Shown here in pieces: positions 1 to 64,000 of a stretch of 64,000 nucleotides of DNA. Positions within the stretch are counted from its first letter, which is position 1, and every line of letters begins with the position of its first letter. The notes under the pieces were generated by a model. That model had not been told where the DNA came from. It saw only the letters and a program-made list of their open reading frames with translations, and did no database searches. The stretch is from an uncultured Bacteroidales bacterium (GTDB lineage: Bacteria; Bacteroidota; Bacteroidia; Bacteroidales; Paludibacteraceae): contig CALAUA010000015.1 in assembly GCA_937891975.1 (NCBI GenBank), positions 145,378 through 209,377 on the forward strand, in the 5' to 3' direction. A program made the position numbers and the translations under genes.

Positions 1-13
1 CGAAAATTATCCA

Positions 14-1372
14 TTACTCCCACTTTGCTGAATTGAGATAACCGCGATATACATCACTCAATGACTCTGTTTGTGATTGACCTCCTATGATATAGATGTT
101 GTGGTCATTATCCACCACCACACTTTGGTTTTGTCGAGTGATATATGTGTTTGGTAGTTGGTTGTTCGTAGTGTCAGGTACATACCAGTTCATGCCTTCA
201 TCATCCGAGTATAGCATATCGCTGCGCCATTTCAAATCATTATCTATACCGCCAAACATCATCAAACGATGGTCATATTGGATAATCGAAATGCCTGTCA
301 GCGAATTGAAGCTTGGCTGTGCTATAGAGAAGTCTTTTAGGCGATACCCATCATACGAAGCATATTCTAAATTCCATCTAGTGTTTACCGCCTCACCGGC
401 CATGTTGCGTCCTCCAACTACCATGGCACGTGGGCGCTCGCTGCTACTGCCAAACGACAATGCAGTAAAGTCGCTAATGGGGAAATTCGAGGGTAATATA
501 CCGTTCTTGATACCTGACAATTGCTGCATTACTTCGATGCTATCTTCAGTTATGGTGGCCAATTGCAACTCGCTATTTGTGTTCTGTACCAAGCACCATG
601 CTTTGCCAGCAAAACTCACCACCATATTCACCAGTTTATATCCGCCTACCGTGTTTGTCCATTTATCCCAAGTTAATCCATCAGTTGAGCTATATAGTGC
701 ATTATCATCTATGTAATATAAAGTGTCATGATGTTGTATAATATCGCGCACGTGGCAGGGCGTAGGGAGTGTTGAGATAGTGCTGTTCAGCTGTGTCCAC
801 TTATCGCCTTTGTTTGACTGGTATGCTTGGGTGGACCATCCATTATTCACCAATAGCAGCAATTTGCCACGATGGAAGAAGGCTTTTGTCTCGCAACTCT
901 GCTTAGCAAATATATGCTCTGTCATGCGTTCCCATACAAACAAATCTGGGTTTGCTTTATGCACGTCAATCTCTATGCGATACCATCTCTCGTTCTCTAA
1001 GTTTGATGACACTACGTGCAAATAGATAGGGCGCTTTGTAAAGTCCATCGTATCCACGCCAGTACTCTCTATTATTGTGTCAGGGAAAATAAAACTAGCA
1101 GAACCTGGTGTCTCCATATAAGTTACATATGGAACCACGCTATCTAATCGTGTACCAAACAATAGCGAATCGGCACTGTATATCAATCCCGTATCGCTGC
1201 GATGCTCAATCGTATAGGTCGCTTTGGTCAAACCTATATTAGCGGTGTCTTTGTAGAATGTAAAATTCTTTACCCTTGTTTCCGAAGAAGTGGTGACTTG
1301 CGTGCTTTCCTCATCACAACCCACCAATATTATTCCGATAAATACTAAAAATATGTAAATAAATTTGCGCAT
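14..1372 (-). CDS. Secreted lipoprotein with Kelch-like beta-propeller repeats
   Basis: ORF 14..1507 trimmed to the ATG at 1372, which gives the lipoprotein signal MRKFIYIFLVFIGIILVGC. Recurrent GG-containing blade motifs (MVVGGRN, MMFGGID, YIIGGQS). Confidence 0.6.
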   Translation of the reverse strand: MRKFIYIFLVFIGIILVGCDEESTQVTTSSETRVKNFTFYKDTANIGLTKATYTIEHRSDTGLIYSADSLLFGTRLDSVVPYVTYMETPGSASFIFPDTIIESTGVDTMDFTKRPIYLHVVSSNLENERWYRIEIDVHKANPDLFVWERMTEHIFAKQSCETKAFFHRGKLLLLVNNGWSTQAYQSNKGDKWTQLNSTISTLPTPCHVRDIIQHHDTLYYIDDNALYSSTDGLTWDKWTNTVGGYKLVNMVVSFAGKAWCLVQNTNSELQLATITEDSIEVMQQLSGIKNGILPSNFPISDFTALSFGSSSERPRAMVVGGRNMAGEAVNTRWNLEYASYDGYRLKDFSIAQPSFNSLTGISIIQYDHRLMMFGGIDNDLKWRSDMLYSDDEGMNWYVPDTTNNQLPNTYITRQNQSVVVDNDHNIYIIGGQSQTESLSDVYRGYLNSAKWE

Positions 1373-1389
1373 AGTTACAAAATTTCGCA

Positions 1390-1437
1390 CAAAGATACTA
1401 CTTTTTTTGCACACGTGCAAAAAAAGTAGTACTTTTG
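1390..1437. promoter_or_regulatory. Palindromic divergent promoter pair (two TAnnTTTG -7 boxes)
   Basis: CAAAGATA at 1390-1397 (minus) and TACTTTTG at 1430-1437 (plus) sit in the near-perfect palindrome tactactttttttgcac/gtgcaaaaaaagtagta between two divergent start codons. Confidence 0.55.
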
Positions 1438-1457
1438 TACGTTTTTTTAGTGGAATT

Positions 1458-2072
1458 ATGCTTTTCGAATCATTACTTTTAGATATCAGCAAGTTTTTGC
1501 CGAACAAAAAGTTGCTCCGTGAAAAGAATCAGATGCGTGAGTTGTTAGCGCAGAAGCGTCGAATCTTAACCAAGGAGCAAATTGAGGAAAATTCGGCTGT
1601 TGTTGTATCGCATTTGGAGCAGTTGCCTGCTTTTCAGGCAGCCAAATCGGTACTAATCTATTATCCTACTCACAACGAGGTAGAGCTTTTGTCTTTAATC
1701 AAAAAGTATAAGAAAGAGAAGACTTTTCTTTTTCCAGTTGTCCACCGCAAGTTTATGACGGCTTGCCCATATGAGGGCAATGCCAAGATGCATCGTGGTC
1801 AGTTCAATATCCCTGAACCTACTACCGCGCCCTTTACAGGTCATATTGACCTCATTCTTGTGCCAGGAGTAGCTTTTGATGCCGAGGGCAATCGCCTTGG
1901 ACGTGGCGGAGGATATTACGACCGTTTTATCAACACGCTCTCATCTCATGCCACTCTGGTTGGGGTGGGCTACGATTTCCAACTAGTAAATCATGTGCCT
2001 ACCAATCGCCGCGACAAGAAGATGCACTTCATCATCTCCCCAACTCGTGGCATCATCAAAATTCCAAACTAA
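1458..2072 (+). CDS. 5-formyltetrahydrofolate cyclo-ligase
   Basis: ORF 1365..2072 trimmed to the ATG at 1458. Family motifs: LIYYPTHNEVE, VPGVAFDAEGNRLGRGGGYYDRF. Confidence 0.8.
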   Translation: MLFESLLLDISKFLPNKKLLREKNQMRELLAQKRRILTKEQIEENSAVVVSHLEQLPAFQAAKSVLIYYPTHNEVELLSLIKKYKKEKTFLFPVVHRKFMTACPYEGNAKMHRGQFNIPEPTTAPFTGHIDLILVPGVAFDAEGNRLGRGGGYYDRFINTLSSHATLVGVGYDFQLVNHVPTNRRDKKMHFIISPTRGIIKIPN

Positions 2073-2811
2073 TCTGCTGCTTACGTTGCTCCACAATCTT
2101 CTGATCGGTCTGTGCGGTCAGTTTAGCTTCGCCTGTTCGGTAGTAGTATATCATACCGTATGCTTGACATTTCTGTAGTTTTGCATAGGGTAGTTCATCT
2201 TTGTAGAATGCTTCTACTTGATCCCAGATATCCAAGATGATTGTGTCGGCTTTTTTGCGCAGTGTTTCGGTGTCCTCATATACACGGCTATGCGTTTTCT
2301 TGTGCAACTGATGGCTAGTGTAATCTTCTTTAAACATTTCGTAGTGCACTTTCACCTTGTTGATAGAGGGGTTGTAGATAGCAAATCCTCCTGCTGCGGT
2401 GCGCTTCATTTCGCCGTCGATGATATTTTGTCCCCATTCCATCAATCCTTCCTCTGTAGTCAAGTCGGGTAGGGTATTGCTTTTTGGGTCCAAGTGGTAC
2501 AACTCTTTCTGACTACGTTTTATCTCTCCGCGAATAACGGCTAAGTTCAGTACTTGGATGAAGTGTGAGATGTACATACGCGCATTGTGTATGCGATGAC
2601 GATATTGCTTGTTTGCTGTTACCTTGCTATCAAAATTAGCATGGTATTGTGCCACTTGATTTTCAAACTGCATCAAGAAGCGTTGCGCTTCTGTGATAGT
2701 ACGATAATTGATTGCTTGATCATTGTACGCAGCATTTCCTGCTTGTTGTATTGCTTTCTGCAATGCTCGCAGACGTGCTTGATCTGTTTTTGGTAATCGA
2801 CGATAAGGCAT
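2056..2811 (-). CDS. Conserved hypothetical protein (no recognisable domain)
   Basis: Clean 251-aa ORF, last gene of the ddl / polyprenyl synthase string. Its 3' end overlaps the convergent gene by 17 nt. Confidence 0.55.
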   Translation of the reverse strand: MPYRRLPKTDQARLRALQKAIQQAGNAAYNDQAINYRTITEAQRFLMQFENQVAQYHANFDSKVTANKQYRHRIHNARMYISHFIQVLNLAVIRGEIKRSQKELYHLDPKSNTLPDLTTEEGLMEWGQNIIDGEMKRTAAGGFAIYNPSINKVKVHYEMFKEDYTSHQLHKKTHSRVYEDTETLRKKADTIILDIWDQVEAFYKDELPYAKLQKCQAYGMIYYYRTGEAKLTAQTDQKIVEQRKQQISLEF

Positions 2812-2851
2812 ATATCTCTAAACTCTAAACACTAAACACTAAACTCTAAAC
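2812..2851. repeat. Heptamer word array NCTAAAC (B-word) filling a gene junction
   Basis: tctctaaactctaaacactaaacactaaactctaaacact spans the whole gap between the upstream stop (2846-2848, inside the array) and the downstream start (2811). Confidence 0.9.
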
Positions 2852-3808
2852 ACTCCTCGCAAGCAGCTTCTCCGCCATTTGGCGCAGCTGTTCAGTAGCG
2901 GCATTTTGTGGCAGTGTATCTAGTATTTGCAAGGCTTTCTTGGTGTAATCTGCCACCACTTGTTCACATATCTCGCGCACGCCCAATTGCTCAAAAATCT
3001 CTTTTACGCGTGCAATCTTCTCTTTGTTGTCATCCAGCAATTTTCCATACCAATCTTCCAACTCTTCTCTTGCCTCTAGGCTTATCGCCTCATCACCTAA
3101 TAGCCTCATCGCCTGTAGATATACAAACGTCTTCTTGTTGCAGGCAATATCTCCACCTATGGCTTTACCAAAAGTCTTTGGGTCGCCCCATACATCCAAT
3201 ATGTCATCTTGTATCTGGAAAGCCAGTCCGATGTTGATACCGAACTGATATAGTGCTCTTTGTTCTTCTTCGGTTGCTCCAGCGATGTAGGCTCCTATCT
3301 GCAATGCATTGGCTAGTAATACCGATGTTTTTAGGCGAATCATCATCAGGTATTCATCGATGCTCACATTGTTTTCCTGTTCGAAGTCCACATCATATTG
3401 TTGTCCTTCGCAGATTTCGGTAGCCATCTGGTTAAATAGTTGCAGTACGCGCGCGAGCGTGTGTGTGGGTACCTTACTTAATTGTGTATAAGCTTCTATC
3501 ATCATCTGGTCGCCAGAGAGGATAGCGGTATTTTCGTTCCATTGTATGTGTACTGTTGGACGTCCGCGACGCACTTCTGCTTTGTCCATCACGTCATCGT
3601 GAAGTAGAGTGAAGTTGTGAAAAATCTCTAGTGCCAATGCTGCAGGCAATACGTCTTCATCTTTACCGCCGAACATTTGGCTAGCTATGATTGCCAACTG
3701 CGGACGCACACGCTTACCGCCTGCTGCTAATGTGTAGGCGATTGGTGCGTATAAGCCCTTGGGCTCACGATCCCAATTGAGTTGTAATATCTTGCTATTA
3801 ATATCCAT
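2846..3808 (-). CDS. Polyprenyl diphosphate synthase (trans-isoprenyl, IspB/GGPPS-like)
   Basis: ORF trimmed to MDINSK at 3808. Both Asp-rich motifs are present: LLHDDVMD and QIQDDILD. Confidence 0.85.
   Translation of the reverse strand: MDINSKILQLNWDREPKGLYAPIAYTLAAGGKRVRPQLAIIASQMFGGKDEDVLPAALALEIFHNFTLLHDDVMDKAEVRRGRPTVHIQWNENTAILSGDQMMIEAYTQLSKVPTHTLARVLQLFNQMATEICEGQQYDVDFEQENNVSIDEYLMMIRLKTSVLLANALQIGAYIAGATEEEQRALYQFGINIGLAFQIQDDILDVWGDPKTFGKAIGGDIACNKKTFVYLQAMRLLGDEAISLEAREELEDWYGKLLDDNKEKIARVKEIFEQLGVREICEQVVADYTKKALQILDTLPQNAATEQLRQMAEKLLARSV
3083..3114. repeat. Octamer word TCGCCTCA (A-word) inside the polyprenyl synthase CDS
   Basis: cttatcgcctcatcacctaatagcctcatcgcc, read in frame as MRLLGDEAIS. 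Confidence 0.8.
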
Positions 3809-3840
3809 ATCTCTAAACACTAAACTCGAAACACTAAACG
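3809..3840. repeat. B-word array filling the ddl / polyprenyl synthase junction
   Basis: atctctaaacactaaactcgaaacactaaacg. The ddl stop (3834-3836) lies inside it. Confidence 0.9.
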
Positions 3841-4955
3841 GTGAAATTGTCTTCCACAATTTCACTAAGCACCTGACCAATATTCAATCCTGCTGCGCGT
3901 ATTTGCTGCGGAATAAACGATGTTGCAGTCATACCTGGTGTAGTATTCACTTCTAGCAGATTAATTGTCCATCCTCCCTCTTCGCCTAATCGCCTCATCG
4001 CCTCATCGCCCTCTCGCCTCATCGCCTCATCGCCTGTCAATATATAATCCACGCGAATGATTCCCTTACATCCTAGTATATCGTATATTTTCAGTGTCAG
4101 AGCTTGCACCTCATCGCGCACGCTATCGGGGATACGTGCAGGGGTGATTTCTTCTACTTGTCCGTTGTATTTCGCATCGTAGTCAAAGAACTCGTTGCTT
4201 GTCACCACTTCGGTGATGGGAAAAGCTACGGCTTTGTTTTTAGTCTTGTACACACCGCATGTGATTTCTATGCCCTTCATCTCTGCCTCGCAAATCACCT
4301 CGTCGCCTTCGCCAAAGGCTTTTTCTATCGCGGGTACCACATCTTCCAGAGTCTTCACTTTGGTTACGCCAAACGACGACCCACCTACATTTGTTTTGAT
4401 AAAACATGGCAATCCTACTTGCTTAATAATATCTTCGCCTATCGCCTCATCGCCTAATTGCCTCATCGCCTCTTTGCGCAGCAAAACACTCTCCGCCACA
4501 TTCACACCAAATCCCTTCAGGTACTGGTTGCAGGTGTATTTGTTGAACGTCATGGCTGCAGCCAATACGCCGCAACAGGAGTAGGGTACTCCCACCATGT
4601 CCAAGTATCCTTGCAGCACACCGTTCTCGCCGGGTGTGCCGTGGATAGTGATATATGCAAAGTCAAATTGTATTTTTTCGCCCTTGTAGGTGTATGAGAA
4701 GTCGTTTTTGTCGATATCCACCCACTTTTCAGATTCTATAGGCACGGCACCATTGTGCTTTTCTATCTCTATATTGGTTTCCGCCAATGCGCGCCACTCT
4801 TTCCCACGCAAACAAACAATGGTCAAATCATAGTCATGCCTTGACTCCTGACTTGCGATTTCCGATAAAAACGAGTAGATCCCTGCTGCGCTGCGTAACG
4901 ACACTTCGTATTCCGAACTGTCCCCACCTGCTATGATAGCTATTTTGCGACGCAT
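3834..4955 (-). CDS. ddl: D-alanine--D-alanine ligase
   Basis: ORF trimmed to MRRKIAIIAGGDSSEYEVSLRSA at 4955, because the longer ORF would overlap the tRNA. ATP-grasp motifs: FIKTNVGGSSFGV, LEVNTTPGMT. Confidence 0.9.
   Translation of the reverse strand: MRRKIAIIAGGDSSEYEVSLRSAAGIYSFLSEIASQESRHDYDLTIVCLRGKEWRALAETNIEIEKHNGAVPIESEKWVDIDKNDFSYTYKGEKIQFDFAYITIHGTPGENGVLQGYLDMVGVPYSCCGVLAAAMTFNKYTCNQYLKGFGVNVAESVLLRKEAMRQLGDEAIGEDIIKQVGLPCFIKTNVGGSSFGVTKVKTLEDVVPAIEKAFGEGDEVICEAEMKGIEITCGVYKTKNKAVAFPITEVVTSNEFFDYDAKYNGQVEEITPARIPDSVRDEVQALTLKIYDILGCKGIIRVDYILTGDEAMRREGDEAMRRLGEEGGWTINLLEVNTTPGMTATSFIPQQIRAAGLNIGQVLSEIVEDNFTV
3981..4036. repeat. Seven tandem A-word octamers inside ddl
   Basis: ttcgcctaatcgcctcatcgcctcatcgccctctcgcctcatcgcctcatcgcctg encodes GDEAMRREGDEAMRRLGEE. 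Confidence 0.9.
4434..4473. repeat. Second A-word array inside ddl
   Basis: cttcgcctatcgcctcatcgcctaattgcctcatcgcctc encodes EAMRQLGDEAIGED. Confidence 0.85.
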
Positions 4956-4972
4956 AAGAAGTAAGAATTTTG

Positions 4973-5043
4973 TTGCCAAACTAGGACTCGAACCCAGACA
5001 GACAGAACCAGAATCTGTAGTGCTACCATTACACCATTTGGCA
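4973..5043 (-). tRNA. tRNA-Gln (anticodon CTG)
   Basis: The reverse complement folds as a cloverleaf. Acceptor TGCCAAA/TTTGGCA, anticodon stem ACAGA/TCTGT with loop TTCTGGT, T-arm GGGTTCGAGTCC. CCA is not encoded. Confidence 0.85.
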
Positions 5044-5087
5044 GTGATTATGTCTTCGTAAGACGCATGTCTTTCTCAAATCGGGCA

Positions 5088-5177
5088 CAAAATTACTGCT
5101 TTTTTATTACATATGCAAATAAATTTCACTTTTTTCGTCAAAATATTTGCGTGATTGCAAAAAAAGCAGTAATTTTG
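5088..5177. promoter_or_regulatory. Divergent promoter pair for tRNA-Gln and rplS
   Basis: CAAAATTA at 5088-5095 (minus) and TAATTTTG at 5170-5177 (plus). Both sit in the inverted copies aaaattactgctttttt / aaaaaagcagtaatttt. Confidence 0.55.
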
Positions 5178-5286
5178 CAGCCGATTTTCGACTATAGTCT
5201 CTGGCGATCAGCATAGAGCACGCTTTTTTGCGGCTTGAACAGTAGCGTATACTATAGTTACTTAACCCATTAAAAAACAAAAGAAA

Positions 5287-5640
5287 ATGGATTTAATGAA
5301 AATTGCCGAAGAGGCATTCGCTGGCGAGAAGAAAGAGTTTCCAGCATTCGCTGCAGGTGATCAAGTGACTGTAGCTTATCGTATTAAAGAGGGTAACAAG
5401 GAGCGTATTCAGGAGTTCCGCGGTGATGTTATTTGCATCCACGGTAGCGGTGATAAGAAGCGTTTCACTGTTCGTAAGATGTCTGGCAACGTAGGTGTTG
5501 AGCGTATCTTCCCTATGGATAGCCCATTCATCGAGAAAATTACTGTTAACAAGTACGGTAAAGTTCGTCGCTCTAAATTGTACTACTTGCGTGCACTCAC
5601 TGGTAAGAAAGCTCGTATTCCAGAGCGCCGCGTAAAGTAA
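5287..5640 (+). CDS. rplS: 50S ribosomal protein L19
   Basis: The 117-aa translation is typical L19 ([36 protein letters not shown]). Confidence 0.95.
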
Positions 5641-5674
5641 TCTTCGATTAGAACGCAATCGCGATTCAGCGAAT

Positions 5675-5708
5675 AAAATAGCCGAGGTCCCCCTCGGCTA
5701 TTTTATTG
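5675..5708 (+). terminator. Rho-independent terminator after rplS
   Basis: Stem gccgagg/cctcggc extended by aaaata/tatttt, followed by a T-run. Confidence 0.7.
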
Positions 5709-5749
5709 AATCATATACCTGTTGACACTGATTGTCATTATCCTCGAAT

Positions 5750-5788
5750 TGACCTTTAAAAACAACAGAGCCGAGAACTTCTCGGCTC
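5750..5788 (-). terminator. Rho-independent terminator for giant gene 1
   Basis: Stem gagccgag/ctcggctc (5768-5788), followed on the minus strand by tgttgtttt. Confidence 0.6.
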
Positions 5789-5800
5789 GTGTTATTGTTT

Positions 5801-5866
5801 ATCTACAGCCACTTTGTGGCGATCTACCATCTACAGGGCTTTAGCCCGATCTACAGCGCAGCGATC
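5801..5866. repeat. ATCTACAG word copies alternating with GC mini-hairpins
   Basis: atctacag-ccactttgtgg-cgatctacc-atctacag-ggctttagcc-cgatctacag-cgcagcg, immediately 3' of the giant gene 1 stop (5867-5869). Confidence 0.8.
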
Positions 5867-8800
5867 TTACAAGCGATGTCCCTGCGCGTCGAAAATGCCC
5901 TCCGCGGTACGGATGATGAGCTTACCGTCGATGAGGTATTTCTCAATGCCTTTCGCCTCATCGCCTACATTACCCACTCCTGTGGTCACATCCTTCTGTG
6001 GTTGGATATGGAGCGCAAAGCGATTCTCGTAACTACCAGCAGACAGAGTAATGGTATAATCGTCGAGCAAGAGGTTAGTGCGTGTATTTGTCTCGTAGTC
6101 AATGAGTTCTACCACCATACCCTCTGTGCCGTCAGGCATACGGAAGGTGTACTCACCTTCGGTGGCAATCTTCACGCCAACAGGCACGATAACCTCTTCC
6201 ATTGGTAATGTGTTACCCGCAAATGGGATGCCTTCAGACAATGTATAGATATTAGGTTTGCCGCTATTGAATACTTTGTTGAGGTCTTTGTTTTGGTCGA
6301 AGGTCGTTGTACCATCTTCATCTAAAGCTACAAATGTTTGGTCTTGCTTTTCGCCTTCTGTATTGGCAAGTTCGAGGCGCATGGTTACAGATGAACGTTC
6401 TGCTTGTGCTCTGCGAGGTGCCGCCAATGGTTCAGGCACCGTTTCATTGATAGGGTTCCAAGTAATAGTACCTGCAAACTGCACCATATAGCCGTAGAAG
6501 GATTTGTAGGTAGCAGTCTTACCATCTTCAGGAGTATAGTTATAACTTGTTCGGTTATTATTGTTGTCAAAAGTATAACTATATTGATAACGGAAACTTG
6601 GTGCTTCAGTTAATTCTTTATATTCTGGATCATTATCTTTATCATATTCTTTCACAGTCGCATTATTGTAACTGGTAGTACCAATCATCTTCCAGTTGCT
6701 ATCTTGCAAGTAGCGATTATGGAGAGTAAGAGTACATGGATGATTTGGGTAAGTGACAGTAAGTTGTTGCGTTGACTGCTGCTGCAAATCAAATCCACTA
6801 CCGATAGATGGGAAGTAGAGACGTAGCATAGAGATTATTTCTTTTTGTCCTTCTATAACATCGCCATTTGCATCAGTCTTATCCACTTCTATCTCATTCC
6901 ATGTGGCATTTTTCTTGTCAAATGCGAGCAGATATCCTTCACCTGCCTTCAACGTGTCCTTAGGAGACATCCACTCCCAGAATGTTGCCGTCTCTGCATA
7001 CCAACCCTTTTGAGCGCGAAGGTCACCGCGATAGCGTTGAATACCCCATAATTCCATATAACCATGCACACCAGATATACTACCTACCACGCAGTCAAAT
7101 GGTAAAGTGAACATATATTGCTCTTCATGACGTTCGTCTTCATTTGTACTACCACGGTGCAATTCCATTGCAAAGAATAGACTCTTTAAATTATTAATTT
7201 CACCATTGCCAGATAGTGTAATCTGTGGTACATTTTCATTCTCCTTGCGGATGAAAAGTACATCCGCATTTACTGTTTTATCTGTAGTAATAGTTAAGTC
7301 TGTTGCTATTTCCCAAACAGCTATGATTCGGTTCGTTTTGAAATCATACACTACGCGCACTTTATATACGCCATTATCCGTGCCCGAACCAATAACCGTT
7401 TTCTGAATAGGTGTGCTAGTTTCTTCGCCAGTTACTTCATTGATGCCGTAGCCCAATAAGTGGTTATACACAGTAGTATCAGTACGAGGTGATTTGGCTT
7501 CTACATACAGAGAAGCAGAAGGTGTTCCGTTGGTAATATTTACGTAAACATCTCGCTCATATACCCAGTTGCTGACATCGCGGAATTTATTGCCGTCATT
7601 ATTAGTATTGTTTCCGTATGGTAATTTTTTTGTACATTCCTTATCTGCATATGCATTGTCACAATGCAAATTGAGATAGCTTGCGTCTGCACTACCTTGC
7701 AGAACAGCTCGGCCGAAATAGTTGGTACGTGGGTCATAACCGAAGCGTACATTGATAACTTTACCTGTACCAACCTTGATATCGCCATATTCATTAGTAT
7801 TCTTATCTTGCAACAATTTGCCAGCTAGGTCATCGTTGTAGTCGTTTGCCACGCAGGCACTTACATCTTTACCATCGTAACCTCCAGAGTTCATAGCTTG
7901 TACCCAATAGTGGTTGTAGAACTCACCTTCGCGTGAAACAAATTCAGTGAATGTGCGGCTAGCTTTTTCGGAGTCTGTCCAATCATGAATAGAGTTCCAA
8001 CCCTTGTTGCTGATATCGCCATCTGTACCCCATGTACGGATGTAGAAGTTACCTGAATAAACTGCTACATTGGTAAGACCTGTACCATCTGCATTAAGTT
8101 TTGCTGTATAGACGTTTGACGCTGTGAATGTTTCAGGTGCGATTGTTGCATGCAAATTGCCGTTCTTATACAACATGACTACACCTGAACGGTAATTAAC
8201 TTCATCTTTACCAGGAGCAAAGAATGAGAGAATATCAGAGGTGCTGGTGACTATATTAGAAGAATACTCCTTACCATTTTGCATGACTATCTTCACTTGG
8301 TATTCATCTGCATCCTCCCAGCAATAATCGCCAGAACGTGAAATGGAAGGTTGATTCCCATATCCTTCATTTTTCATCGTATAACATCCATCTGTACTAA
8401 CATCTTTTACATCTGGTGATTTGCGCCAATTGTCATTCATGTTTTCATAAAACACCAAGAAACTTGTTTTTCCGTTAGTGTGTAATGGCACTTCCGCTTG
8501 TAGATATTTATACTTTCCAGACTCCTCATACACAAATTCCAATGCAATATCTGCATTATAACCAGAACTATACCAATAGTGTATCTTAATTTCGGAATTA
8601 TTGTTCCAACCAATATTGTCATATGTTCCTCCATCTGCTATTGGCACCTTCACTTGAATAGTGATGTGCGTATCTTTTTCTACGGTTACTTGGAATTTTT
8701 TGGTAACAGTTTCCTCGTGCAATGTGTAGTTCACAGTGATGGTGGTTGTGCCATCTTCGTGACCATATACGATGATGTTGGTTCCTGACATGATAGCTGT

Positions 8801-11800
8801 TGCAACAGTCGTGTTGGCGCTGCTAACTGTAGCTGTCACATCGCTCAGTTTATTACCCAAACTTACTTGTATAGAAGGTGAAACTATTTTTTGCTCGCCC
8901 TGTGTAAGAGTGATATTGTCAATATTACTTACTGCCAAATCACCAGGGCAATCGGCATTGGTAAGTGTGTAGTTGTTATATCCATTTTGATTAACCTTGT
9001 TATTACTTAATTGATAACATGTATTTTCACTTGGTATCTCGTAGTTGAAGGTTTGATTTGCATCGCTTCCGCCGTTTACGATAAAGTGGTCGTAGTATGG
9101 GTATTTCACCACGAATACGCGCCATGTACCAAAGTGTTGAGCAAAACTCTCACCAGGCCATTCGGTCTTCACATCTGCTGCACCAGCGTCGTCTCCGCGC
9201 CACATATATACATTGCTCAATATGCTATTGGGATCGTTGACCTTGATAGTGACTAATTTATAAACAGCCACTTCGGTACGTACCTCAAATACACGTCCTG
9301 CCACTTCTTCGGTTGTAGCGGTGAAGGTCAAGATACCTACTTGTTGAGCAGGTGTGTATTCGGTTGCATATTTTTCATTATAGGTTGTTGTTAATGTGGT
9401 TTCGTTAACCTTGATAGTTACGTTTCCAGTGTAACCATTGTAGGTGGCACTATATGATACTTCTACGTTGGTTCCTTGTTGTACTTTCTCTAAACTGATT
9501 TCGTCTCCAGGGGTGGTCAAAAGTACCATTTCAGGTGTCAAGACTTGTTGGAAGTAAACCGTGGTGGTAGCTTCGGTTCCCTTCTTTCCGTAAGAGTCTT
9601 TGTAGTAGGTGGTGATAGTGATAGGAGTAACCTCGGTGGTGATGTTCGTTAGGTCAAACGTATTGGCTGTTTGCTCTGTCTCACCTACTTTGTAGTAGGC
9701 AGTCAATCCTGCTACTTCTGTCAGTGGGGTTACTGTCAATCTTACCGTTTCATCGTTGTATAATTGGTAAGGGGTAGCTTGCGCTCCATCGCCTGCAATC
9801 CATTCATTGATTGTCTGCTCCTTATATACGCGCACTGCGGTGTATGTGACTGCAGGTGTTGTTGGTAGAGCGGGGTAGGTGATCTTCACTTGTGGTGCGG
9901 TCAAGGATATACCATCTGCTCCAGACCAACGGATATGAATGGTGTATGAACCTGCTTGCGTTGATTTGAATTTGATTGCGGAATTGGCATCTTTCCAAAT
10001 CTTTACCCAGTCAGCACATGATTGAAGGGCGCTGACAGAATTGCCGTATTCCGCAGAATTATTTGCATAGTCTTTTACTTTGAAACTGTATTCGGTATTT
10101 GCAGCCAAAGTAACGATGCATGCCCAACTGCCATCGCCTTGCTTGGTGAAATATGGATTGTTGCCAGGGAGGGTGTTGGTAGCATGTTTGCTAATCAATT
10201 GGTATCTCTCTGAGAAGGTCGCAACGAGTAATCCATCGCCTATTGTACCATTACCGCTAAGGGTGGTAGTATTGCCTGTGGTAGCAGAACTTACTGCAGG
10301 AGCAGTTGCAGTCCAACTTTGTGTATAATAACCCTCAGCAGGAGTTGCGGTAACAGTAACGGTGGTTTCCACACCCACACTTGCCTCTTGTGGTGATACT
10401 GTTCCCTTGTTATCATCGGATGATTTGATGTCAATAGAGGCTTTGTTTTCAACAAATACTGCTTTCACAGTTACATCCGCATTCACAGTGCAGGTGTAAG
10501 ATGGATCAGTCGATAATTGATTACCACTCCCGTCTGTCCACTTAGAGAAAGTGTAACCAGTATTTGCTTCTTGTGTAAATACAACACTTTTTCCCTTTAA
10601 CACATAGTCGCCAGAAGTAATTGCAACTCCATCCACTTTGGCAGTAACAGTCTTACCCCCCGTCCCCTTACTAAAGGTTACTTTGTATGCCTCTGGATAG
10701 GTTACGGAGAGGTTTTTATTAGAACTGTTGAATGTGAAAGTATAATTGCCTGCGACATCGGTTTTAAGAGTTAAATTATTGCTGCTTGTGCTTAATGTCT
10801 TACTTGACGATGCACGCGTAAGATCTCCACTGCTTGCACCATACCACTCTGAATCATATACAATCTTGAAAGTATATGTGGTGTTCGCGTTTAGGCTACG
10901 AGTGACAGTATAAGTACCCGAGCCAGTCATGTCAAATTCACCTGTATTAGTTGCGTCTGCTGGATTTGCAGCTGATATACGCAATTGATTATATACAGGC
11001 CATGTGACTTCTAAAGTTGGCTTTGAAGAATCATCATAGTTGAGGTGGAAAGTATATTTACCTGCTAGATAAGGCTTAAAGCGTATGTTGTTACTAGCGC
11101 TGGTGGAAAGCGTGAGGTTATTGTTCTCTTTGGTTAGCCAATAATGATCACCACCAGATCCCCAACCTAACCATTTTTTATTGTCATCGGAGCCTGCTGC
11201 ATTATAAATTTTAAATTCCCATTGATTGTCATTAGGAGTTACTTTACTTTGAGGGACATCAATTTCCCAATAAACATCATTAGAATTCGCGTTCCCAGAA
11301 TGCTTTTTCATCATTGTATTTTGATTAGCATTCCATCCTTCAGAAAAAGGTCCAGCATTATCACCTTGTACGTAGTATGTACTTGTTAAATCTTCTGCAT
11401 AATTTGCAACGACTTCAGCAGCTTTGCTATCGCCATTAGAGCGAACAGTGATGTTTGTTGCATCAGCTGCTCCGCCATCGGTGCGGGTACAATTGGTAAG
11501 CGTCCAACCTGTAAAAGTGTAGCCATTGCCTGCTGCAGTAGCTGTGACTGTGGCTGTGGTTTCATAACCTATTGAATTTACTGATGCTGTTGGAACTGCA
11601 TAGCCAGGGTCGCCTGCATCGTATTTATTGGAGGTTGTCAGCGTGGACATGTTTTCCGTAGCAGAAGCAGTCACTATAACCGAACCATTTTTTACGGTTA
11701 CGGTTGTGTTTGCTGTTGTTGCGTTGCCGAATGTAGCGTTTGCTGCTGGATTAGCAGTCCAAGTGCTGAAAGTGTAACCCGTTTTAGGTGTGGCTGTGAT

Positions 11801-12904
11801 ATTGTAGGTGCTTCCTAATGTTACAGGGTCAGTAGAACCACCAACGGTGTTTATTCCATCGCCTGCCAGTACGGTCAAGGAGTGGGTTGCTGTTGAGCGG
11901 AAGTTGGCTTTCAATGTACCTGCGGCAGTTGCAGTGATGGTTGTAGAAGCAGCTGTCGTATTTGCTACAACAACACCTCCTGTAGCTGTCCAATTAACAA
12001 ATTCGTAATTTGCATCTGGAGTGGCAGTGACTGCCGTCGTTGTGACTTGTCCAATAGTCTTATTTCCTAAAGGAGATACTGTTCCGCCAGAGCCTGCTGA
12101 GATAGTGACAGCATATGTATTCTCTGTCCAAATAGGAGTAATTGTTACATTGCTGGTAAGTGTATAGGTTTGAGAAGCGATGTCTGCTGCAGCAATAGTA
12201 GTAGTTGTACTACCATTATTGATTTGTACACCGCCAAAGGTATATCCTGTAGAGGCAGATGCGCTGAATTTAAGAACAGTGAGGTGAATTTTGCTTGCAC
12301 CAGTAGCAATAGTGTTGTTGTCGTAGTCCTTTACGGTTAGTGTGCCACCTGTAGGGCTATTGATTGTGACAGTATAGTCTGATTTAGTAGAAGTAGACCA
12401 ATTGTATACAGTACACTTCGTATCAAAGTGCGTAACTGAAGTAGTCCCATTTGCCTTATAAATTGTAGTTGCGTTCCAAACAGATGTGCGAATATTTGTC
12501 ACATTATTGTTGCCATGGTACACAAATTTATATACATTTTCACCGTTAGAGTCCCACCATTTCTCTTTGCTGACTACCCAACCTGATGCTCCATCCCATG
12601 AATTTCCATTATTCCATCCTTTTGCCAATTTCCAAAGGTACTGTGTACCAGAAACACGAGTCATGGCATAGCAAGATGTATGAGAATCATGACCGATATA
12701 AACGTAACAGTTCGTCCATTTTGATGTGGAGTTATCAAAGTATAAATCCACATTTGATTGGTTGATAGCCGCCCACGCATTACTAACTCCCATTAGTAGG
12801 AGAATGAGGATAGCAGTTGTTCGTATACCTTTGGTATATCCTTGTAATAGGTTAAGAAATTGTTTCGCCTTCTTCTCGGCGCAATTTGTAAATGTTTTAT
12901 TCAT
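5867..12904 (-). CDS. Giant cell-surface protein with divergent InlB B-repeat modules and a T9SS-like C-terminal tail
   Basis: Uninterrupted 2345-aa ORF. Leader MNKTFTNCAEKKAKQFLNLLQGYTKGIRTTAILILLLMGVSNAWA. Many ~75-aa modules of type Y.VT....GGTVSP.......TATP..GY.F..WT. Tail ends KYLIDGKLIIRTAEGIFDAQGHRL. Confidence 0.85.
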   Translation of the reverse strand: MNKTFTNCAEKKAKQFLNLLQGYTKGIRTTAILILLLMGVSNAWAAINQSNVDLYFDNSTSKWTNCYVYIGHDSHTSCYAMTRVSGTQYLWKLAKGWNNGNSWDGASGWVVSKEKWWDSNGENVYKFVYHGNNNVTNIRTSVWNATTIYKANGTTSVTHFDTKCTVYNWSTSTKSDYTVTINSPTGGTLTVKDYDNNTIATGASKIHLTVLKFSASASTGYTFGGVQINNGSTTTTIAAADIASQTYTLTSNVTITPIWTENTYAVTISAGSGGTVSPLGNKTIGQVTTTAVTATPDANYEFVNWTATGGVVVANTTAASTTITATAAGTLKANFRSTATHSLTVLAGDGINTVGGSTDPVTLGSTYNITATPKTGYTFSTWTANPAANATFGNATTANTTVTVKNGSVIVTASATENMSTLTTSNKYDAGDPGYAVPTASVNSIGYETTATVTATAAGNGYTFTGWTLTNCTRTDGGAADATNITVRSNGDSKAAEVVANYAEDLTSTYYVQGDNAGPFSEGWNANQNTMMKKHSGNANSNDVYWEIDVPQSKVTPNDNQWEFKIYNAAGSDDNKKWLGWGSGGDHYWLTKENNNLTLSTSASNNIRFKPYLAGKYTFHLNYDDSSKPTLEVTWPVYNQLRISAANPADATNTGEFDMTGSGTYTVTRSLNANTTYTFKIVYDSEWYGASSGDLTRASSSKTLSTSSNNLTLKTDVAGNYTFTFNSSNKNLSVTYPEAYKVTFSKGTGGKTVTAKVDGVAITSGDYVLKGKSVVFTQEANTGYTFSKWTDGSGNQLSTDPSYTCTVNADVTVKAVFVENKASIDIKSSDDNKGTVSPQEASVGVETTVTVTATPAEGYYTQSWTATAPAVSSATTGNTTTLSGNGTIGDGLLVATFSERYQLISKHATNTLPGNNPYFTKQGDGSWACIVTLAANTEYSFKVKDYANNSAEYGNSVSALQSCADWVKIWKDANSAIKFKSTQAGSYTIHIRWSGADGISLTAPQVKITYPALPTTPAVTYTAVRVYKEQTINEWIAGDGAQATPYQLYNDETVRLTVTPLTEVAGLTAYYKVGETEQTANTFDLTNITTEVTPITITTYYKDSYGKKGTEATTTVYFQQVLTPEMVLLTTPGDEISLEKVQQGTNVEVSYSATYNGYTGNVTIKVNETTLTTTYNEKYATEYTPAQQVGILTFTATTEEVAGRVFEVRTEVAVYKLVTIKVNDPNSILSNVYMWRGDDAGAADVKTEWPGESFAQHFGTWRVFVVKYPYYDHFIVNGGSDANQTFNYEIPSENTCYQLSNNKVNQNGYNNYTLTNADCPGDLAVSNIDNITLTQGEQKIVSPSIQVSLGNKLSDVTATVSSANTTVATAIMSGTNIIVYGHEDGTTTITVNYTLHEETVTKKFQVTVEKDTHITIQVKVPIADGGTYDNIGWNNNSEIKIHYWYSSGYNADIALEFVYEESGKYKYLQAEVPLHTNGKTSFLVFYENMNDNWRKSPDVKDVSTDGCYTMKNEGYGNQPSISRSGDYCWEDADEYQVKIVMQNGKEYSSNIVTSTSDILSFFAPGKDEVNYRSGVVMLYKNGNLHATIAPETFTASNVYTAKLNADGTGLTNVAVYSGNFYIRTWGTDGDISNKGWNSIHDWTDSEKASRTFTEFVSREGEFYNHYWVQAMNSGGYDGKDVSACVANDYNDDLAGKLLQDKNTNEYGDIKVGTGKVINVRFGYDPRTNYFGRAVLQGSADASYLNLHCDNAYADKECTKKLPYGNNTNNDGNKFRDVSNWVYERDVYVNITNGTPSASLYVEAKSPRTDTTVYNHLLGYGINEVTGEETSTPIQKTVIGSGTDNGVYKVRVVYDFKTNRIIAVWEIATDLTITTDKTVNADVLFIRKENENVPQITLSGNGEINNLKSLFFAMELHRGSTNEDERHEEQYMFTLPFDCVVGSISGVHGYMELWGIQRYRGDLRAQKGWYAETATFWEWMSPKDTLKAGEGYLLAFDKKNATWNEIEVDKTDANGDVIEGQKEIISMLRLYFPSIGSGFDLQQQSTQQLTVTYPNHPCTLTLHNRYLQDSNWKMIGTTSYNNATVKEYDKDNDPEYKELTEAPSFRYQYSYTFDNNNNRTSYNYTPEDGKTATYKSFYGYMVQFAGTITWNPINETVPEPLAAPRRAQAERSSVTMRLELANTEGEKQDQTFVALDEDGTTTFDQNKDLNKVFNSGKPNIYTLSEGIPFAGNTLPMEEVIVPVGVKIATEGEYTFRMPDGTEGMVVELIDYETNTRTNLLLDDYTITLSAGSYENRFALHIQPQKDVTTGVGNVGDEAKGIEKYLIDGKLIIRTAEGIFDAQGHRL

Positions 12905-12975
12905 GATTTTTGTTATTTTAGTCTGTAGAATTTTAGTTTCACGCTTATTATGATGTTTTAGTATGCCTTTTATAC

Positions 12976-13959
12976 TTAAATGTAATTTTGAGCAATGTTC
13001 TCTATTATCTGTGCTAAGGCAGATGAATATTCAAAGTCCATATCAAGAAGCAGTGGTATTGGTACATTATGCTTGTAATAATATGGATGAGGGTTAGGAG
13101 CCAATATTATTTCGTAGTTATACCAAAAATACAATTCAAATAATTTATTGTAAGTTTCACCACGTGTTCTACAAGCGGTAAGTATAATATCGCATCCTAT
13201 CTGCTCAAAATCATCTATGGATTCAGGCATACGAGAATCTGGATCTCCTTGGCTCTCAACACCTATTAAACAATTATTTATATTAACAACACCTTGAACA
13301 TCCCCATCATCTTTAATAAGGTTATTAGGATACTTATTTGATAATATATTCCACACTCCTTTGATTGAGGTAGATTTGCCCATATATCCATGACCACAAT
13401 CAGCAATAATATAACGAGGTCTACTATAATCAACAGGGAGCTCACGCATCGTATTCTCAATTTGAAAGCCCCTATTATTTACCTTTAATTCATACCATTT
13501 ATGATCCAAGTTATCCAAAAGTTGTAGGTAACATGTAAATCCCAATGCTTCAGAAGAAAACGTATGTAATTGTTCTTTACTCCACTGGATTCCTACGATA
13601 TTGGCCACACGCCGTAAAGCATCAACGAGTTGTTCTGGTTCCCATTCTGCATAGTTTTGCAGTATGTTTGCTACTTCCTTAGCAAATGCAATAACTTTTT
13701 GAGGACGAGACAATGCTTCTTGTATTTCCTCTTTGAGCACCCCTGGAATATTTTCTAATTCTTGTTGATTAGCTACAATATGTGGTTGTTTATCCCCGTA
13801 CAAAGGTATTTCTATTTCTACCTTTTTTCGTTTCCCGTTTACAAGTATCGGCTGTTTTGTTTTCTTATGAATATGAACCGAAGTAATATCCATCGGACGA
13901 CCATCTCCCCTCTGATGGCTATCAATGCGCAGTATCTGATTATTAATTAATGGTTTCAT
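12976..13959 (-). CDS. Hypothetical protein with a C-terminal P-loop (Walker A) domain, AT-rich
   Basis: 327-aa ORF 72 nt upstream of giant gene 1 on the same strand. GHGYMGKST fits GxxxxGK[ST] and CLIGVESQGD is Walker-B-like. A sampled 60-nt line counted 19 G+C, clearly below neighbouring genes. Confidence 0.5.
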   Translation of the reverse strand: MKPLINNQILRIDSHQRGDGRPMDITSVHIHKKTKQPILVNGKRKKVEIEIPLYGDKQPHIVANQQELENIPGVLKEEIQEALSRPQKVIAFAKEVANILQNYAEWEPEQLVDALRRVANIVGIQWSKEQLHTFSSEALGFTCYLQLLDNLDHKWYELKVNNRGFQIENTMRELPVDYSRPRYIIADCGHGYMGKSTSIKGVWNILSNKYPNNLIKDDGDVQGVVNINNCLIGVESQGDPDSRMPESIDDFEQIGCDIILTACRTRGETYNKLFELYFWYNYEIILAPNPHPYYYKHNVPIPLLLDMDFEYSSALAQIIENIAQNYI

Positions 13960-14146
13960 ATTTTTTCTTTTCTCCCTTTTGGGTGGTTTTGCTTTTATCT
14001 TATTTCTTTTATCTCTTGTTTTTATCTCTCAAATTAACGCACATGAATTGTCATTGATTTTACATCCTTATTTATGTCCGCAGAACTCACTCTTAAAATC
14101 ACAACTCCCTCATTATCAACACTCATTCTTTAAAACTATGTTAGGA

Positions 14147-14189
14147 CATTTGTGGCATTTTTGGCATTTGTGGCATTTTTGGCATTTTG
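14147..14189. repeat. TTTGGCATT / TGTGGCATT word array
   Basis: catttgtggcatttttggcatttgtggcatttttggcattttg. Confidence 0.85.
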
Positions 14190-14260
14190 AAATTCCTGAA
14201 AATCCCTATATTCCCGTTTCCCTAATTATCCTTTTCTACTTTTGCAAAGCTCTTGCTTTA

Positions 14261-14303
14261 CTATGTCATTACTATGTCATTACTATGTGATTACTATGTT
14301 ATT
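14261..14303. repeat. 11-nt word array CTATGTCATTA, four copies
   Basis: ctatgtcattactatgtcattactatgtgattactatgttatt. Confidence 0.9.
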
Positions 14304-14328
14304 CCGCTACCCTTGCGCTACCTTTACG

Positions 14329-14486
14329 CTATCTTCAGGGTATCTTCAGGGTATCTTCGGGACATCCTATATATATCCCTTATACATCCCTTGGTTATCC
14401 TATGCTGCTCCTTCGGTGAGGTTCCGATGAGATTCCAATCAGGTTCCGATGAGGTTCCGATGGAAGTAAGGGGCATGTAAGGGGCA
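14329..14486. repeat. Composite repeat, left copy (inverted partner at 18699-18834)
   Basis: Three GTATCTTCRGG units, then a ~45-nt unique core (gacatcctatatatatccc..ggttatcctat), a variable 11-nt word module (GAGGTTCCGAT), then ggaagtaaggggcatgtaaggggca. Confidence 0.85.
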
Positions 14487-14490
14487 AATA

Positions 14491-14913
14491 TTATGCCGTC
14501 TGCTTCTTGCGTAACCTAATAACCACCGCCGCCACTGCTGCAAACAATAGCAATATCCATGGTTCGCCTACAGGGCTGCCACCTTGCGTACCAGGGTCAC
14601 CACCTCCGGCAAGATTCTTCCTCCCACTTATTCCTTTTGGACCGCTATTGCTATTGCCACTCTCGCTGGGCGGAGTGTCATTAAACGGCTCATACACAGT
14701 GCCTTGGTATGCCTTGTACTCGGTGGAGAGTGCCTCTGCATTACCCATCACACGATAGTCGCTCTTCATCGCACCACCATACGCTCCCCACTGCTGTGAG
14801 GAAGCGGTCGGTTGTGTATAACCGCCAACTTGATAAGAGTTAGATGCATTGTAGGATTGAGCGTAAACCTCTACGCCAAAAGCAAATAAAATCAGTAAAC
14901 ATGCGCATTTCAT
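14491..14913 (-). CDS. Small secreted Gly/Ser/Pro-rich protein with a PEP-CTERM-like C-terminal anchor (expressed copy)
   Basis: ORF trimmed to MKCACLLILFAFGVEVYAQ at 14913. The C-terminus PVGEPWILLLFAAVAAVVIRLRKKQTA is motif + TM helix + basic tail. A -7 box lies upstream at 15007-15014. Confidence 0.65.
   Translation of the reverse strand: MKCACLLILFAFGVEVYAQSYNASNSYQVGGYTQPTASSQQWGAYGGAMKSDYRVMGNAEALSTEYKAYQGTVYEPFNDTPPSESGNSNSGPKGISGRKNLAGGGDPGTQGGSPVGEPWILLLFAAVAAVVIRLRKKQTA
14657..14817. repeat. Inverted repeat IR-L of the putative inversion switch
   Basis: Reverse complement of 15342-15502 with about 8 mismatches by eye. Lies inside the CDS. Confidence 0.85.
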
Positions 14914-15006
14914 AACTGCGCCAAGAGAGTGTGTCTGTTCAGTATTATTAACTAGCATAATTGTTAGTGTTTTTTATCAAATTTAAAGTTTTCACATAAA
15001 GCGTGG

Positions 15007-15014
15007 CAAAGTTA
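15007..15014 (-). promoter_or_regulatory. -7 box (TAACTTTG on the minus strand) for the small secreted protein gene
   Basis: CAAAGTTA about 90 nt upstream of the ATG at 14913. Located inside the segment bracketed by IR-L and IR-R. Confidence 0.5.
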
Positions 15015-15231
15015 CAACATTTTTTTGAATCACACAAGTATTACTATGAAATTTATTTCATTCTTTCTTGCAAACGATTGCAAACAGGGATAGTTACGTA
15101 CAAAAAAAGGAGGCATCGCCTCCTGTGATTTCAGTTAGATTTGGATAGAAAAGAGGGTTATTGAAGTTCATTACACTACAATGGTATATCTGTATAAAAA
15201 CAGTGATTTGAGCAAATTTTTCATACAAAAA

Positions 15232-15319
15232 GTGCTCAAAATAAGAAAATTTATCTCATTTGAGCACAAACAAGACAACAAAATTGCTCAAAACGAGGAA
15301 TTTTATCTCGTTTGAGCAC
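15232..15319. promoter_or_regulatory. Two tandem copies of a ~36-nt hairpin element
   Basis: gtgctcaaa-(18 nt)-tttgagcac and ttgctcaaa-(27 nt)-tttgagcac, with a half-site tttgagcaaa at ~15208. Confidence 0.5.
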
Positions 15320-15713
15320 GAAAGCGCGCGTTTTTTGTATCACACAACCGACCGCTTCCTCACAGCAGTGGGGAGCGTATGGTGGTGCGATGAAGAGCGA
15401 CTATCGTGTGATGGGTAATGCAGATGTACTCTCAACTGAGTACAAGGCATACCAAGGCACTGTGTATGAGCCGTTTAATAACACTCCTCCAAGCGAGGGT
15501 GGAAGTGGTCCTAGAGGCATCTCTGGCAGACGCAATGGCAACTCTTGGAGTGGTCCTGGTATGGGTGAAGGCAATGGCGGTGAAGAAGGTGATGACCCTA
15601 ATCGTGATGAAGGTGAGCCTGTAGATGGTCCCGTTGGCGAACCCTTTGTGCTGTTGCTGTTTGCGGCAGTGGCGGCACTTTTCGTGGCACGTCGCCAACG
15701 CCAAGCAGCATAA
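15312..15713 (+). other. Promoterless, signal-peptide-less alternative 3' cassette of the small secreted protein
   Basis: Shares TQPTASSQQWGAYGGAMKSDYRVMGNA..LSTEYKAYQGTVYEPFN and the PVGEPFVLLLFAAVAALFVARRQRQAA tail type with 14491-14913. It has only a TTG start, no leader peptide, and a different middle. Confidence 0.6.
15342..15502. repeat. Inverted repeat IR-R of the putative inversion switch
   Basis: Reverse complement of 14657-14817. Confidence 0.85.
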
Positions 15714-15974
15714 CCCTAGCTGAAACACTCGCATGTTTATCAGTTGCTGTTGTGGTTAGCACAATCTTCCAACAGATAAACAACGCACCCAACGAATTGA
15801 CAATCATTGACTCCTTAATTGACAATCATTGTCTTTAAAAAATAACCCCGTCGCTCCGCGACAAAAAGCGATCTTTGAAACACTGTATTTTGTAGAGTAT
15901 AGCAACGCACTTTGCAAGTTTATTTTCTCGAAAATATTTTTGCAAAAATCCTTGCGTATATGCATTTTTTTTAG

Positions 15975-15982
15975 TACCTTTG
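15975..15982 (+). promoter_or_regulatory. -7 box TACCTTTG for the Bro-N gene
   Basis: Canonical TAnnTTTG 20 nt upstream of the ATG at 16003. Confidence 0.55.
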
Positions 15983-16002
15983 CACCATAAAACATAATAG
16001 CT

Positions 16003-16848
16003 ATGGAGCAAAGTGAAATCAAATTATTCGAAGGACAAAACATCCGTTACGTTTGGGATGAACAGAAGGAGCAATACTTCTTCTCTGTGGTAGATGTCAT
16101 CCAAGTGTTGACCGATAGCCCACGCCCTCGCAAGTATTGGAACGCGCTGAAAACCAAGCTGCAAGCAGAAGGAAGTGAAGTGTCCCAAAATATGGGACAG
16201 TTGAAATTGCCTGCTCTAGATGGCAAGATGCGTCTTACCGACGTGGCTACAACGGAGCAGTTGTTGCGCCTCATTCAGTCGGTGCCGAGCAAGAAAGCTG
16301 AGCCATTCAAGTTGTGGTTGGCTGAGGTCGGTCGTCAGCGATTGGAGCAGTTGCAAGACCCCGAGCAGAGTATAGAGCAGGCGATTCGTGATTACCGTCG
16401 CTTGGGGTATTCGGAGGCATGGATTAACCAGCGTATCAAGACCATTGAGGTACGCAAGGGCTTGACCGATGAATGGAAACGTGGCGGTATGCAGGAGGAG
16501 CGCGACTATGCGATTTTAACAGACATTATCTCCAAGGCATGGAGTGGAATGACGACTCGCGAGTATAAGCAGCACAAGGGACTGCGCAAAGAGAGTTTGC
16601 GCGATAACATGACCAATGTTGAGCTGATGCTCAATGGTCTTGCGGAGGCGGCTGCTACGGAGTTGAGTCAGCGCGAGAACCCACAAGGTTTTAGCGAGAA
16701 CGCGCAGATAGCGCAACGCGGTGGCAATGTAGCCCATGTGGCTCGTGAGCAACTGGAGCATGAGTTGGGAACTACGGTGATTTCTGACAAACGCGCGCTG
16801 CATTTCACGACTCCGCCCGATGAATTGCCATTGAGCACCGAAGAGTAA
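16003..16848 (+). CDS. Bro-N domain protein (antirepressor / DinD-like)
   Basis: N-terminus FEGQNIRYVWDEQKEQYFFSVVDVIQVLTDSPRPRKYW and EPFKLWLAEVGRQRLEQLQDPE match the widespread Bro-N / DinD-like family as I recall it. Confidence 0.65.
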   Translation: MEQSEIKLFEGQNIRYVWDEQKEQYFFSVVDVIQVLTDSPRPRKYWNALKTKLQAEGSEVSQNMGQLKLPALDGKMRLTDVATTEQLLRLIQSVPSKKAEPFKLWLAEVGRQRLEQLQDPEQSIEQAIRDYRRLGYSEAWINQRIKTIEVRKGLTDEWKRGGMQEERDYAILTDIISKAWSGMTTREYKQHKGLRKESLRDNMTNVELMLNGLAEAAATELSQRENPQGFSENAQIAQRGGNVAHVAREQLEHELGTTVISDKRALHFTTPPDELPLSTEE

Positions 16849-16881
16849 TTTGATTGCATAGCAATCTAACGGCTATATTCT

Positions 16882-16922
16882 ACAAGTTCTTAGTCTTTAC
16901 GGATTAGGAACTTGTTTGTTTT
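16882..16922 (+). terminator. Rho-independent terminator after the Bro-N gene
   Basis: acaagttcttagtc-tttacg-gattaggaacttgt followed by ttgtttt. Confidence 0.55.
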
Positions 16923-17145
16923 ATAACTATGAGCAAACAAAATACAATATAACAACGGCGTTGCCCCTTACTCCCGTAGGGGCTTCATAGGAACTCACCG
17001 AAGGGGCAAGGGACTTTGACCAGGGATGAATAGAGCAAAAACATAAACGCGGAGCTACTAACGTGAGCGAAGCGAACCTAAGAGCGATCTTTGACATAGT
17101 GGAATTACTAAAAATGATTCTGGCATTTTGATGACACAAAACGCC

Positions 17146-17226
17146 AAAGTCGTTCATAAAAGTGTGTCATTTTATGCAAAAGTCGTTCATGAAAATGCGA
17201 AAAATCACAAAAAGTCGTTCATAAAA
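17146..17226 (+). repeat. Three phased direct repeats AAAGTCGTTCATRAAA
   Basis: gtcgttcat at 17149, 17182 and 17214 (32-33-nt spacing), just upstream of the -7 box at 17261. Confidence 0.8.
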
Positions 17227-17260
17227 ATGTAAATCATTTGCATATATCATTTATTTTCAG

Positions 17261-17268
17261 TACCTTTG
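17261..17268 (+). promoter_or_regulatory. -7 box TACCTTTG for the DUF4143 ATPase gene
   Basis: Canonical TAnnTTTG 35 nt upstream of the ATG at 17304. Confidence 0.55.
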
Positions 17269-17303
17269 CGGCGAATTTAAAAACATATCAATAAAACATA
17301 CAT

Positions 17304-18605
17304 ATGGAACGGCTAATAATTGAAGAATTGTTGCAATGGAAAACCAGTCCACGACGCAAGCCATTGATACTAAATGGCGCGCGACAAGTTGGCAAGACAT
17401 GGATTCTAAAGCATTTTGGAGAAATGCATTATGACAATGTAGCATATATCAACTGCGATAAGGAGTCGCTGGCTGCCAAATTGTTTGAAGATTATGATGT
17501 CAAACGCATCGTTCAAGCATTGGAAGCGATGACCAACACCCAGATTGTTGCAGGTAAAACACTCATTATCATAGATGAGATTCAGGAGGTTCCACGAGGA
17601 CTGCATGCCCTAAAGTATTTTGCTGAAAACGCACCCGAGCAACACATCGCTGTTGCGGGTTCACTGTTGGGACTATTGCTACACCAAGGCGAGAGTTTTC
17701 CTGTTGGCAAAGTGAATATGTTGCAAATGCATCCTATGACTTTTCTGGAATTTCTCAAAGCAATAGGAGAGGATAAGATGTACCAACAGCTCCTGAATAG
17801 AGAATGGAGCGTAACGAACACAGTACACGAAAAGATTGTAAAGCATTTGCGCATGTATCTCTATGTCGGAGGAATGCCAGAGGCGGTACAGGCGTATTGT
17901 GACAATGTGCCATTGCGTGAGATTCGCAGCATTCACAACGAAATTCTCACGGCATATATCAACGACCTTTCGAAGCATGCCCCTAAAGAGCAGGTGGTTC
18001 GTATTACGCAAGTATTCCGATCAGTTCCAACACAAATAGCTAAAGAAAACAAGAAGTTTGTATTTGGAATGCTCAAAAAAGGCGCAAGAGCCAAGGATTT
18101 TGAATTGGCTATCCAATGGTTGATGGACGCTGGACTTGTGCATAAAGTCTGTCAGGTTAGCAAACCAGAAGCGCCATTGACCTTTTATGAAGAGGCAGAT
18201 GCGTTCAAACTGTTCTTGTTGGATTGCGGATTATTAGGTGCAATGAATATGACAGATGCCACAGAAGCCATGCTGACAGATAACATCTTTGAGGAGTACA
18301 ATGGTGCGTTGACAGAACAATTGGTACTTCAAGAGCTAAAGTGCTTGCCAAACTTGCCTGTGTATTACTATAACAAACCAAATTCGCAACAAGAGATTGA
18401 TTTTGTGATTGAGATTAAAAATCGTGCTATTCCTGTAGAAGCCAAAGCAGGAGAGAACTTGCAAGCGAAATCGTTGAAACAATTCATACAGGAGAATAAA
18501 TCAGAAAAGGCAATCAAGACCTCTCTCAAACAATACAAAGGCAACGAGATTATAGACAATGTACCTCTATATGCATTGTATTGTTATCTTCAGGAACCAC
18601 ACTGA
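17304..18605 (+). CDS. AAA-family ATP-binding protein (AAA_14 + DUF4143 type)
   Basis: Walker A in LILNGARQVGKTW, Walker B in LIIIDEIQ. Overall layout is typical of the DUF4143 ATPases common in Bacteroidota. Confidence 0.75.
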   Translation: MERLIIEELLQWKTSPRRKPLILNGARQVGKTWILKHFGEMHYDNVAYINCDKESLAAKLFEDYDVKRIVQALEAMTNTQIVAGKTLIIIDEIQEVPRGLHALKYFAENAPEQHIAVAGSLLGLLLHQGESFPVGKVNMLQMHPMTFLEFLKAIGEDKMYQQLLNREWSVTNTVHEKIVKHLRMYLYVGGMPEAVQAYCDNVPLREIRSIHNEILTAYINDLSKHAPKEQVVRITQVFRSVPTQIAKENKKFVFGMLKKGARAKDFELAIQWLMDAGLVHKVCQVSKPEAPLTFYEEADAFKLFLLDCGLLGAMNMTDATEAMLTDNIFEEYNGALTEQLVLQELKCLPNLPVYYYNKPNSQQEIDFVIEIKNRAIPVEAKAGENLQAKSLKQFIQENKSEKAIKTSLKQYKGNEIIDNVPLYALYCYLQEPH

Positions 18606-18640
18606 GTTGTAAGATAAATTCATACCAACCACTTTCCCAA

Positions 18641-18680
18641 AAACGGTAATTCCACTAATTGACGGAGTTGCCGTTTTTGT
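18641..18680 (+). terminator. Possible terminator after the ATPase gene
   Basis: aaacggtaa / ttgccgttt stem (one G-U pair) with a large 18-nt loop, followed by ttgttt. Confidence 0.35.
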
Positions 18681-18698
18681 TTAGGTTGGCCCTTGTAT

Positions 18699-18834
18699 TG
18701 CCCCTTACATGCCCCTTACTTCCATAGGGACTTCATAGGGACTTCGCCGAAGAATCAGTATAGGATAACCAAGGGATGTATAAAGGATATATATAGGATG
18801 TCCCGAAGATACCCTGAAGATACCCCGAAGATAG
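18699..18834. repeat. Composite repeat, right copy (inverted partner of 14329-14486)
   Basis: Same ends and unique core as the left copy. The internal word module is GAAGTCCCTAT instead of GAGGTTCCGAT. Ends 70 nt upstream of the giant gene 2 start. Confidence 0.85.
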
Positions 18835-18903
18835 GGCATTTGGTCATTGGCTTGACCTCTGCTCACAAAACAAAATAATAACTAGACTAAAATAACAAAA
18901 ATC

Positions 18904-21900
18904 ATGAATACAACATTTACAAATTACGCCGAGAAGAAGGCGAAACAAATTCTTAATCTATTACAAGGCTATACCAAAGGTATACGAATAACTGCCATCC
19001 TCATTCTCCTACTCATGGGAGTTAGTAATGCGTGGGCGTGGACAGCGCACTTTTCTCTTATGGGCGATCCTGTTGGTAATAATTGGCAGAATGATCGAGA
19101 TTTCATGATTAACACAAGTACAGGAACTACGGACGAGTGGTATATCTATGCATATGTAGCAAATAATCAATATTTTGCTTTAAACAATGGAAGTAATCAG
19201 TACGGACCTTCAAGCAACGGTCAGGCTATAAAAAACGGCACAGGTGGAGGTCAGGGCAATTATAATACAAATTCATGGAAATTCACAGGAACTAGTGGAA
19301 TCATAAAGATTTGCTGTGCGGAAAGTAATGACCGTGAATGGTATCCATGGGTATGGGTAGAAGAATCCGCACCAACTATCAAATTTAAACATCCATGGAA
19401 TGGTGGTAGTTGGAGTGAACAAACAGCAACAAAACAAAATGACGGGACATATACCTACGATGGTAAATATGGAAATAACAAAGGCTTTAATGCAGGTCCT
19501 TCTGGTAAGTACAAATATAACGCAAGTCAAACAACCGTAGAAGGTTCACCCGCTACAGGAGATATGTGTAGATTTATTTGGAATCCTGTTGGTTATGTAC
19601 AAGGAGGAGCAGAAACAAAAGCATCTGGAACATTTAAAATTGTTAAACTTTGTTCGCTCACCTATGATGGCAATGGAAAAACAGGAGGAACAGTACCTTC
19701 TGCTACTAACAACCAACTATATAACACATCTATTACATTATCATCCGAAACTTTAACTAAGGCTGGTTATACACATACTGGTTGGAATACCAAAGCAGAT
19801 GGCACAGGAACCCATTATGACAAAGGAGCATCCTACACATTAACAGCAGCGAGTACCACTCTCTATGCAGAATGGACATCTACCGCTCCTACCATAACCA
19901 TTTCTACTGAAAAAACATACTTAAGAACAGCTTATGATAAATTAATTTTAAAGATTTATTACTCAAATATCCCAGAAGGATATACTTATCGTGTCCATGC
20001 AACTCCAGAGGCTTACTTCAATGGTAATGAGAATGGGGATAATGTTGATCGGGTGAGTATTTCAGGTAATGGAAACACTACTTTTGTATCTAATGGATAT
20101 CTTGCCCAGAATCAATATACTGTAGAAGTGATATTATGGAATAATGGTGGTGCAACAGATATAATATCAAATTCCCTTTCCATCACGGTAGAACCTCAAT
20201 TATCTGTTCAAACACGAGCTCGTTTTAATAATCAAATAAACACAACTGCCGCAGAGCACCCACAACCAGAATGGGTACATCCTTCGCAGAATGTAGGAGA
20301 AACAATTACAGCTAGCGAACCGAAACCAGGTTATACATTTGCGGGTTGGACTGCTAATGATGATAACCTTATTAAGTTTGATAATCCTAATTCACTTACA
20401 ACTATTGTTAAATCGAAAGTAAATGGTAATAACAATGCAGTGGCTTACGCCAACTATACCCGTGTAGAAACCTATGCCTTTATACAAGGTCGTTTTCGTG
20501 TGAATAGTGCATCACGAAATCAGATGACATATACTTATGATGATGGTGGTCAATGGAACGAAGGGAGCACTAATATCCAAATGGAATATGATGATACAAA
20601 CTCACGTTTCTATCTTCACACATATATGAAGCCTAAAGAGCTAACAGAGCCCCATGGTACTAATTGTGGTGAATGTAAGCCTTATTTTTATATTAAAACA
20701 AGTACCTCTAGTAGTTCTCTTACGAATGCTACACCATATTGGTCTTCATCCAAACAATATATAATAGAAGCGGGAAAAGAGAACAAAAAGGAATTAACGA
20801 ATTCTTCTAGCAATGTGGTTAACAATAACTTACGCTTTAACACTCAAGATGAATCAGGTTATGTAATATTATATTTCGATCAACAATACATCTGGTATGA
20901 GTTGGAGCATAGATTAGAATACGATGCCAACGGTGGTACAGGTAGTGCACCAAGCAGAACGTATCATCTTAAAGGTTCCACAACTACTACCGCTTCGGAC
21001 AACATATTCACTCGTGACGGCTATGATTTCCAGGGTTGGAACACCAAAGCAGATGGTACGGGCAATCAGTATGAGGCAGAAGCAAACATTACGATAGAGG
21101 CAAACACAACTCTCTACGCACAATGGGCAAAACCAACATTCACCGTTACACTAGACCCACAGGGTGGTACAGACGGAACTACTTCTGTTGAAGCAACTTA
21201 TGGAGAAGAAATGCCCGAAGCAACGATGCCTCAGCGTGAGGGATTTACTTTTGGCGGATATTTCACAGAGACTAATGGCGGTGGCACTCAGTATTACAAT
21301 GCTGATGGCTCTAGTACGAAGAATTGGGATATCAAAGAACCTAAAACCCTCTACGCCAAATGGATACAACAATATGTGATTGTGGGTAATGGTAAAGGTA
21401 GTTGGCTGAATGGTGCTAACTGGATAGAAAGTGTGATAGCAGATGATAGCTTTGACGTTACCAAGCAGTCAAGCAATATTATTGATGGTAGTGTTACCTA
21501 CTCTGCTTGTCCTGCTGGACTGAAGAACTTCCGCATTGTGCCATGGGGTAAATGGGATACAAATCATGGTAAAGAGCAGCTAACTAGTTGCAATGTACCT
21601 TCCTACACCAATGAAGACAATAATATTGCGTTCGTAACTGTGGCGGAAGCTGCCATCACAATCGGATTTGATGGCACGAATATTACAGTACAAGTAGATT
21701 ATGATGCTGAAGATTTAGCCAATGTAAAAGCCGAAGTCGTCGCAGACACAAAACGAATGTTCTATTTTGGAGACGAGTTAACAGATCGATCAAGGCAGTA
21801 TTTATACGTTAATGAACTTGAAAATAGCACAGATAACCACGTTGTTACAGAAACGAAAGGATTACTTTTAGAAGGTGTAGGTGCACAAAAGTGGCTAGCT

Positions 21901-24900
21901 GTGGCGATACTGCCTCCTAAGACATATAACATTTCTAATGATGCTAACTGGGGAGGTGTTTCTACAGGTGAAGTTGTTCAAGCGGGTGCAATATATGCAT
22001 GGCACGGCAATCAAGTGATGGTAAAAACAGCAGGCACCCCGCCGACATTAGGAGATGTAAGCATTAGAGTAGGAAGAGCCAACTCTGGATTAACTGCATC
22101 TGCTGGCGGCTCCTCTATCGGACAGGCACAAACCATCACCGATTACTACTATAAAAAGGAGGGTGAGAGTACTTGGACTAAGTTTGACCCGAATAACGTA
22201 AGTGCTTTGCCAGTAGGTATATACAAGGTACACGCGCTCGCACACGATGGCAATATCTACGTGCGCACCGCAGAACCTGCTACTTTGACGATATATGACG
22301 ATTACACCATCACCTATAAAGATCAAGGCGGTAGTGCTTTCACTGGTGCACACGAAGCTGGTTGTCCTGCTATACACCTCTACGGACAGACAACTGAACT
22401 GAAATCAGCAACCAAAACTGGTTATGAGTTTGGCGGTTGGTTTACAAGTCCAGATTGTACAGGCGAACCTATCACTACACTTGGAGCAACAGATTATACT
22501 GCAGACATTACCCTCTACGCTAAGTGGACTGCCAAGACTTATCCCGTTACCCTTGACCAAACTGGTGCAAAAACACCAGGAACTCCCTCTGTAACTGCTA
22601 CTTATTATGCTGCAATGCCTCACATAGAAACTCTACCTACTCCAAAAGATGGCTATGCATTTGCAGGATATTACGACCAAAAAGATGGCGCAGGTACACA
22701 ATATTATGACGCAGAGGGCGCGAGCGCGCACGTGTGGGATAAGGCAAATGATGGTATTCTCTATGCAAAATGGGAGGCAATCACTTACACCATCACTTAT
22801 CATCTCAACGGTGGAAGTGGCGCCGCAAACAGCACTTACACCATCGAATCTGAGGATATTATCTTACCAACCCCTACTAAAGCAGGTCACACCTTTGGCG
22901 GTTGGTATGACAACGAAGGTTGTACAGGAGAAGCTATTACCAAGATAGCTCAAGGTTCTACTGGCCACAAAGAGTATTGGGCAAAGTGGACAATCAATAG
23001 TTATACCATCCTCTTTGGTACAGAAGATGGCGGAACTGTAAGTGCTACTGTAGGTGGGAATGCAATCAGTAGTGGTACTTCACTTACGTATGGTACACAA
23101 GTTCAATTGACTGCCACTCCCGAACCTGGGTATTCTTTCAGCGAATGGACAAATGGTAGTGGCAATGAGGTTTCTACATCCAATCCTTATACAGTGACCA
23201 TAGACGGCAATATCACCCGAAATGCTGTCTTTATTGAAGCGACTACCCTGTATCTCAAACCAAACGCTGATTGGCTGAAAGACGGTGCACGCTTCGCTGC
23301 GTATGCATTTGATGGAGGAGAGGCAACTTGGTATGATATGGAAGAAGTGGGATGTTCTGGTATTTATTCATGTGCCATTCCGGGAAGTTATAATAAGGTT
23401 ATTTTTGGGCGCATGAATCCAAACAAAACGGAGAATAATTTTGATAATGAAGTAAGATGGGAACAGACCATTGATTTAAGTATTCCAACAGATGGTACTA
23501 ATTTATTCACTGTCACAAACAAGCCAGTAGGAAGCAACTGGAATGGTGAATGGGAATCCGAGCCATTTAATCCTCTAGCATATACTATTACGCTGGAAGG
23601 TGAAGGTGGTACGATAGAAATCACACATGAAGGTGGTACAGCTACGGAGAATACTACTGTAGCACCCAATACCATCATCACCGTTGCTCTTTACCCTCAT
23701 AGCGGTTACACGGTAGGTACACCTAAAATAAAGATTGGTTCCAATGCTGCAGCTAACTTGGTAGTAGGGCAAAAATATACTATTTGCGGACCTACTACGA
23801 TTACCGCTAATTGGGTTGAAACGAAATATGCTGTAGCAGTTAATTCAAACAATAATACTTACGGAACGGTAAGTCCAAGCTCTGTACAAGTGGGACAATA
23901 CACTCCTTCTCAGAAGATTACTGCTACGCCGAAAGCTGGTTATCGTTTTGTGAATTGGACAGCCACCGAAGGTGTGTCAATCAATTCCCCAATCTTTGAA
24001 TCCACCACCATCACTGCTTCCCAAGCAGGTACACTAACCGCCAACTTCGAAAAAGACCCTACCGTTTACCTCAAGCCAAGTGCTGTTTGGAAAAAAGATG
24101 GTGCACGTTTTGCAGTGTATTGGTGGAAGGATACAAAGAACGGTTGGATAGATATGACCACTGTCGGCTGTAACGACGAATATTATACAGCCGAATTGCC
24201 TGCAGGAGTTACGAATTTTAAGTTTGTTAGGTTAAAACCTAGTGGTGGGCATGCTTTTAGCAATGCATGGGATCAGACTATAGATCTTACCTTGCCAACT
24301 AACGCCAACAACCTATTTGCAATGAAAAAATTGCATCTCAATATAGGAGAATGGAATAAAGATAATCAGAAATGTTATGCGGCACACTTCTACAATTCAT
24401 CAAATGAAAGTAAGACCATTAATTTGACCGAAGGTAATGATCCGATGGTTTATTACTGCGATATACCAACGGATAAACATTATACGAATGTTGTGTTCTA
24501 TCGTGTGAATCCTAGTAATACTGGAGAAATATGGCATCAAACAAATGACCTGACTATAGACGGCGATTTCTACACGATTACCTCATTCGGTGGAGATGGT
24601 AACAAAGCAGAAGGTACTTGGACGTTACAGAGTATAGGTGAATGGTTGGCGTTGCCGTTGCCTACTATCACCTACACTCAACCAGAGAATGGTACGATTA
24701 TCGTTAAGACCATACGAGGTGTGGAAATACCTAGCGGAACAAAAGTTCCATGGGATACGCAAGTCCTCGTGTCGGTACAACCGAATACAGGATATTCTGT
24801 TGAATATGCTAATATCGATATTGGTGGTACACAGCATGATGTTCAATCGGGTACACCTTACACCATCTGCGGAAATACAACTATCTCTGCTACCATGGAA

Positions 24901-27897
24901 GAACATACAGATTACTATCTAGTAGGTTTGGATGGTGATTGGAGCCCTAAAGCAACAAACAAGTTTGTGGATGGGAAACTGAATATCAACCTCGAAGGAA
25001 ATGGTACAAAAGAATTTAAAATTATCAAGCAACAAGGTAATGCGCAAAAATGGCTGAGCAAACAGTTTACGTTCAAACCTACGGCTCTCACGACTTCGGG
25101 TATCACTGAGGATGGCGAAAATATGAAGATTGAGACGGTGCATAATGGCATTTACCAGTTTACGTGGAATAATGGTACGCTGACTGTGGCATATCCAGAC
25201 GTATGTTACTTGCATGGAGACTTTAATAGTTGGACAGATCACCCAAATCATGCGTTGCACAACAGAGATGCAAAAGTATTCTTGGAAGAGGGTGTTACGT
25301 ATGAGTTTAAAGTGGCAGAAAAGGGAGTATATCGTACACAGAGCGGCAACTTATGGGAAACTCCGATTACTTATACTGAGGGTGGCAAGACTATTATAAT
25401 GAATGATGCTACTTCTTATGACTCGGAACCACATCATAACTCCAAAATCACCGCTAATATGTCAGGATTCTACATCTTCCATTACGATGCAGAGACAAAG
25501 AAATTAACTATTTCCTTCCCTCTGGATGTAGACGACTATCGTTTAGCGTACAAAGATGATATTCATCCTTTCCACCCTGCAGGAATTTACATCAAACAAT
25601 GCACAAGTGGAGAACAATTGGATACAATAAGTTTCTTCGTACATCATGAGAAAAAACCGCTTATCATTTTACAACAATGCTTGTCAGTCACTGGAAACTC
25701 TGCAACATGGGAAACCGTTTGCACGTATGAAACCACCAAAAATTTAGAAACAAATATTGAAGGTCATGGCATAGATTCGACGGGTGTATTCAACTTTGTA
25801 TTGCAACAAACCAACGACCCTGAACATGCTGCTCAACTCTTGACAGAAGATGTACATCCATACACGGGCGACTACTACATCCGTACAAATGCAGCTCCAG
25901 GTAAGTGGGTGGAATTCCAGCAAGATGGCAACAAAATGACATACAGCAGTTATGCAGATAACAACGAGCCATTTAGCCACTACTTCTGTAAGTGGGTATC
26001 CACAGAAGCAGAAGCTGCAAATAATACAAATAATGTGAAATATACCATTGCCAATGACTATAGCTATTGCATATCCGACACTTTGGCTGCTGACCCAGAA
26101 GATGCAAGTCCTCGAATTGTGGCAAATGCAAGTGGTGATTTGCCTACCAATAGCGCAAACGTGCGCTTTGGTTGGGATTGGGGTACCAACCAACTTACAC
26201 GTGCATACATGGCAGGTGCTACTAATGCCACAGCGGCTACATTCTTACGAATAGAACAAGCAGAGGACTTGGAGAATAACGAAGGAGCGGCTGTAACAGA
26301 GATTAATTTTACAGACTTGCAAAACTGGATTTATCAAGTGGATGTGAGAGCCAAAAACACAACAACGATAAAACTGACTGCGCTGTATGCTGAGCATCTA
26401 CAATATTTCAAGGGTGATAAAGATAATAGCATGAGGTTGTTGTCGAGTGATGCAGCGGAGAATAAATGGTTTAATATGCGATTAACTTATGATTTCAAGA
26501 CGAACCACTTGATTATAGCTTGGTTACCTGATGATAAACCAATAGGGGGTGAGTTAGATGCAGATATGATGGTGATTCGTGAGCACAATAGGACTGGTGT
26601 ATCGGTTACTCAATTAAATTTGAATAATGCCTTGGAAAAGGTGAAAACAGTATATGCCGTGATGAGCTTTACACAAGATTGGATTAAGAAAAACTCGCGT
26701 GAGCAAAGCATCTACTGGGTATCCTTCCCATTTGATGTGAAACTCTCTGAGGCATTCGGATTCGGAGAGTATGCCGATGCGTGGATCATGCAATACTACG
26801 ATGGCGAAGAACGTGCTAAGAAGGGTTTATATGCAAACTCAGGTACCTATTGGAAGTATATCTTTGATCCAGAGACGATATTAAAGAAAGGTGTGGGTTA
26901 CGTATTGGTACTTGATCTAAATAAGGTTAAGTTTAATCATGGTGTAAATAGCGTTAGTCTCTATTTCCCATCCAATGGTGAGGTGGGTACGATTACGCAA
27001 GCGGAGGAGCCAAATGTCACAGTAGAGGTACCTGCTCACCAATGTAATTTAGGTGTAAGTACAACAGGTATGGATCATAATATTACGGACTCGCACTGGA
27101 ACCTCATTGGTGTACCTGCGTTCAAAGAAATTGACCAATTCAATGTTACGCAATACCATTATGACCAACAAGATGCTAGTTTCTACTATAAGTTCAATAC
27201 GAATTTGAGTAAGTACACTGTTATAAGTTCTACAAGTGTGACTTTCGAAGCAATGTATTCGTATATGGTACAGTTTGCTGGAACAATCAACTGGACAACC
27301 AAAACAGTTGAGGGTGTTACTCCTGCCCAACTCGCAGCACGTCGCAATAGCGAGAGTGAGTTGCCAGAGAAGGTAGTTCTGAACGTAGAGTTGCTTCAAG
27401 GTGAAGAGATGGCAGACCAAACTTTCGTACAACTGCAGCAAGAGGGCGCAACCGCTGACTTTGATATGAACCTCGACCTCACGAAGATTATCAATAGTGG
27501 TGCGAACATCTACACCCTCGCAGGCGAGCAACGTATCCAGTCTGCAGGTAATGCGCTGCCAATGGGCGAAGCCATTGTGCCAGTGGGTGTACAAATCGCT
27601 ACCGAAGGCGAATACACCTTCCGTATGCCTGACGGCACAGAGGGTGTGGTGGTAGAACTCATTGACTACGAGACCAATACGCGTACCAATCTTTTGCTTA
27701 GCGATTATATCGTCACCCTGCCAAAGGGCACAGAAGAAAATCGTTTTGCACTGCATATCCAACCTGAGAAGGATGTGACCACAGGAGTGGGTAATGTAGG
27801 CGATGAGGCGAAAGGCATTGAGAAATACCTCATCGACGGCAAACTCATCATCCGCACCGCAGAGGGTATCTTCGATGCGCAGGGACATAGGTTGTAA
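18904..27897 (+). CDS. Giant cell-surface protein with Listeria-Bacteroides (InlB B) repeats and a T9SS-like C-terminal tail
   Basis: Uninterrupted 2997-aa ORF. Leader is near-identical to giant gene 1. Canonical repeats such as YDGNGKTGGTVP...KAGYTHTGWNTKADGTGTHYDKGASYTL..STTLYAEW. The last ~100 aa are near-identical to giant gene 1. Confidence 0.9.
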   Translation: MNTTFTNYAEKKAKQILNLLQGYTKGIRITAILILLLMGVSNAWAWTAHFSLMGDPVGNNWQNDRDFMINTSTGTTDEWYIYAYVANNQYFALNNGSNQYGPSSNGQAIKNGTGGGQGNYNTNSWKFTGTSGIIKICCAESNDREWYPWVWVEESAPTIKFKHPWNGGSWSEQTATKQNDGTYTYDGKYGNNKGFNAGPSGKYKYNASQTTVEGSPATGDMCRFIWNPVGYVQGGAETKASGTFKIVKLCSLTYDGNGKTGGTVPSATNNQLYNTSITLSSETLTKAGYTHTGWNTKADGTGTHYDKGASYTLTAASTTLYAEWTSTAPTITISTEKTYLRTAYDKLILKIYYSNIPEGYTYRVHATPEAYFNGNENGDNVDRVSISGNGNTTFVSNGYLAQNQYTVEVILWNNGGATDIISNSLSITVEPQLSVQTRARFNNQINTTAAEHPQPEWVHPSQNVGETITASEPKPGYTFAGWTANDDNLIKFDNPNSLTTIVKSKVNGNNNAVAYANYTRVETYAFIQGRFRVNSASRNQMTYTYDDGGQWNEGSTNIQMEYDDTNSRFYLHTYMKPKELTEPHGTNCGECKPYFYIKTSTSSSSLTNATPYWSSSKQYIIEAGKENKKELTNSSSNVVNNNLRFNTQDESGYVILYFDQQYIWYELEHRLEYDANGGTGSAPSRTYHLKGSTTTTASDNIFTRDGYDFQGWNTKADGTGNQYEAEANITIEANTTLYAQWAKPTFTVTLDPQGGTDGTTSVEATYGEEMPEATMPQREGFTFGGYFTETNGGGTQYYNADGSSTKNWDIKEPKTLYAKWIQQYVIVGNGKGSWLNGANWIESVIADDSFDVTKQSSNIIDGSVTYSACPAGLKNFRIVPWGKWDTNHGKEQLTSCNVPSYTNEDNNIAFVTVAEAAITIGFDGTNITVQVDYDAEDLANVKAEVVADTKRMFYFGDELTDRSRQYLYVNELENSTDNHVVTETKGLLLEGVGAQKWLAVAILPPKTYNISNDANWGGVSTGEVVQAGAIYAWHGNQVMVKTAGTPPTLGDVSIRVGRANSGLTASAGGSSIGQAQTITDYYYKKEGESTWTKFDPNNVSALPVGIYKVHALAHDGNIYVRTAEPATLTIYDDYTITYKDQGGSAFTGAHEAGCPAIHLYGQTTELKSATKTGYEFGGWFTSPDCTGEPITTLGATDYTADITLYAKWTAKTYPVTLDQTGAKTPGTPSVTATYYAAMPHIETLPTPKDGYAFAGYYDQKDGAGTQYYDAEGASAHVWDKANDGILYAKWEAITYTITYHLNGGSGAANSTYTIESEDIILPTPTKAGHTFGGWYDNEGCTGEAITKIAQGSTGHKEYWAKWTINSYTILFGTEDGGTVSATVGGNAISSGTSLTYGTQVQLTATPEPGYSFSEWTNGSGNEVSTSNPYTVTIDGNITRNAVFIEATTLYLKPNADWLKDGARFAAYAFDGGEATWYDMEEVGCSGIYSCAIPGSYNKVIFGRMNPNKTENNFDNEVRWEQTIDLSIPTDGTNLFTVTNKPVGSNWNGEWESEPFNPLAYTITLEGEGGTIEITHEGGTATENTTVAPNTIITVALYPHSGYTVGTPKIKIGSNAAANLVVGQKYTICGPTTITANWVETKYAVAVNSNNNTYGTVSPSSVQVGQYTPSQKITATPKAGYRFVNWTATEGVSINSPIFESTTITASQAGTLTANFEKDPTVYLKPSAVWKKDGARFAVYWWKDTKNGWIDMTTVGCNDEYYTAELPAGVTNFKFVRLKPSGGHAFSNAWDQTIDLTLPTNANNLFAMKKLHLNIGEWNKDNQKCYAAHFYNSSNESKTINLTEGNDPMVYYCDIPTDKHYTNVVFYRVNPSNTGEIWHQTNDLTIDGDFYTITSFGGDGNKAEGTWTLQSIGEWLALPLPTITYTQPENGTIIVKTIRGVEIPSGTKVPWDTQVLVSVQPNTGYSVEYANIDIGGTQHDVQSGTPYTICGNTTISATMEEHTDYYLVGLDGDWSPKATNKFVDGKLNINLEGNGTKEFKIIKQQGNAQKWLSKQFTFKPTALTTSGITEDGENMKIETVHNGIYQFTWNNGTLTVAYPDVCYLHGDFNSWTDHPNHALHNRDAKVFLEEGVTYEFKVAEKGVYRTQSGNLWETPITYTEGGKTIIMNDATSYDSEPHHNSKITANMSGFYIFHYDAETKKLTISFPLDVDDYRLAYKDDIHPFHPAGIYIKQCTSGEQLDTISFFVHHEKKPLIILQQCLSVTGNSATWETVCTYETTKNLETNIEGHGIDSTGVFNFVLQQTNDPEHAAQLLTEDVHPYTGDYYIRTNAAPGKWVEFQQDGNKMTYSSYADNNEPFSHYFCKWVSTEAEAANNTNNVKYTIANDYSYCISDTLAADPEDASPRIVANASGDLPTNSANVRFGWDWGTNQLTRAYMAGATNATAATFLRIEQAEDLENNEGAAVTEINFTDLQNWIYQVDVRAKNTTTIKLTALYAEHLQYFKGDKDNSMRLLSSDAAENKWFNMRLTYDFKTNHLIIAWLPDDKPIGGELDADMMVIREHNRTGVSVTQLNLNNALEKVKTVYAVMSFTQDWIKKNSREQSIYWVSFPFDVKLSEAFGFGEYADAWIMQYYDGEERAKKGLYANSGTYWKYIFDPETILKKGVGYVLVLDLNKVKFNHGVNSVSLYFPSNGEVGTITQAEEPNVTVEVPAHQCNLGVSTTGMDHNITDSHWNLIGVPAFKEIDQFNVTQYHYDQQDASFYYKFNTNLSKYTVISSTSVTFEAMYSYMVQFAGTINWTTKTVEGVTPAQLAARRNSESELPEKVVLNVELLQGEEMADQTFVQLQQEGATADFDMNLDLTKIINSGANIYTLAGEQRIQSAGNALPMGEAIVPVGVQIATEGEYTFRMPDGTEGVVVELIDYETNTRTNLLLSDYIVTLPKGTEENRFALHIQPEKDVTTGVGNVGDEAKGIEKYLIDGKLIIRTAEGIFDAQGHRL

Positions 27898-27922
27898 GAT
27901 TGCTGCCCAAAAACCTCGCTGA

Positions 27923-27968
27923 AGGTTAAAGGTTAAAGGCGAGAGGTTAGAGGTTAGAGGCGAGGATA
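27923..27968. repeat. Heptamer word array GGTTAAA/GGTTAGA/GGCGAGA (F-word)
   Basis: aggttaaaggttaaaggcgagaggttagaggttagaggcgagg, just 3' of the giant gene 2 stop. Confidence 0.9.
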
Positions 27969-27971
27969 AGA

Positions 27972-28006
27972 AAAATGAGTTGGACACCAATCCAACTCAT
28001 TTTTTA
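27972..28006 (+). terminator. Rho-independent terminator of giant gene 2
   Basis: Perfect 10-bp stem atgagttgga/tccaactcat, 6-nt loop, then TTTTT. Confidence 0.8.
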
Positions 28007-28016
28007 CATTCCAGCC

Positions 28017-28114
28017 TTTACACTTTACACCCTACACTTTACACCTTACACTTTACACCTTACACCCTACACCCTACACTTTACACCTTACACTCTACAC
28101 CTTACACCCTACAC
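28017..28114. repeat. Fourteen tandem heptamers YYTACAC (C-word)
   Basis: tttacac tttacac cctacac tttacac cttacac ..., an uninterrupted 7-nt phase that continues into a B-word unit tctaaac. Confidence 0.95.
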
Positions 28115-28151
28115 TCTAAACAGTAGCCCACATCGTGGGCGTTCACTAAAC
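28114..28151. repeat. B-word / GC-hairpin / B-word composite element (copy 1)
   Basis: ctctaaacagta-gcccac-atc-gtgggc-gttcactaaac. Confidence 0.8.
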
Positions 28152-28259
28152 CGCATCATTGGCACACATCCGTCACGTGGCTAGTGGTAACCGAGTGGTT
28201 TGCGAACTTCAAAATATGTTATATTTTCTCTAAAATTTGGATAATTCAGAAAAAAGCAG

Positions 28260-28267
28260 TAACTTTG
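28260..28267 (+). promoter_or_regulatory. -7 box TAACTTTG for the response regulator gene
   Basis: Embedded in aaaaaagcagtaactttg, the same context as the rplS promoter. Lies 28 nt upstream of the ATG at 28296. Confidence 0.55.
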
Positions 28268-28295
28268 CGCGGAATATTATAAAATTGGAAATGTC

Positions 28296-29462
28296 ATGGC
28301 ACGCATACTGGTGATTGATGACGAGCGCGCGATACGCAATACGCTCAAAGAGATACTAGAGTTTGAGGGCTATACAGTAGATATAGCAGAGAACGGACGT
28401 GTGGGCTTGGAGAAAGCCCTCACGGCACATTTCGACCTTATCTATACCGATATTAAAATGCCAGAAATGGACGGTATGGAGGTGCTTCAGTCCTACCGCA
28501 AAACCATCCAAGAGCATGGAGGAGAAGAAGCGCCTGTGGTGATGATCTCTGGACATGGCACTGTGGAGACGGCCGTGGAAGCACTCAAAAATGGTGCGTT
28601 TGACTTCATCGTTAAGCCACTCGACCTCAACCGCCTGCTACTCACTACCCAACATGCCATTGAGCACAAATCGCTCGTACAAGAAACCAAAGTGCTGCGC
28701 AAAAAGATTGGTGCACGCAATAAGATGGTGGGCGAGAGTGCTGCCATCGAGCGCGTGCGCGCGGTGATAGAAAAGGTGGCACCCACCGAAGCACGAGTGA
28801 TGATTACAGGTGCCAATGGTACGGGCAAAGAGGTAGTTGCACACCTTATTCATGAAAATAGTGCACGTGCCAAGAAACCAATGGTAGAGGTCAACTGCGC
28901 TGCTATACCTAGTGAACTCATTGAGAGTGAACTGTTTGGACATACCAAAGGTAGTTTTACTAGTGCCATCAAAGACAGAGCAGGTAAGTTTGAGCAAGCC
29001 GATGGCGGTACACTCTTCCTCGATGAGATTGGCGATATGAGTCTATCAGCACAAGCCAAAGTGCTACGCGCACTACAAGAGAACGAGATTACACGCGTAG
29101 GTAGCGACAAACCAATCAAAGTCAACGTGCGCGTACTGGCGGCTACGAACAAAGACCTCAAGCACGAGATAGCCGAAGGACGCTTCCGCGAGGACTTGTT
29201 CCACCGACTCAACGTTATTCCTATTCACGTACCTGCGCTCGATGAGAGAAAAGAGGATATACCTTTGCTAGTCAATCACTTTGCAGAGCATATATGCCAA
29301 GAACAGGGGTGGAAAATCAAGACCTTTGATGATAGTGCACTGACCGCATTGCAAGCATGCAATTGGCCAGGTAATATCCGCGAACTGCGCAACGTAGTGG
29401 AGCGACTTATCATCCTCGGCGGCGATACCATTACTGCTGACGATGTGGCGACATTCGCGTGA
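28296..29462 (+). CDS. Sigma-54-dependent response regulator (REC + AAA+), without a C-terminal HTH
   Basis: REC domain (ILVIDDE, TDIKMPEMDG, KPLD). AAA+ domain (ITGANGTGKE, ESELFGHTKGSFTSA, FREDLFHRLNV). Ends 30 aa after WPGNIRELRN. Confidence 0.8.
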   Translation: MARILVIDDERAIRNTLKEILEFEGYTVDIAENGRVGLEKALTAHFDLIYTDIKMPEMDGMEVLQSYRKTIQEHGGEEAPVVMISGHGTVETAVEALKNGAFDFIVKPLDLNRLLLTTQHAIEHKSLVQETKVLRKKIGARNKMVGESAAIERVRAVIEKVAPTEARVMITGANGTGKEVVAHLIHENSARAKKPMVEVNCAAIPSELIESELFGHTKGSFTSAIKDRAGKFEQADGGTLFLDEIGDMSLSAQAKVLRALQENEITRVGSDKPIKVNVRVLAATNKDLKHEIAEGRFREDLFHRLNVIPIHVPALDERKEDIPLLVNHFAEHICQEQGWKIKTFDDSALTALQACNWPGNIRELRNVVERLIILGGDTITADDVATFA

Positions 29463-29481
29463 TGGAACTTAATAGTAGGTG

Positions 29482-29510
29482 TCGCGATTCGGGAGTCGGG
29501 AATTAGGAAT
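29482..29510. repeat. Heptamer word array TCGGGAG/TCGGGAA (E-word) at the regulator / recF junction
   Basis: tcgcgattcgggagtcgggaattaggaat. Confidence 0.85.
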
Positions 29511-29514
29511 AGTA

Positions 29515-30639
29515 ATGATTTTGCGAGAACTTAACATATTGAACTACAAGAATATCCGCGAAGCTGCCATGCAGTTCTCGGATAAGCTCAATTGTTTTAT
29601 CGGGCTCAACGGTCAAGGCAAAACCAATGTGCTTGACGCAATATACTACCTCAGTTTCACTAAGTCTGCCTACAATGCGATTGATAGCCAAAATATCCAC
29701 CACGATGAGGAGATGGCTATGATACAAGGACAATACCTCTTGGGCGAAGACATCGAAACGATTAGTTGTGGACTCAAGCGAGGCGTGAAAAAGCAGTTTC
29801 GTCGTGGTAAGAAAGATTATAAGCGACTACTTGACCACATAGGGCTGATTCCGCTAGTGATGGTATCGCCACAAGATAGCGAACTAGTGGTAGAAGGCAG
29901 CGATGAGCGACGCAAGTTTATGGACGGAGTCATCTCGCAGTACAGCAAACCCTATCTGGAGCACCTTACGCAATACAATGCCTTGCTCAAGCAACGCAAT
30001 GCCCTGCTCAAGCAATATGCTGAGGTAGCAGCCGACGCATTGCCTGTGGCATTGTTTGAAGTATTGGAGATGCAACTCGTACAACATGCGCTACCTATTT
30101 ACCAAGAGCGAGTGCGCTTTATTGAGCAGTTTGTCCCCTACTTCCAAGAGGTATACCGCGCCATATCGGGGGATAAGGAGCAAGTGGCACTGCAATACAT
30201 ATCGCAACTCCACGAACGCGACCTGACTGAAGCACTCGCACGCACACGTCAACGCGACCTCATACTAGGGTGGACATCGCAGGGCATACACAAAGATGAA
30301 CTGGAGATGTCGCTCGGCAACTATCCGCTCAAGCGCGTGGGCAGCCAAGGACAGCAGAAGACCTATCTCTTGGCGATGAAACTGGGACAGGCGCTGTACT
30401 TAGATTCGGTGCATGCAGTGAATACGAAGCCGATATTGCTATTAGATGACATCTTCGACAAACTAGATAGCGAACGCGTGGAAAGGATTGTGCAACTGGT
30501 TGTAGGTGAGCAGTTTGGACAGATATTCATTACCGATACTGACCGCCAACACCTGACTGCTATTCTAAGCGAACAATATATGAATGCCAAAGTTTGGCAT
30601 GTGGATAATGGACAAATTATTGAATCAAACAAACAATAG
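29515..30639 (+). CDS. recF: DNA replication and repair protein RecF
   Basis: ORF trimmed to MILRELNILNYKNI at 29515. Walker A in GLNGQGKTNVLDAIYY. Signature region SQGQQKT, LLLDDIFDKLD. Confidence 0.9.
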   Translation: MILRELNILNYKNIREAAMQFSDKLNCFIGLNGQGKTNVLDAIYYLSFTKSAYNAIDSQNIHHDEEMAMIQGQYLLGEDIETISCGLKRGVKKQFRRGKKDYKRLLDHIGLIPLVMVSPQDSELVVEGSDERRKFMDGVISQYSKPYLEHLTQYNALLKQRNALLKQYAEVAADALPVALFEVLEMQLVQHALPIYQERVRFIEQFVPYFQEVYRAISGDKEQVALQYISQLHERDLTEALARTRQRDLILGWTSQGIHKDELEMSLGNYPLKRVGSQGQQKTYLLAMKLGQALYLDSVHAVNTKPILLLDDIFDKLDSERVERIVQLVVGEQFGQIFITDTDRQHLTAILSEQYMNAKVWHVDNGQIIESNKQ

Positions 30640-30679
30640 TTTAATTAACTCAATTATTAATCTTAAAAACAAAAAAAGT

Positions 30680-32158
30680 ATGAAAAAAATTACTCTTTTT
30701 CTAAGTGCAATGCTCTTTAGCCTGATGAGCATGGCTCAAACAACGGTAAAAATGGACTTTACTACTGCCGAAGGGTTGGATGCTTTAGGTATTCCTCAAC
30801 CAACCGTTGCTGATGGTAGTGCATACAAAACAGACTTGGAAGTTGGCTCTGTTTATACACAGGAGGGAGTCACTTTTACAGCAACAAAGCATGGTAGCGC
30901 AGCTACTCGTATATGGAAGACAACTTCTTATCAAGAATTACGTCATTATAAAGGTGGTGTTATTACCATCGGTGCTCCAACTGGAAAAGTGATTACAAAG
31001 ATTGAGTTGACAGGTTATACTGATGTGATTGGCTTCGAAAATGTCACAGATGGAGTATGGGAAGGATCTTTATCTTCAGTTGACCTAACGGCAGAAGCAA
31101 ATGCTGCTACTATTAAGATCCAGACGATTACTGTTACTTTAGGCGAAGGTGGTGGTGAAAATCCTGGTGGTGACAACCCTGGAGGTGAACTAACCGAAGA
31201 AGTGACTATTAGCGATTTGGCTTATGCGATGGCTTTCTACGAGGAAGAGGAAGGCTTTGCCTATTGGGAAATGCAATTGTTTAATTTGGATGCAACAGGA
31301 GAGGGTATTGACTTTCCACTTGCAATGGTAGCTGTAGAGGCAAAGAGCAAAACTGCGCTCAATGGTACATATGATATGCTTATGGCTGTATATGGAACTG
31401 GAGAAGATGCTGAAGGATATGTTGAGGGTGTTTACATGAGCGAGGATGCTGCTGGTACATTGACCATCAAGAATGTAGATAACGAAGGAACTTACTCATT
31501 TGTAGGTACATTCGTTGGTGAGGATGGTAAGACATACAAACTGAACACAGAATCATTTATGATGTGGGTAGAAGATGGTGTTACTGGTGAGGAGATTACC
31601 TTGAATGAAAATGGTGACGACACCCCAGGCGATGATGACCCTGTAACTCCTCCTGCTGGTGGTGGTGTGACATTCGATGCAGATGTGGACAAAGGTAATG
31701 CAACTGAAACTCGTGCTGCCTATGAAGTGGCTAAGGAAGGTATCACAATGTCTGTAACAGACGGTCGTCTTGGTACATACAATAATGAGGTACACTATCG
31801 CATCTATAAGAGTGCTACCATGACCCTCACTTCTACAGTAGGTAATATCGTTTCTGTAGAGTTTACTTGCACAGGAAATGATGATGAAGATTATGGTCCA
31901 GCTCACTTCACTGTTGATAGTGGCAACTATACCTATGCTGGTGCTATGGGTACATGGACTGGCAATGTATCTACAGTGGTCTTCACTGCAACTACTGCTC
32001 AAGTACGTGCTTCTCAAATCGTTGTGAAGGTTGCTACTGGTACGGGCCTTGAGGATGTAACTACCATCGAGATCCCTGTTAAGGTAATGCAAAATGGTCA
32101 AGTGATGATTATCCGTGGCGAGAACGTTTACAATGTACTTGGTGCACAAGTGAAGTAA
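30680..32158 (+). CDS. Secreted protein of unknown function with a T9SS-like C-terminal tail
   Basis: ORF trimmed to MKKITLFLSAMLFSLMSMAQ at 30680. Gly/Pro linkers (GGGENPGGDNPGG). Tail IPVKVMQNGQVMIIRGENVYNVLGAQVK. Confidence 0.6.
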   Translation: MKKITLFLSAMLFSLMSMAQTTVKMDFTTAEGLDALGIPQPTVADGSAYKTDLEVGSVYTQEGVTFTATKHGSAATRIWKTTSYQELRHYKGGVITIGAPTGKVITKIELTGYTDVIGFENVTDGVWEGSLSSVDLTAEANAATIKIQTITVTLGEGGGENPGGDNPGGELTEEVTISDLAYAMAFYEEEEGFAYWEMQLFNLDATGEGIDFPLAMVAVEAKSKTALNGTYDMLMAVYGTGEDAEGYVEGVYMSEDAAGTLTIKNVDNEGTYSFVGTFVGEDGKTYKLNTESFMMWVEDGVTGEEITLNENGDDTPGDDDPVTPPAGGGVTFDADVDKGNATETRAAYEVAKEGITMSVTDGRLGTYNNEVHYRIYKSATMTLTSTVGNIVSVEFTCTGNDDEDYGPAHFTVDSGNYTYAGAMGTWTGNVSTVVFTATTAQVRASQIVVKVATGTGLEDVTTIEIPVKVMQNGQVMIIRGENVYNVLGAQVK

Positions 32159-32178
32159 TCACTATTTCATCATACTAA

Positions 32179-32211
32179 AATAGGCTACCTTTTGTAGGTA
32201 GCCTATTTTTT
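32179..32211 (+). terminator. Rho-independent terminator
   Basis: taggctacc / ggtagccta stem followed by TTTTTT. Confidence 0.8.
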
Positions 32212-32256
32212 GTTTAGAGAACGCTCACAAAGCGAACTTCTGTTTAGTGTTTAGAG
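32211..32256. repeat. B-word / hairpin / B-word composite element (copy 2)
   Basis: tgtttagagaa-cgct-cacaa-agcg-aacttctgtttagtgtttagag. The stop of gene 32251..32607 lies in the last word. Confidence 0.8.
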
Positions 32257-32607
32257 TGCGTTAACTTCTCGGAAACGTACTTGCTCGCGGCAGAAGCGGA
32301 ACTCAACTGGGCAGTACTTGAAGCCGCGTTCGTTGGTCACAGGTTTACCCCAAAATAGATAGGCATGCTCACCACGACGAACATAAGCACCTTCTTCTTT
32401 CCACTGTTCATAAGTCTTTAATTCGGCATCGATGAGGTTGTAGCACTCGCGAAGTAGCTGATTACAAGTGTATTTACTACGACCTGCTGCCTTTGCCATT
32501 TCTACAAGACCATCGGTAATAGTACGCAAATGCATACGGTAATCGTGCATCTTAGATGAGAGTTGATTGCTGGTGAGTGTATTCACCTCGTTGATTGTAG
32601 TTGTCAT
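32251..32607 (-). CDS. Small hypothetical protein (weak ArdC-N / DUF1738-like resemblance)
   Basis: 118-aa ORF. TYEQWKEEGAYVRRGEHAYLFWGKP resembles the ssDNA-binding N-domain motif of ArdC-type proteins. From memory only. Confidence 0.4.
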   Translation of the reverse strand: MTTTINEVNTLTSNQLSSKMHDYRMHLRTITDGLVEMAKAAGRSKYTCNQLLRECYNLIDAELKTYEQWKEEGAYVRRGEHAYLFWGKPVTNERGFKYCPVEFRFCREQVRFREVNAL

Positions 32608-32844
32608 AGTTGTAAAAAATTAAAAGTGAATAATATTTGATTTAAATTCTAGTTGGTTTCGCCAAAATTTGCATCCAAACAATAATACTGTAGATATTGT
32701 TGAATAATTCTGTAGCATTGGTGTGTAAATCCTTTTGGTTAAAATTCAATTCTAGTTGCATAATCTTACAAGTTTTAGTGGTTATTTTCAATTGACGGTG
32801 CAAAATTACTACATCAAACTGCTAAAACTTGTCAGTATCTAAGA

Positions 32845-32884
32845 AAAAATGCACTTTTTTTTGAGAAAAGTGCATCTTTTTGTT
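32845..32884 (-). terminator. Hairpin terminator downstream of the WYL gene (possibly bidirectional)
   Basis: atgcactttt / aaaagtgcat stem flanked by A-run and T-run. Confidence 0.6.
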
Positions 32885-32915
32885 TAGTGTTTAGAGTTTA
32901 GTGTTTAGAGGCTGG
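32881..32915. repeat. B-word array
   Basis: tgtttagtgtttagagtttagtgtttagaggctggg. The ending ttagaggctggg recurs at 62868-62880. Confidence 0.9.
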
Positions 32916-32928
32916 GTTTAAGTTTACC

Positions 32929-33831
32929 TTAAACACAATACATTTCGTAGGCTTTTTGGGCTTCGTCGCGGAAGATGGCAACTAACTCTTCGGGTTCGCG
33001 TATGCGGATATCTGTGCCGTGGGTACGTAACTCTTGAATGAAATCCAGAGTGGGAGCTATATAATACTCAAAAAATGTATTGCCGTGGAACTGGCGTAGC
33101 TCTTTTTGCGAAGCGTGCAAAGGCAAAAGGCGAAGAAATTGTGCTGATTGAGGCGTTGCTTCGATAATCACCTTCGTAGGCGTAGCATTGCGGAAAACTC
33201 CATAGTAGGGCGCAAAGAAGGACTTGGCGTTGAAGTTCTTAGGATAAACGAACTTGTCGGTTGTGGGGCGCATATCTTGTACCCGATCCAAGGCGTAGAT
33301 ACGCCTCTCATTGGGGTGGGTAGATGGGCAGCCAGCTACATACCATCGTTGCTTAAATACCTTTAAGCAATAAGGTGCAAGCGCCAATTCGTATTGCTCT
33401 TGGCGATTAAAACTGTGATATGTGAAGCGGAGTTGAGTGCGGTGCTTAATGGCATCTACAATCATACTCAGAAATTGTGCCCCCTCGGGAATATCTTCGT
33501 ATAAGATACATGCATTCATATCCTGTGCTTGATCCATCATGGAGTGTACCGCCATAGCATTGAGCAGCCATTTGCGAGTACCACCTGATATATCATCTTT
33601 ATTCTCTATGTAATAGACGTTGCCGCGCGACTTGCTACAACGGATAGTTACATCAAAAATCTCCTGTATTTCCTCTTTATAGCGATGGAACTTACGTTCA
33701 GGAAACTCCGTCTCATGGTTGTCGTTGTAGCGGCAATGTGCCCAACGACGGTTGATATCTTCGCGAGTTAGATTGCCAGAGGCAATCGTGTCAATCAACC
33801 AGAAATAAACGTTTACTTGATGTGCTGCCAT
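32929..33831 (-). CDS. WYL domain-containing transcriptional regulator
   Basis: 300-aa ORF. Central RFTYHSFNRQEQYELALAPYCLKVFKQRWYVAG fits the WYL-domain pattern. The N-terminal region is wHTH-like. Confidence 0.6.
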   Translation of the reverse strand: MAAHQVNVYFWLIDTIASGNLTREDINRRWAHCRYNDNHETEFPERKFHRYKEEIQEIFDVTIRCSKSRGNVYYIENKDDISGGTRKWLLNAMAVHSMMDQAQDMNACILYEDIPEGAQFLSMIVDAIKHRTQLRFTYHSFNRQEQYELALAPYCLKVFKQRWYVAGCPSTHPNERRIYALDRVQDMRPTTDKFVYPKNFNAKSFFAPYYGVFRNATPTKVIIEATPQSAQFLRLLPLHASQKELRQFHGNTFFEYYIAPTLDFIQELRTHGTDIRIREPEELVAIFRDEAQKAYEMYCV

Positions 33832-33841
33832 ATTGTGTGTT

Positions 33842-33870
33842 GAGTGTTTAGAGTTTAGTGTTTAGTGATT
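33842..33870. repeat. B-word array at the U32 / WYL junction
   Basis: gagtgtttagagtttagtgtttagtgatt. The U32 stop (33855-33857) is inside the array. Confidence 0.9.
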
Positions 33871-35618
33871 CGCATTTCGCAGTGTTTGCAGTCGAACTCT
33901 AGAGTGAGGATAGTGCCGTTTTGCAAACGCAGATAGCGTGGTTCGTTGGTCATAGGATTGCTCTTCCTACAGTGTCCTAACTCATGGAGGATACAATATT
34001 TGCAGGTCATGAGGGGGTAATGGGACGCTTCGCTGTAGGACGGCGTGCCGCCTATTGGATATTGGACGCCCGTTGGGCTATTGGGTAATGGACGCTTCGC
34101 TATTGGATATTGGACGCCCTGCGGGCTATGGGAAGCAATGAGCTCTCTACGCCATTGGTTGAGTAAGCTAGTAGGTATGAAATATGGGAAGGTGTCGGAG
34201 CATAATTGGTCGTGTGCAAAGATTTGGATATCGTTGGCGATATAATCAGTATCTCCGAGTTTGCTCAATTGCTGAATGATGGTTTGTAATGCACGCTCTG
34301 GGTTAGTGGCAGATTGATGCTCCGCTTCAAATATCGTACTCTTCTCTCCGATTGTTAGGCGATAGCCTTCTGGTATTATCTCAAAACGAATATCTACTGG
34401 TATTTGTCGTTTGGCTCGCAGCGAACGTAGAAATTCGTTATCGAGATTTCTATACAGCGTTGTTCCGATTACCCGATTCCCGATTTGCGACACCTGAATA
34501 TTTGGAAAAATCCAATCACCTTCTATACGGTTGATTGCGAAGCCTTGATCTTCGTAGCAGATACCATCGCCATTATGCAACGTGATATTGGGACGCAGTT
34601 GCACACGAATGGCATTGTGCTTGGTGGCAATGACTGTGCCAATCTTCTCGCCTGTGGATTTGGGTGTTTGCCAATTCGCCATTTTGGCGGTGCGACCGTG
34701 CAAGAAATAATCAGTACCTCCACGATGAAAAGTCTTAGCAGGGTTAGGAGTGAAACTATATTGATAGACCGAACGTGTAGAGGCATGTTGTAGAGTAGGA
34801 TGACTATCCATTAGTTGGTCAAGCAGTTGACGATAGTATGCCACAATATTGGTGACATAGTCGCGATCCTTTAATCTGCCCTCAATCTTGAAGGTGGTTA
34901 TGCCCGCTTCAATCATCTCAGCAAGATAGCGACTGCGGTCCATATCTTGCAACGAAAGCAGGTAACGCTGGTGAATAGGTTGTCCATTGTTGTCTATAAT
35001 CTCATTGCCATCTTTGTCTAGTAAATCGTAGCGTTGACGGCAGAGTTGGGCGCAGCAACCGCGATTGGCACTACGATTCATCAATGCCTCCGATAGATAA
35101 CATCTACCGCTATAGCTCACGCAAAGGGCTCCGTGGACGAAGGCTTCGAGTTCGATGGGGGCGACTTCGTCGCGGTGTAGGGTGTAGGGGGTAGAGTGTA
35201 AAGTATGGTGGATGTCGCGGATTTGTTCGAGGGATAGTTCGCGTGCGAGGACAGCACGACGGAACCCCATTTGTTGCAAGCGAAGTACTTGCTCTGGGGT
35301 GCGGTTGTCGCATTGCGTAGAAGCATGCAAGCGAATAGGTGGCAAATCGTAATCCAGCAAATGTAGGTCTTGGATAATAAGAGCATCTACTCCTACCTTA
35401 TATAGTTCGTGCGCGAGCGCGCATGCGCGAGGATATTCATCTTCGTGGAGCAGGGTGTTGAGTGTGACAAGTACTTTAACACCAAAGCGATGGGCATACT
35501 TGACCAACTGCGTAATATCCTCCAAAGAGTTGCCTGCTGCTTGGCGCGCACCAAACTCGGGTGCACCAATGTACACCGCATCAGCACCCGCTTGAATGGC
35601 TGCTATTCCTACTTCCAA
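33855..35618 (-). CDS. Peptidase U32 family protein (long form)
   Basis: AGADAVYIGAPEFGARQAAGN, EAFVHGALCVSYSGRCYLS. The conserved N-terminal SLLAPARDLE continues in frame upstream of the TTG at 35618, so the true start may lie at 35643-35666. Confidence 0.85.
   Translation of the reverse strand: MEVGIAAIQAGADAVYIGAPEFGARQAAGNSLEDITQLVKYAHRFGVKVLVTLNTLLHEDEYPRACALAHELYKVGVDALIIQDLHLLDYDLPPIRLHASTQCDNRTPEQVLRLQQMGFRRAVLARELSLEQIRDIHHTLHSTPYTLHRDEVAPIELEAFVHGALCVSYSGRCYLSEALMNRSANRGCCAQLCRQRYDLLDKDGNEIIDNNGQPIHQRYLLSLQDMDRSRYLAEMIEAGITTFKIEGRLKDRDYVTNIVAYYRQLLDQLMDSHPTLQHASTRSVYQYSFTPNPAKTFHRGGTDYFLHGRTAKMANWQTPKSTGEKIGTVIATKHNAIRVQLRPNITLHNGDGICYEDQGFAINRIEGDWIFPNIQVSQIGNRVIGTTLYRNLDNEFLRSLRAKRQIPVDIRFEIIPEGYRLTIGEKSTIFEAEHQSATNPERALQTIIQQLSKLGDTDYIANDIQIFAHDQLCSDTFPYFIPTSLLNQWRRELIASHSPQGVQYPIAKRPLPNSPTGVQYPIGGTPSYSEASHYPLMTCKYCILHELGHCRKSNPMTNEPRYLRLQNGTILTLEFDCKHCEMRITKH
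34021..34135. repeat. TATTGGA/CTATTGG word block (D-word) inside the U32 CDS
   Basis: ...ggacggcgtgccgcctattggatattggacgcc...gctattggatattggacgccc... encodes GVQYPIAKRPLPNSPTGVQYPIGGTPSYSE. Confidence 0.85.
34463..34490. repeat. E-word heptamers inside the U32 CDS
   Basis: ttccgattacccgattcccgatttgcga encodes QIGNRVIG. Confidence 0.75.
35174..35206. repeat. C-word heptamers inside the U32 CDS
   Basis: ggtgtagggtgtagggggtagagtgtaaagtat encodes HTLHSTPYTLH. Confidence 0.8.
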
Positions 35619-35650
35619 ATCACGAGCAGGAGCGAGGAGTGATATTTTAT

Positions 35651-35683
35651 AGTTGACAATTGACAGTTTACAGTTGACAGTTA
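35651..35683. repeat. GACAGTT/GACAATT word array at the trmH-like / U32 junction
   Basis: agttgacaattgacagtttacagttgacagtta. Includes the upstream stop codon. Confidence 0.85.
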
Positions 35684-36208
35684 GCGGAGCATATTGCTGA
35701 GTTGGTACATGACTATACCAGCAGTAACGCTGACGTTGAGCGAGTGCTTGGTACCATACTGCGGAATCTCAATACAACCATCGGCAGCATCTACTACCTC
35801 TTGTTGTACACCAAACACCTCATGTCCCATCACAATAGCAGTCTTTTGATTTTGAGGCAATTGTAGGTCACCAAGCATGGTCGCTCCATGTGCTTGCTCA
35901 ATGGCATAGACCGTATAGCCGTCGGCTTGCAACGCCTTGACGGCATCCAGAGTGTGCTCAAAATAGCGCCAATCCACGGTGAGTTCTGCACCGAGGGCGG
36001 TCTTGTGAATCTCGTTGTTGGGTGGACAGCAACATATTCCACACAGCCATACTCCTTGCAGGCAAAATGCATCCGCTGTGCGGAATACGGCACCGATATT
36101 ATGTTGGCTGCGGACATTGTCCAGTACCACAACGAGGGGTACCTTCTGTGCCTCGTGGAATGCCTCTGGGGTGAGGCGGTTCATTTCTTGTATCGTTGTT
36201 TTTTGCAT
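35681..36208 (-). CDS. SpoU/TrmH-family RNA 2'-O-methyltransferase
   Basis: LVVVLDNVRSQHNIGAVFRTADAF, IVMGHEVFGV, IEIPQYGTKHSLNVSVTAGIVMY. Confidence 0.85.
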   Translation of the reverse strand: MQKTTIQEMNRLTPEAFHEAQKVPLVVVLDNVRSQHNIGAVFRTADAFCLQGVWLCGICCCPPNNEIHKTALGAELTVDWRYFEHTLDAVKALQADGYTVYAIEQAHGATMLGDLQLPQNQKTAIVMGHEVFGVQQEVVDAADGCIEIPQYGTKHSLNVSVTAGIVMYQLSNMLR

Positions 36209-36244
36209 AATTGTTGTCTTGTGATCCTATAGCAAGGGTATAGG

Positions 36245-36343
36245 AATAGTGCGTGTATTGTGCGTTTATTGTGCGTGTATTGTGCGTGAATAGTGCGTCT
36301 ATTGTGCGTGTATTGTGCGTGAATAGTGCGTCTATTGTGCGTG
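36245..36343. repeat. Nine tandem 11-nt units WATWGTGCGTN (G-word)
   Basis: aatagtgcgtg tattgtgcgtt tattgtgcgtg ..., exact 11-nt phase. Fills the rimM / trmH-like junction and encodes the last residues and stop of rimM. Confidence 0.95.
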
Positions 36344-36841
36344 AAATATAAAAGGCAAACAGATGGTCAGTAATTCGTTTTCTTGGTCAATATTGATGAT
36401 AAAATCCTCGTGTAGCGGAATGAGTTGGTCGTTGTCAAGGGTGATGAGGGTGTTGATAGTGGTTTCATCCACGTGTACGATGGTGCCCAGTTCGCCTTGA
36501 TCGGTATCCAATACTCGGTAGCCCGTAAGACTTTGCCAAGTAGGCAGCAGTTCATCTTCTTCGCTTAGATCGCTGGCGAGCATATATGCCTGACAACCAA
36601 TGAGTGCTTGTGCCGATTGTTCATCCGTGATATGATCCAGTTGGAAGATAAGCGAGTCGCTACCTTTGCCACGCCAATCAAGTACACGGAAAGGAACAAG
36701 GATATTGTCGATGTTGAGAATAAGGAAAGTAGCATCTGCATTATCCCAAAACTCGTTGCTAGTAAGGCACTGAATTTCACCACGTTTCCCATGTGTGCGG
36801 GTGATGCGGCCAATAGCTATTACTTCTTCTTTTGTTATCAT
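36332..36841 (-). CDS. rimM: Ribosome maturation factor RimM
   Basis: IGRITRTHGKRGEI N-terminal motif, a PRC-barrel-like C-terminus, and size 169 aa. Confidence 0.8.
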   Translation of the reverse strand: MITKEEVIAIGRITRTHGKRGEIQCLTSNEFWDNADATFLILNIDNILVPFRVLDWRGKGSDSLIFQLDHITDEQSAQALIGCQAYMLASDLSEEDELLPTWQSLTGYRVLDTDQGELGTIVHVDETTINTLITLDNDQLIPLHEDFIINIDQENELLTICLPFIFHAQ

Positions 36842-39800
36842 TGTATAGTGTGAATAGTTTGTAGTGCATTATAGATGATATGCCCTTCGGTGGTATATCC
36901 CATTTGCTGTAGTAGCGTCATATAATCGCGTACTTGCTCAAGATGGGATTTGGGTTGTTCGTGACCGAATTTATAATCAATGACAATAGCATGGAGATCT
37001 TTAATCATCACGCGGTCAGGGCGTTGCATGTTGCCCGAAGGAGTGATGATGTCTTGTTCAGCGAGTATGCGGTATTGGTCAGTAAACCACTCATTGTGAT
37101 TTTCACGTTGTATGAGTGATTGGAGTTGAGCGAGTTGCTGACGCATTTCAATAGCTTGCTGATCAGTTACTTGTCCTTCTCGCAGTAGTTTCAATAACTG
37201 TGGTTCAGCATCCTGCCATGTGCGGATATGTGATAGCCAAAGGTGCATCAAAATACCTAAATCGACCGTAGCCAATGGGGTGTCTTGTGCGAAGTCATCT
37301 TCCGCTCTGCTGCGTAGCGTGAGTCGCTCTCCAATAGGTACAGACACGTATTGAGCAGGAATGGTAGGGAACTCGTCATCGTTGTCAGGAGGCAGTGGCG
37401 CAGGGACGCCTTGCGTGGGGATACAATAGATGAGTTGGTCATTAAGCAGGTTTTTGTAGATCGCATGCACTTCTGCTCCTACGCTACCTGCTGTTTTGCG
37501 ATTTAATTGCCCGTAGATGTATAAGCGGTATTTAGGGCGCGTAATGGCAACGTATGTGAGGTTGAGATTATCGATGGATTGAGCAATCTGCTCCTGAATA
37601 TATTCGTTGCGGAAATGCGATTGCAGCAGGGCTTGCGAAGGACGTATCGCCACCAGAGGTAGTTGGTTAAATGGTGGCATTTGTGGCTCACACCAAATGA
37701 TGTCGTTTTGGCGGTTTTTGGTTAGCTCCCACGTGAAGAATGGTATGAAAACGATGTCAAACTCTAATCCCTTGCTGCTATGTATGGTCATGATGCGGAT
37801 AGCGTCAGGGGCTTGTGGAGCAGGAATAGTTTTGTTTTTTCCTTTTCGTTCCCAAAACGTGAGGAATGCCTTGCGGTCTGCTGTGCGATTCTGAGTGAAT
37901 AGGTAGATAATATCTTGAAAAGCAGTGAGATATGGAATGAGTTCCTTTTGCTGCGGTAGTTGCAAGATGTCGATAAGTTGTTGTACTTGTTCATAGAGGG
38001 GAAGTCGCTGTGCTTGTAATATCGCATCGGTTTGCTTGTCAGTGAAATTGCCAAAATGCTGCTGGATATATGCTTGGTGTATTGGTTCGAGAACATGACC
38101 TTCTTGTTGAAGCAGGTTGATTAAGAGTTGTATGACAGGGTGAGCACCAAGTTGCAACCCCTCGGATGACTGCACATTGTAGCCATGGCCGATGAGGAAC
38201 TGCGCGAGCATAGCAGCTTGACTAGTATAGCGAACAAGTAGTGTAACTCGTTTGAGGTCAATACCTTCTTGCTGTAGCGATTGAAGTTGAAGATGCAATT
38301 GCTCGAGTGTTTGTTCTTCCGCAGTATCGCCTTCGAAGAACTGCATGTGGAAATAGCCCTGATATTGCTTGGCTGGTTCCTGATGCATATACTCTGGATC
38401 GAAGATATAGGCAATGTCAGTACCTAAATCATCTTGATTGTATTTTGTGCAGATGTTTCCTGCTACGCGTTGGCTAAACGCCTGCATCAGTTTTTCATTT
38501 TCTTGAATGATGATAGGGGCGGTACGCCAGTTGCTAGGCATGATATGTGCTTGATGGCGAGGGAACTGATAGGGGATGCCCTTGAGCAGGCTCCAGTCGG
38601 AGTTGCGGAAACGATAGATACTCTGCTTGACATCTCCAACAATCAGGTTGTCAGCATGATACCCTTCGCTTTCTTGGATGAGGGGCGCGAAATTCTCCCA
38701 TTGAAGTGCACTAGTGTCTTGAAACTCGTCAATCATATAGTGGCGAAAGTATTGCCCGAAACGTTCGTAAATGAATGGTGCTTCTTGTCCGTCAATGATT
38801 TGGTTGACCAGTTGGTTAGTTTCTGAAATGGGTAAGCGACCGATATGGCGATTGGTTGTTTCAATCTGTTTGGCTACATCTTGTAGAATACCAAGTGTGT
38901 AAAGATGCGGTAGAATCTCTTTGGCAGTAATATAATCACGTGCTGTCTTGCCTGTACATAGCTCGTTGAGCGAGAGGAAGATAGGAAATAGTTGCTTGTC
39001 GTAGATCTCTAGTAGAATAGTTTGCTCCGCTTTAGATGTCTTGGATTTGGTAAGAATTTTGATAGGGTCGGCAAGTACGTTGAAGAACGTAGTTCCCATG
39101 GCTGCTTTTAACCAATTCTCAGGGGATTTCTTGAAGGCCGCTAGGATATTTCTATTCCATTTCTCTTCTGCTTGGGTTTGAAAAATCAGATTGGCTTGTA
39201 GCAGTAATGTGGCGATTTGTTGCTCACTATTGGTGCAAATTTGCTGTAAATCAGTACGGTATTTCCGCAGGAAATCTTTATCTTCGAAAATCTCTTGCAA
39301 CTTAGGCATACGACGTATGACCTGTTCTCGAAGCAGTTGTCGAGAGAACAATTTAATGGATTCGTTAGGATTCCATCTATGATCTTCATCAATATTCTTC
39401 TGGATGAATTCGAGTAACCATTTGATAAGTTCCTTATCGTCAGTATATTCCTCTCTGATTCGCTTAAAGATTTCGTCCACAGCCTCTTGTATCATTTCTT
39501 CTCCATCGAGTGATAGGTCGTAGGTGGCAGATAGTCCTAGTTCTCGAGCAAAAGTGCGGATGACCTGCTGAAAGAAACCATCAATGGTAGAAATGGAAAA
39601 GCGTGAGTAGTCTTGCAAGATACCAATGAGCAGATGGTTAGCACGCTGCTGTAATTGTTCGATGGTGATACCTAGGTCCTGCAGCAAAAATTGTCTATGT
39701 AGAGAGTTTTCAGGATTGGTGGATAGAATGAACAATTCGTGTAAGATGCGCTCTTTCATCTCTGCTGTGGCTTTCTTGGTGAAGGTGACAGCTAAGATGC

Positions 39801-39921
39801 GGCTATGTGGAAGTCGTTTGTCGTCAGCAGGTTGCGCATCACGTAGCAACATACGTAAGTATTCGCGTGTAAGGGTGAAGGTCTTTCCACTTCCAGCAGA
39901 GGCATTGTAGATATGTAGCAT
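36838..39921 (-). CDS. UvrD/AddA-family helicase with a C-terminal PD-(D/E)XK (RecB-like) nuclease
   Basis: N-terminal Walker A in NASAGSGKTFTL, MIDEFQDTS, TIHSSKGLEFD. C-terminal RPDRVMI...VIDYKFG nuclease motif. Confidence 0.8.
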   Translation of the reverse strand: MLHIYNASAGSGKTFTLTREYLRMLLRDAQPADDKRLPHSRILAVTFTKKATAEMKERILHELFILSTNPENSLHRQFLLQDLGITIEQLQQRANHLLIGILQDYSRFSISTIDGFFQQVIRTFARELGLSATYDLSLDGEEMIQEAVDEIFKRIREEYTDDKELIKWLLEFIQKNIDEDHRWNPNESIKLFSRQLLREQVIRRMPKLQEIFEDKDFLRKYRTDLQQICTNSEQQIATLLLQANLIFQTQAEEKWNRNILAAFKKSPENWLKAAMGTTFFNVLADPIKILTKSKTSKAEQTILLEIYDKQLFPIFLSLNELCTGKTARDYITAKEILPHLYTLGILQDVAKQIETTNRHIGRLPISETNQLVNQIIDGQEAPFIYERFGQYFRHYMIDEFQDTSALQWENFAPLIQESEGYHADNLIVGDVKQSIYRFRNSDWSLLKGIPYQFPRHQAHIMPSNWRTAPIIIQENEKLMQAFSQRVAGNICTKYNQDDLGTDIAYIFDPEYMHQEPAKQYQGYFHMQFFEGDTAEEQTLEQLHLQLQSLQQEGIDLKRVTLLVRYTSQAAMLAQFLIGHGYNVQSSEGLQLGAHPVIQLLINLLQQEGHVLEPIHQAYIQQHFGNFTDKQTDAILQAQRLPLYEQVQQLIDILQLPQQKELIPYLTAFQDIIYLFTQNRTADRKAFLTFWERKGKNKTIPAPQAPDAIRIMTIHSSKGLEFDIVFIPFFTWELTKNRQNDIIWCEPQMPPFNQLPLVAIRPSQALLQSHFRNEYIQEQIAQSIDNLNLTYVAITRPKYRLYIYGQLNRKTAGSVGAEVHAIYKNLLNDQLIYCIPTQGVPAPLPPDNDDEFPTIPAQYVSVPIGERLTLRSRAEDDFAQDTPLATVDLGILMHLWLSHIRTWQDAEPQLLKLLREGQVTDQQAIEMRQQLAQLQSLIQRENHNEWFTDQYRILAEQDIITPSGNMQRPDRVMIKDLHAIVIDYKFGHEQPKSHLEQVRDYMTLLQQMGYTTEGHIIYNALQTIHTIQ

Positions 39922-39933
39922 GGCAGCAGTCGT

Positions 39934-40395
39934 TTAGTTGATTACACGCAATGTCAGACCGGTGACACTAGTATTGATTATAGTACGATATTTGCGTAGA
40001 GGTTCGTGTGTGAATCCTTGTGTAGGAAGTGCTAAACCATAGCTGAGATCAAACTGTTCGTTGCAAATAGGGCATACTGCATAGATACCATCTATCTCAA
40101 CGGGTTTGTTGGGTTTGAGGCAATGCGGACAGCAAAGGTCAGCAGCATGGTAGTTTCCATCCATTGCTATCCAAAGGAGCAAGCCAGCATAGCCTACGTA
40201 CTCGCGTTCGTATCTTGACTGGGTGACTGTAATCGTTTGGAAGCCGTTGTCAACGATGAAATGTGGGTATTCACTCGTGATATTGAGAGTGAAATTGACA
40301 GGTACGGAAGGCACCGAACTGCGGTAATTAGGGTTCTCGCAGCTGATAAAGAGTGTGGTAATGAACAATATGATGATATACGAATACCTCATCAA
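39934..40395 (-). CDS. Hypothetical lipoprotein with paired CxxC motifs
   Basis: Signal MMRYSYIIILFITTLFISC. CCPHC...CPIC suggests a metal site. Confidence 0.5.
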   Translation of the reverse strand: MMRYSYIIILFITTLFISCENPNYRSSVPSVPVNFTLNITSEYPHFIVDNGFQTITVTQSRYEREYVGYAGLLLWIAMDGNYHAADLCCPHCLKPNKPVEIDGIYAVCPICNEQFDLSYGLALPTQGFTHEPLRKYRTIINTSVTGLTLRVIN

Positions 40396-40868
40396 TTCAC
40401 TCTTTTGAGTTCTACACGGAATATGAGAGTGGAGTAAGGAGGAATATGGCTGCTGGTACCTTCTAAACCTGTGCCATCAATGCCATAGCCTAAATCGTAT
40501 GGAATGTAAAACTCATAGATGCCAAACTCGTGCATCTTTTTCAGCCCTTCGCTGAAACCTGGTACAAAGTCACTTACATAACCCATGTACTCTTCTGTAG
40601 CATCAAATTGATATCCATTGATGAGTTTGCCAGTGTATTTGATGGTAACTAGTTTGGTGTCATCTGGTCGTGCCGAGTGCTCCCAACCTGCGAAAATACA
40701 CTTGTATTGTAGCCCAGTAGGGGTGGATTTGACACTGTCGTTTTGGGCATTTTGGAGTAGCCACAGTTCGTTCTGTGTTTTCCAATCGAGCCAATCATTT
40801 TGTTTACAACTGCATACTAGCATAACCATGCATAGTAGGGCAAATATCTTTGTTGTTTTCATATGCAA
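40392..40868 (-). CDS. FKBP-type peptidyl-prolyl cis-trans isomerase (lipoprotein)
   Basis: GLQYKCI...VTIKYTGKLINGYQFD...IPPYSTLIFRVEL. Signal ends in LVCSC. The start may be the ATG at 40862. Confidence 0.8.
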   Translation of the reverse strand: MHMKTTKIFALLCMVMLVCSCKQNDWLDWKTQNELWLLQNAQNDSVKSTPTGLQYKCIFAGWEHSARPDDTKLVTIKYTGKLINGYQFDATEEYMGYVSDFVPGFSEGLKKMHEFGIYEFYIPYDLGYGIDGTGLEGTSSHIPPYSTLIFRVELKRVN

Positions 40869-40911
40869 ATACTATTTTTAATTCGTTTGTAGTTAATACT
40901 TTTCATTTTTG

Positions 40912-42078
40912 TTATTGTGCTAACCATAGACTAGGATTGAGTATGGAGCGATCTTTGTATATTTGGAAATATAGTTCCGTTTTATTATCTTCACTAGCAT
41001 CGGTGAATATTGTTCCGATGTTTTGTTTTGCCTTTACCTTGTCGCCTTGTTTGACGTTGATGGATTTGAGTGGCGAATAGACGCTACGGTAGTTACCATG
41101 TTGGATAATCACAGCATAGTTACCATTCATTTGTGCGCACCATGTTACTTCTCCTTCATATACGGCTCGAGCAGCGGCACCACTAACAGTTTGCAGGTAT
41201 ATGCCTTTGTTATCAATGGTCACGTGTTCGTGTAGGGGGTGCTGGTGTTTGCCAAAATGTCCACTGATGTATCCTTTCTCTACAGGCCAAGGCATGCGCC
41301 CTTGATTGGCTTCAAAACCACCTGCAATGAGTTGTTGCTCCTTGGTTAAAGTGGTAGTCGTTCGCACTTGTTTGGCAATCAGTTCTTCAATTTGCTTGTT
41401 GAGTGCATCTGCTTTTTTCTGTTGTGCTTTTTGTTGTGCGAGCAAGTCTTTTTCTTTTTTCTTGAGTGATTGTAGCATATTCTTTTGTTTGCGCTCATCA
41501 CTAGTGAGTTTATCTTGTTCGCGTTTTTGATTTTTCAAAGCAACAGCGCGATCGTTGCGTCGTTGCTCAAGCAGGTTGTTTTGTATGTCTATGTCCGTCT
41601 GTAGTTGTTCTATTTGTCGTACTTGTTCTTTGCGATAGGTAGCAAACTCTTGCATATATCTCACACGCCGAGTGAGCTGCTGAAAGTTTTGCGAAGATAG
41701 GATAAATAGTAAAGGCGACTGCTGCATATCTGCATAGTGCGTTTCTCGAATCAAGCGAGCATAGTCTTGTTTGCAGTCTTCTAGCTTATCTTGCAAACTT
41801 TGTCGTTTGGAGCGCAACTGTCCCATCTCGTTATTCAGACCAGAAATTTCTGATTGGATATTGCGGATGAGTTTTTTTCGCGTTTTAATATCGTTGTTGA
41901 GCAGATTGAGTTTGTTGACAGTAGCAGTCTCATTTTGTTTGGTTTGCTTGAGCATTTTCTGTGTCTGCTCTAGTTGCTGCTGGAGTTCGCGTTGCTGCTT
42001 CTGCAGTTCTTTTACACTTTGTGCAGGCAATGCTAATACCATCAGTAAGGTGATATATATGACAATGATTCGTTTCAT
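40912..42078 (-). CDS. M23/LytM-family peptidase with an N-terminal coiled coil (EnvC-like)
   Basis: Long Q/K/E-rich coiled coil, then GIYLQT..GAAARAVYEGEVTW...GNYAVIIQHGNYRSVYSPL. Confidence 0.8.
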   Translation of the reverse strand: MKRIIVIYITLLMVLALPAQSVKELQKQQRELQQQLEQTQKMLKQTKQNETATVNKLNLLNNDIKTRKKLIRNIQSEISGLNNEMGQLRSKRQSLQDKLEDCKQDYARLIRETHYADMQQSPLLFILSSQNFQQLTRRVRYMQEFATYRKEQVRQIEQLQTDIDIQNNLLEQRRNDRAVALKNQKREQDKLTSDERKQKNMLQSLKKKEKDLLAQQKAQQKKADALNKQIEELIAKQVRTTTTLTKEQQLIAGGFEANQGRMPWPVEKGYISGHFGKHQHPLHEHVTIDNKGIYLQTVSGAAARAVYEGEVTWCAQMNGNYAVIIQHGNYRSVYSPLKSINVKQGDKVKAKQNIGTIFTDASEDNKTELYFQIYKDRSILNPSLWLAQ

Positions 42079-42611
42079 AAAGGTAATATGTCACGCAGTG
42101 AAATGTGTTTATATTTCTGTGTATCTAAACGTTTGGGTACTTTTAGTGAATTGTACTCGCGCTGGCTGAAAGTGCAATCAATAGATAATTGGTGTCCTCC
42201 AATGCGAAAACTTCGTTCGCTTTTGGCTTGGATTTTTGGTGTAGTAGGTACGGTCATAAACTCTTGTATCATTTTGAATGATGGGGTAGGATGGATTGCC
42301 GTTGTTGACGCATCACTAAAATTGATAGTTGTATAACGACGATTCATCTTATCGAAAATCAATACACTGTCTTGATTGACCTCTATGCGTACCATTTCAA
42401 TACCTAACATTGGTTGCAATGATATGATAATCAATTCATTTCGCCATAATTGTACGGTGCATCCCATCGTGTGTTGATGCTCATCTAACTGCATGCTGAC
42501 ATTGGCTTTTTGAGTCAATGTCTGGTAGCGGCGTGGTTCCACAGAGCGCGATGTGCTACATGATGAGAAGATTACGCTCAGCAGGAGCAATATGGGCAAT
42601 AGGCGCTTCAT
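42075..42611 (-). CDS. DUF4292-like lipoprotein
   Basis: ORF trimmed to MKRLLPILLLLSVIFSSC at 42611 (ATGA overlap with the upstream TPR gene). Sits in the usual TPR / DUF4292 / M23 gene order. Confidence 0.55.
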   Translation of the reverse strand: MKRLLPILLLLSVIFSSCSTSRSVEPRRYQTLTQKANVSMQLDEHQHTMGCTVQLWRNELIIISLQPMLGIEMVRIEVNQDSVLIFDKMNRRYTTINFSDASTTAIHPTPSFKMIQEFMTVPTTPKIQAKSERSFRIGGHQLSIDCTFSQREYNSLKVPKRLDTQKYKHISLRDILPL

Positions 42612-43579
42612 TGTTTCAGTTTCTTTAAAATGGCTTTGCGGTGTGTGGTTATCTCTTTTATCGTTTGTGGTGTAGCGCAATCCATAGCTCGTAAGATATA
42701 GAAATGTGCCGTTTCGTAGTCGCCCATTGTGTACATAATCCATGCGTAAGTGTCTAAGTATATAGGATTGCTAGGCTCTGCCATAATGGTAGTACGTGAT
42801 AGTTGTTCTGCACGGGTTAGATTTTGTTTTGCAAGGCATAGATGCCATGCAAGATTATTCATCAGCATTAAGTTACGGGGTTCGAAACGCAACAATGCTG
42901 TATAGGCTAATATCATTTTTTCCGGTGGCTGTTGCGTTTCTTCATAGAGTTGCGCGCGGAATACTTGAAACTGCATATTGTCGGGTTCTTCCTCAAGAAA
43001 ACGCTCCACTTCATAGATTGCCATTTTATTATTCTTCATCATAGCATTTAGACGATAGCGTTGCATCGCACTCATCGCAGTATAACCTGCGATAGAGTCC
43101 AGACGATCTTGCATATGGAGAGCCCTCTTATAATCTTTTACATGGATATATGCTCGTTGTAGCATGGCATGTACATCTTCGTCCTTAGGATTAGCCTTTG
43201 CGACTTTTTCTAAATCACGAATGGCGGTTTTCTCTTGCTTCTTATCCTTGCTTTGTAGTAAATACAGAGTATGTTGATACCAATAGGTGCTAGGTTCTAA
43301 AGCAAAAGCACGATGAAAATAATGTGCTGCTTTCTCTGATTGGTCAAACGCCTCCATGAATACTCCCATATAATAATTAACTGCAGCATCATTGGGCTTC
43401 AAGTCATGGCAAAACTGTACTAATTCCCAAGCTGGTGCAATCTCCTGCTTTTGAATTAGTCGCTGTGCTTCATAGAAATAGTAGAGAAACTGTTGGTCTT
43501 CTTCCACATTTCCCCATACTGTTCCTGTTGAGAACAGCATCAGAATACCGATTAATATTAATTTGCCGTTTTTGAACAC
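42608..43579 (-). CDS. Tetratricopeptide-repeat protein
   Basis: Signal peptide followed by repeated A..YY.G......A..YF..A TPR-like helices. Confidence 0.65.
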   Translation of the reverse strand: MFKNGKLILIGILMLFSTGTVWGNVEEDQQFLYYFYEAQRLIQKQEIAPAWELVQFCHDLKPNDAAVNYYMGVFMEAFDQSEKAAHYFHRAFALEPSTYWYQHTLYLLQSKDKKQEKTAIRDLEKVAKANPKDEDVHAMLQRAYIHVKDYKRALHMQDRLDSIAGYTAMSAMQRYRLNAMMKNNKMAIYEVERFLEEEPDNMQFQVFRAQLYEETQQPPEKMILAYTALLRFEPRNLMLMNNLAWHLCLAKQNLTRAEQLSRTTIMAEPSNPIYLDTYAWIMYTMGDYETAHFYILRAMDCATPQTIKEITTHRKAILKKLKQ

Positions 43580-43593
43580 TATATCTTAAACTC

Positions 43594-44028
43594 TTATTTC
43601 ACGCCGCTATGCCCAAAACCTCCAGCTCCGCGTTCGGTTTCCCCGAGAACCTTCACTTCTATCAATTCGGGTTGCTCATGCTTAGCAATCACCATCTGGC
43701 AAATGCGCTCTCCTGGTTCAATAGTTTGTGGTTCGCTGCTGAGGTTAATGAGAATCACTCCGATCTCGCCGCGATAATCGGCATCAATTGTTCCTGGGGT
43801 GTTCAATACCGTTAGTCCGCGTTTGAGTGCCAAACCGCTACGAGGACGAATCTGTGCTTCATAGCCCACGGGCAACTCAATGTACAAACCAGTTGGCAAT
43901 AGTTTGCGCTCTAATGGTTGCAAGGTAACTGGCTCTGCCAAATGGCAACGGATATCCATACCTGCTGCCTGCTCACTCTCGTAGCGTGGCAACGGATTGC
44001 AACTCTTATTGATAATTTTTATTTCCAT
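43594..44028 (-). CDS. dut: dUTP diphosphatase
   Basis: [47 protein letters not shown]. Confidence 0.95.
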
Positions 44029-44032
44029 ATAT

Positions 44033-44911
44033 TTAAAATCTTTTTTTTACCAACACTTTTAAACCATCTTCTACAATCTTTACATGCAACTCTGCAGGCA
44101 TTGTCATAGGTGTACCATCAATATGCATTGGACCATCGCTGTTACGAGTTAGGGTTAATTCTTTTGTGCGGATGGTAGTCATGTATAACTTCTCATCTAT
44201 ATTTTTGGTGAACAAACTTAGTGCCAAACCTGCTGCTGCGACCATAGGGAACTCACTTACGATAGCTACATCTAACCATCCATCTTGTACACTTGCTTTA
44301 GGAGCGATATACGCATCGTATCCCCATTGTCCAGCATTAGCAAAGTTTACCAAGAATGCAGTTGTTGTTTGGTTGATACCATTTCCAGTTATGTGATACG
44401 TTTCGGGCTTGTATTGGAATAAATCTTTGAAAATGCTTTGAAGGTATCCCTTGAATCCACGACTACTGTCGGAGAAATCGTGTGCTACTACAGCATCAAA
44501 ACCTACACCACAGGTTGAGAAAAATGGTATGTTGTTCACCATTCCGTAGTCCACGTTGATTACCTCGCTGCTATTCAGCATCTCTATGGCACGATTCATA
44601 CGAGTAGAGATCTCTAGGTGACGAGCAAAACCGTTGCCACTACCATTGGGAATAATACCGAGTGCTGTGTTTGTGCCAATAAGCCCAGTTGCCACTTCAT
44701 TTACCGTTCCATCGCCACCTACTGCTACTACCGCATAATAGTCTTGCATGGCAAATTGTTGTGCTAGCTGAGTCGCATGACCGGCATACTCGGTGACTAC
44801 CACTGTGGGAGCAAATAGTTGCGGGTCTAGTAACTCTCGAATCAATTTTGCCACACGGTTTTTGGCTTTAGTACCTGAAACAGGGTTTACGATAAATGCT
44901 ATATTTTTCAT
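44033..44911 (-). CDS. Diacylglycerol/lipid kinase family protein (YegS-like)
   Basis: [33 protein letters not shown]. Confidence 0.85.
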
Positions 44912-44951
44912 CTTTTACATATGTTAGACAATTTTACGCCAAAGTAACGCG

Positions 44952-44959
44952 CAAAGGTA
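44952..44959 (-). promoter_or_regulatory. -7 box (TACCTTTG on the minus strand)
   Basis: CAAAGGTA 40 nt upstream of the start at 44911. Confidence 0.5.
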
Positions 44960-45063
44960 CAAAAAAAAAATGATATTACAAAATATCTTTGACTATTTAG
45001 TCAAAATATATTATAATCTGCGTAAAACACTTGGTTCCTATTGCTTGTATGATATATTTTGTT

Positions 45064-45071
45064 TACCTTTG
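45064..45071 (+). promoter_or_regulatory. -7 box TACCTTTG
   Basis: 31 nt upstream of the ATG at 45103. Confidence 0.5.
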
Positions 45072-45102
45072 CAAACAAATTTTCATATTGCCATTTATAA
45101 CC

Positions 45103-46440
45103 ATGTTTACACCATCTGACTTGACCCAACTTGAGGCGCGTGGCATTTCTGTAGAGAAAGCCGAAAAGCAACTCCAGTCATTCGCAACTGGTTTCCCAGA
45201 ATTAGACATTGTTTCAGCCGCTTCGGTTGGAAACGGAGTCCTTAACCCATCTGAAGAAGAAATCGATGCCTACGTAAAGGCGTGGCAAGATTATCTTGAT
45301 GAGGGGCATACCGTCCTAAAGTTCGTACCAGCTAGTGGAGCGGCAAGCCGCATGTTTAAAAACTTGTTTGAGTACTTAGAAGATGGCAAAAAGACCGATT
45401 TCATCGAGAAATTCTTGTCGGAAAAAGACCATTTTGCCTTTGGTCCTCAACTTGCTAATCTAGACGAACAAGCCGCCGTCTCTCATTTGCTCAAAGATAT
45501 GAACTATGGCAACCTACCTAAGGGCTTGCTACTCTTCCATTCTTACGAAGATGGTCCTCGTACTCCAGCACTAGAGCATCTTGTAGAAGGGGCAATGTAC
45601 GCAGCTTCTAAGGGAGAAGTAAATATTCACTTCACAGTTAGCCACGAGCATCTGCCTCTGTTCCAAGCACATATTGCAGAAAACCTATCTGCATACGAAG
45701 CGAAATTAGGTGTTAAGTTTCACGTATCCTACTCTGAACAAAAGCCTTCTACCGATACACTGGCTGCTAATCCCGATGGCACACCATTCCGTACTGCAGA
45801 TGGCAAGTTGCTTTTCCGTCCGGGGGGACATGGTGCATTGATTGAAAACCTCAATGAGCAATCGGCAGACATCATATTCATCAAGAATATTGACAATGTA
45901 GTGCCAGACCGCCTCAAAGGCGATACCGTTCGCTACAAGCAACTGCTTGCAGGTGTATTAGTTACAGAGCAAAAGAAAGTATTTGAGAAATTGCAAGATC
46001 CTAATCTCAGTGCAGAGGAACGTGCTCGTTTAGCTCGTCCATTGCGTGTGTGCGGCGTGGTTAAGAATACAGGTGAGCCTGGTGGTGGTCCTTTCCTTGT
46101 GCGTGAAGAGGATGGTAGTATCTCTTGCCAAATTTTAGAGTCTAGCCAAATCTCTGACCCTGCACTTATGCAACAAGCTACCCACTTCAACCCTGTGGAT
46201 CTCGTGTGTGCTACCCGCGACGTGGAGGGCAAACCATTCTATTTGCCTGACTTTGTAGATGAGAAGACGGGCTTTATCTCGCATAAGTCCAAAGACGGTA
46301 AGGAACTGTTGGCATTGGAGTTGCCAGGGTTATGGAATGGTACAATGAGTCGTTGGAATACCATCTTCGTAGAAGTACCCGTATCCACCTTCAATCCTGT
46401 GAAGACGGTGAATGATTTACTACGTGCAGAACATCAATAA
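45103..46440 (+). CDS. DUF4301 family protein
   Basis: ORF trimmed to MFTPSDLTQLEARGISVEKAEKQLQSFATGFP at 45103. This N-terminus is characteristic of DUF4301 as I recall it. Confidence 0.65.
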   Translation: MFTPSDLTQLEARGISVEKAEKQLQSFATGFPELDIVSAASVGNGVLNPSEEEIDAYVKAWQDYLDEGHTVLKFVPASGAASRMFKNLFEYLEDGKKTDFIEKFLSEKDHFAFGPQLANLDEQAAVSHLLKDMNYGNLPKGLLLFHSYEDGPRTPALEHLVEGAMYAASKGEVNIHFTVSHEHLPLFQAHIAENLSAYEAKLGVKFHVSYSEQKPSTDTLAANPDGTPFRTADGKLLFRPGGHGALIENLNEQSADIIFIKNIDNVVPDRLKGDTVRYKQLLAGVLVTEQKKVFEKLQDPNLSAEERARLARPLRVCGVVKNTGEPGGGPFLVREEDGSISCQILESSQISDPALMQQATHFNPVDLVCATRDVEGKPFYLPDFVDEKTGFISHKSKDGKELLALELPGLWNGTMSRWNTIFVEVPVSTFNPVKTVNDLLRAEHQ

Positions 46441-47111
46441 TGACTGTAGATAAAGCATATTTTTTTGACATGGATGGGGTGTTGTTTGATTCAATGCCCC
46501 ATCATGCTATTGCTTGGGAAGAGGTAATGAAAATACACGATTTGCCGTTTACGGCCTACGATTGTTATATCAATGAAGGTCGTACAGGCGAGTCTGTAAT
46601 CCGTGAGGCATTTCAAAAGGCACTTGGTAGAGATGCTACTCCTGACGAAGTAAAAACAATATATGCGGAGAAATCTGCATACTATCATCAACTATTAAAG
46701 ACCACAACTCCTACAATCCCTGGTGTGGCTGATGTACTACAGTATGTAAAGAATAGCGGTAGTCAGATTTGGGTTGTTACTGGATCTGGTATGCGAATAC
46801 TACTGGATAGCCTAAATACCGTATTCCCATCTGTCTTTCAGCAAGATAGAATGATAACTGCTTTTGATGTCACACGTGGTAAACCTGATCCTGAACCCTA
46901 TCTAAAAGCATGGGAGCGCTCTGGACTCCCAAAAGAGAAATGTTTTGTCATCGAAAATGCACCTTTAGGTATTCGTTCTGGTAAGGCGGCAGGACTAACC
47001 GTTTATGCAGTGAATACAGGTATTCTTACGCGCGGAGACTTGATTGATGCAGGGGCAGATGAGGTGTTCAATTCAATGAAAGAATTGCTTGTTTTCTTGC
47101 AAGTACAATAA
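46440..47111 (+). CDS. HAD-superfamily hydrolase (beta-phosphoglucomutase-like)
   Basis: Motif I FFDMDGVLFDS, motif II VTGSG, motif IV ENAPLGIRSGKAAG. Confidence 0.8.
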   Translation: MTVDKAYFFDMDGVLFDSMPHHAIAWEEVMKIHDLPFTAYDCYINEGRTGESVIREAFQKALGRDATPDEVKTIYAEKSAYYHQLLKTTTPTIPGVADVLQYVKNSGSQIWVVTGSGMRILLDSLNTVFPSVFQQDRMITAFDVTRGKPDPEPYLKAWERSGLPKEKCFVIENAPLGIRSGKAAGLTVYAVNTGILTRGDLIDAGADEVFNSMKELLVFLQVQ

Positions 47112-47118
47112 GTGACTA

Positions 47119-47916
47119 CTACTCTTTTCGGAAAATATCTTCGGGATATTCTACATGCGTGAGAAATAGCCCTTCAGCAGGGGCTGAGTCGCCTGCTGCG
47201 CAGCGGTTGTGCTGCGTGATGACCTCGGCAAACTGCTCCTTAGTCATCTTACCACGACCGACTTCAAACAATGTACCTACTACCGCACGCACCATATTAC
47301 GCAGAAAACGGTCAGCAGCGATAGTGAATACGGCGTGTCCGTTGCCCAATTCTTTCCACTCAGCACGCGTAAGGTCGCAAATCGTGGTCTTGACATCCGT
47401 ATTCGTGCGGCAGAAAGAAGCAAAATCCTGTTTGCCAATCAACAATTGTGCTGCCTCATTCATCGCTGCGAAGTCCAATCCTGGGCGTACACGCGTGGCT
47501 TGTGTACAAAGGAAAGGGTCTTTGTGATCAATGATATGATATTCGTATGTACGACGCACTGCATCAAAGCGTGCATGCGCATCATCCCTCACAGGGTAAA
47601 CATCAAAGACTGCGATAGAATCGGGCAAAATGCCGTTGAGGCGGAAGACCAAATTAGGGGGTATAGGACGCACTATTGGGCTATTGGACGGTGTTCCGCC
47701 TATTGGATATTGGCTATTGGGTAAATCAAAATGCGCATACATCTCGCGGGCATGTACACCTGCGTCGGTGCGACCAGCAAAAGTGAACGGTACCTCCTCA
47801 CGGAAAATCATAGCCAACGCCTGTTCCATAGTTTCCTGAACAGTCACGCCATTAGGCTGGCGTTGCGAGCCATGAAAGGCAGTACCATCATATGCAAAGC
47901 GGAGGAAATAGCGCAT
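47119..47916 (-). CDS. truA: tRNA pseudouridine(38-40) synthase TruA
   Basis: RYFLRFAYDGTAFHGSQRQPNG, AGRTDAGVHA, RFLRNMVRAVVGTL. Confidence 0.9.
   Translation of the reverse strand: MRYFLRFAYDGTAFHGSQRQPNGVTVQETMEQALAMIFREEVPFTFAGRTDAGVHAREMYAHFDLPNSQYPIGGTPSNSPIVRPIPPNLVFRLNGILPDSIAVFDVYPVRDDAHARFDAVRRTYEYHIIDHKDPFLCTQATRVRPGLDFAAMNEAAQLLIGKQDFASFCRTNTDVKTTICDLTRAEWKELGNGHAVFTIAADRFLRNMVRAVVGTLFEVGRGKMTKEQFAEVITQHNRCAAGDSAPAEGLFLTHVEYPEDIFRKE
47660..47721. repeat. D-word block inside the truA CDS
   Basis: ctattgggctattggacggtgttccgcctattggatattggctattgg encodes NSQYPIGGTPSNSPIV. Shares about 30 nt with the U32 insert. Confidence 0.85.
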
Positions 47917-47919
47917 GTT

Positions 47920-47957
47920 CTGTTTAGTGGACGCCCTAAAGGGCTACTGTTTAGTGA
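47920..47957. repeat. B-word / hairpin / B-word composite element (copy 3)
   Basis: ctgtttagtggac-gccc-taaa-gggc-tactgtttagtga. Fills the flippase / truA junction and encodes the flippase C-terminus ITKQ and its stop. Confidence 0.85.
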
Positions 47958-49461
47958 TTAATGACTGGATTTGCTGGTTGATTTCGGGAGAGAGGTTTTT
48001 GAACCATGCTACGGCGCAACCTCCTCCGATAAGTACTAAGGAACGAACGATACTACTAAACCATATATTATTGATAGGCAAGTACTTCTGCCATAGGAAA
48101 TTCAAATTAAGTATCACCACAATCAGCAGCAGAATCTTCAGATGTTGGCGCGTGAAAGTTGGCGCATGAAGCGTGTAACGAACTGTCAATGTGATAAATA
48201 GAAAATATATTGCGTAGGCTATGAGATTGCTCACGGCTGCTCCATTCATGCCGAAATGAGGAATGAGAAGATTATTGAGCAATATGGACAAGGTGGTTAG
48301 GATAAACGAAAACAATAGCGAGAAAGCGTAAAAACGCGAATAGTTGAGGGCGGAAGAGGTAAACGTACATACCGCAATAAACAATTGGCTTGTTGCTAAC
48401 ATCAATACCACTTGACGGGCTGAGGCATAGGTCTCGCCATTGGGTAGTATATGGAAAATGAGGTCGATATTTAGCCAAATTACACAAAGGATGATTCCGC
48501 CTATAAGTAGCAATGTACTACTGACTTGCTGTATGAGGTGGGCCGTCTCGTGTTGGTTGTTCTCTTTGATAGCAGTCGCCAACTGTGGTGCCGCAATTGC
48601 AGCCATCGAACGATAAGGGATACTGACCATCACGGCGATATAGGTGGCGATGGCGAAGATGCCCGTATAAGCAAGACCCATCTCGGCAGTGATAAAGAAA
48701 GATGAAAGAGTAGGGGCTAACACCGAAGCTACTGCGGAAATAAGTAGGAAGCCCGTATAAAGCAAGTATTGTCGCACCAATGAGCGATTGTTGCGTAAGA
48801 AGTTCCAATCTGGGCGCAAAGAAATTTCGCCCAGCGAAAAGAGATAGCCCATATTGCAGAACATCGCCACGGCATACACGCTGCATAATGCCACTACAAA
48901 ACCATTGATATCCACTACGCGGAATGCGTAGAGTAGGTAGGCAACGAGCAATCCAATGCGAGTGATGAGTTCGCGCACGGCACGAGGCACTACAATGCGC
49001 ATACGCACGTTGGCATTGGTCTCGAAAACAGTCTGATAGAGCATGAAGAATGCCATAGGTAGCACCATATAGTAGTACTCTACAAACAGAGGCGATTTCT
49101 CGCCAAACCATTGGCTAAGTGGTTCGTGGCATGCGCAATACACTGCGGTAAAGAGTGCGAAGCCAATGAGTGGCACAATTAGTGTCCAGAAAAAGAAACC
49201 GTGGTCAGAGTTCTTGCCTATAACCTCCAATCTTTCGTCTTTCGCCTTAAAGTGTGGATAGAAGCGGATGATGGAGGACGAAGTACCGAGTTGGGCAAGT
49301 CCGATAAAGAGTGTAGCAGCATCCACCAATACGCGTGCCAAACCAATCTCCTCAGCCGAGAGGAAACGCGTCAGCACAAAGAACGTAGTAACAAAGCCCA
49401 CCGCCACCCCAAGATAGGTGACGATGGTGCCTTGAATACTTTGTTTGGCGATGATGCCCAT
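47944..49461 (-). CDS. MOP-superfamily polysaccharide/oligosaccharide flippase
   Basis: 505 aa, about 14 predicted hydrophobic helices, typical Wzx-like N-terminus. Confidence 0.65.
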   Translation of the reverse strand: MGIIAKQSIQGTIVTYLGVAVGFVTTFFVLTRFLSAEEIGLARVLVDAATLFIGLAQLGTSSSIIRFYPHFKAKDERLEVIGKNSDHGFFFWTLIVPLIGFALFTAVYCACHEPLSQWFGEKSPLFVEYYYMVLPMAFFMLYQTVFETNANVRMRIVVPRAVRELITRIGLLVAYLLYAFRVVDINGFVVALCSVYAVAMFCNMGYLFSLGEISLRPDWNFLRNNRSLVRQYLLYTGFLLISAVASVLAPTLSSFFITAEMGLAYTGIFAIATYIAVMVSIPYRSMAAIAAPQLATAIKENNQHETAHLIQQVSSTLLLIGGIILCVIWLNIDLIFHILPNGETYASARQVVLMLATSQLFIAVCTFTSSALNYSRFYAFSLLFSFILTTLSILLNNLLIPHFGMNGAAVSNLIAYAIYFLFITLTVRYTLHAPTFTRQHLKILLLIVVILNLNFLWQKYLPINNIWFSSIVRSLVLIGGGCAVAWFKNLSPEINQQIQSLITKQ

Positions 49462-49464
49462 AAT

Positions 49465-50718
49465 CTACTTCTCGATTTCAAGCAACTCAACTTCGAAAAT
49501 AAGGGTAGAGTATGGAGGGATAGAACCTGCTTGTTGTGCGCCGTAACCCAACTCTTGTGGGATATAGAAGCGGAACTTGCTGCCAACAGGCATGAGTTGT
49601 ACGCCTTCGGTCCAACCTTTGATTACTTGGTTCAAACCAAATACGATAGGTTCGCCACGATCTACACTGCTGTCGAATACAGTACCGTCGATGAGGGTAC
49701 CATGATAGTGTACTTTAACGCGATCTGTAGCAGCAGGTTTTTTGCCTTTACCCATCTTGATTACCTCATATTGAAGACCACTCTCGGTAACTTTTACGCC
49801 TTCTTTGAGTGCGTTTTCAGCCAAGAACTTCTCACCATCTTCTTTCACAGTACCGTATTTGATATTGTTCATTGTTGTTTGGATATACTCGCCTGCTTGT
49901 TCGCCAGTCATGGTGGTGTCACCGAGTAAGCCGTTGATGAAACCTTGCTTGATAAGAGCAAAATCAGTAGCCAAACTTGGTTCGCCAATTAAGCCTTGAG
50001 CCTCTTGTGATTTGATGTTTTTACCGATTTGTTCACCCATATTTACGATTTGTGGATTTTTAACGGTACTCTTCAGACCTTTGTTGATATAGGTGATAAA
50101 ATCTTTAGTCATTTGCCCAGTAGTGTCCATGAGCAATACGTAGCGAGCTACTTCGTCACCATTAAGATAACCAAATGCGTAGTTGATACTATCGTTTTGG
50201 TTTTTCAATTCAATGGTCTTTACTTTGTAGATGCATTTGCCTTTTACGACTTTGCCCATCTCTAAGCTATCGTTGATGGTAGCAGAAGCTTGGTATTGTG
50301 CTTGGAAGTAGTTGCGTGCATCTTCTGCTTTCATCATAGTAGTGTCATGGCGTAAGCCGTTTACCAATCCTTGGAAGAACACTTTTTGGTTGATAGCCCA
50401 TGCAGGATTGTCTGCTAAACCAGTTTTCTCTGCGTTCTTGATAGCTTGACCAATATTTTTACCGATGTTAGCTGCTTCGCTCAATTCTTCTATTTTGCCA
50501 TCGTAACCACGTTGTAGTGCATCGATAAACTCAGTAATGGTTTCAATAGAAGAATCGTTGCGTAATTGATACATTTTCATTTGTGCACCATTCACTACGC
50601 CAAGAGCATAGTTCATACTGTCGTTTTGGTTAGTGAGGGCAACTTTTTCTATTTGATAAGTGTTGCCACATGAAATCATTGCCATTGCAGCAATGAGAAG
50701 AATAGATACTTTTTTCAT
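49465..50718 (-). CDS. FKBP-type peptidyl-prolyl isomerase lipoprotein with duplicated N-terminal domains
   Basis: ORF trimmed to MKKVSILLIAAMAMISC. C-terminus GLQYEVIKMGKG...VKVHYHGTLIDGTVFDSS...IPPYSTLIFEVELL. Confidence 0.8.
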   Translation of the reverse strand: MKKVSILLIAAMAMISCGNTYQIEKVALTNQNDSMNYALGVVNGAQMKMYQLRNDSSIETITEFIDALQRGYDGKIEELSEAANIGKNIGQAIKNAEKTGLADNPAWAINQKVFFQGLVNGLRHDTTMMKAEDARNYFQAQYQASATINDSLEMGKVVKGKCIYKVKTIELKNQNDSINYAFGYLNGDEVARYVLLMDTTGQMTKDFITYINKGLKSTVKNPQIVNMGEQIGKNIKSQEAQGLIGEPSLATDFALIKQGFINGLLGDTTMTGEQAGEYIQTTMNNIKYGTVKEDGEKFLAENALKEGVKVTESGLQYEVIKMGKGKKPAATDRVKVHYHGTLIDGTVFDSSVDRGEPIVFGLNQVIKGWTEGVQLMPVGSKFRFYIPQELGYGAQQAGSIPPYSTLIFEVELLEIEK

Positions 50719-50743
50719 TGTTAATTGTATATTTAGTTGATTA

Positions 50744-51328
50744 TTATTCAATTCCTAGCAACTCTACGGTGAAGATTAATGCTGCGTATGGAGGAATGTT
50801 GGCTCCTGCACCGCGCTCGCCGTATGCCAGTTGGTATGGCAAGTAGAGTTTGTATTTGCTACCGATAGACATGAGTTGCAGACCCTCTGTCCAACCTTTG
50901 ATGACTTGGTTGAGACCAAAAGTGATGCTCTCGCCGCGCTTGTAGCTGCTATCGAAGACAGTGCCATCGATGAGGGTACCTTCGTAGTGTACACGTACTT
51001 TGTCGGTTGCTTTAGGTTTTTGTCCGATAGTTGCTTCCAATACTTCGTATTGCAAACCGCTTTCGGTTACTTTCACACCTTCGCGCTTAGCGTTCTCTGC
51101 GAGGAATGCCTCGCCTGCTGCTTTGGCTTCGCCTGCGATTTTTGCTTCGAGTTCGCTAAAGAACTTACCCAACACTTGTTGAGCCTCTTGATAAGAAATT
51201 TGTGGTTGGTTTTTCTCTAATACATCTTTGATACCTGCTGCCAAATCAGCATATTCGAGGGAAGTAACGCCACTTCCCATCAGATTCTGACCCATGCTAA
51301 GGCCAATTGCATAACTAATTTTATCCAT
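50744..51328 (-). CDS. FKBP-type peptidyl-prolyl isomerase (FklB-like)
   Basis: GLQYEVLEATIG...VRVHYEGTLIDGTVFDSS...IPPYAALIFTVELL. Confidence 0.85.
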   Translation of the reverse strand: MDKISYAIGLSMGQNLMGSGVTSLEYADLAAGIKDVLEKNQPQISYQEAQQVLGKFFSELEAKIAGEAKAAGEAFLAENAKREGVKVTESGLQYEVLEATIGQKPKATDKVRVHYEGTLIDGTVFDSSYKRGESITFGLNQVIKGWTEGLQLMSIGSKYKLYLPYQLAYGERGAGANIPPYAALIFTVELLGIE

Positions 51329-51334
51329 TTCTTG

Positions 51335-51952
51335 TTATTGTATTAATTGATTCATTCTTGTGATATATTTGCCGATAATATCGAATTCAAGGTTCACTTG
51401 TGTACCCACCTGAATATACTTGAAATTGGTGTTGTCGTGGGTATAAGGAATAATACATACGCTTACATACCCCTTACCATCCTCCACATCGGGTTCGCAT
51501 ACGGTCAGACTCACGCCATTGATACTCACAGATCCCTTATCCACGCAGAAATAGCCACGCATAGCCATCTCACGGGTACTCTCATACTCAAAGCGGTAGT
51601 ACCAGCTGCCCTCTGTTTCTTTGACTTCGATGCAACGCGCCGTTTGGTCCACATGCCCTTGCACGATATGTCCGTCTAATCGTTCGCCGAGCAGCATGGA
51701 GCGTTCGAGGTTTACCCAATCGCCCTCTTTTGCTTCGCCGAGGTTGGTGCGGTTGAGTGTCTCTTGCATGGCGGTGACAGTGTAGAGGTCTCCCTCCATC
51801 TTTACTACAGTCAAGCATACGCCGTTGTGCGCGATAGACTGATCAATGCTCAGCGGCTCGCCATAGGGATTGCGCAGCGTGAAGTGTTTATTGGTTTGTT
51901 CTTGCTCAATCTTCACGATTTGAGCCATTGTTTCTACTATTCCTGAAAACAT
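51335..51952 (-). CDS. ribE: Riboflavin synthase alpha subunit
   Basis: MFSGIVETMAQIV, two lumazine-binding repeats (SIAHNGVCLTV / SVSINGVSLTV). Confidence 0.9.
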   Translation of the reverse strand: MFSGIVETMAQIVKIEQEQTNKHFTLRNPYGEPLSIDQSIAHNGVCLTVVKMEGDLYTVTAMQETLNRTNLGEAKEGDWVNLERSMLLGERLDGHIVQGHVDQTARCIEVKETEGSWYYRFEYESTREMAMRGYFCVDKGSVSINGVSLTVCEPDVEDGKGYVSVCIIPYTHDNTNFKYIQVGTQVNLEFDIIGKYITRMNQLIQ

Positions 51953-51954
51953 AG

Positions 51955-53469
51955 TTATTTCTTCTTAATGAGCGTCTTTCCATCCAAACGATAGAAGATG
52001 ACACAATATATAATAAGGAGTATAGTACCTATACCCATTTTCATCCATTCATTGATTGGCAATAAGTGTGCCAAAGTGTAATATTCTGCCAAAAGTGTCA
52101 CTACAAGTAGGGTATATATGCCAATTCGGCGCAAATCGTATGGTATCTCGAGGTGTTTGCGTCCCACGAGATAGGACAGTAGCATAATCACGAAATAGCA
52201 TATAGTACTGCTGGCTGCGGAAGCCATATATCCAATTCGTGGCACGAAAATAGCTTGCAATGCGAAGGTAATCACCACGCCGATGATGGAGAAGTAGGCG
52301 CCCCATTGCGTCTTGTCGGTGAGTTTGTACCAGAAGCTGAGGTTGAAATACACACCTTGGAAGATATATGTCCAGAGGACTACTGGTACGATTTTTAGTC
52401 CTTCCCAATAGGAAGGGGCGATGATAAACTTCAGTAGGTCGAGGTAGAAAATCATCCCCAAGAGAATCATGTAGGAGAAGATGATATAGTATTTCATTGC
52501 ATCTGCATAGGCAGCTACGGATTCGCGGTCTTTGTGTTTGGCAAAGACAAAGGGTTCGTAGGCGTAGCGGAATGCTTGGGTGAACATCATCATTACCATC
52601 GCCACTTTGAAGCAGGCTCCGTAGATACCTAACTGCGCTTGCGCATCGGCTCCGTCATAGAAGAAGGGGAAGAGGATACGGTCAAGCGTTTGGTTCATTA
52701 TACCGCACACCCCCAAGACCAAGAGGGGCAACGAGTAGCGAAGCATTCGCTTCAGCAATTTTCCTGAAAATAGTCGTCGGGAGTCGGAAGTCGGGAGTCC
52801 GTGCTCATTTTTAAAGCCCTCAACTATCGCTGGTAACAAACATAGTGTTTGTATGCCCGTAGCCAAGATATTTGCCACGAAGACATACCCTACTCCATAG
52901 TTGGGATTGTACCATGAGGAGATGATTGCCCAATCCTGAATCTTCGGACAAAGTACGAGGAAGAAGAGATTGAGGGCGATATTGAGGAATACGAATAGGA
53001 GTTTGAGTGCCGCAAATTGCAAAGGGCGTTTCTTGTAGCGCAAGTATGCAAATGGAATACTAGCGAAGGCATCCATTGCCACTACTATACCGAGCAGTGC
53101 GATGAACTCGCTGTGCGTAGGGTATCCCAATGCGGTGGCAATAGGCATTTGCCATATCACACATGCTACGGCGAACAGTAAAGAGGTAGTAAAAAGCGTA
53201 ATGAGCGAAGTTCTATAAACCGTCTTAGGATTTTCTTCGGTTTTGTTGGCAAAGCGGAAGAAACCCGTTTCCATACCGTAGGTGAGAATCACTAGCAATA
53301 GTGCTGTCCACGCATAGAGGTTGGTCACGATACCATAATCTGACTGCTGTTGCAGCACGTATGTGTACAGCGGAACGAGCAGCCAGTTGAGAAACTTGCC
53401 TACAATGGATGAGACGCCATAAATGGCGGTTTCTTTAGCCAATATTTTCATTTGCAGATTACTGCTCAT
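51955..53469 (-). CDS. MOP-superfamily flippase / polysaccharide biosynthesis protein
   Basis: 504-aa polytopic membrane protein with a Wzx/MurJ-like N-terminus. Confidence 0.65.
   Translation of the reverse strand: MSSNLQMKILAKETAIYGVSSIVGKFLNWLLVPLYTYVLQQQSDYGIVTNLYAWTALLLVILTYGMETGFFRFANKTEENPKTVYRTSLITLFTTSLLFAVACVIWQMPIATALGYPTHSEFIALLGIVVAMDAFASIPFAYLRYKKRPLQFAALKLLFVFLNIALNLFFLVLCPKIQDWAIISSWYNPNYGVGYVFVANILATGIQTLCLLPAIVEGFKNEHGLPTSDSRRLFSGKLLKRMLRYSLPLLVLGVCGIMNQTLDRILFPFFYDGADAQAQLGIYGACFKVAMVMMMFTQAFRYAYEPFVFAKHKDRESVAAYADAMKYYIIFSYMILLGMIFYLDLLKFIIAPSYWEGLKIVPVVLWTYIFQGVYFNLSFWYKLTDKTQWGAYFSIIGVVITFALQAIFVPRIGYMASAASSTICYFVIMLLSYLVGRKHLEIPYDLRRIGIYTLLVVTLLAEYYTLAHLLPINEWMKMGIGTILLIIYCVIFYRLDGKTLIKKK
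52774..52800. repeat. E-word heptamers inside the flippase CDS
   Basis: tcgtcgggagtcggaagtcgggagtcc encodes GLPTSDSRR in a predicted loop. Confidence 0.8.
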
Positions 53470-53475
53470 ATCTCA

Positions 53476-53509
53476 CTATCTTCGGGGTATCTTCGGGATA
53501 TCTTCAGGA
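53476..53509. repeat. 11-nt word array GTATCTTCGGG (H-word) at the rsmI / flippase junction
   Basis: ctatcttcggggtatcttcgggatatcttcagga. The same word opens the composite repeats at 14329 and 18834. Confidence 0.9.
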
Positions 53510-53513
53510 TAAA

Positions 53514-54185
53514 TTACTTTTCGTTTTTGCCTTCCACAACAAGTACAATTTCGCCTTTGGGTGGGGTCTGCTTGTAGTGCGCTGCTAACTCAAGCAGGGT
53601 GCCGCGTTGGGTGTCTTCGTGCAGTTTGCTGATCTCGCGGCTGACGCTTGCTCGGCGTTCGCCGCCCATCACCTCTGCCAATTGCTCTAAGGTCTTCACC
53701 AGTCGGAAGGGCGATTCGTAGATAATCATCGTATGTGTCTGCTCGGCAAGAATCTTCATGCGAGTTTGGCGGCCTTTTTTCTGTGGGAGAAATCCCTCGA
53801 AATAGAATCGGTCGTTGGGCAAGCCCGAATCAACTAATGCGGGCACGAAGGCCGTTGCTCCAGGCAGACATTGCACTTCTACACCTTTTTCTACGCAGGC
53901 ACGCACCAGCATAAACCCTGGGTCGGAGATACAGGGTGTACCTGCATCGGAGATAAGTGCCACGGTCATGCCCGCAGCAATACGTTCCGCCATATCATCG
54001 CTCGTTTCATGTTCGTTGAACTTATGATGGCTTTTGAGCGGCGTATGGATGTCGTAATGCTTGAGCAGCACGGATGAGGTGCGAGTGTCTTCAGCAAGAA
54101 TGAGGTCCACCTCTTTCAGTACGCGGAGCGCACGAAAAGTGATGTCCTCAAGATTGCCAACGGGTGTAGGTACTATGTATAACAT
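53514..54185 (-). CDS. rsmI: 16S rRNA (cytidine1402-2'-O)-methyltransferase RsmI
   Basis: LYIVPTPVGNLEDITFRALRVLKEVDLILAEDTR, SDAGTPCISDPG. Confidence 0.9.
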   Translation of the reverse strand: MLYIVPTPVGNLEDITFRALRVLKEVDLILAEDTRTSSVLLKHYDIHTPLKSHHKFNEHETSDDMAERIAAGMTVALISDAGTPCISDPGFMLVRACVEKGVEVQCLPGATAFVPALVDSGLPNDRFYFEGFLPQKKGRQTRMKILAEQTHTMIIYESPFRLVKTLEQLAEVMGGERRASVSREISKLHEDTQRGTLLELAAHYKQTPPKGEIVLVVEGKNEK

Positions 54186-54191
54186 GTTTTT

Positions 54192-54236
54192 TCTCTAAAC
54201 ACTAAACAGTAGCGCTGAAAGCGCGTTCACTAAACG
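54192..54236. repeat. B-word / hairpin / B-word composite element (copy 4)
   Basis: tctctaaacactaaacagta-gcgc-tgaaa-gcgc-gttcactaaacg. Fills the junction upstream of rsmI. Confidence 0.85.
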
Positions 54237-55025
54237 TTACGCGAAGCGTCTCTTGAGTACGTTCTCGAAGAGTTGTACTGCGGTGGACTCTTTGTCCCAA
54301 TCGAAGTTGTCGAGCACGTAGTCCATCGCCTCGTTGAGTGAACCGAGATTGTTAATTTCATCCAATGTTTTTTGCATCAACTCACCATTGCCTGCAAAGA
54401 GTTCGCGTTGAAAGAGGAAACGGTCCCCCAAAGAGATAGCTTGGCGGATATCCTCTACTGCCGCACCAAACAACGATGTTTGTTGTGGCACAGGACGTGG
54501 AGCAGGTTGTGGAGCAGGTGCTGGCTCTACCACTGGCTCTGCCTTTACTTCTGGTTGTGGAGCAGGTTCCACGATTGGTTCCACCACTGGCTCTGCCGTT
54601 GCTTCTGGTTGTGGAGCAGGTGCTGGCGCTACAACTGGTTCTTCTACAACCGGTGCTTCTACCTCTGGAGTATCTATAATATCCAGCGTTTCTAGTTCTT
54701 CTTTAACTTCCTCTTGTGGTTTTTCTGCGGGCTCTTCAGCGAACTCGTTTTCAATTGTCACCTCTTCGTTTTCACTTTCAGTTTCTTCTTCAACGATGAG
54801 TTCGATCTCTACTTCTGGTTCTGCAGCTTGTGCAGCTACAGCACCTGTAGCTGCCAATGCAGCCACTTCGGCTTGCAAGGTTGCTATTAGGGCTTTCGCC
54901 TCATCGCCTTCTCGCCTCATTGCCTCATTGGCTTCTTCGAGTTGCGCCACACGCGCCTCCAGAGCAGAGAGTTTCTGCTCCAGAGCGGTCGTGTAGTTGG
55001 TTATTGCTTGAATAAGATTGTTCAT
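54237..55025 (-). CDS. Hypothetical protein: coiled coil + acidic / Pro-rich EPVVEP repeats + C-terminal globular domain
   Basis: 262-aa ORF. Low-complexity centre PAPAPQPEATAEPVVEPIVEPAPQPEVKAEPVVEPAPAPQPAP. Confidence 0.5.
   Translation of the reverse strand: MNNLIQAITNYTTALEQKLSALEARVAQLEEANEAMRREGDEAKALIATLQAEVAALAATGAVAAQAAEPEVEIELIVEEETESENEEVTIENEFAEEPAEKPQEEVKEELETLDIIDTPEVEAPVVEEPVVAPAPAPQPEATAEPVVEPIVEPAPQPEVKAEPVVEPAPAPQPAPRPVPQQTSLFGAAVEDIRQAISLGDRFLFQRELFAGNGELMQKTLDEINNLGSLNEAMDYVLDNFDWDKESTAVQLFENVLKRRFA
54896..54932. repeat. A-word octamers inside the CDS
   Basis: ttcgcctcatcgccttctcgcctcattgcctcattgg encodes NEAMRREGDEAK. Confidence 0.8.
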
Positions 55026-55028
55026 AGA

Positions 55029-56555
55029 TTACTTCGTTGCGTCTTCGAGTTTTTTCATCATTGCGAACATAAAGATAGCTGCGATAGCACATACAGCTAC
55101 GAATACGCTCCATACGCCCCACAATGGCATGTCACCCCAGAGGTTACCACCGATAGATACAAGGTAGTTGCCGATTGCGGTAGCCACGAACCAGCCACCC
55201 ATCATCATACCTTTGTACTTAGGAGGAGCCACTTTGGTCACGAAGGAGATACCCATTGGGCTGAGAAGCAACTCAGCGAAGGTGAGAATCAAGTAGGTGT
55301 AGATGAGTACGTTGGCATTCACGAAGGTTGGGTCGCCAGTTACGCGAGCCAACTCTTGTGCGTTAGGAGTGAGCAGACCGACACAAGCTACAGCCATCAC
55401 GATATAGGCGATAGTAGCCACCACCATACCTAGCGCAATCTTGCGTGGAGCAGATGGCTCTTTGCCTTTCTTAGCCAATGCGCCGAACAATGCCATGCTG
55501 AATGGCGTGAGTGCCACTACATAGAATGGGTTGAATTGTTGGAAGATAGGTGCGCTCAAGGTGATTCCTTCTGGAGAGATATTGAGGTACTTGTATGCCA
55601 ATACGCCCAATGCAGCTGCGATAGCCACGCCAGAGAATACTTTTGCTTTAGCAGTCTTGCTTTGTACCAATGAGAAACCTGCATATACGATGATGACAAT
55701 CATCACAAGGTTGATGATGTCAAACCACATGGTTTGTACGCCAGTGCAGAGTGGTTGTACGAACTCGTTAGCGAAGTAGGTAAGGGTCAAACCGTTTTGG
55801 TGGAATGCCATCCAGAAGAAGATGACCACAGCAAATACGAGGCAGAGAGCCACGATACGCTTTTTAGTTTGCTCTGGGGTCAATTCTTCTACTTTTGCAC
55901 CAGTAGCAGCTGCTTGCTTAGCAGAGTTCTCTACGTGCTTGAACCAAGGACGGCAAGCGTAGTAGATTACGATACTGAGTATCAATGATGCGCAAGCAAC
56001 CATGAATGCGAAGTGATAACTATCGTTCACGCTCACGCCAAGACTGGTTTGTGCCCAATCCATAATCTTTACGGCTGCGGTAGGAGCGAACATTGCACCA
56101 ATGTTGATAGCCATGTAGAAAAGTGAGAAAGCTGCATCGCGCTTGTCAGCGTATTTAGGATCATCGTAGAGGTTACCCACCATCACTTGCAAGTTACCTT
56201 TGAACAAGCCAGTACCGAAACTGATGAGTACCAATGCTGCAATCATCGCACCCATAGCGGTGCCACCTGCGCCCAATGGAATAGCCAGCAGAATGTATCC
56301 GAGGAACATTACCATGATACCGATGGTTACGCACTTACCATAACCAATCTTGTCAGCCAAGATACCGCCTACGAGTGGCAAGAAATACACCAACGCAAGG
56401 AAAGTAGAATAGATTTGTCCTGCGGTGGCAGCTTCTAATCCGAAGTTCGCACGGAGGAAGAGTGCAAATACGGCTAACATGGTGTAGTAGCCAAATCGTT
56501 CGCCTGTGTTGGCAAGTGCCAATGCAAACAGACCTTTAGGTTGATTTTCAAACAT
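55029..56555 (-). CDS. POT/PTR2-family di-/tripeptide:proton symporter
   Basis: N-terminus GLFALALANTGERFGYYTMLAVFALFL (ExxERFxYY motif), 508-aa polytopic protein. Confidence 0.85.
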   Translation of the reverse strand: MFENQPKGLFALALANTGERFGYYTMLAVFALFLRANFGLEAATAGQIYSTFLALVYFLPLVGGILADKIGYGKCVTIGIMVMFLGYILLAIPLGAGGTAMGAMIAALVLISFGTGLFKGNLQVMVGNLYDDPKYADKRDAAFSLFYMAINIGAMFAPTAAVKIMDWAQTSLGVSVNDSYHFAFMVACASLILSIVIYYACRPWFKHVENSAKQAAATGAKVEELTPEQTKKRIVALCLVFAVVIFFWMAFHQNGLTLTYFANEFVQPLCTGVQTMWFDIINLVMIVIIVYAGFSLVQSKTAKAKVFSGVAIAAALGVLAYKYLNISPEGITLSAPIFQQFNPFYVVALTPFSMALFGALAKKGKEPSAPRKIALGMVVATIAYIVMAVACVGLLTPNAQELARVTGDPTFVNANVLIYTYLILTFAELLLSPMGISFVTKVAPPKYKGMMMGGWFVATAIGNYLVSIGGNLWGDMPLWGVWSVFVAVCAIAAIFMFAMMKKLEDATK

Positions 56556-56608
56556 AAATAAGTTCGTTTTTTTATGGTTAATAATTATTTTTTACACAAA
56601 AATCCGCG

Positions 56609-56616
56609 CAAAGGTA
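56609..56616 (-). promoter_or_regulatory. -7 box (TACCTTTG on the minus strand)
   Basis: CAAAGGTA 53 nt upstream of the start at 56555. An atgcaaat (-33 TTTG) lies further upstream. Confidence 0.5.
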
Positions 56617-56661
56617 ATAATTTTTTTGCATATATGCAAATAAAATCGTTCGGTTGAGCGA

Positions 56662-57504
56662 TTAGAATATTCTTTGTGCGAAAATGATGAGATAGTCTAT
56701 CCAGTTTTGCCATGAGTGTCCGCCTGCTGATTCATGGTATTCGTATGGATATTGTTTCTCATCCAGGTATTTGCGATAGATGACATTGTCTTCGTATAGG
56801 AAATCATCTACACCGCAGGCAATCCAGTAGAGTTGTGGTGGGTTGGCAAACTGTTGTTGCAGCAGTGCTTCCGTTTGTTGGTATGCAGGTTTGTCTGACA
56901 AAGCCAATGCGCTCATCTCTATAGTACGCTCGGCGTGAGGTTGCTTGGTATGTGGCACATATAGCGCAGAGAAGATACCCACGTAGTCAAATGTCTGGTT
57001 CAGCAATGCAGCCGTATGCATGGTGTGGAACCCGCCCATGGACAAACCTGCGATGGCTCGGTGCTGCTTGTCATTGATGGTGCGATAATTGGCTTCTGTC
57101 CACGCAATGAGATTGCTAAAGTTCTCCTCGAATGTACTTTCCATCCATAGGCGTGATTCAGGTGCATAGTATTTACCTGTTTGCTCCAGATATCCGTTGG
57201 GCATAACCACAATCATAGGTGGGCATAGTTGGTTGGTAATCAACGAGTCAATGATGGCTTTCGCCTTGCCTTTGGTCAGCCAGCCCGTCTCATCATCGCC
57301 ACTGCCATGCAAAAGATAGAGGACCGGGTAATCCGTTTTAGATGCAGCATATCCTGCCGGCAGATATACTGCTACACCCGCTTCGCCGATAGAGGAAGGA
57401 TAAGAAGTAACAACTACTTGACTTGGGTCATTTGTTTGTGTTGCTTTTGGACCACAGCCCACACATGCAATCATCAATAATACTAGTGCAAATTTGTTTT
57501 TCAT
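56662..57504 (-). CDS. Esterase-family alpha/beta hydrolase lipoprotein
   Basis: Signal LVLLMIACVGC. LYLLHGSGDDETGW. Nucleophile elbow GLSMGG. Confidence 0.75.
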   Translation of the reverse strand: MKNKFALVLLMIACVGCGPKATQTNDPSQVVVTSYPSSIGEAGVAVYLPAGYAASKTDYPVLYLLHGSGDDETGWLTKGKAKAIIDSLITNQLCPPMIVVMPNGYLEQTGKYYAPESRLWMESTFEENFSNLIAWTEANYRTINDKQHRAIAGLSMGGFHTMHTAALLNQTFDYVGIFSALYVPHTKQPHAERTIEMSALALSDKPAYQQTEALLQQQFANPPQLYWIACGVDDFLYEDNVIYRKYLDEKQYPYEYHESAGGHSWQNWIDYLIIFAQRIF

Positions 57505-57537
57505 GTTTTTTATTTTGTTTGATAGTCATTAAAAACA

Positions 57538-58581
57538 CTATATTTCCACTACCATACACCATCCGTGCTTGTCTTCAGTGCGACCATACTGGATGTCCTG
57601 CAAGGCGTGGTATAGCTTTGTGAGTACAGGGCCTGGCTTGTCGCCGAAAGGGTAGGTGATATTCTTGTCAGGGTCGAAGACCTTGGTCAGAGGCGAAATA
57701 ACGCACGCTGTACCGCAAGCAGCTGCTTCTTGAATATCAGTCAATTCCTCTACACGAATATGACGGCGAGTGACCTTCATACCCATCTCACGCGCCAAAG
57801 TCATCAACGAATCGTTGGTGATGCTAGGCAAAATGGCACTACTGCGGGGGGTGAGGTATTCGAAGTAAGATTCCCGATTCTCGACTCCCGACTCATGATG
57901 CTTTATTCCTATGAAATTGGATGCCGTGCACTCATCAATATACTTGTGCGTTTTAGCATCGGTGAACATACACTCATAGCCCATGGCGTGTGCCGCTTCG
58001 CTGGCGCGGAAGGATGCCGCGTAGTTACCACCCACTTTCCAGCAGCCCGTACCTTGTGGTGCCGCACGATCAATGGTGCGGTTCACTATTGCAGGTATGC
58101 CTTTGAAACCATTGGGGAAATACGAACCGATAGGTGTAGGAATGACCACAAACTCGCAGTCTTTGCCAGGCCCCACACTAATATCAGGCGTAGTAGCAAC
58201 TAGCAACGGACGGAAATAGAGCGTGGCGCCAGTCTCGTAAGGAGGAAGGAAAGCGATATTCTTCTCCAATGCCAGTAAAATAGCTTCGCAAAAGAGTTCA
58301 ACGGGCACGGGTGTCATCAGTAGTCCCTCGGCGGAGTGGTACATGCGTTTGGCGTTCTCCTCCATGCGGAAGATACGCACCTTACCGTCCACACCACGAA
58401 AGGCCTTTAGCCCTTCGAAGCACTCTTGACCATAGTGCAGGCCCGTGGCTGCGGCATGGATAGGAATCATCTTGTCGCGTGTGGCATAGGGGCGCTCCCA
58501 TACACCATTCTTGCATGCCGCACGAACGATATAGTCCGTCTCGGTATAGTGAAATGTCAGTTTATTCCAGTCTATATTCAT
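57538..58581 (-). CDS. ilvE: Branched-chain amino acid aminotransferase
   Basis: HYGQECFEGLKAFR, GNYAAS, class IV fold length 347 aa. Confidence 0.85.
   Translation of the reverse strand: MNIDWNKLTFHYTETDYIVRAACKNGVWERPYATRDKMIPIHAAATGLHYGQECFEGLKAFRGVDGKVRIFRMEENAKRMYHSAEGLLMTPVPVELFCEAILLALEKNIAFLPPYETGATLYFRPLLVATTPDISVGPGKDCEFVVIPTPIGSYFPNGFKGIPAIVNRTIDRAAPQGTGCWKVGGNYAASFRASEAAHAMGYECMFTDAKTHKYIDECTASNFIGIKHHESGVENRESYFEYLTPRSSAILPSITNDSLMTLAREMGMKVTRRHIRVEELTDIQEAAACGTACVISPLTKVFDPDKNITYPFGDKPGPVLTKLYHALQDIQYGRTEDKHGWCMVVEI
57871..57895. repeat. E-word heptamers inside the ilvE CDS
   Basis: ttcccgattctcgactcccgactca encodes ESGVENRE. Confidence 0.8.
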
Positions 58582-59111
58582 ATCTTCATTACGGATTCAG
58601 GTCCGTATTCAAATAATATGTCTAATATGCTTTGTCCGTTGCCGAATGCTTGCTCTAAATCTTGCCCTGCCCAATCTGTAGTGGTAATCAGTCTTTGTTC
58701 TTGGCTCTTGGTTCTTGGTTCATCGTTCGCTATCAAACGAATGATTACCTCGTGGATTTTCTCGTTGAAATCGACCAAAAAGCGTGTTTCTTGTTCGTAG
58801 AACGGGCGGAAGAAATCGGCGTAATAATCGAAGTAGGGTGTACGTTTGTAAGCACTCACGAGAGCAATCCAATGCTGATGTTGCCAACGCTTCTGGTAAC
58901 TAATCTCCACATCGCGAGTGAACTGTTTGCTATCCACGCGCTTCACGGGCACAGTAAGTGTCAGTGGCCCGTCTGGTGTGGCGATAGTACACCGATTGCG
59001 GTAGGTTTGCTTCGGAAAACTCTCCATTACCTCAATCTGCACTGCCGATGGATTCGCCAAAAACTGGCTGTACCATTCCGCAGGACCCATATATGTTGTT
59101 GGTAGTATCAT
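58578..59111 (-). CDS. WbqC-like family protein
   Basis: 177 aa. N-terminus ILPTTYMGPAEWYSQF and FPKQTYRNRCTI resemble the WbqC family. From memory only. Confidence 0.5.
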   Translation of the reverse strand: MILPTTYMGPAEWYSQFLANPSAVQIEVMESFPKQTYRNRCTIATPDGPLTLTVPVKRVDSKQFTRDVEISYQKRWQHQHWIALVSAYKRTPYFDYYADFFRPFYEQETRFLVDFNEKIHEVIIRLIANDEPRTKSQEQRLITTTDWAGQDLEQAFGNGQSILDILFEYGPESVMKI

Positions 59112-59120
59112 GTTTTTGGT

Positions 59121-59159
59121 ATCGGGAATCAGGAATCAGGAATCGGGACTCGGGAATCC
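59121..59159. repeat. E-word heptamer array at the lepB / wbqC-like junction
   Basis: atcgggaatcaggaatcaggaatcgggactcgggaatcc. Confidence 0.9.
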
Positions 59160-59165
59160 AGATTT

Positions 59166-60539
59166 TTATTCAAAATTGCTGAGTCCGATGCGATTCCAAC
59201 GGATATGACCTTTGCCCCATGGGTTGTCTTTCTCAACACTGAGCCAAACGAACATTGGGCGACCTACGATATGGTCTTCTGGCACAAAGCCCCAATAACG
59301 GCTATCGGCTGACTTATGACGGTTGTCGCCCATCATCCAATAGTAATCCATCTCAAACACATAAGGTTCGCCCACTTTCATTGGCTTGAACTCATACGCA
59401 TCTGCTATGCGCTTATACAACCAATAATTCTCCTCGGTAATCATCACCGTATCCCCCTTGGCAGGGATATAGATTGGACCATAGTTATCGCGCGTCCAAG
59501 TGTTGTGTCCCAAAGGATACACCTCACCCCCTTGGTCTTCGGGTTCGATGTCGATGCTGAGCACATGGCTGTTCTTCTCAAGTTCGGCTTTCATCTCAGC
59601 GGTCAGTGGTAGGCGATAAACGCCATTGCCATTGCTCTCGCGATCTTCTTTGGAAATACCGAGTTTGCTCAGGTAACTATTACCCAACACATGACCATCG
59701 GTGCGAACGATATAGTTGTATTGCAAGTATGGGTGTATGGGCTCTTTCACACCGTCGATATAAATCACATTATCAATGATTTGCAACGTGTCGCCTGGTG
59801 TGCCTACGCAACGCTTCACATAGTTTTCGCGGCGGTCCACAGGGCGAACGACAATCTCTCCAAAGACATCCTTGCGGTTCTCCACCGTGCGCTTGCCATA
59901 GTAGTGGCAAAGAGTGTAGTAGTCAGGATTCTGCATTTTCGTGCAGACGGTATCACCCGTAGGGAAGTTAAACACCACAATATCGCCTTTCTCCACTTTG
60001 TCCCAACCACGGAGGCGTTTATACTCCCATTGTGGGTTGTCGAAATAGCTCTTTCCGCCCCAAGGGAAGGTGTGTTGCACCAGCGGCATGGAGAGTGGCG
60101 TGTTAGGCACGCGTGCTCCATAACTCATCTTATTCACACAGAGAAAGTCGCCCACACGCAGGGTTTTCTCCAGCGAAGAAGTGGGGATTTGGTAGTTTTG
60201 GAAGATATAGACATTGATGAAATACACCGCTACCAACGCAAAAACGATGGCGTCTATCCACGAGCAAATGGTATAGAGTGTGCTGTTGGCATGTGGATTC
60301 TTTTTGCCTGCCGCCTCTTCCTCTTTGGTGAGGGGTTTGTACTTCTTCCACCAGTTCCAAGGGATATACTTGGTGGTGAACATATCAGCAATAATTGGCA
60401 ACAGCACGAGCCAGCCGAGACTAGCCCAATCGCCCCATGCTACCCAAACGACAAACGCGATGTAGATCGCGCACCATATGCCACAAGAGATCCACCCTTT
60501 GGTGGTTACTTCTTGGATTCTATCTTGAAAACTTTTCAT
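59166..60539 (-). CDS. lepB: Signal peptidase I
   Basis: SLEKTLRVGDFLCVNKMSYG (catalytic Ser region), GDNRHKSADSRYWGFVPEDHIVGRP. Confidence 0.9.
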   Translation of the reverse strand: MKSFQDRIQEVTTKGWISCGIWCAIYIAFVVWVAWGDWASLGWLVLLPIIADMFTTKYIPWNWWKKYKPLTKEEEAAGKKNPHANSTLYTICSWIDAIVFALVAVYFINVYIFQNYQIPTSSLEKTLRVGDFLCVNKMSYGARVPNTPLSMPLVQHTFPWGGKSYFDNPQWEYKRLRGWDKVEKGDIVVFNFPTGDTVCTKMQNPDYYTLCHYYGKRTVENRKDVFGEIVVRPVDRRENYVKRCVGTPGDTLQIIDNVIYIDGVKEPIHPYLQYNYIVRTDGHVLGNSYLSKLGISKEDRESNGNGVYRLPLTAEMKAELEKNSHVLSIDIEPEDQGGEVYPLGHNTWTRDNYGPIYIPAKGDTVMITEENYWLYKRIADAYEFKPMKVGEPYVFEMDYYWMMGDNRHKSADSRYWGFVPEDHIVGRPMFVWLSVEKDNPWGKGHIRWNRIGLSNFE

Positions 60540-60570
60540 ATGCGTTAGTATGTTTTTGTAAAAAATCGTG

Positions 60571-60578
60571 CAAAGGTA
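60571..60578 (-). promoter_or_regulatory. -7 box (TACCTTTG on the minus strand)
   Basis: CAAAGGTA 31 nt upstream of the start at 60539. Confidence 0.5.
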
Positions 60579-60623
60579 CTAAAAATTATGCACATGCGCA
60601 AGCGCATGCAAATTTTTCTACAA

Positions 60624-61298
60624 TCACCACACCCACGGAATCAGTCGCCAACGAACGCGCTGTTGGTAGTCGGCATAGCCCTCTAACCCTGAGGTAAGCA
60701 CTTGTTCTTCGTTACGTATCCGTTTGATTATCAATAGGGGATAGATAGCAAACAATGCTAGTGCCCACCATGAGCCCAAGATGAGAGGCATTGAGAGAAA
60801 CATCAGCAGGGTGGCTGTGTACATGGGATGGCGAACAATGCCGTATAAACCCGTATCAATGAGTTGCTGGTCGTCTTGTACTTCAATAGTGCGCGATAAA
60901 TACGCATTTTCGCGTAGCACTTCGGCGTAAAGGATATAACCTATCAAAAAGAACACAGAGGCCGTAGCAACCACCCACACTGGTATTTGAGACCAAGCGA
61001 AGCGGTAATCAAAACCGCAGAGCAAAAAGCCACCGATAAACATCAATCCTGATAGGGCAACCACATGCTTTTGTGTTTGCTCTTTCTCCTTATTATTCAG
61101 TCGTTTAGATAAGAGTTCGGGGGAGGATAATAGCAGCCATATACCCATGCACATCATGGGAATAAACAGTAGCGCAATCAGCAGCCATGCATGCCAATAA
61201 TGCCATGAACCAGCGGGCAGAAATAGTAGCAAACCTATAATGCCCAAACCAACTACAAGTTTGGATAACGCACTAAAGATGAGTTGTAATTTATTCAT
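60624..61298 (-). CDS. Isoprenylcysteine carboxyl / phospholipid methyltransferase family membrane protein
   Basis: Polytopic membrane protein. GLYGIVRHPMY motif. EEQVL...GY..Y...V C-terminus. Confidence 0.75.
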   Translation of the reverse strand: MNKLQLIFSALSKLVVGLGIIGLLLFLPAGSWHYWHAWLLIALLFIPMMCMGIWLLLSSPELLSKRLNNKEKEQTQKHVVALSGLMFIGGFLLCGFDYRFAWSQIPVWVVATASVFFLIGYILYAEVLRENAYLSRTIEVQDDQQLIDTGLYGIVRHPMYTATLLMFLSMPLILGSWWALALFAIYPLLIIKRIRNEEQVLTSGLEGYADYQQRVRWRLIPWVW

Positions 61299-61962
61299 TG
61301 CTCATGATAATTTCGGAGAAATCGTGCCAACCTGTTTTGCCTTTCATCCATTCAGCGGCAATGACAGCCCCAAGGGCAAATCCTTTGCGCGATTTAGCAG
61401 AGTGACTAATGCTGATGGTGTCCACTTCGCTATCCCACACAACCATGTGAATACCAGGCACTTCGCCCTCTCGAATAGACTCGACATCTGCTATAGGTAG
61501 TCGCTCCTCGCCGATGGCCTCTTGCAGCGTTTTGGCTGTGCCGCTGGGGGCATCCAACTTGTGAATATGATGCACCTCTATCATGTGAGGTGTGTAATCG
61601 GGGTATGCTACCATGAGTTTTGCCAATTGGCGGTTGAGGGCAAAGAGGATATTCACGCCTATACTATAGTTGGATGACCACATGAGCCCCGCCTCTTGCG
61701 CCTCTTGCTTTATCGCCTCTACATCCCATCCCGTAGTGCCGCAAACCACAGGTACGCCTGCTGACCAAGCGCGGCGGATGTTCTGCTCCGCTGTTTGCGG
61801 AGTGGTGAACTCTACGGCTACATCTGCCGAAGCAAAGGCCTCCGACTCAAAGTCGCACAAGTTATTTTGGTCTATGATACATACAATCTCGTGCCCGCGC
61901 TCCAGGGCGATGGACTCAATCATGTGTCCCATTTTTCCGTATCCAATCAATGCTATTTTCAT
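61291..61962 (-). CDS. dapB: 4-hydroxy-tetrahydrodipicolinate reductase
   Basis: MKIALIGYGKMG, EVHHIHKLDAPSGTA, short (223 aa) Bacteroidota-type DapB. Confidence 0.85.
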   Translation of the reverse strand: MKIALIGYGKMGHMIESIALERGHEIVCIIDQNNLCDFESEAFASADVAVEFTTPQTAEQNIRRAWSAGVPVVCGTTGWDVEAIKQEAQEAGLMWSSNYSIGVNILFALNRQLAKLMVAYPDYTPHMIEVHHIHKLDAPSGTAKTLQEAIGEERLPIADVESIREGEVPGIHMVVWDSEVDTISISHSAKSRKGFALGAVIAAEWMKGKTGWHDFSEIIMSNE

Positions 61963-62108
61963 TGTTTACCTCATCATTAAAATTTCACAAATTATGTTTG
62001 CATTTTTTACAGCATAATAAACATTTTGCAAAAGTACAAAAAAAAATACAACTGTGCAAATGATACATAATTTTTTAAAGAAAATTTGTTTATATCTAAA
62101 AATTTATG

Positions 62109-62116
62109 TACCTTTG
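62109..62116 (+). promoter_or_regulatory. -7 box TACCTTTG
   Basis: 22 nt upstream of the ATG at 62139. Confidence 0.5.
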
Positions 62117-62138
62117 CAACACAAAAATAAATTTCATC

Positions 62139-62858
62139 ATGAAAACAATTAAAATAACTCTTTTAGTGGTAGGGTTATTCCTCCAAAATTTTACTTTGAT
62201 GCAAGCTGCAGAACGCTGGCTGGAAGGTTACAAGAAAGTTCTCGTTATTGGTGCTCACCCTGATGACCCTGAGACCATGTGCGGCGGTACGATGATTAAA
62301 CTGCGCGAGATGGGTGTAGAGGTTGTATCCGTATATTTTACAGGTGGTGAAGCAGGTATTCCGGGCAAGAGCCACGAAGAGTCACGCACCATTCGCACAG
62401 CAGAGGCTAAGAAGGCATGTGAAGTGATGGGTGTGCGCGCCGTATTTATGACGCAAATCGACGGCAATACAGAAGTAAATAAGGCTCGCTATGCCGAAAT
62501 GAAAGCCCTGATTGAGGCTGAGAAACCCGATATGGTGATTACCCACTGGCCTATTGATTCGCACCGTGATCATCGTGTATGCTCGATTCTGGTGTATGAT
62601 GCATGGCGACAAACAGGATATAATTTTGACCTCTACTATGGCGAGGTTATGACAGGTATGCAAACGCAAACATTTGCTCCCAATCATTGGGTGAATATCA
62701 CCAAGCAACACGACCAAAAAGTGAAAGCATACTATTGCCACGAGAGCCAAGACATGCCTTTGGTACAAGAATGGCACGATGCGATGGAAATCCTCCGAGG
62801 TATGGAATGTCATACCAAATATGCTGAAGCATTCACCAAGCAAGTGTGGACGGAGTAG
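62139..62858 (+). CDS. PIG-L (LmbE-like) family deacetylase, secreted
   Basis: ORF trimmed to MKTIKITLLVVGLFL. VLVIGAHPDDPETMCGG and HWPIDSHRDH metal-site motifs. Confidence 0.8.
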   Translation: MKTIKITLLVVGLFLQNFTLMQAAERWLEGYKKVLVIGAHPDDPETMCGGTMIKLREMGVEVVSVYFTGGEAGIPGKSHEESRTIRTAEAKKACEVMGVRAVFMTQIDGNTEVNKARYAEMKALIEAEKPDMVITHWPIDSHRDHRVCSILVYDAWRQTGYNFDLYYGEVMTGMQTQTFAPNHWVNITKQHDQKVKAYYCHESQDMPLVQEWHDAMEILRGMECHTKYAEAFTKQVWTE

Positions 62859-62882
62859 AGGTTAAAGGTTAGAGGCTGGGAT
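62857..62882. repeat. F-word heptamers at the PIG-L / glycerate kinase junction
   Basis: tagaggttaaaggttagaggctggga. Contains the upstream stop codon. Confidence 0.85.
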
Positions 62883-62883
62883 T

Positions 62884-64000
62884 ATGAAGATAGTTGTAGC
62901 TTCGGATTCGTTTAAGGGGTCGTTGAGTAGCACGGAAGTGGCGACTGCGGCTGCACGTGGAATAAAATCAGTATATCCTGATTGCGAAGTGGTGGCGGTA
63001 AGTATGGCAGATGGCGGAGAGGGTACGGTAGAAGCTATTGTGAAAGCACTAGATGGTGAAATAGTAAATGCCGTAGTGAGCGATCCCCTTGGTCGCGCTG
63101 TGCAGGCGCATTATGGCATAGCTGGAGGGATGGCGATAATAGAGATGGCGGCGGCAAGTGGTTTGCCGTTGCTCAGTGCGAAAGAACGCAATCCTTGGTT
63201 GACATCAACCCATGGTACTGGTGAAATGATTATGGATGCGATAGGTCGTGGTTGTAGGGATTTTCTCATCGGAATTGGTGGTAGTGCTACGAATGATGCA
63301 GGTACGGGTATGCTGCAAGCTATGGGTTTCCGTTTTTACGATATTCATGGAAAAGAGATAAGGGATTGCTGCGGTGGTAGGTTGGGCGATATTAGGCGGA
63401 TAGATGATAGTGGGGTGACGGAAGGGGTGCGTCAATCAACATTTACTGTGGCATGTGATGTGGACACGACGTTTTGTGGTCGGGAAGGTGCTGCCTATGT
63501 GTTTGCTCCGCAGAAAGGCGCTGATGCGGAAATGATAACTCGATTGGATGCGGGTATGGCATCACTGGCGAAAGTGATAGAAGAAAAATATCACATTAAT
63601 ATTGTGCCTATTGCAGGTGCAGGTGCAGCAGGTGGTATGGGAGGTGGATTCTGTGCCTTTCTGAATGCTAGGCTCAAACGAGGAGTAGATATGGTGCTGG
63701 ATGCAATAGGTTTTGATACCATTATCCAAGGTGCTGACTTGGTGATAACTGGGGAAGGGAAGATTGATAGTCAAACAGCAAAAGGAAAGACGGCTGCAGG
63801 TGTGTTGGCCCGTGCTAAAGCACAAGGCATACCTGTGGTGGCGATAGCTGGACGTGTGGAGATGTGCGATAGTGTAGCGCAGATGGGCTTTGCGGGCATC
63901 TACCCCATACTGGAAGAGAAAGTACCATTGGAAGTGGCAATGCAAGCGGATTTTGCTGCTGCTAATGTGGAAAAGACGGTAAAGAATTTGCATATATCGC
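62884..64000 (+). CDS. Glycerate kinase (3' end truncated by the window edge)
   Basis: Not in the ORF track because no stop is reached. My own translation from the ATG at 62884 gives MKIVVASDSFKGSLSSTEVATAAARGIK...SMADGGEGTVEAIV...IGIGGSATNDAGTGM, open to position 64000. Confidence 0.85.
   Translation, partial: MKIVVASDSFKGSLSSTEVATAAARGIKSVYPDCEVVAVSMADGGEGTVEAIVKALDGEIVNAVVSDPLGRAVQAHYGIAGGMAIIEMAAASGLPLLSAKERNPWLTSTHGTGEMIMDAIGRGCRDFLIGIGGSATNDAGTGMLQAMGFRFYDIHGKEIRDCCGGRLGDIRRIDDSGVTEGVRQSTFTVACDVDTTFCGREGAAYVFAPQKGADAEMITRLDAGMASLAKVIEEKYHINIVPIAGAGAAGGMGGGFCAFLNARLKRGVDMVLDAIGFDTIIQGADLVITGEGKIDSQTAKGKTAAGVLARAKAQGIPVVAIAGRVEMCDSVAQMGFAGIYPILEEKVPLEVAMQADFAAANVEKTVKNLHIS

Follow-up and report, generated by a model that had tools for sequence, protein, structure and literature searches.

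For pathogens there is ample documentation that giant surface proteins undergo phase and antigenic variation; for uncultured gut commensals outside Bacteroides there is far less. Nested DNA inversion at the sap locus of Campylobacter fetus was reportedly described by Dworkin and Blaser in 1996-97. In sap, a promoter-bearing segment lies between opposed surface-protein genes with conserved 5' ends; its inversion by homologous recombination picks the gene that is expressed, and further cassettes reach the promoter through nested inversions. In Bacteroides, surface structures phase-vary by DNA inversion at invertible promoters and shufflons, in which short repeats and dedicated invertases are used and promoters only are moved.

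Gene-altering programmed inversions, in which a constant 5' part is joined to alternative 3' bodies (pilV of the R64 shufflon, type I hsdS), have been surveyed (PMC9881135). Their signature is an asymmetry, one copy being without the stretch from the transcription start to the first repeat, and the criterion of a nearby recombinase has exceptions (PMC9881135). The babA, babB and babC genes of Helicobacter pylori have near-identical N- and C-terminal regions and a divergent middle, and gene conversion gives chimeras and relocated genes (PMC4552749). In Porphyromonas gingivalis, domain rearrangement and allelic exchange of surface virulence factors (Kgp adhesin domains, FimA and others) have produced mosaics discordant with strain phylogeny (PMC5266723).

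The locus described here adds to these inversion and gene-conversion systems for surface variation as a new variation on them. It lies in the window, that is, the whole stretch of 64,000 nucleotides from an uncultured gut Paludibacteraceae bacterium that was analysed, and is probably a site of recombination-driven surface-protein variation, with two mirror units, exchange of bodies and a switch at the axis that would choose the arm. Three routes of variation would thereby be united: body replacement via conserved ends, a two-position mirror layout and an invertible promoter plus coding start.

As in sap, a promoter-bearing and putatively invertible segment is placed between opposed surface-protein genes with conserved 5' ends. 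Unlike in sap, two small genes (S1 and S2), and not the conserved 5' giant ends, bound the inversion seen here, and a start codon and signal peptide travel on the invertible piece along with the promoter. The proteins have no relation to S-layer proteins, and type I secretion genes are absent from the locus. With gene-altering inversions it shares inverted repeats inside two opposed homologous coding sequences (S1/S2), the asymmetry (a single-copy 5' module and one truncated S gene) and an orientation that varies among close relatives. It differs from them in that no recombinase gene was found among the locus proteins or nearby on related contigs, in that the protein affected is small, with a signal peptide and a membrane tail, and is no specificity subunit or pilin, and in that each alternative body heads an arm ending in a giant secreted protein. 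The likeness to bab (conserved 5' and 3' ends, divergent middle, chimeras and position swaps) is one of mechanism only, the proteins being unrelated; the bab loci are unlinked, encode outer-membrane proteins of ~700 aa and undergo CT-repeat frameshifting, whereas the genes here are adjacent, mirrored, modular and 3-4 times longer. Mosaic surface proteins are shared with P. gingivalis, of the same bacterial order, whose proteins, unlike those of this locus, have a recognised T9SS C-terminal domain, no mirror pair and no inversion switch. Bacteroides invertible promoters have DNA inversion, surface variation and the gut Bacteroidales in common with this locus, but the repeats here consist of coding sequence 42-176 nt long, and no invertase was found.

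Mirror layout of the locus

Each mirror unit would consist of a small S gene, then accessory genes, then a giant secreted protein. The left arm holds S1 (14491..14958, minus), the accessory gene orf327 (12976..13959, minus) and the giant gene G1 (5867..12904, minus). The right arm holds S2 (15342..15713, plus), a Bro-N domain gene (16003..16848, plus), an accessory gene for an AAA_14/DUF4143 ATPase (17304..18605, plus) and the giant gene G2 (18904..27897, plus).

S1 is complete (155 aa), with a signal peptide, a conserved YKAYQGxVYEPF core and a C-terminal PVGEP motif followed by a hydrophobic stretch and a basic tail; the S tail reads PVGEP-WILLLFAAVAAVVI-RLRKK. S2 has neither promoter nor signal peptide, and its ORF is intact. 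The S proteins were considered as PEP-CTERM/exosortase substrates, and no NCBIfam or Pfam match was obtained at E<=0.01. Family scans took in seven proteins of the central locus. Between S1 and G1, the accessory slot is occupied by orf327; its product contains a P-loop-like GHGYMGKST motif and matched no family. The Bro-N gene, which is on the right arm in all related loci, has its own promoter (15911-15942) and terminator (16882-16915), as has the ATPase gene (promoter 17237-17268; weak terminator 18661-18675). Exact look-ups of S1, the ATPase and the Bro-N protein of the window gave no match, and the window's own strain is absent from the collection. A Bro-N homologue (P0183) was followed and led to unrelated loci. 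The Rfam search returned only a tRNA (4973-5043).

In addition to the repeats at the ends of the giants, which were given in a preliminary description of this DNA, the central segment holds three further sets of inverted repeats. The axis inverted repeat (14642-14817, minus, within the S1 coding sequence, versus 15342-15517, the first 176 nt of S2) is 176 nt long at 91% identity (161 nt at 95% by BLAST), and its core sequence is GTAYCACACAAYCGACCGCTTC. The other two sets pair 14329-14439 with 18724-18834 (111 nt, 88%) and 14443-14487 with 18698-18742. With these sets included, the whole locus is an inverted duplication with its axis near 15130. The mirror symmetry also takes in one small gene per arm (S1, S2) and the 11-nt tandem-repeat region upstream. 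On the left this region is a mosaic of six different 11-nt repeats in 2-4 copies each (14258..14486), between S1 and the accessory slot; the 11-nt mosaic on the right (18698..18838, plus) is homologous to 14314-14487.

Inversion of the axis segment

A single copy of the S 5' module is present in the window (14818..15124, minus). It comprises a terminator hairpin (15108-15124), a promoter (14978-15010, TTTG-N21-TAAATTTG; also TAACTTTG at 15014), the ATG at 14958 and the signal-peptide codons. The remaining part of the invertible axis segment (15125..15341) carries the junction sequence J1 and ends in GTTTTTTGTAT beside the truncated S copy. Each genome has a single 5' module and a pair of S bodies that face opposite ways, of which one is complete and the other promoterless yet intact. 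The window, JAF, L042 and L027 each have one complete and one 5'-truncated S copy, and L059 has the same pattern; the truncated copies (S2 in the window, S1 in L042 and JAF, Sa in L027) are all cut at the same junction. The truncated copies are intact, with pN/pS of 0.37-0.50 versus 0.45-0.58 for pairs of complete copies.

All comparison sequences were metagenome assemblies, and orientations were compared between strains (L042, ERZ28594429; L043, ERZ28594298; L044, ERZ28594172; L046, GCA_045601825.1; L059, ERZ28633540). The axis module occurs in both orientations in two pairs of close relatives: the segment is reversed between L046 and L042 (1579 nt at 97.3%) and between L059 and JAF (1132 nt at 94.6%), with collinear flanks in both pairs. 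The module points left in the window, L044, L046 and L059, and right in JAF, L042, L043/L045 and L027. L043 (right-facing) and L046 (left-facing) have an identical Bro-N protein and left arms that are 97.2% identical. The arms of the axis repeat extend over 153 nt at 94.8% in L042, have a highly identical core of 42-56 nt in L059 and JAF, and lack a second member in L046. Junction J1 was found in the window, L044 and L046, and a different junction, J2, in the other genomes; as the two differ, extra events accompanied the inversions in the window/L044/L046 lineage. A tie between junction and orientation state, which would speak against a simple flip, was ruled out. J2 is also present in L059, whose module faces left, so that J2 travels with the segment, and J1 is a variant of one lineage.

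The axis segment, with the sole S promoter, start codon and signal peptide, would invert by recombination between the repeats in the S coding sequences, so that the S 5' part is joined either to S1 or to S2. Such flipping may be frequent and reversible; the opposite orientations could also be old haplotypes spread by recombination. No recombinase of the integrase or resolvase families was found among the locus proteins or the genes called on related contigs, ~10 kb past the locus on each side.

It is very unlikely that short-read assemblers misjoined contigs at the inverted repeats and thus gave rise both to the opposite orientations and to the bodies seen on opposite sides (below). The related loci are all on metagenome contigs, and several of these break at the repeat or the 5' module (L044, L047); assemblers therefore struggle here. 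However, the repeat arms are non-identical (153 nt at 94.8% in L042, a 42-nt core in L059), L046 is without any second arm, L043 and L045 come from independent samples and are in the same state, and the architecture of one module and two bodies is found in every genome, in either orientation.

Promoters and transcription of the two arms

The Bacteroidetes promoter pattern was matched 14 times versus 1.9 expected, and all except two of the matches were intergenic; in the locus it was found only upstream of S1, the Bro-N gene and the ATPase gene. No TAnnTTTG box was detected in the 298 nt upstream of G2. Between S1 and G1 no such box is accompanied by a -33 element, and the S-to-giant spacers (167-333 nt) of four simple units have none either. 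No minus-strand terminator was predicted between S1 and G1. By these sequence patterns, no promoter specific to either giant can be recognised. Since the giants are without such a promoter and are directly preceded by S, which reads the same way, flipping probably directs transcription into the left or the right arm. The giants would then be co-transcribed with S, and the two different giants would be expressed alternatively. In the right arm, the Bro-N and ATPase genes, each with its own promoter and terminator, sit between S2 and G2; the flip alone might therefore not turn on G2, for which the ATPase promoter could serve. Sigma-54 control by the adjacent response regulator was considered from -24/-12-like motifs at 18687-18702 and ~14500 (minus) and was dropped, the motif being near chance (54 found versus 42 expected at 2 mismatches) and absent upstream of the other 19 leaders.

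The locus might instead be a recombination hot spot without a switch, a reading that we regard as rather unlikely. The giant ends would then be arms for interstrain allelic replacement, the axis inversion would be rare and historical with both haplotypes persisting, and the giants would be constitutive, with G2 read from the ATPase/Bro-N promoters. The strong interstrain body replacement, the promoters and terminators between S2 and G2, the lack of a local recombinase among the genes searched and the restriction of J1 to three left-facing genomes all agree with it. Against it, the promoterless S copies are intact under purifying selection at pS of ~0.65-0.7; the two orientations occur at about equal frequency and distinguish strains whose Bro-N proteins are identical; the axis segments of the two inversion pairs hold different cargo; J2 is found in both orientations; and the repeat arms are homogenised within each genome, species-specifically.

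For variation by body exchange with an axis switch, a more specific form is possible, though doubtful. Terminator, promoter, start codon and signal peptide would form one invertible cassette that, without a local recombinase, toggles mutually exclusive expression of two mirror operons, each with a small membrane-tailed S partner and a different giant; nested recombination at leaders and tails would carry bodies from the expressed position to the silent one and back. This would amount to sap-like antigenic or adhesive variation in commensal gut Bacteroidales, serving a family of >2500 giant-protein clusters with a previously undescribed C-terminal export signal. If the switch is true, surface-protein content will be misjudged by strain-level metagenomics of these bacteria wherever orientation and body identity are left unresolved.

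Conserved ends, bodies and family of the giant genes

The two giant ORFs had been listed in the preliminary description with exact coordinates, strands and lengths (2345 aa, minus, for G1; 2997 aa, plus, for G2). G1 has an extended signal peptide, InlB B-repeat (Flg_new_2) modules, a conserved C-terminal module of ~750 aa and a short conserved tail; G2 has a leader and C-terminal module as in G1, with Flg_new and Flg_new_2 repeats. The terminal inverted repeats described earlier (first ~135 nt, last ~330 nt) are real and longer than was thought. The 5' repeat (12770..12924, minus, and 18884..19038, plus) is 155 nt at 95% identity and spans the first 45 codons and 20 nt upstream of each ATG; 41/45 leader residues are identical between G1 and G2. 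The 3' repeat (5858..6234, minus, and 27530..27906, plus) is 377 nt at 82% and covers the last ~120 codons, reaching 9 nt beyond the stop codons. Real inverted repeats score 379 and 255 bits, the 255-bit match being the S-gene repeat and not the 5' leader repeat; when the region was shuffled 20 times, no inverted match scored above 35.6 bits.

Third-codon-position identity of the leaders is 0.85-0.98 between genomes, and that of their neighbouring response-regulator gene 0.47-0.60. The high 5' leader identity is a family-wide property and not a sign of recent exchange between G1 and G2. In the tails, nucleotide identity rises abruptly from ~49% to ~83% at about -115 codons, and the JAF paralogues are mutual nearest tails (88% versus 74-79% to all others).

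It is extremely unlikely that G1 and G2 are a static pair from an old inverted duplication, alike at their ends only through purifying selection on the signal peptide and C-terminal sorting region. Leader and tail are indeed conserved family-wide, and over the last 30 codons the two proteins agree at 30/30 residues, while the genes show 8 synonymous differences. However, the non-coding upstream stretches are repeated too, and chimeras and position swaps exist; the leader and tail identities, the body replacement and the bodies on opposite sides (below) already contradict this reading. The preliminary description had allowed for terminal identity explained by protein-level selection with saturated synonymous sites; synonymous sites at the ends are instead unsaturated, and their divergence is far lower than in the remainder of the genes or their neighbours.

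In the conspecific contig L017 the G1 body is replaced precisely between window positions 6234 and 12772, the inner edges of both repeats. The same body was found on opposite sides in two comparisons (L014 left versus L044 right, 89.6% over 3884 nt; L017 left versus L043 right, 92.8% over 2569 nt). The G2 of L042 is a chimera, which matches the window G2 across its 3' 6.5 kb and differs in the 5' 2 kb and leader. A patch of the G1 body consisting of one B-repeat module (10444..10769, minus, 326 nt) is 96-97% identical to the right-hand giant of the conspecific L011 and 90% identical to G2 of JAF. These comparisons support the conserved ends as exchange points; the ends would double as export signals and homology arms, and whole or partial bodies would be replaced between strains and moved between the left and right positions. 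Candidate routes are double crossover or gene conversion between the inverted paralogues, a nested pair of inversions, and foreign DNA taken up by the cell.

Inversion at the 5' or 3' repeats of the giants was seen in none of the contigs examined. The five full or near-full loci all read G1(-)...Bro-N(+)...G2(+)-response regulator, and because every locus has Bro-N in its right arm, no inversion bounded by the conserved 5' ends is evident. L014 was considered as a whole-locus inversion and rejected: the rest of the contig (L046) has the usual layout, with Bro-N on the right, and its left body differs. Inversion or gene conversion between the paralogues had been proposed for the terminal repeats. 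Body exchange at the ends, chimeras and side swaps bear out the exchange, but the inversion seen uses another repeat, inside the S genes at the axis. The mirror layout is kept across related strains and species, but chimeras occur, and the alternative that had been named to exchange was one fixed arrangement free of chimeras. Bodies do change sides; the two expression contexts of the preliminary description are probably better pictured as one movable promoter module than as two fixed contexts.

The bodies had been called completely different in their central modules. This does not hold: homology extends through the last ~750 aa of G1 and G2 (38% identity over 767 columns of the protein alignment), and several InlB B-repeat modules align at 39-44%. 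The repeats were assigned with PF09479, PF18998 or TIGR02543; those of G2 match the Listeria-Bacteroides/InlB B-repeat families (Flg_new, 3.2e-58; Flg_new_2, 3.3e-27) and those of G1 match Flg_new_2 (1.6e-35). No carbohydrate-binding or other domain besides the B-repeats was found in the giant bodies, even at E<5.

The last 175 aa of the giant are matched by 2527 cluster representatives at E<=1e-3; among the best 150 of these, nearly all are giants with the same tail and about half have the same leader. The giants thus appear as members of a large uncharacterised family with a conserved extended signal peptide and C-terminal module, for whose members no public names were found. The shared export mechanism proposed earlier is supported as a shared export signal, leader and C-terminal module being family-wide, and G1 and G2 are presumably surface-exposed. 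A very large unannotated family of proteins of 1500-3300 aa with a common C-terminal module of ~175 aa is thereby highlighted; its members share a short tail, undetected by current models of secretion signals, and a dedicated small partner gene. The AlphaFold2 model of the C-terminal 750 aa had a pLDDT of 73.8, and the predicted fold gave no match in the PDB at E<=1e-3. A T9SS sorting domain was rejected for G1 and G2, the last 172 aa being without a TIGR04183 or PF18962 match even at E<10. The distant homologues P0010, P0011 and P0016 match TIGR04183 at 17-20 bits, below the cut-off of 23, and by inspection the C-termini of G1 and G2 appear ~35-45 residues shorter than their ends.

Mirror layout of the locus

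Both giant genes lay at the positions given in the preliminary description: G1 at 5867-12904 (minus strand, 2345 aa) and G2 at 18904-27897 (plus strand, 2997 aa). The inverted repeats reported there at their ends were also recovered, as a 5' pair of 155 nt (12770-12924 versus 18884-19038, 95% identity) and a 3' pair of 377 nt (5858-6234 versus 27530-27906, 82%). The giant bodies, described as completely different, proved partly related: some B-repeat modules aligned at 39-44% and the last ~750 aa at 38%, with identity climbing to ~95% over the last 110 aa. Two additional inverted repeats were found in the central segment, one in the pair of small S genes that flank an axis near 15130 (14642-14817 versus 15342-15517, 91%) and one in repeat-rich non-coding sequence (14314-14487 versus 18698-18838). 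The 3' tail repeat scored 379 bits and the axis repeat in the S genes 255 bits (best of 20 shuffles, 35.6). Given the further repeats, the whole locus is an inverted duplication of one complete unit (S, repeat-rich spacer and giant gene).

The spacers, between S and the giant gene or its accessory slot, hold mosaics of 11-nt tandem repeats with a period of about one helical turn: six different repeats at 14147-14486 on the left and four at 18699-18833 on the right, plus a 9-nt array. Copy numbers vary across related loci (CATCGGAACCT-type units, for example, occur 2 to 5 times), and the mosaics might serve as contingency repeats or as arrays of sites for protein binding.

Related contigs (JAF and the L series) were obtained by exact-protein look-ups and two collection scans; all comparison sequences are metagenome assemblies, the nearest genomes being MAGs labelled Paludibacteraceae bacterium. 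Five full or nearly full loci (the window, JAF (L008 and L015), L042, L043 and L059) shared the order rplS, G1(-), accessory genes(-), S(-), axis, S(+), Bro-N(+), accessory genes(+), G2(+) and sigma-54-type response regulator. In more distant genomes, units of S and giant gene were variously oriented around the same response-regulator gene. In L007 (10355-20354) the left flank was 97% identical up to window position 5704, with no giant gene beside rplS and with DUF4835, endonuclease, DUF4143 ATPase and HipA genes in its place; some strains may lack the entire locus or have it elsewhere.

The response regulator (28296-29462, 388 aa) appears not to be long enough to include a DNA-binding domain at its C-terminus. 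It adjoins a giant and S unit in the window and in related loci L026, L029, L034 and L038, and an AAA_15 ATPase gene accompanies it in most related genomes, regardless of unit orientation. A motif search gave no support for a regulatory link between this regulator and the giants. Strains having the window's exact response regulator (L011 (8580-9801), L012 and L013) carry, after the right-hand giant, an extra complete S-like gene of 130 aa and a Flg_new_2 ORF of 265 aa, which may be what is left of a third unit.

Inversion at the axis between the S genes

In the window, JAF, L042 and L027, a complete S gene is paired with a truncated copy that begins abruptly, at a codon common to all four (..TQPTASS..), behind non-coding sequence with GTTTTTTGTA at its end; L059 showed the same pattern of complete and truncated S. 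In the window the complete copy is S1 (14491-14958, minus strand) and the promoterless copy S2 (15342-15713, plus strand). The part absent from the truncated copy is a module of ~300 nt comprising a terminator hairpin, promoter, start codon and signal peptide, present once per genome. It faces left in the window, L044, L046 and L059, and right in JAF, L042, L043/L045 and L027.

The inversion proposed in the preliminary description is real between relatives, at a repeat not listed there; no related contig was inverted between leader repeats or between tail repeats. Two clean inversions with collinear flanks were found: L046 7721-9299 versus L042 6549-4976 (97.3%, 1579 nt, the same DUF3791/DUF3990 genes in both) and L059 6249-7378 versus JAF 18556-17429 (94.6%, 1132 nt, the same toxin-antitoxin pair in both). 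L043 and L046 were in opposite orientation despite an identical Bro-N protein and a left arm 97.2% identical. Misjoined assemblies are an unlikely source of these opposite orientations, since several bases distinguish the repeat arms, only one arm is present in L046 and independent samples agree. The axis junction of the window lineage (J1) differs from that of other genomes, and further events therefore took place in this lineage.

The promoterless S copies have kept intact reading frames at a pS of ~0.65-0.7, with pN/pS of 0.37-0.50, and the complete copies are alike (0.45-0.58). Residues encoded by the repeat are species-specific, yet common to both copies in one genome.

The Bacteroidetes promoter pattern TTTG-N18-22-TAnnTTTG matched 14 times in the window versus 1.9 expected, all but two matches being intergenic. 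Within the locus it occurred only before S1, the Bro-N gene (16003-16848) and the ATPase gene (17304-18605). No TAnnTTTG box was found in the 298 nt upstream of G2 or in the short spacers between S and giant of four simple units; from S1 to G1 no such box came with a -33 element, and no minus-strand terminator was predicted there. On these grounds the 5' module probably drives S1, orf327 (12976-13959, minus strand) and G1 in the window. The G2 side is uncertain because the intervening right-arm genes have their own promoters and terminators; G2 would depend on a flip, or on transcription that starts at the ATPase promoter and continues beyond a weak terminator. The link of the module to the giants is inferred, and the two expression contexts that had been proposed appear to be one movable promoter module.

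A small hairpin at 15846-15866 (GTCGC-AAA-GCGAC or, in the window, GTCGCTCCGCGAC), followed by AAAAGYGATCTTTGAAA, recurs upstream of several genes (also in L012, L016, L026, L034 and L035) and may be a regulatory element or terminator that is dispersed in these loci.

Nested inversion is known at the C. fetus sap locus. Paralogue gene conversion is described for H. pylori bab (PMC4552749), domain rearrangement for P. gingivalis (PMC5266723), and an asymmetric architecture, matched by the S genes at the axis, for gene-altering programmed inversions (PMC9881135). These four are the closest known systems; the present locus has features of all of them together, in an uncharacterised protein family, and no recombinase gene was found among the genes called on related contigs, which reach ~10 kb beyond the locus.

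Exchange of giant bodies and accessory genes

Exchange between giants and the formation of chimeras, as had been anticipated, were evident. The L017 flanks matched the window at 92% up to 6234 and at 97.2% from 12772, and a different gene (1777 aa) lay between, which puts the breakpoints at the inner edges of the leader and tail repeats. The right-hand giant differed from that of the window in 8/8 contigs with its exact response-regulator protein. L042_G2 was chimeric, with 94-96% identity to window G2 across the 3' 6.5 kb and a different 5' 2 kb and leader. Homologous bodies were found on opposite sides in L014-left and L044-right (89.6%, 3884 nt), L017-left and L043-right (92.8%, 2569 nt) and L014-left and JAF-right (80.8%, 4.7 kb), and a module of 311-326 nt in window G1 was 96-97% identical to L011-right. 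Accessory genes also swapped arms, always in the same orientation as the giant: JAF has a ParE pair in its left arm, where L011, L012 and L043 have it in the right, and a DUF4143 ATPase gene occupies the left arm of L043 and L046 and the right arm of JAF. These moves could come about by a double crossover between the mirrored arms or gene conversion between them, by pairs of nested inversions or by uptake of foreign DNA; all three routes would use the same conserved stretches, and all fit because the central layout stays unchanged.

The leader (first 45 codons) is conserved family-wide at the nucleotide level, with third-position identity of 0.85-0.98 versus 0.47-0.60 for the neighbouring response-regulator gene in the same genomes. 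The 94% identity of the G1 and G2 leaders is thus no specific sign of recent exchange within this pair. Leader synonymous sites are almost frozen across species (12770-12904, 18904-19038 and the leaders of L026-L041), through either constraint at the RNA/DNA level or constant homogenisation. In the tail, third-position identity was 0.63-0.73 in the last 90 codons versus 0.25-0.45 upstream. At codons -330 to -115 G1 was an outlier, its nucleotide identity with all others being 48-51%, and its last 115 codons were 80-84% identical to other tails; this jump near codon -115 is a recombination breakpoint. The JAF paralogue tails were mutually closest (88% versus 74-79% to all others), a case of concerted evolution. 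Within the window's clade, tail grouping followed lineage, not position.

The accessory slot between S and giant (12976-13959 and 17304-18605; L008, L011, L012, L042, L043 and L059) holds a changing gene set: P-loop orf327, AAA_14/DUF4143 ATPases, ParE and YoeB toxin pairs, DUF6530, DUF1016/YhcG, DUF3800 and DUF8327. Several of these families are often tied to mobile or defence functions. The Bro-N gene had 3642 homologues at E<=1e-100, the best 120 at 93-98% and mostly on short contigs. Near-identical copies adjoin other large unannotated genes (1117-1413 aa) at unrelated loci (L049-L058); the gene behaves as a multi-copy element would that is linked to loci for large proteins.

The giant and S proteins

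The only Pfam and NCBIfam matches in the giants were Listeria-Bacteroides/InlB B-repeats. The leader of G1 and G2 encodes a 45-residue extended signal peptide with a terminal AWA, and a lipoprotein cysteine was absent from both. The last 175 aa matched 2527 cluster representatives at E<=1e-3 (238 at E<=1e-30). Among the best 150 of the 2527, nearly all were 1300-3300 aa with the module at the C-terminus, ending in K[YF][LI]IDGxLxIxxxxGxx[YF]DAQGxx[LV]; about half had the same leader, two further leader classes were seen, and the members looked up carried no public names. Since leader and C-terminal module recur across the family, the shared export route that had been suggested is likely. No T9SS sorting-domain model matched the giants, even at E<10. 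In a few distant homologues the tail is longer and gives a sub-threshold match to TIGR04183, and on inspection G1 and G2 appear ~35-45 residues shorter than these at the C-terminus. The last 750 aa, modelled with AlphaFold2 (pLDDT 73.8), had no PDB match at E<=1e-3.

A second extended-leader class (MKNxNLIKRLWTDSHEKQSPQRFxRYAxMLxMLLTLGVGQMWA; P0125, P0129, P0138, P0143, P0155 and P0161) occurs on giants with the same C-terminal module, and the family as a whole seems to be marked by long extensions at the N-terminus. All S proteins share a C-terminus (14491-14580 and 15620-15713; also L006, L027, L029, L034, L036 and L040) of SPVGEP[WFL], a hydrophobic stretch of ~15 residues and a basic cluster. 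This C-terminus was recognised by no model and resembles a PEP-CTERM sorting signal. An S gene accompanies the giant gene in most examined loci.

Follow-up and report, generated by a model that had tools for sequence, protein, structure and literature searches.

The window (the whole 64,000-nt stretch of DNA analysed here) contains two outward-facing paralogous genes for giant surface proteins with conserved 5' regions. The features of this locus are listed below, together with one related array farther downstream.

5867..12904, minus strand: giant gene 1, 2345 aa, with divergent InlB B-repeat domains
12770..12924, unstranded: inverted repeat at the giant-gene 5' end, left arm, spanning the first 45 codons and 20 nt upstream of them
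12976..13959, minus strand: P-loop accessory gene of a rare family, AT-rich, with Walker A motif GHGYMGKST
13960..14040, minus strand: purine-rich leader before the P-loop gene
14041..14328, minus strand: conserved outer upstream region, continuing block B (defined below) with 2 x GCTACCYTTRC, 4 x TTACTATGTCA, non-repeat blocks and a 9-nt CATTTKTGG array
14329..14487, minus strand: left composite copy, reading toward giant gene 1
14642..14817, unstranded: small-switch left arm, within the apparently expressed small exported-protein gene (14491-14958, minus strand)
14818..15341, unstranded: invertible segment, carrying promoter TAACTTTG (15007-15014, minus strand) and the part that codes for the signal peptide
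15342..15517, unstranded: small-switch right arm, within a 5'-truncated, apparently silent cassette (15312-15713, plus strand)
16003..16848, plus strand: Bro-N/DinD-like gene (PADLOC candidate PDC-S13), equipped with a promoter box, TACCTTTG, and a terminator of its own
16882-16915: predicted Bro terminator
16961..17035, plus strand: short, diverged third copy of block A, directly 3' of the Bro terminator and oriented as the right copy
17304..18605, plus strand: gene for an AAA_14/DUF4143 ATPase (PADLOC candidate PDC-S01), inserted as a cassette into block A
18661..18683, plus strand: terminator-like hairpin and T-run, after the AAA gene and just upstream of the right copy
18698..18834, plus strand: right composite copy, reading toward giant gene 2
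18842..18863, plus strand: conserved motif GGTCATTGGCTTGACCTCTGCT, 41-62 nt before the giant gene 2 ATG
18884..19038, unstranded: inverted repeat at the giant-gene 5' end, right arm, pairing with 12770-12924
18904..27897, plus strand: giant gene 2, 2997 aa, with Listeria-Bacteroides repeat domains
53477..53511, minus strand: block-B-like array, 3 x CCGAAGATA, in a 44-nt spacer between two co-directional genes

Taken as a whole, the locus forms a palindrome of 22 kb in which four inverted-repeat pairs are nested. One of these is the giant-gene 5' repeat (155 nt, 95% identity; the first 45 amino acids are 91% identical), and another is the composite pair that concerns us here. A repeat search of the window located its inverted arms at 14329-14439/18724-18834 (111 nt, 88%) and 14443-14487/18698-18742 (45 nt, 89%), leaving a segment of 4210 nt (14488-18697) between the copies. 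When the copies are aligned, a stretch of about 75 nt (14329-14403 vs 18760-18834) contains 2 mismatches and is followed by 16 nt with 4 mismatches and then by a word module, which consists of four GAGGTTCCGAT-type units in the left copy and two GAAGTCCCTAT units in the right. Both copies end in an identical 26 nt, GGAAGTAAGGGGCATGTAAGGGGCAA. The original prediction of inverted copies at 14329-14486/18699-18834, similarly oriented with respect to the giant-gene units, is therefore borne out point by point (near-identical part, exchange of one 11-nt word for another, shared end), with the arms reaching 14487 and 18698. The 45-nt core pattern has two matches in the window and none in 100 shuffles, and the inverted pair cannot be attributed to chance.

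The composite copies are degenerate arrays with an 11-nt period, not unique elements. Their lag-11 self-identity is 0.68-0.72, compared with 0.25-0.26 +/- 0.03 in shuffles, and the periodic array extends past the left copy as far as 14258. The copies had been described as three GTATCTTCRGG units plus a unique core; the units are present as described, but the core is itself 11-nt periodic. Each copy is divisible into two blocks.

14487-14363, minus strand: left block A, 2 x GTAAGGGGCAT, 4 x GGTTCCGATGA-type words, CCTTCGG and an ATCC-type 11-mer core
14362-14329, minus strand: left block B, 3 x TATCTTCRGGG
18698-18801, plus strand: right block A, with only 2 CATAGGGACTT words
18802-18834, plus strand: right block B

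The short third copy at 16961-17035 occupies a site that holds a full block A in relatives, and it forms with the right copy a direct repeat that flanks the AAA cassette. The array of TATCTTCGGG words at 53477-53511 has the same orientation to its downstream gene as block B, and further spacers across the window hold 7- and 11-nt arrays.

Blocks A and B are separable across about 20 related Paludibacteraceae loci. Block A always lies 3' of the preceding gene, which is the small exported-protein gene, Bro or AAA. It follows the stop of the small gene in the left arms of the window and L001 and in L002, L006 and L023, and it follows the Bro terminator in every relative examined (L001, L003-L011, L020 and L038). 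In the window, block A begins 4 nt past the stop of the small gene, which has no terminator of its own. Block B, or (CCGAAGATACC)3, is the start of a strongly conserved region 5' of the giant-gene operons, often directly after a terminator. It is found in the same orientation upstream of giant-gene units in L003, L004, L020, L022-27, L023 and L038, at distances of 80 to 1450 nt from the giant gene. In four lineages (L003, L020, L022/24 on both arms, and L038), arms with an intact upstream region have a conserved terminator directly before block B, followed by the outer region or preG2 and the giant gene. The cleanest form is seen on both arms of L023/L027, with the order small gene, A, B, outer region, leader, accessory gene, giant gene.

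Single-gene cassettes lie between or inside the two blocks: AAA in the window, L007 and L031; ParE in L003; AbiH in L008; DUF3800 in L009; and DUF8327 in L010. The Bro cassette also occurs in unrelated contexts (L012-L019). Known kinds of variable locus include integron cassette arrays and the hot spots for accessory or defence genes that lie between conserved genes. The slot described here resembles them in holding variable single genes (PADLOC candidates, toxin-antitoxin pairs, AbiH) at a fixed position and in the recurrence of a repeat, block A, at cassette borders. It differs in that there is no integrase among the window ORFs scanned and no attC-like imperfect palindrome, and the junctions fall at no fixed point but at three or more different positions within the repeat; an attC-type cassette site was rejected on these grounds.

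The arrays vary between strains at orthologous sites, both in word type and in unit number (1 to 5 CATMGGRACYT, 2-3 GCCCCTTAC, 1 to 3 CCGAAGATA). Bacterial intergenic DNA is known to hold variable-number tandem repeats (minisatellites), such as the mycobacterial MIRU-type loci. These likewise consist of short head-to-tail units whose copy number at one site depends on the strain. The present arrays differ from these in having an 11-nt unit with different words concatenated in phase over about 230 nt, and in forming an inverted paralogous pair that abuts a strongly conserved non-repeat region.

Left-type and right-type copies fall into separate orthology groups. The window's left copy is 0.95 identical to that of L023, and its right copy is 0.95 identical to that of L004, while the two window copies are 0.92 identical to each other. 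The diagnostic bases AGCATAGG are found after the small gene (left copies of the window, L023 and L001; L002), and AGTATAGG after Bro or AAA (right copies of the window and L001; L004, L008, L009 and L010). The one exception is the right copy of L023, which follows a small gene yet carries AGTATAGG. Most relatives (L003/5, L006, L009, L010 and L038) have no left copy.

The outer region, where present, is nearly invariant over about 330 nt after block B in six arms from three lineages; the neighbouring regulator gene, by contrast, is only 82% identical. In relatives, the leader found here at 13960-14040 precedes other accessory genes, and the P-loop gene is on the opposite arm. Giant genes with no accessory gene in front are all preceded by motif GGTCATTGGCTTGACCTCTGCT, which can be read as a palindrome (GGTCA-N6-TGACC) or as a -24/-12-like element (TGG-N9-TGC), a weak pattern with 35 matches in the window against 24 expected. 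A 43-nt stretch at the AAA terminator is 100% identical in L003, L020 and L038, where it lies behind other genes. As had been noted previously, no TAnnTTTG box occurs on the gene-ward strand between either copy and its giant gene (18835-18903 and the intergenic parts of 12905-14328); the only minus-strand hits in 12905-14328, at 13801-13808 and 13124-13131, are both within the P-loop coding sequence. Folding of both copies on both strands gave z-scores of -0.76 to +0.09, which are not significant, and an Rfam search (E <= 1) returned nothing but two chance snoRNA hits elsewhere. A structured leader RNA, riboswitch or small RNA was rejected accordingly.

We consider it somewhat probable that the two copies are paralogous arms of an old inverted duplication rather than a dedicated switch. 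The left arm runs outward from the small gene and invertible promoter through A and B to the upstream region, the accessory gene (if present) and the giant gene, and the mirrored right arm runs from the small cassette through the same series. Each composite is a junction of two modules. Block A trails whichever unit comes before it, either the small gene or, in the right arm, the Bro and AAA cassettes that were inserted later; block B forms the first 33 nt of a conserved giant-gene-operon upstream region, about 0.4 kb long where complete. The apparent word replacement and the unequal lengths of the copies would be explained by expansion, contraction and swapping of the 11-nt words in both blocks, through slippage or unequal exchange. 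The bracketed 4.2 kb would be accounted for by a 1.2-kb small-gene shufflon plus two candidate defence-gene cassettes (Bro/PDC-S13 and AAA/PDC-S01) that the right arm gained later, with block A perhaps serving occasionally as a homology tract for cassette gain and loss.

Under the same explanation, block B and the sequence behind it may be cis-regulatory or 5' DNA of the giant-gene operons, which may have their own transcription start downstream of the terminator. The gene-ward strand of block B, outer region, leader and preG2 contains no canonical Bacteroidetes promoter (TAnnTTTG), which speaks against the own-promoter step, and the step therefore rests on the conserved terminator-block B junction and the weak -24/-12-like or palindromic motif. 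A role as a specific binding site is weakened by the variable distance from block B to the giant gene and by the B-like array in an ordinary intercistronic spacer. The earlier suggestion of a conserved leader or regulatory element is thus partly supported: the common facing of the copies, the recurrence of block B upstream of giant-gene units and the conserved 330 nt all fit it.

A different arrangement, which we regard as unlikely though possible, is that the promoter of the small switch transcribes the small gene, the composite, the outer region and then the accessory and giant genes of whichever arm it faces. The flip-able promoter proposed at 15007-15014 is real and points left, and the segment that carries it is inverted between close relatives (96-97% identity, collinear flanks), and near-identical strains have it in either orientation. 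It is this smaller segment, between the composite copies, that works as the flip switch. Read-through could occur because no terminator is predicted between the small gene and the downstream genes, either on the minus strand from 14490 to 12905 or on either arm of L023. The absence of canonical promoters before the P-loop and giant genes favours it as well, as does the gene-ward strand, which is purine-rich (0.63) like the coding strands. If it occurs, a flip would select the active giant operon, or in the window turn P-loop/giant gene 1 on and off. On the window's right arm, however, two terminators (16882-16915 and 18661-18675) and two cassettes with their own promoters lie between the switch and giant gene 2. 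These, together with the motif conserved before giant genes with no accessory gene, and with the terminator before block B in four lineages, indicate a start site downstream of block A. Of the toggle between giant genes that had been proposed, the giant gene 2 half is thus improbable, and read-through from the flip-able promoter appears possible for the P-loop/giant gene 1 arm only. A more speculative and likewise unlikely reading is that the ancestral, uncluttered palindrome, as in L023, was a two-way selector, in which a central invertible promoter fed a terminator-free, purine-rich 11-nt-repeat leader and either giant adhesin operon; accessory and defence cassettes would ride in the leader, and the window's selector would still gate the P-loop/giant gene 1 arm.

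The copies might instead be slippage-prone filler, alike through descent from one duplicated spacer and without function. This is improbable. The 7- and 11-nt arrays in spacers across the window, the strain differences in unit number and word type, the absence of the left copy from most relatives and the differing positions of breakpoints with neighbouring sequence are all as expected of neutral DNA, but block B and the non-repeat blocks that follow it are more conserved than nearby coding sequence in three lineages, and block A is retained after Bro in every locus examined.

Very improbable is an inversion of 14488-18697 at the composite pair, whether programmed or RecA-driven at useful frequency. 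Dworkin and Blaser reportedly described nested DNA inversions at the Campylobacter fetus sap (S-layer) locus in the 1990s. In switching of this type a single promoter on invertible DNA serves whichever gene faces it, and for the giant genes the sequence hints to that effect conflict. The two loci are alike in their outward paralogous genes for large surface proteins, with inverted common 5' ends and a promoter-bearing segment between, and in having several nested inverted-repeat pairs, for which a local site-specific recombinase is not needed. They differ in that the conserved 5' end here is only 155 nt, the flipping segment is small and internal and swaps the 3' halves of a small exported protein, and none of the related assemblies is inverted at the composite or at the 5' ends of the giant genes. 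The segment is flanked by inverted repeats, as in invertons and shufflons. With about 110 nt at 88% identity, of which 75 nt contain 2 mismatches, the repeats are long enough for homologous recombination, and further inverted pairs, two in number, are nested with them. L007 has mixed word types, suggestive of exchange between copies, and many metagenome contigs terminate in or near block A, although such breaks are expected at any multi-copy tandem repeat. By inverting, the segment would bring the small gene with its promoter to face giant gene 2, and chimeric copies joining GGTTCCGAT words to the AAA-terminator flank would be diagnostic of it. In each of the eight assemblies whose flanks are known (the window, L003, L004, L005, L006, L009, L010 and L038), Bro (and AAA) point toward the side of the sigma54 regulator, and the orientation in L001 is the same. 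The predicted use of the pair as recombination sites is not supported, because of this single orientation, the general lack of a left copy and the separate orthology groups, whose diagnostic bases are kept apart. In addition, a Pfam scan of 28 window ORFs found no recombinase, integrase or invertase domain, although a distant recombinase is possible.

Bacteroidales invertible promoters and shufflons, including gene-altering inversions, are described in excerpts of PMC7641763, PMC10939037 and PMC9881135, and the C. fetus sap locus is mentioned in an excerpt of PMC4943207. The small switch resembles the Bacteroidales systems: its inverted arms enclose a promoter and the 5' part of the coding sequence, there are two alternative 3' cassettes, and the population contains it in both orientations. 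The Bacteroidales systems differ from the composite pair, which consists of long tandem-word arrays instead of short recombinase sites and has neither orientation polymorphism nor a recombinase gene nearby.

It is hardly credible that a repeat RNA rich in pyrimidines is transcribed from the box TACTTTTG at 14237-14244 (plus strand) across the TTACTATGTCA words and block B, ending at a bidirectional terminator in relatives and running antisense into the small gene here: the exact TAnnTTTG lies in a conserved block and is kept in five of six arms, and in L003, L020, L022 and L038 a hairpin flanked by T-runs lies 20 nt past block B, but a -33 TTTG is missing from the usual position, a single box of this kind in 370 nt would not be surprising by chance, the RNA folds no better than shuffles (z of -0.6 to -1.2) and the right copy of the window has no box at all.

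A transposon or MITE was rejected, as there are no dispersed copies and no target-site duplication. By alignment, the flanks of the two composite copies are unrelated, with no duplication, and there were no plasmid or phage matches. A 22-mer from the core had no hits in 185,579 representative genomes or in viral contigs; its two hits in metagenome contigs are both at homologous loci.

The two copies of the composite repeat (left, 14329-14487, minus strand; right, 18698-18834, plus strand) bracket a segment of 4210 nt. A repeat search of the window returns inverted arms of 111 nt with 88% identity (14329-14439/18724-18834) and a second arm pair at 14443-14487/18698-18742. In the pairwise alignment, the copies match over approximately 75 nt with two mismatches, then pass through a short diverged stretch into a word module, which holds four GAGGTTCCGAT-type units in the left copy and two GAAGTCCCTAT units in the right one, and each copy ends with an identical 26 nt. 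This agrees with the original prediction of inverted copies (14329-14486/18699-18834) with a near-identical 75-nt part, a swapped word module and a common 26-nt end, and the positions bear out that both copies face their own giant gene in the same sense. A 45-nt core pattern has two matches in the window and none in 100 shuffles. The core is not, however, the unique sequence it had been taken for; the whole composite, core included, is a degenerate array of slippage-prone 11-nt words that extends to 14258 (lag-11 self-identity of 0.72, versus 0.26 +/- 0.03 in shuffles). Positions 16961-17035 hold a third, short copy.

The composite belongs to a set of four inverted-repeat pairs that are nested in the window:

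5858-6229 / 27535-27906: 3' ends of the giant genes (372 nt, 82.5% nucleotide identity)
12770-12924 / 18884-19038: 5' ends of the giant genes
14329-14487 / 18698-18834: composite
14642-14817 / 15342-15517: small-gene arms

Both giant proteins (gene 1, 5867-12904, minus strand; gene 2, 18904-27897, plus strand) contain Listeria-Bacteroides/InlB B-repeat domains. Near-identity is confined to the first 45 and the last ~110 residues, identity reaching at most 38% elsewhere, and the shared C-terminal ~110 residues are probably a secretion or anchoring domain. The giant genes of relatives are mosaic, mixing parts of both window genes. Four units lie between the copies:

14491-14958, minus strand: expressed small exported-protein gene, with promoter box TAACTTTG at 15007-15014
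15312-15713, plus strand: paralogous small-gene cassette, truncated at its 5' end
16003-16848: Bro-N/DinD-like gene, PADLOC candidate PDC-S13 (E = 9e-128)
17304-18605: AAA_14/DUF4143 ATPase gene, PADLOC candidate PDC-S01 (E = 3e-171)

The Bro and AAA genes each have their own TACCTTTG box and terminator-like hairpin; as inserted candidate defence cassettes they make up the bracketed 4.2 kb together with the small-gene shufflon. Immediately ahead of the AAA promoter box, a 22-nt sequence (GCMAAAGTCGTTCATRAAARTG) occurs three times as a direct repeat (17143-17229, 32-33-nt spacing) and looks operator-like.

A 22-mer from the core has no match in 185,579 representative genomes or in viral contigs, and is present in two contigs from metagenomes (L001 and L002). 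The comparison uses approximately 20 orthologous loci (handles between L001 and L038), taken from MAGs and metagenomes of Paludibacteraceae and found via Bro homologues, P-loop homologues and one conserved DNA pattern; window features were mapped onto these loci and their sequences inspected. All share a common frame, namely L19, an outward-facing giant gene, the small-gene switch, a second outward-facing giant gene, a sigma54-type response regulator and recF. Within this frame the composite separates into two blocks. Block A, which trails the preceding gene, has the order TTGCCCCTTAC (two to three units), CATMGGRACYT (one to five units), CACCGAAGG and ...ATAGGATAACCAAGGGATGTATAAGGGATA. In all loci it stands behind the Bro terminator, and in window-left, L001-left, L002, L006 and the two arms of L023 it comes after the stop of a small gene. 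Block B, three repeats of CCGAAGATACC, precedes giant-gene units on both arms of the window and in L003, L004, L020, L022-27, L023 and L038; in L003, L020, L022/24 (both arms) and L038 it lies 20 nt past a 100%-conserved terminator, without block A. Word type and unit number at one site differ among strains. Behind block B comes the outer region (window 14041-14328), whose non-repeat blocks are almost invariant across six arms and three lineages, against only 82% identity for the adjoining regulator gene. The least cluttered palindrome is that of L023/L027, in which both arms read small gene, A, B, outer region, leader, accessory gene, giant gene. The composite is best seen as a matching junction, at which the tail of one unit meets the start of the upstream region of the giant gene, on either arm of an old inverted duplication; taken alone, the pair would be a by-product of that duplication. 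Across uncultured gut Paludibacteraceae the comparison shows the same layout recurring: a pair of giant surface-protein genes that face outward, an invertible small exported-protein shufflon in the middle, an upstream region that is rich in repeats and strongly conserved, and slots that gather candidate phage-defence genes.

Of the functions first proposed for the repeats, a conserved leader or regulatory element is favoured, given the conserved region behind block B and the terminator-B junction. Conservation of this junction implies that the giant-gene units would start downstream of it. The composite matches no Rfam family and both strands of both copies fold no better than shuffles, so that a known RNA family or structured RNA is rejected. 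As first noted, no TAnnTTTG box occurs on the gene-ward strand from the right copy to giant gene 2, or in the non-coding parts from the left copy to giant gene 1, and a search of block B, the outer region, the leader and the stretch before giant gene 2 finds no canonical promoter on this strand, which counts against such a start. An exact TAnnTTTG at 14237-14244 (plus strand), in the conserved outer block, faces the other way: reading from it would leave giant gene 1 behind, cross the composite and run into the small gene in antisense. Five of six arms retain this box. The motif GGTCATTGGCTTGACCTCTGCT lies 41-62 nt before the ATG of giant gene 2 and is conserved before every giant gene without an accessory gene ahead (window giant gene 2; giant gene 2 of L003 and L004; giant gene 1 of L009, L020 and L038). 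In the window, GGTCATTGGNTTGACCTMTGCT (18842-18863) can be read both as a GGTCA-N6-TGACC palindrome and as a -24/-12-like site, and TGG-N9-TGC (18848-18863) is conserved. In all loci giant gene 2 is followed by the sigma54-type response regulator (28296-29462), which has no DNA-binding domain. A sigma-54 promoter before giant gene 2 is only a lead, since the window shows no enrichment of the pattern (35 matches versus 24 expected).

The proposed toggling between the two giant proteins survives in reduced form only. There is no terminator between the small gene and the P-loop gene/giant gene 1 in the window, nor on either arm of L023, and no canonical gene-ward promoter, so read-through from the flip-able promoter into this arm is possible; giant gene 2, however, lies behind the Bro and AAA terminators. 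If transcripts showed this promoter feeding a giant-gene arm via the repeats, very large adhesins in Bacteroidota would have a new route of phase variation.

Inversion of the small switch itself is proven. L010 8021-9594 equals L006 9299-7721 inverted (97.3% identity, collinear flanks), and window 14666-15121 equals L003 9493-9036 inverted (96.3%). The switch promoter points leftward in the window, L004, L006 and L009, and rightward in L001, L003/5, L010, L020, L022-24 and L038, with both orientations seen among strains of 92-98% identity. The switch is a gene-altering shufflon, in which the promoter and signal-peptide part (14818-15341) flips between two alternative 3' halves; the exported protein has a Gly-rich middle, a P-x-G-E-P motif, a hydrophobic helix and a basic tail. 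In relatives, DUF3791/DUF3990 genes are carried within the flipping segment.

No comparable inversion of the 4.2-kb segment is found among related assemblies, and the suggestion that the repeats are recombination sites for inverting 14487-18698 finds no support. In each of the eight assemblies whose flanks are known, Bro and AAA point to the regulator side; L001, with both copies present, has the same direction, and the left copy is missing from L003/5, L006, L009, L010 and L038. Over the 62-nt non-array core, window-left is nearest to L023-left (0.95) and window-right to L004-right (0.95), versus 0.92 between the window copies. Diagnostic bases largely track position, being AGCATAGG in copies after the small gene (window-left, L023-left, L001-left, L002) and AGTATAGG in those after Bro/AAA; the sole exception is L023-right, which follows the small gene yet has AGTATAGG. 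Copies cluster by position and not by genome, with no recent homogenisation seen, which argues that the two copies are old paralogues without ongoing homogenisation. We would not class the pair as an inversion switch. A recombinase is absent from the 28 window ORFs scanned.

A mobile element is rejected, with no plasmid, phage or viral matches, no dispersed copies and no transposase. The closest known systems are the Campylobacter fetus sap inversion locus, Bacteroidales invertons/shufflons and bacterial VNTRs; the composite belongs with the VNTRs only and falls outside the other two. Tandem arrays of 7- or 11-nt words fill many window spacers between co-directional genes (2816-2854, 3811-3839, 27922-28118, 32881-32910, 33837-33867, 35651-35682, 36249-36343, 53477-53511 and 59121-59158), one being made of the block-B word. 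We found no literature on such intergenic arrays in this group, and the genome-wide habit is, as far as we found, undescribed.

Accessory genes lie between or within blocks A and B: an AAA cassette in the window, L007 and L031, a ParE toxin-antitoxin in L003, AbiH in L008, DUF3800 in L009 and DUF8327 in L010. The window AAA cassette has the short third copy on one side and the full right copy on the other; in L004 this slot is empty, with Bro, terminator, A, B and giant gene 2 in succession. Unrelated contexts also carry the Bro cassette. In L022/L024 (3738-4023, left arm) an "empty" AAA cassette has a 20-nt gap between promoter region and terminator, the gene being absent. The slots beside the giant genes (window 16003-16848 and 17304-18605; equivalents in L003, L008, L009, L010, L022, L031 and L038) hold single accessory genes, namely PDC-S13, PDC-S01, AbiH, ParE/YoeB pairs, DUF1016/YhcG, DUF3800, DUF8327 and the P-loop gene, and look like a defence or accessory-gene hot spot.

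The P-loop gene (12976-13959, minus strand) is AT-rich and encodes a protein of a rare family with a Walker A motif. It is 98-99% identical in nucleotides to its counterparts in L022-L037, despite 82% identity of the neighbouring regulator gene, and there lies on the opposite arm, which suggests a recently transferred small cassette, bounded by the purine-rich leader and ...GTGAAACTAAAATT. The opposite-arm position led us to consider an arm swap via two nested inversions (composite and giant-gene 5' ends), which is rejected as not needed, the cassette's own ends being the junctions and the upstream context of the gene being different.

A conserved element of ~110 nt, missing from the window, lies straight after block A and ahead of accessory genes in L010 (11144-11250), L008 (about 1715-1760 onward) and L031 (2150-2255 and 285-375). 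It has no Rfam match, folds clearly better than shuffles (z of -2.6 to -4.2), and is a candidate structured RNA or leader.

Follow-up and report, generated by a model that had tools for sequence, protein, structure and literature searches.

The locus at 14491-15713 of the window, which is the whole 64-kb stretch of DNA that was analysed, is interpreted as a two-cassette inversion switch of a small lineage-specific envelope protein of an uncultured gut bacterium of the Paludibacteraceae (Bacteroidales), most likely driven by homology between its repeats, and we assign this reading a probability of about 60%. The more general part of this reading, that the locus is an inversion switch that swaps protein tails, is quite probable; given such a switch, homology-driven exchange is the mechanism that we would lean towards. 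As proposed, a module consisting of a promoter, a start codon, a signal peptide and the first mature residues would sit between two opposed 5'-truncated gene copies, and recombination between 176-nt repeats would flip it. The single N-terminus would thereby be joined in frame either to the left tail, which is the state of the window, or to the right tail, and the tail not in use would stay behind a non-coding leader. The two predicted products would have the signal peptide and middle in common and would differ in the C-terminal linker and the membrane-anchor tail. We infer that the flip recurs often enough to serve phase or antigenic variation. The evidence comes from a comparison of public assemblies and not from read-level data.

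The gene that looks expressed (cassette LC) is on the minus strand at 14491-14958. Read from the ATG at 14958 it encodes 155 amino acids, and a second possible start is the ATG at 14913. The protein begins with a signal peptide, continues through a disordered middle rich in Gly, Ser and Tyr, and ends in an SPVGEP motif, a membrane helix and a basic tail. The 155-aa product is identical to the public protein P0001; exact-sequence look-ups of the window's own gene products returned no match. AlphaFold2, run with a 44-sequence alignment, gives helices at residues 12-36 and 133-154 only (mean pLDDT 55), and the protein is predicted to be disordered apart from these signal and anchor helices. Pfam and NCBIfam searches with both cassette products matched no family. 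The C-terminal tail (..SPVGEP-LLLFAAVAAV-RLRKKQTA) looks like the PEP-CTERM pattern. An NCBIfam scan of the protein (E <= 1) did not return a PEP-CTERM model, and the one sorting-signal match, Loki-CTERM, was below threshold (12.7 bits versus a cut-off of 19.9). The curated sorting-signal models thus do not recognise the tail as that of a PEP-CTERM/exosortase-sorted protein.

A repeat search of the 64-kb window identified the arms 14642-14817 (minus strand, about codons 48-105 of the expressed gene) and 15342-15517 (plus strand, opening the silent cassette) as an inverted repeat of 176 nt that is 91% complementary and has a spacing of 524 nt. It is the second longest inverted repeat of the window. 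The initial annotation had described reverse-complement arms of 161 nt with about eight mismatches and a perfect run of more than 80 nt, and a count confirmed eight mismatches and a run of 83 nt. These first 83 nt are identical even at synonymous sites, and the distal parts of the arms have strongly diverged. Homology starts abruptly at ACACAACCGACC, and weaker identity then continues to both stop codons. A second, weaker repeat block at 14528-14574 (minus strand), which codes for GEP and the membrane helix, has its partner at 15630-15676 (47 nt, 74%). Two sub-motifs of the repeat are each found exactly twice in the window, where shuffled sequences would be expected to have none; altogether the window contains two cassettes and one long repeat pair. 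Directly 3' of the left cassette is a repeat-rich flank (14314-14487) with an inverted copy at 18698-18838, and fragments related to this flank border cassettes and 'empty slots' in related loci.

The silent cassette (RC), at 15312-15713 on the plus strand, is a 5'-truncated paralog that begins with the leader ..STKARVFCI. The ORF list agrees with the earlier description of this frame as having the same middle as the expressed gene, no signal peptide and a Gly/Glu/Asp-rich distal part; the anchor tail (..ARRQRQAA) differs from that of the expressed protein as well as this linker. The frame was also said to lack an ATG, which is correct for its start but not for its interior, where an ATG exists and gene callers give a 107-aa protein (P0137). 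The possibility that the right ORF is an independent second gene was rejected, because it has neither a signal peptide nor an ATG at the ORF start. In relatives RC is found joined to a signal peptide, hence in an expressed form (P0012 in L001, P0135 in L031 and P0139 in L038). The silent copies are open reading frames in the window and in L025, L031, L038, L032-35, L004 and L037. Substitutions in the silent-side leader show no synonymous bias, which also speaks against an independent gene, though from a number of sites too small for this to be firm.

Between the arms is the invertible core, or expression module (14818-15341, 524 bp). Its minus strand carries terminator-like hairpins, the promoter, the 5'UTR, the start codon, the signal peptide and the first mature residues, and its right end holds the silent-side leader. 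The Bacteroidetes -7 consensus is TAnnTTTG. A pattern scan found a box of this type, TAACTTTG, at 15007-15014 (minus strand), 49 nt upstream of the ATG at 14958, and from the consensus we take it to be the promoter. It had been called the only -7 box, which is incorrect: the scan found two more matches, at 14978-14985 (minus strand, TAAATTTG) and at 15136-15143 (plus strand). Just upstream of the promoter and on the same strand, a terminator-like hairpin with a T-run, AGGAGGCGATGCCTCCT, at 15098-15124 probably insulates the module against read-through. Further to the right, at 15196-15322, is a hairpin array, TTTGAGCA(C) / (G)TGCTCAAA, which includes a 43-nt direct repeat (15228-15270 and 15280-15322), is strongly structured on the minus strand (z = -5.0) and is kept in L002/L025, L015, L028 and L038. 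This array is a putative insulator/terminator or, alternatively, a putative protein-binding site. An Rfam scan of 13900-16100 gave nothing beyond sub-threshold noise.

When 14818-15341 is inverted in silico, an in-frame protein of 170 amino acids results, in which six of the 170 residues differ from the natural protein P0012. Fusions of the N-terminus with RC occur naturally in P0012, P0133, P0135 and P0139, and the reciprocal products, in which the silent leader precedes the left cassette, are represented by P0009 and P0123. The in-silico flip and the natural fusions together support the original proposal that flipping the core puts the other cassette in frame behind the same promoter and N-terminus.

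The orientation of the core relative to the same flanks also differs between strains. For example, L038, L031 and L001, which belong to the window's species, have the right flank of the window, with the promoter and N-terminus inverted onto RC. L038 has 93-97% nucleotide identity to the window, is collinear with 15338-16970 and 18718-25598, and inverts both the promoter plus N-terminus (window 15121->14657) and the silent leader and hairpin array (15494->15166). Both L038 and L031 follow the right flank of the window through Bro-N into the giant gene. On the other side, L025/L002 match the window over the left flank and left cassette (90-96% identity) and have the silent leader in place of the N-terminus. 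Altogether, the module faces Bro-N in L001, L004, L031, L037 and L038 and faces away from it in the window, L015-19 and L028-29; these orientation comparisons are between diverged strains only, at about 3-8% nucleotide divergence, in public assemblies. The exact flipped products of the window (six sequences, from two crossover positions and long and short gene calls) are absent from a collection of 15 billion proteins, which says little because the strain occurs in that collection once, as a single contig.

Four cassette types were found and each of them is seen in both an expressed and a silent form. RC is expressed in P0012, P0133 and P0139 and silent in the window and P0130; LC is expressed in P0001-3 and silent in P0009 and P0123; the GFINPSDPGEEQ type is expressed in P0006 and P0140 and silent in P0018 and P0142; and the two states of the fourth type are represented by P0014 and P0042. 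The opposed two-cassette layout is also present in species B (L032-35), in the roe-deer MAG L004 and in the JGI contig L037, i.e., in at least two Paludibacteraceae lineages besides that of the window, and it has been kept between species with only about 50% protein identity. A scan of a genome collection produced 12 loci, all from Paludibacteraceae or Bacteroidales MAGs, with the opposed pair only in L004, and a scan of JGI metagenomes with a degenerate boundary motif produced one locus, L037.

Many strains (L015-24 and L028-30) have lost the silent cassette, which would imply that the switch is dispensable, many having a single cassette and an 'empty slot' where the other is deleted, and L003, whose protein is 77% identical, has no inverted partner within 5 kb. 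Both patterns could be taken to mean that the right ORF is a relic, namely a partial inverted duplicate, and that the orientation differences are rare and old and have no role in phase variation. Such an explanation would also account for orientation differences being known between strains and never within one sample in the assemblies compared, and for the exact flipped products of the window's strain not being on record. We consider it unlikely, however, since every two-cassette locus, in at least three lineages, has kept its silent copy intact and in frame. Likewise, the 83 identical nucleotides include synonymous sites despite strong distal divergence, all four cassette types occur in both states, and the layout has outlasted the divergence between species.

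How a tail-swapping switch of this kind would be operated is more difficult to explain. The initial annotation reported no recombinase gene in the window, and a Pfam scan of every plausible ORF of at least 120 aa found no recombinase family there; nor do the Pfam labels of called genes indicate one within 6-8 kb of the related loci L015-L036 and L038. In addition, markers at repeat positions 83-95 (AEAL/ADVL) show no linkage to either the core side or the cassette side; seven of the eight possible combinations are observed, which implies at least two intervals of exchange within the repeat. We favour homology-driven inversion over a dedicated invertase because no recombinase was found and because marker linkage places the exchanges in more than one interval.

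The same switch could nevertheless be flipped by a site-specific tyrosine or serine invertase whose gene lies in another part of the genome and which acts on a short site at the proximal repeat boundary, in which case the long repeat would merely be shared coding sequence. The candidate site is GTTTTTTGTA[TC]CACACAA[CT]CGACCGCTTC. We consider this alternative rather less probable than homology, though several observations agree with it. The homology boundary at ACACAACCGACC is sharp, and the proximal block is the best conserved part in every lineage, reaching perfection over 83 nt in the window. The near-perfect stretch shrinks to 47-49 nt (96%), at the proximal end, in species B and L004, where later coding blocks reach only 82-84%; this counts against homology-driven exchange. 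Across species, the boundary and about 45 nt of the silent-side leader are kept, which would be compatible with a site for a recombinase; both leader types share the 12 nt that adjoin the boundary on the silent side; and the 'empty slot' alleles retain exactly the leader and the first 12 nt of the repeat. Moreover, Bacteroidales often rely on invertases from other parts of the genome (PMC2268961, PMC9881135), and Bacteroides invertases can act at a distance (PMC2268961). However, besides the lack of a recombinase in the 64 kb or beside the related loci, the reassorting markers place exchanges on both sides of positions 83-95 rather than at one point, and anchor tails reassort at the second block. 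A search for a dyad-symmetric core site at the boundary yielded only weak 4-nt symmetries.

This independent reassortment of anchor tails and linkers across the family (mosaics P0121 and P0122 versus P0003) bears on another explanation, non-reciprocal gene conversion of the expression site by a silent copy, as in pilE/pilS. The mosaics P0121, P0122, P0134 and P0138 and the reassorting AEAL/ADVL marker would fit conversion tracts. Conversion, however, would not move flanks, and in L038, L031 and L025 the modules are inverted relative to several kilobases of collinear flank, so that conversion as the whole explanation is very improbable, although it may well act alongside inversion. An assembly artefact at the repeat, likewise very improbable, was rejected: the perfect run of 83 nt is shorter than the k-mer of 141 (inferred from the 'k141_' contig names), and the same structures are present in independent ENA, Logan, NCBI and JGI assemblies.

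Judged from its sequence, the locus is a gene-altering inversion, which is a known general kind, and its closest design is the vsa locus of Mycoplasma pulmonis. As in other gene-altering inversions, the two arms belong to an active gene and to a truncated paralogous cassette in the opposed orientation, and the frame is kept, with an alternative full-length protein as the outcome (the in-silico flip and P0012, P0133 and P0139). A recombinase gene, which is usual but not obligatory in or beside such loci and is usually adjacent in the inversions described in PMC9881135, is not found here. According to PMC2268961, vsa likewise makes one product at a time (citing Bhugra 1995 and Shen 2000), and the region that varies is, as here, the C-terminal one of a surface-exposed protein. 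The arrangement of vsa, vsp and vpma, in which silent genes that lack their 5' end are recombined with a single promoter and 5' coding end, would also apply here. In contrast, those systems use a short specific site and a locus-encoded tyrosine recombinase (HvsR, Xer1 or Mbr); vsa has short sites, the adjacent HvsR and many silent genes, as opposed to 176-nt coding repeats, no recombinase nearby and two cassettes in the window. Protein family, anchoring chemistry and phylum are unrelated.

The partial intergenic invertons of Milman et al. 2023 (PMC9881135) and Chanin et al. (PMC10028968) have the same design of one arm in a gene and the other in an opposed promoterless paralog, together with the gene-pseudogene size asymmetry, the opposed orientation and the alternative protein variants seen here. 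The families reported there as enriched are HsdS, Type II restriction-modification enzymes, PilV, phage tail fibres, SusC/TonB-linked proteins and one DUF protein; this small VGEP-anchored family is absent from the passages of PMC9881135 that were compared. A further difference is that here the invertible piece itself contains the promoter and the 5' coding end.

For the favoured homology-driven mechanism, the best analogue would be the sap locus of Campylobacter fetus. In sap, the promoter is on an invertible segment that is flanked by opposed paralogs sharing long conserved repeats, and switching is RecA-dependent and occurs without a dedicated invertase. The window similarly has a promoter on the invertible segment, opposed paralogs, long repeats and no dedicated invertase, and the dispersed exchange points would lend indirect support to RecA dependence here as well. 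The sap repeat is the 5' end of complete genes, so that whole genes are swapped, whereas here only the 3' part would be exchanged and the 5' coding end would travel with the promoter. In the pneumococcal hsdS loci (SpnD39III / Spn556II), inverted repeats of several lengths lie inside paralogous coding sequences, and some inversions survive deletion of the local recombinase gene psrA, while deletion of recA visibly affects none (PMC4948785). Therefore, inversions at coding repeats do not always need a nearby invertase. The hsdS targets are restriction-modification specificity subunits with a tyrosine recombinase in the locus and, unlike here, the constant N-terminal part and promoter are outside the invertible segments.

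The invertible promoters of Bacteroides (fin sites / Mpi; PhaseFinder-type) come from the same bacterial order. There, too, a promoter segment flips, and the recombinase can be distant. Their repeats are intergenic and about 10-30 bp long, and whole operons are switched ON or OFF. In the present locus, repeats of 176 nt lie in coding sequence, and the outcome would be a changed protein sequence. The earlier label 'shufflon-like' is suitable in a loose sense only, given a pair of cassettes, long repeats and the lack of an Rci-type recombinase. An R64-type shufflon in the strict sense was rejected: the window has two cassettes and one long repeat pair, not several segments bounded by short sfx repeats (about 19 bp), no recombinase was found, and the cassette products have neither PilV nor another Pfam domain.

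The layout is unusual in that the promoter and signal peptide are on the flipping piece and the variable tails are outside, and search tools for invertons that expect short repeats and a neighbouring recombinase could overlook it. If the switch operates as predicted, the known targets of coding-sequence inversion would gain an uncharacterised protein family and the uncultured gut/rumen Paludibacteraceae. With no invertase found nearby, switching at the locus may be homology-driven or trans-acting. The variable part would be the C-terminal linker and anchor tail of an otherwise disordered protein.

Giant adhesin-like genes flank the locus on both sides, and defence-type genes are abundant in the surrounding region. 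Together with the variable tail, this setting could point to selection by phage or host. A 155-nt inverted repeat (95%; 12770-12924 and 18884-19038) is formed by the 5' ends of the two giant genes. One could speculate, as a doubtful extension of the homology-driven switch, that the whole region is a recombinase-free variation island. The module would toggle among a population-wide library of tail cassettes and often carry toxin-antitoxin-like cargo genes, the most conserved protein motifs (TQPTASSQQW.. and YKAYQGTVYEPF) would persist chiefly as substrates for DNA recombination, and the 6-kb segment would be nested in a second switch via the 155-nt giant-gene repeat. In that case, variants of the small protein and of the giant proteins would be reshuffled together. 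The giant-gene bodies are too divergent for ortholog calls between strains, except for those of L031 and L038, which can be matched to the right-hand giant gene of the window.

An inverted repeat lies in two opposed gene copies, with one arm on either side of a 524-bp core (14818-15341) that carries promoter, start codon and signal peptide. Its arms lie at 14642-14817 and 15342-15517 (176 nt, 91% complementary, spacing 524 nt), which ranks it second by length among the inverted repeats of the 64-kb window. The initial annotation had described an inverted coding repeat of 161 bp with about eight mismatches and a perfect run of more than 80 nt, and the observation is confirmed: those 161 nt contain eight mismatches, at repeat positions 83, 85, 92, 95, 138, 146, 149 and 156, and the first 83 nt are identical. 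Two sub-motifs taken from the repeat are each present in exactly two places in the window; the chance expectation is zero. The homology starts abruptly at ACACAACCGACC; past 176 nt it weakens, yet reaches both stop codons, and a second repeat block (14528-14574 / 15630-15676) codes for the C-terminal anchor.

The left-arm gene (14491-14958, minus strand) encodes 155 aa and has an alternative ATG at 14913. The right-arm ORF (15312-15713, plus strand) has the same middle and, as first reported, a head that lacks both an ATG and a signal peptide. A pattern scan finds a candidate Bacteroidetes-type -7 box, TAACTTTG, at 15007-15014 on the minus strand. Calling it the only such box in the core does not quite hold, as there are further matches at 14978-14985 (TAAATTTG, minus strand) and 15136-15143 (TAGATTTG, plus strand). 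A terminator-like hairpin with a T-run (15124-15098, minus strand) is directly upstream of the promoter, and hairpins of TTTGAGCA type form a series (15196-15322; minus strand strongly structured, z = -5) that adjoins the silent leader, the sequence ahead of the unexpressed cassette. A count by eye gives this array some five TTTGAGCA / TGCTCAAA motifs, which alternate in orientation at intervals of about 17-20 nt; it is kept in the related loci L002, L015, L028 and L038 and missing from the L001/L031 core type. We infer that the hairpin and the array insulate the expression module; the array could represent terminators or a protein-binding array.

An in-silico flip of 14818-15341 yields an in-frame protein of 170 aa, consisting of signal peptide, shared middle and right-hand tail, as had been predicted. 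A natural protein, P0012, matches it at all but 6 of the 170 residues, and the public protein collection has other natural fusions of signal peptide and right-hand tail (P0133, P0135, P0139), as well as the reciprocal products, silent leader MSTKARVFCITQPT plus left-hand tail (P0009, P0123). A GFINPSDPGEEQ tail type is found both expressed (P0006, P0140) and silent (P0018, P0142), and so is a fourth type (P0014 expressed, P0042 silent). The exact flipped products of the window's strain are absent from this collection.

Comparisons of whole loci point the same way. L038, an NCBI MAG that belongs to the window's species (93-97% nucleotide identity), is collinear with the window over 15338-16970 (right cassette, flank and Bro-N gene) and 18718-25598 (right-hand giant gene), and has both the promoter with N-terminus (window 15121->14657) and the leader/hairpin segment (window 15494->15166) reversed. 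The right flanks of L031 and L001 reveal the same reversal. In L025/L002 the left flank and left cassette match those of the window at 90-96% identity but are joined to the silent leader, and a different tail (P0008) is expressed. The module is oriented toward Bro-N in L001, L004, L031, L037 and L038, and away from it in the window, L015-19 and L028-29. These comparisons, all of them between strains that have diverged by a few per cent, show physical inversions and not just copied sequence. The interpretation as an inversion switch is supported at the population level by this sequence evidence.

The opposed cassette pair around a promoter-bearing core recurs in a second Paludibacteraceae species (L032-35), in a roe-deer MAG (L004; protein 51% identical) and in a JGI contig (L037). 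In L032-35 and L004, the proximal repeat block (47-49 nt) is 96% identical, versus 82-84% for later coding blocks. The silent copies are intact ORFs in every case seen, which argues against the right copy being a decaying duplicate with frame disruptions in relatives, an outcome that the initial annotation had considered.

When every plausible ORF of 120 aa or longer was scanned against Pfam, no recombinase gene was found in the window, in accord with the first reading, nor were any found within 6-8 kb in relatives with Pfam-labelled called genes (L015-L036, L038). A marker cluster at repeat positions 83-95 (AEAL vs ADVL in the protein) is linked to the N-terminus in some cases and to the silent leader in others, and to either tail. 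Seven of the eight marker/leader/tail combinations are observed, and therefore exchanges must have taken place both proximal and distal to these positions; the GEP/membrane-helix block is a further site where anchor tails have been reassorted (P0121, P0122 vs P0003). As a rival reading, an invertase encoded in trans could act at the conserved proximal repeat boundary. It is supported by the sharp onset of homology, by a proximal block that is highly identical in every lineage and by the about 45 nt of silent-side leader kept across species; we consider it rather unlikely. Because the exchange points are dispersed, the repeats long and a local invertase absent, we favour general homologous recombination between the long repeats, which would flip the module, probably with accompanying conversion tracts. 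The system probably lacks a dedicated invertase. The sap system of Campylobacter fetus also matches homologous recombination over long repeats without a local invertase. In pneumococcal hsdS, some coding-repeat inversions continue without a local recombinase (PMC4948785).

The closest design to this switch is vsa of Mycoplasma pulmonis. The locus had been called shufflon-like, but strictly it is no shufflon, nor is it a Bacteroides-type invertible promoter. In structure it fits the gene-altering programmed inversions, also termed partial intergenic invertons (PMC9881135, PMC10028968), a class whose defining feature is heterogeneity within a population. An adjacent recombinase is usual in that class and absent at this locus. 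It adds to the known class of coding-sequence inversions, and its layout is unusual.

Pfam and NCBIfam searches gave no family match for either cassette's product. In the AlphaFold2 prediction (44 homologs; mean pLDDT 55) the only helices are a signal helix at the N-terminus (residues 12-36) and a membrane helix at the C-terminus (133-154), and the stretch between them is disordered. Although the tail (..SPVGEP-LLLFAAVAAV-R/K-rich) resembles a sorting signal of PEP-CTERM type, curated models do not recognise it, and so the protein was not assigned to that type. With 223 proteins at E <= 1e-3 the family is small, and in the genome collection it is confined to Paludibacteraceae or Bacteroidales MAGs, several of which come from the digestive tract of ruminants (roe deer colon, yak omasum, sheep rumen). 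It is mosaic at several conserved blocks (P0121, P0122, P0134, P0138, P0140): one linker is found with differing anchor tails, and one tail with the N-termini of two species (P0006 vs P0140). This mosaicism implies cassette exchange between strains and species.

The switch is dispensable. Strains with P0011 (16 contigs) or P0007 have an "empty slot", in which the silent leader and the repeat's first 12 nt run straight into a stop codon and a 3' flank of cassette type. Empty-slot alleles (..GGGACAAAAATTA|GGTCGGTTGTGTGATACAAAAAAC..) are present in L001 (~150-185), L015 (~5100-5130) and L028 (~5600-5625), and strains with such an allele have a single cassette. The junction is identical in these three different contexts and may derive from a deletion for which CGACC provided microhomology to a tail whose end reads ..KKQTT*.

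The window's core holds the hairpin array only and no cargo genes. Cores of relatives hold cargo (L031 6884-7801, L037 699-1622, L038 7391-7621, L004 9245-9765): DUF3791, DUF3990 and a 72-aa ORF in L031 and L037; DUF3791 alone in L038, L015 and L032; and in L004 an 89-aa ORF, YoeB/Txe toxin-like by eye, with an 86-aa ORF upstream.

A second inverted repeat (12770-12924 / 18884-19038, 155 nt, 95% identity) frames the 6-kb segment in which the switch lies. It is formed by the 5' ends of two divergent giant genes (about 20 nt upstream and about 135 nt coding) and is kept in L025, L028, L031 and L038. Inversion here would exchange promoters and N-termini between the two genes, whose repeat proteins (2345 and 2997 aa) have Flg_new / Flg_new_2 domains. 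Their 3' ends also form an inverted repeat (5858-6234 / 27530-27906, 377 nt, 82%).

The space between the giant genes is a variable gene island (window 12976-13959, 16003-16848 and 17304-18605; flanks of L015, L025, L028 and L038), and its content varies between strains. It includes Bro-N, AAA_14/DUF4143 ATPases, ParE and YafQ toxins, GmrSD_N, Mrr_cat, DUF6530 and DUF8327, and in the window a 327-aa ORF without family. Going by their Pfam names, several of these families are of kinds often associated with phage defence or toxin-antitoxin pairs. Directly 3' of the left cassette is a repeat-rich element (14314-14487) with 11-nt tandem units of AGGTTCCGATG type (14419-14461) and AAGGGGCA repeats. 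An inverted copy (18698-18838) lies upstream of the right-hand giant gene, and related fragments are found 3' of other cassettes and empty slots in L001, L015, L025 and L028. Direct repeats of 27-32 nt (78-81% identity) at 15864-15983 and 17080-17269, upstream of the Bro-N and AAA_14 genes, resemble promoter or operator modules that have been duplicated. Each of the two 32-nt copies ends with a -7-box-like TACCTTTG, and a triple 22-nt repeat is found at 17143-17229.
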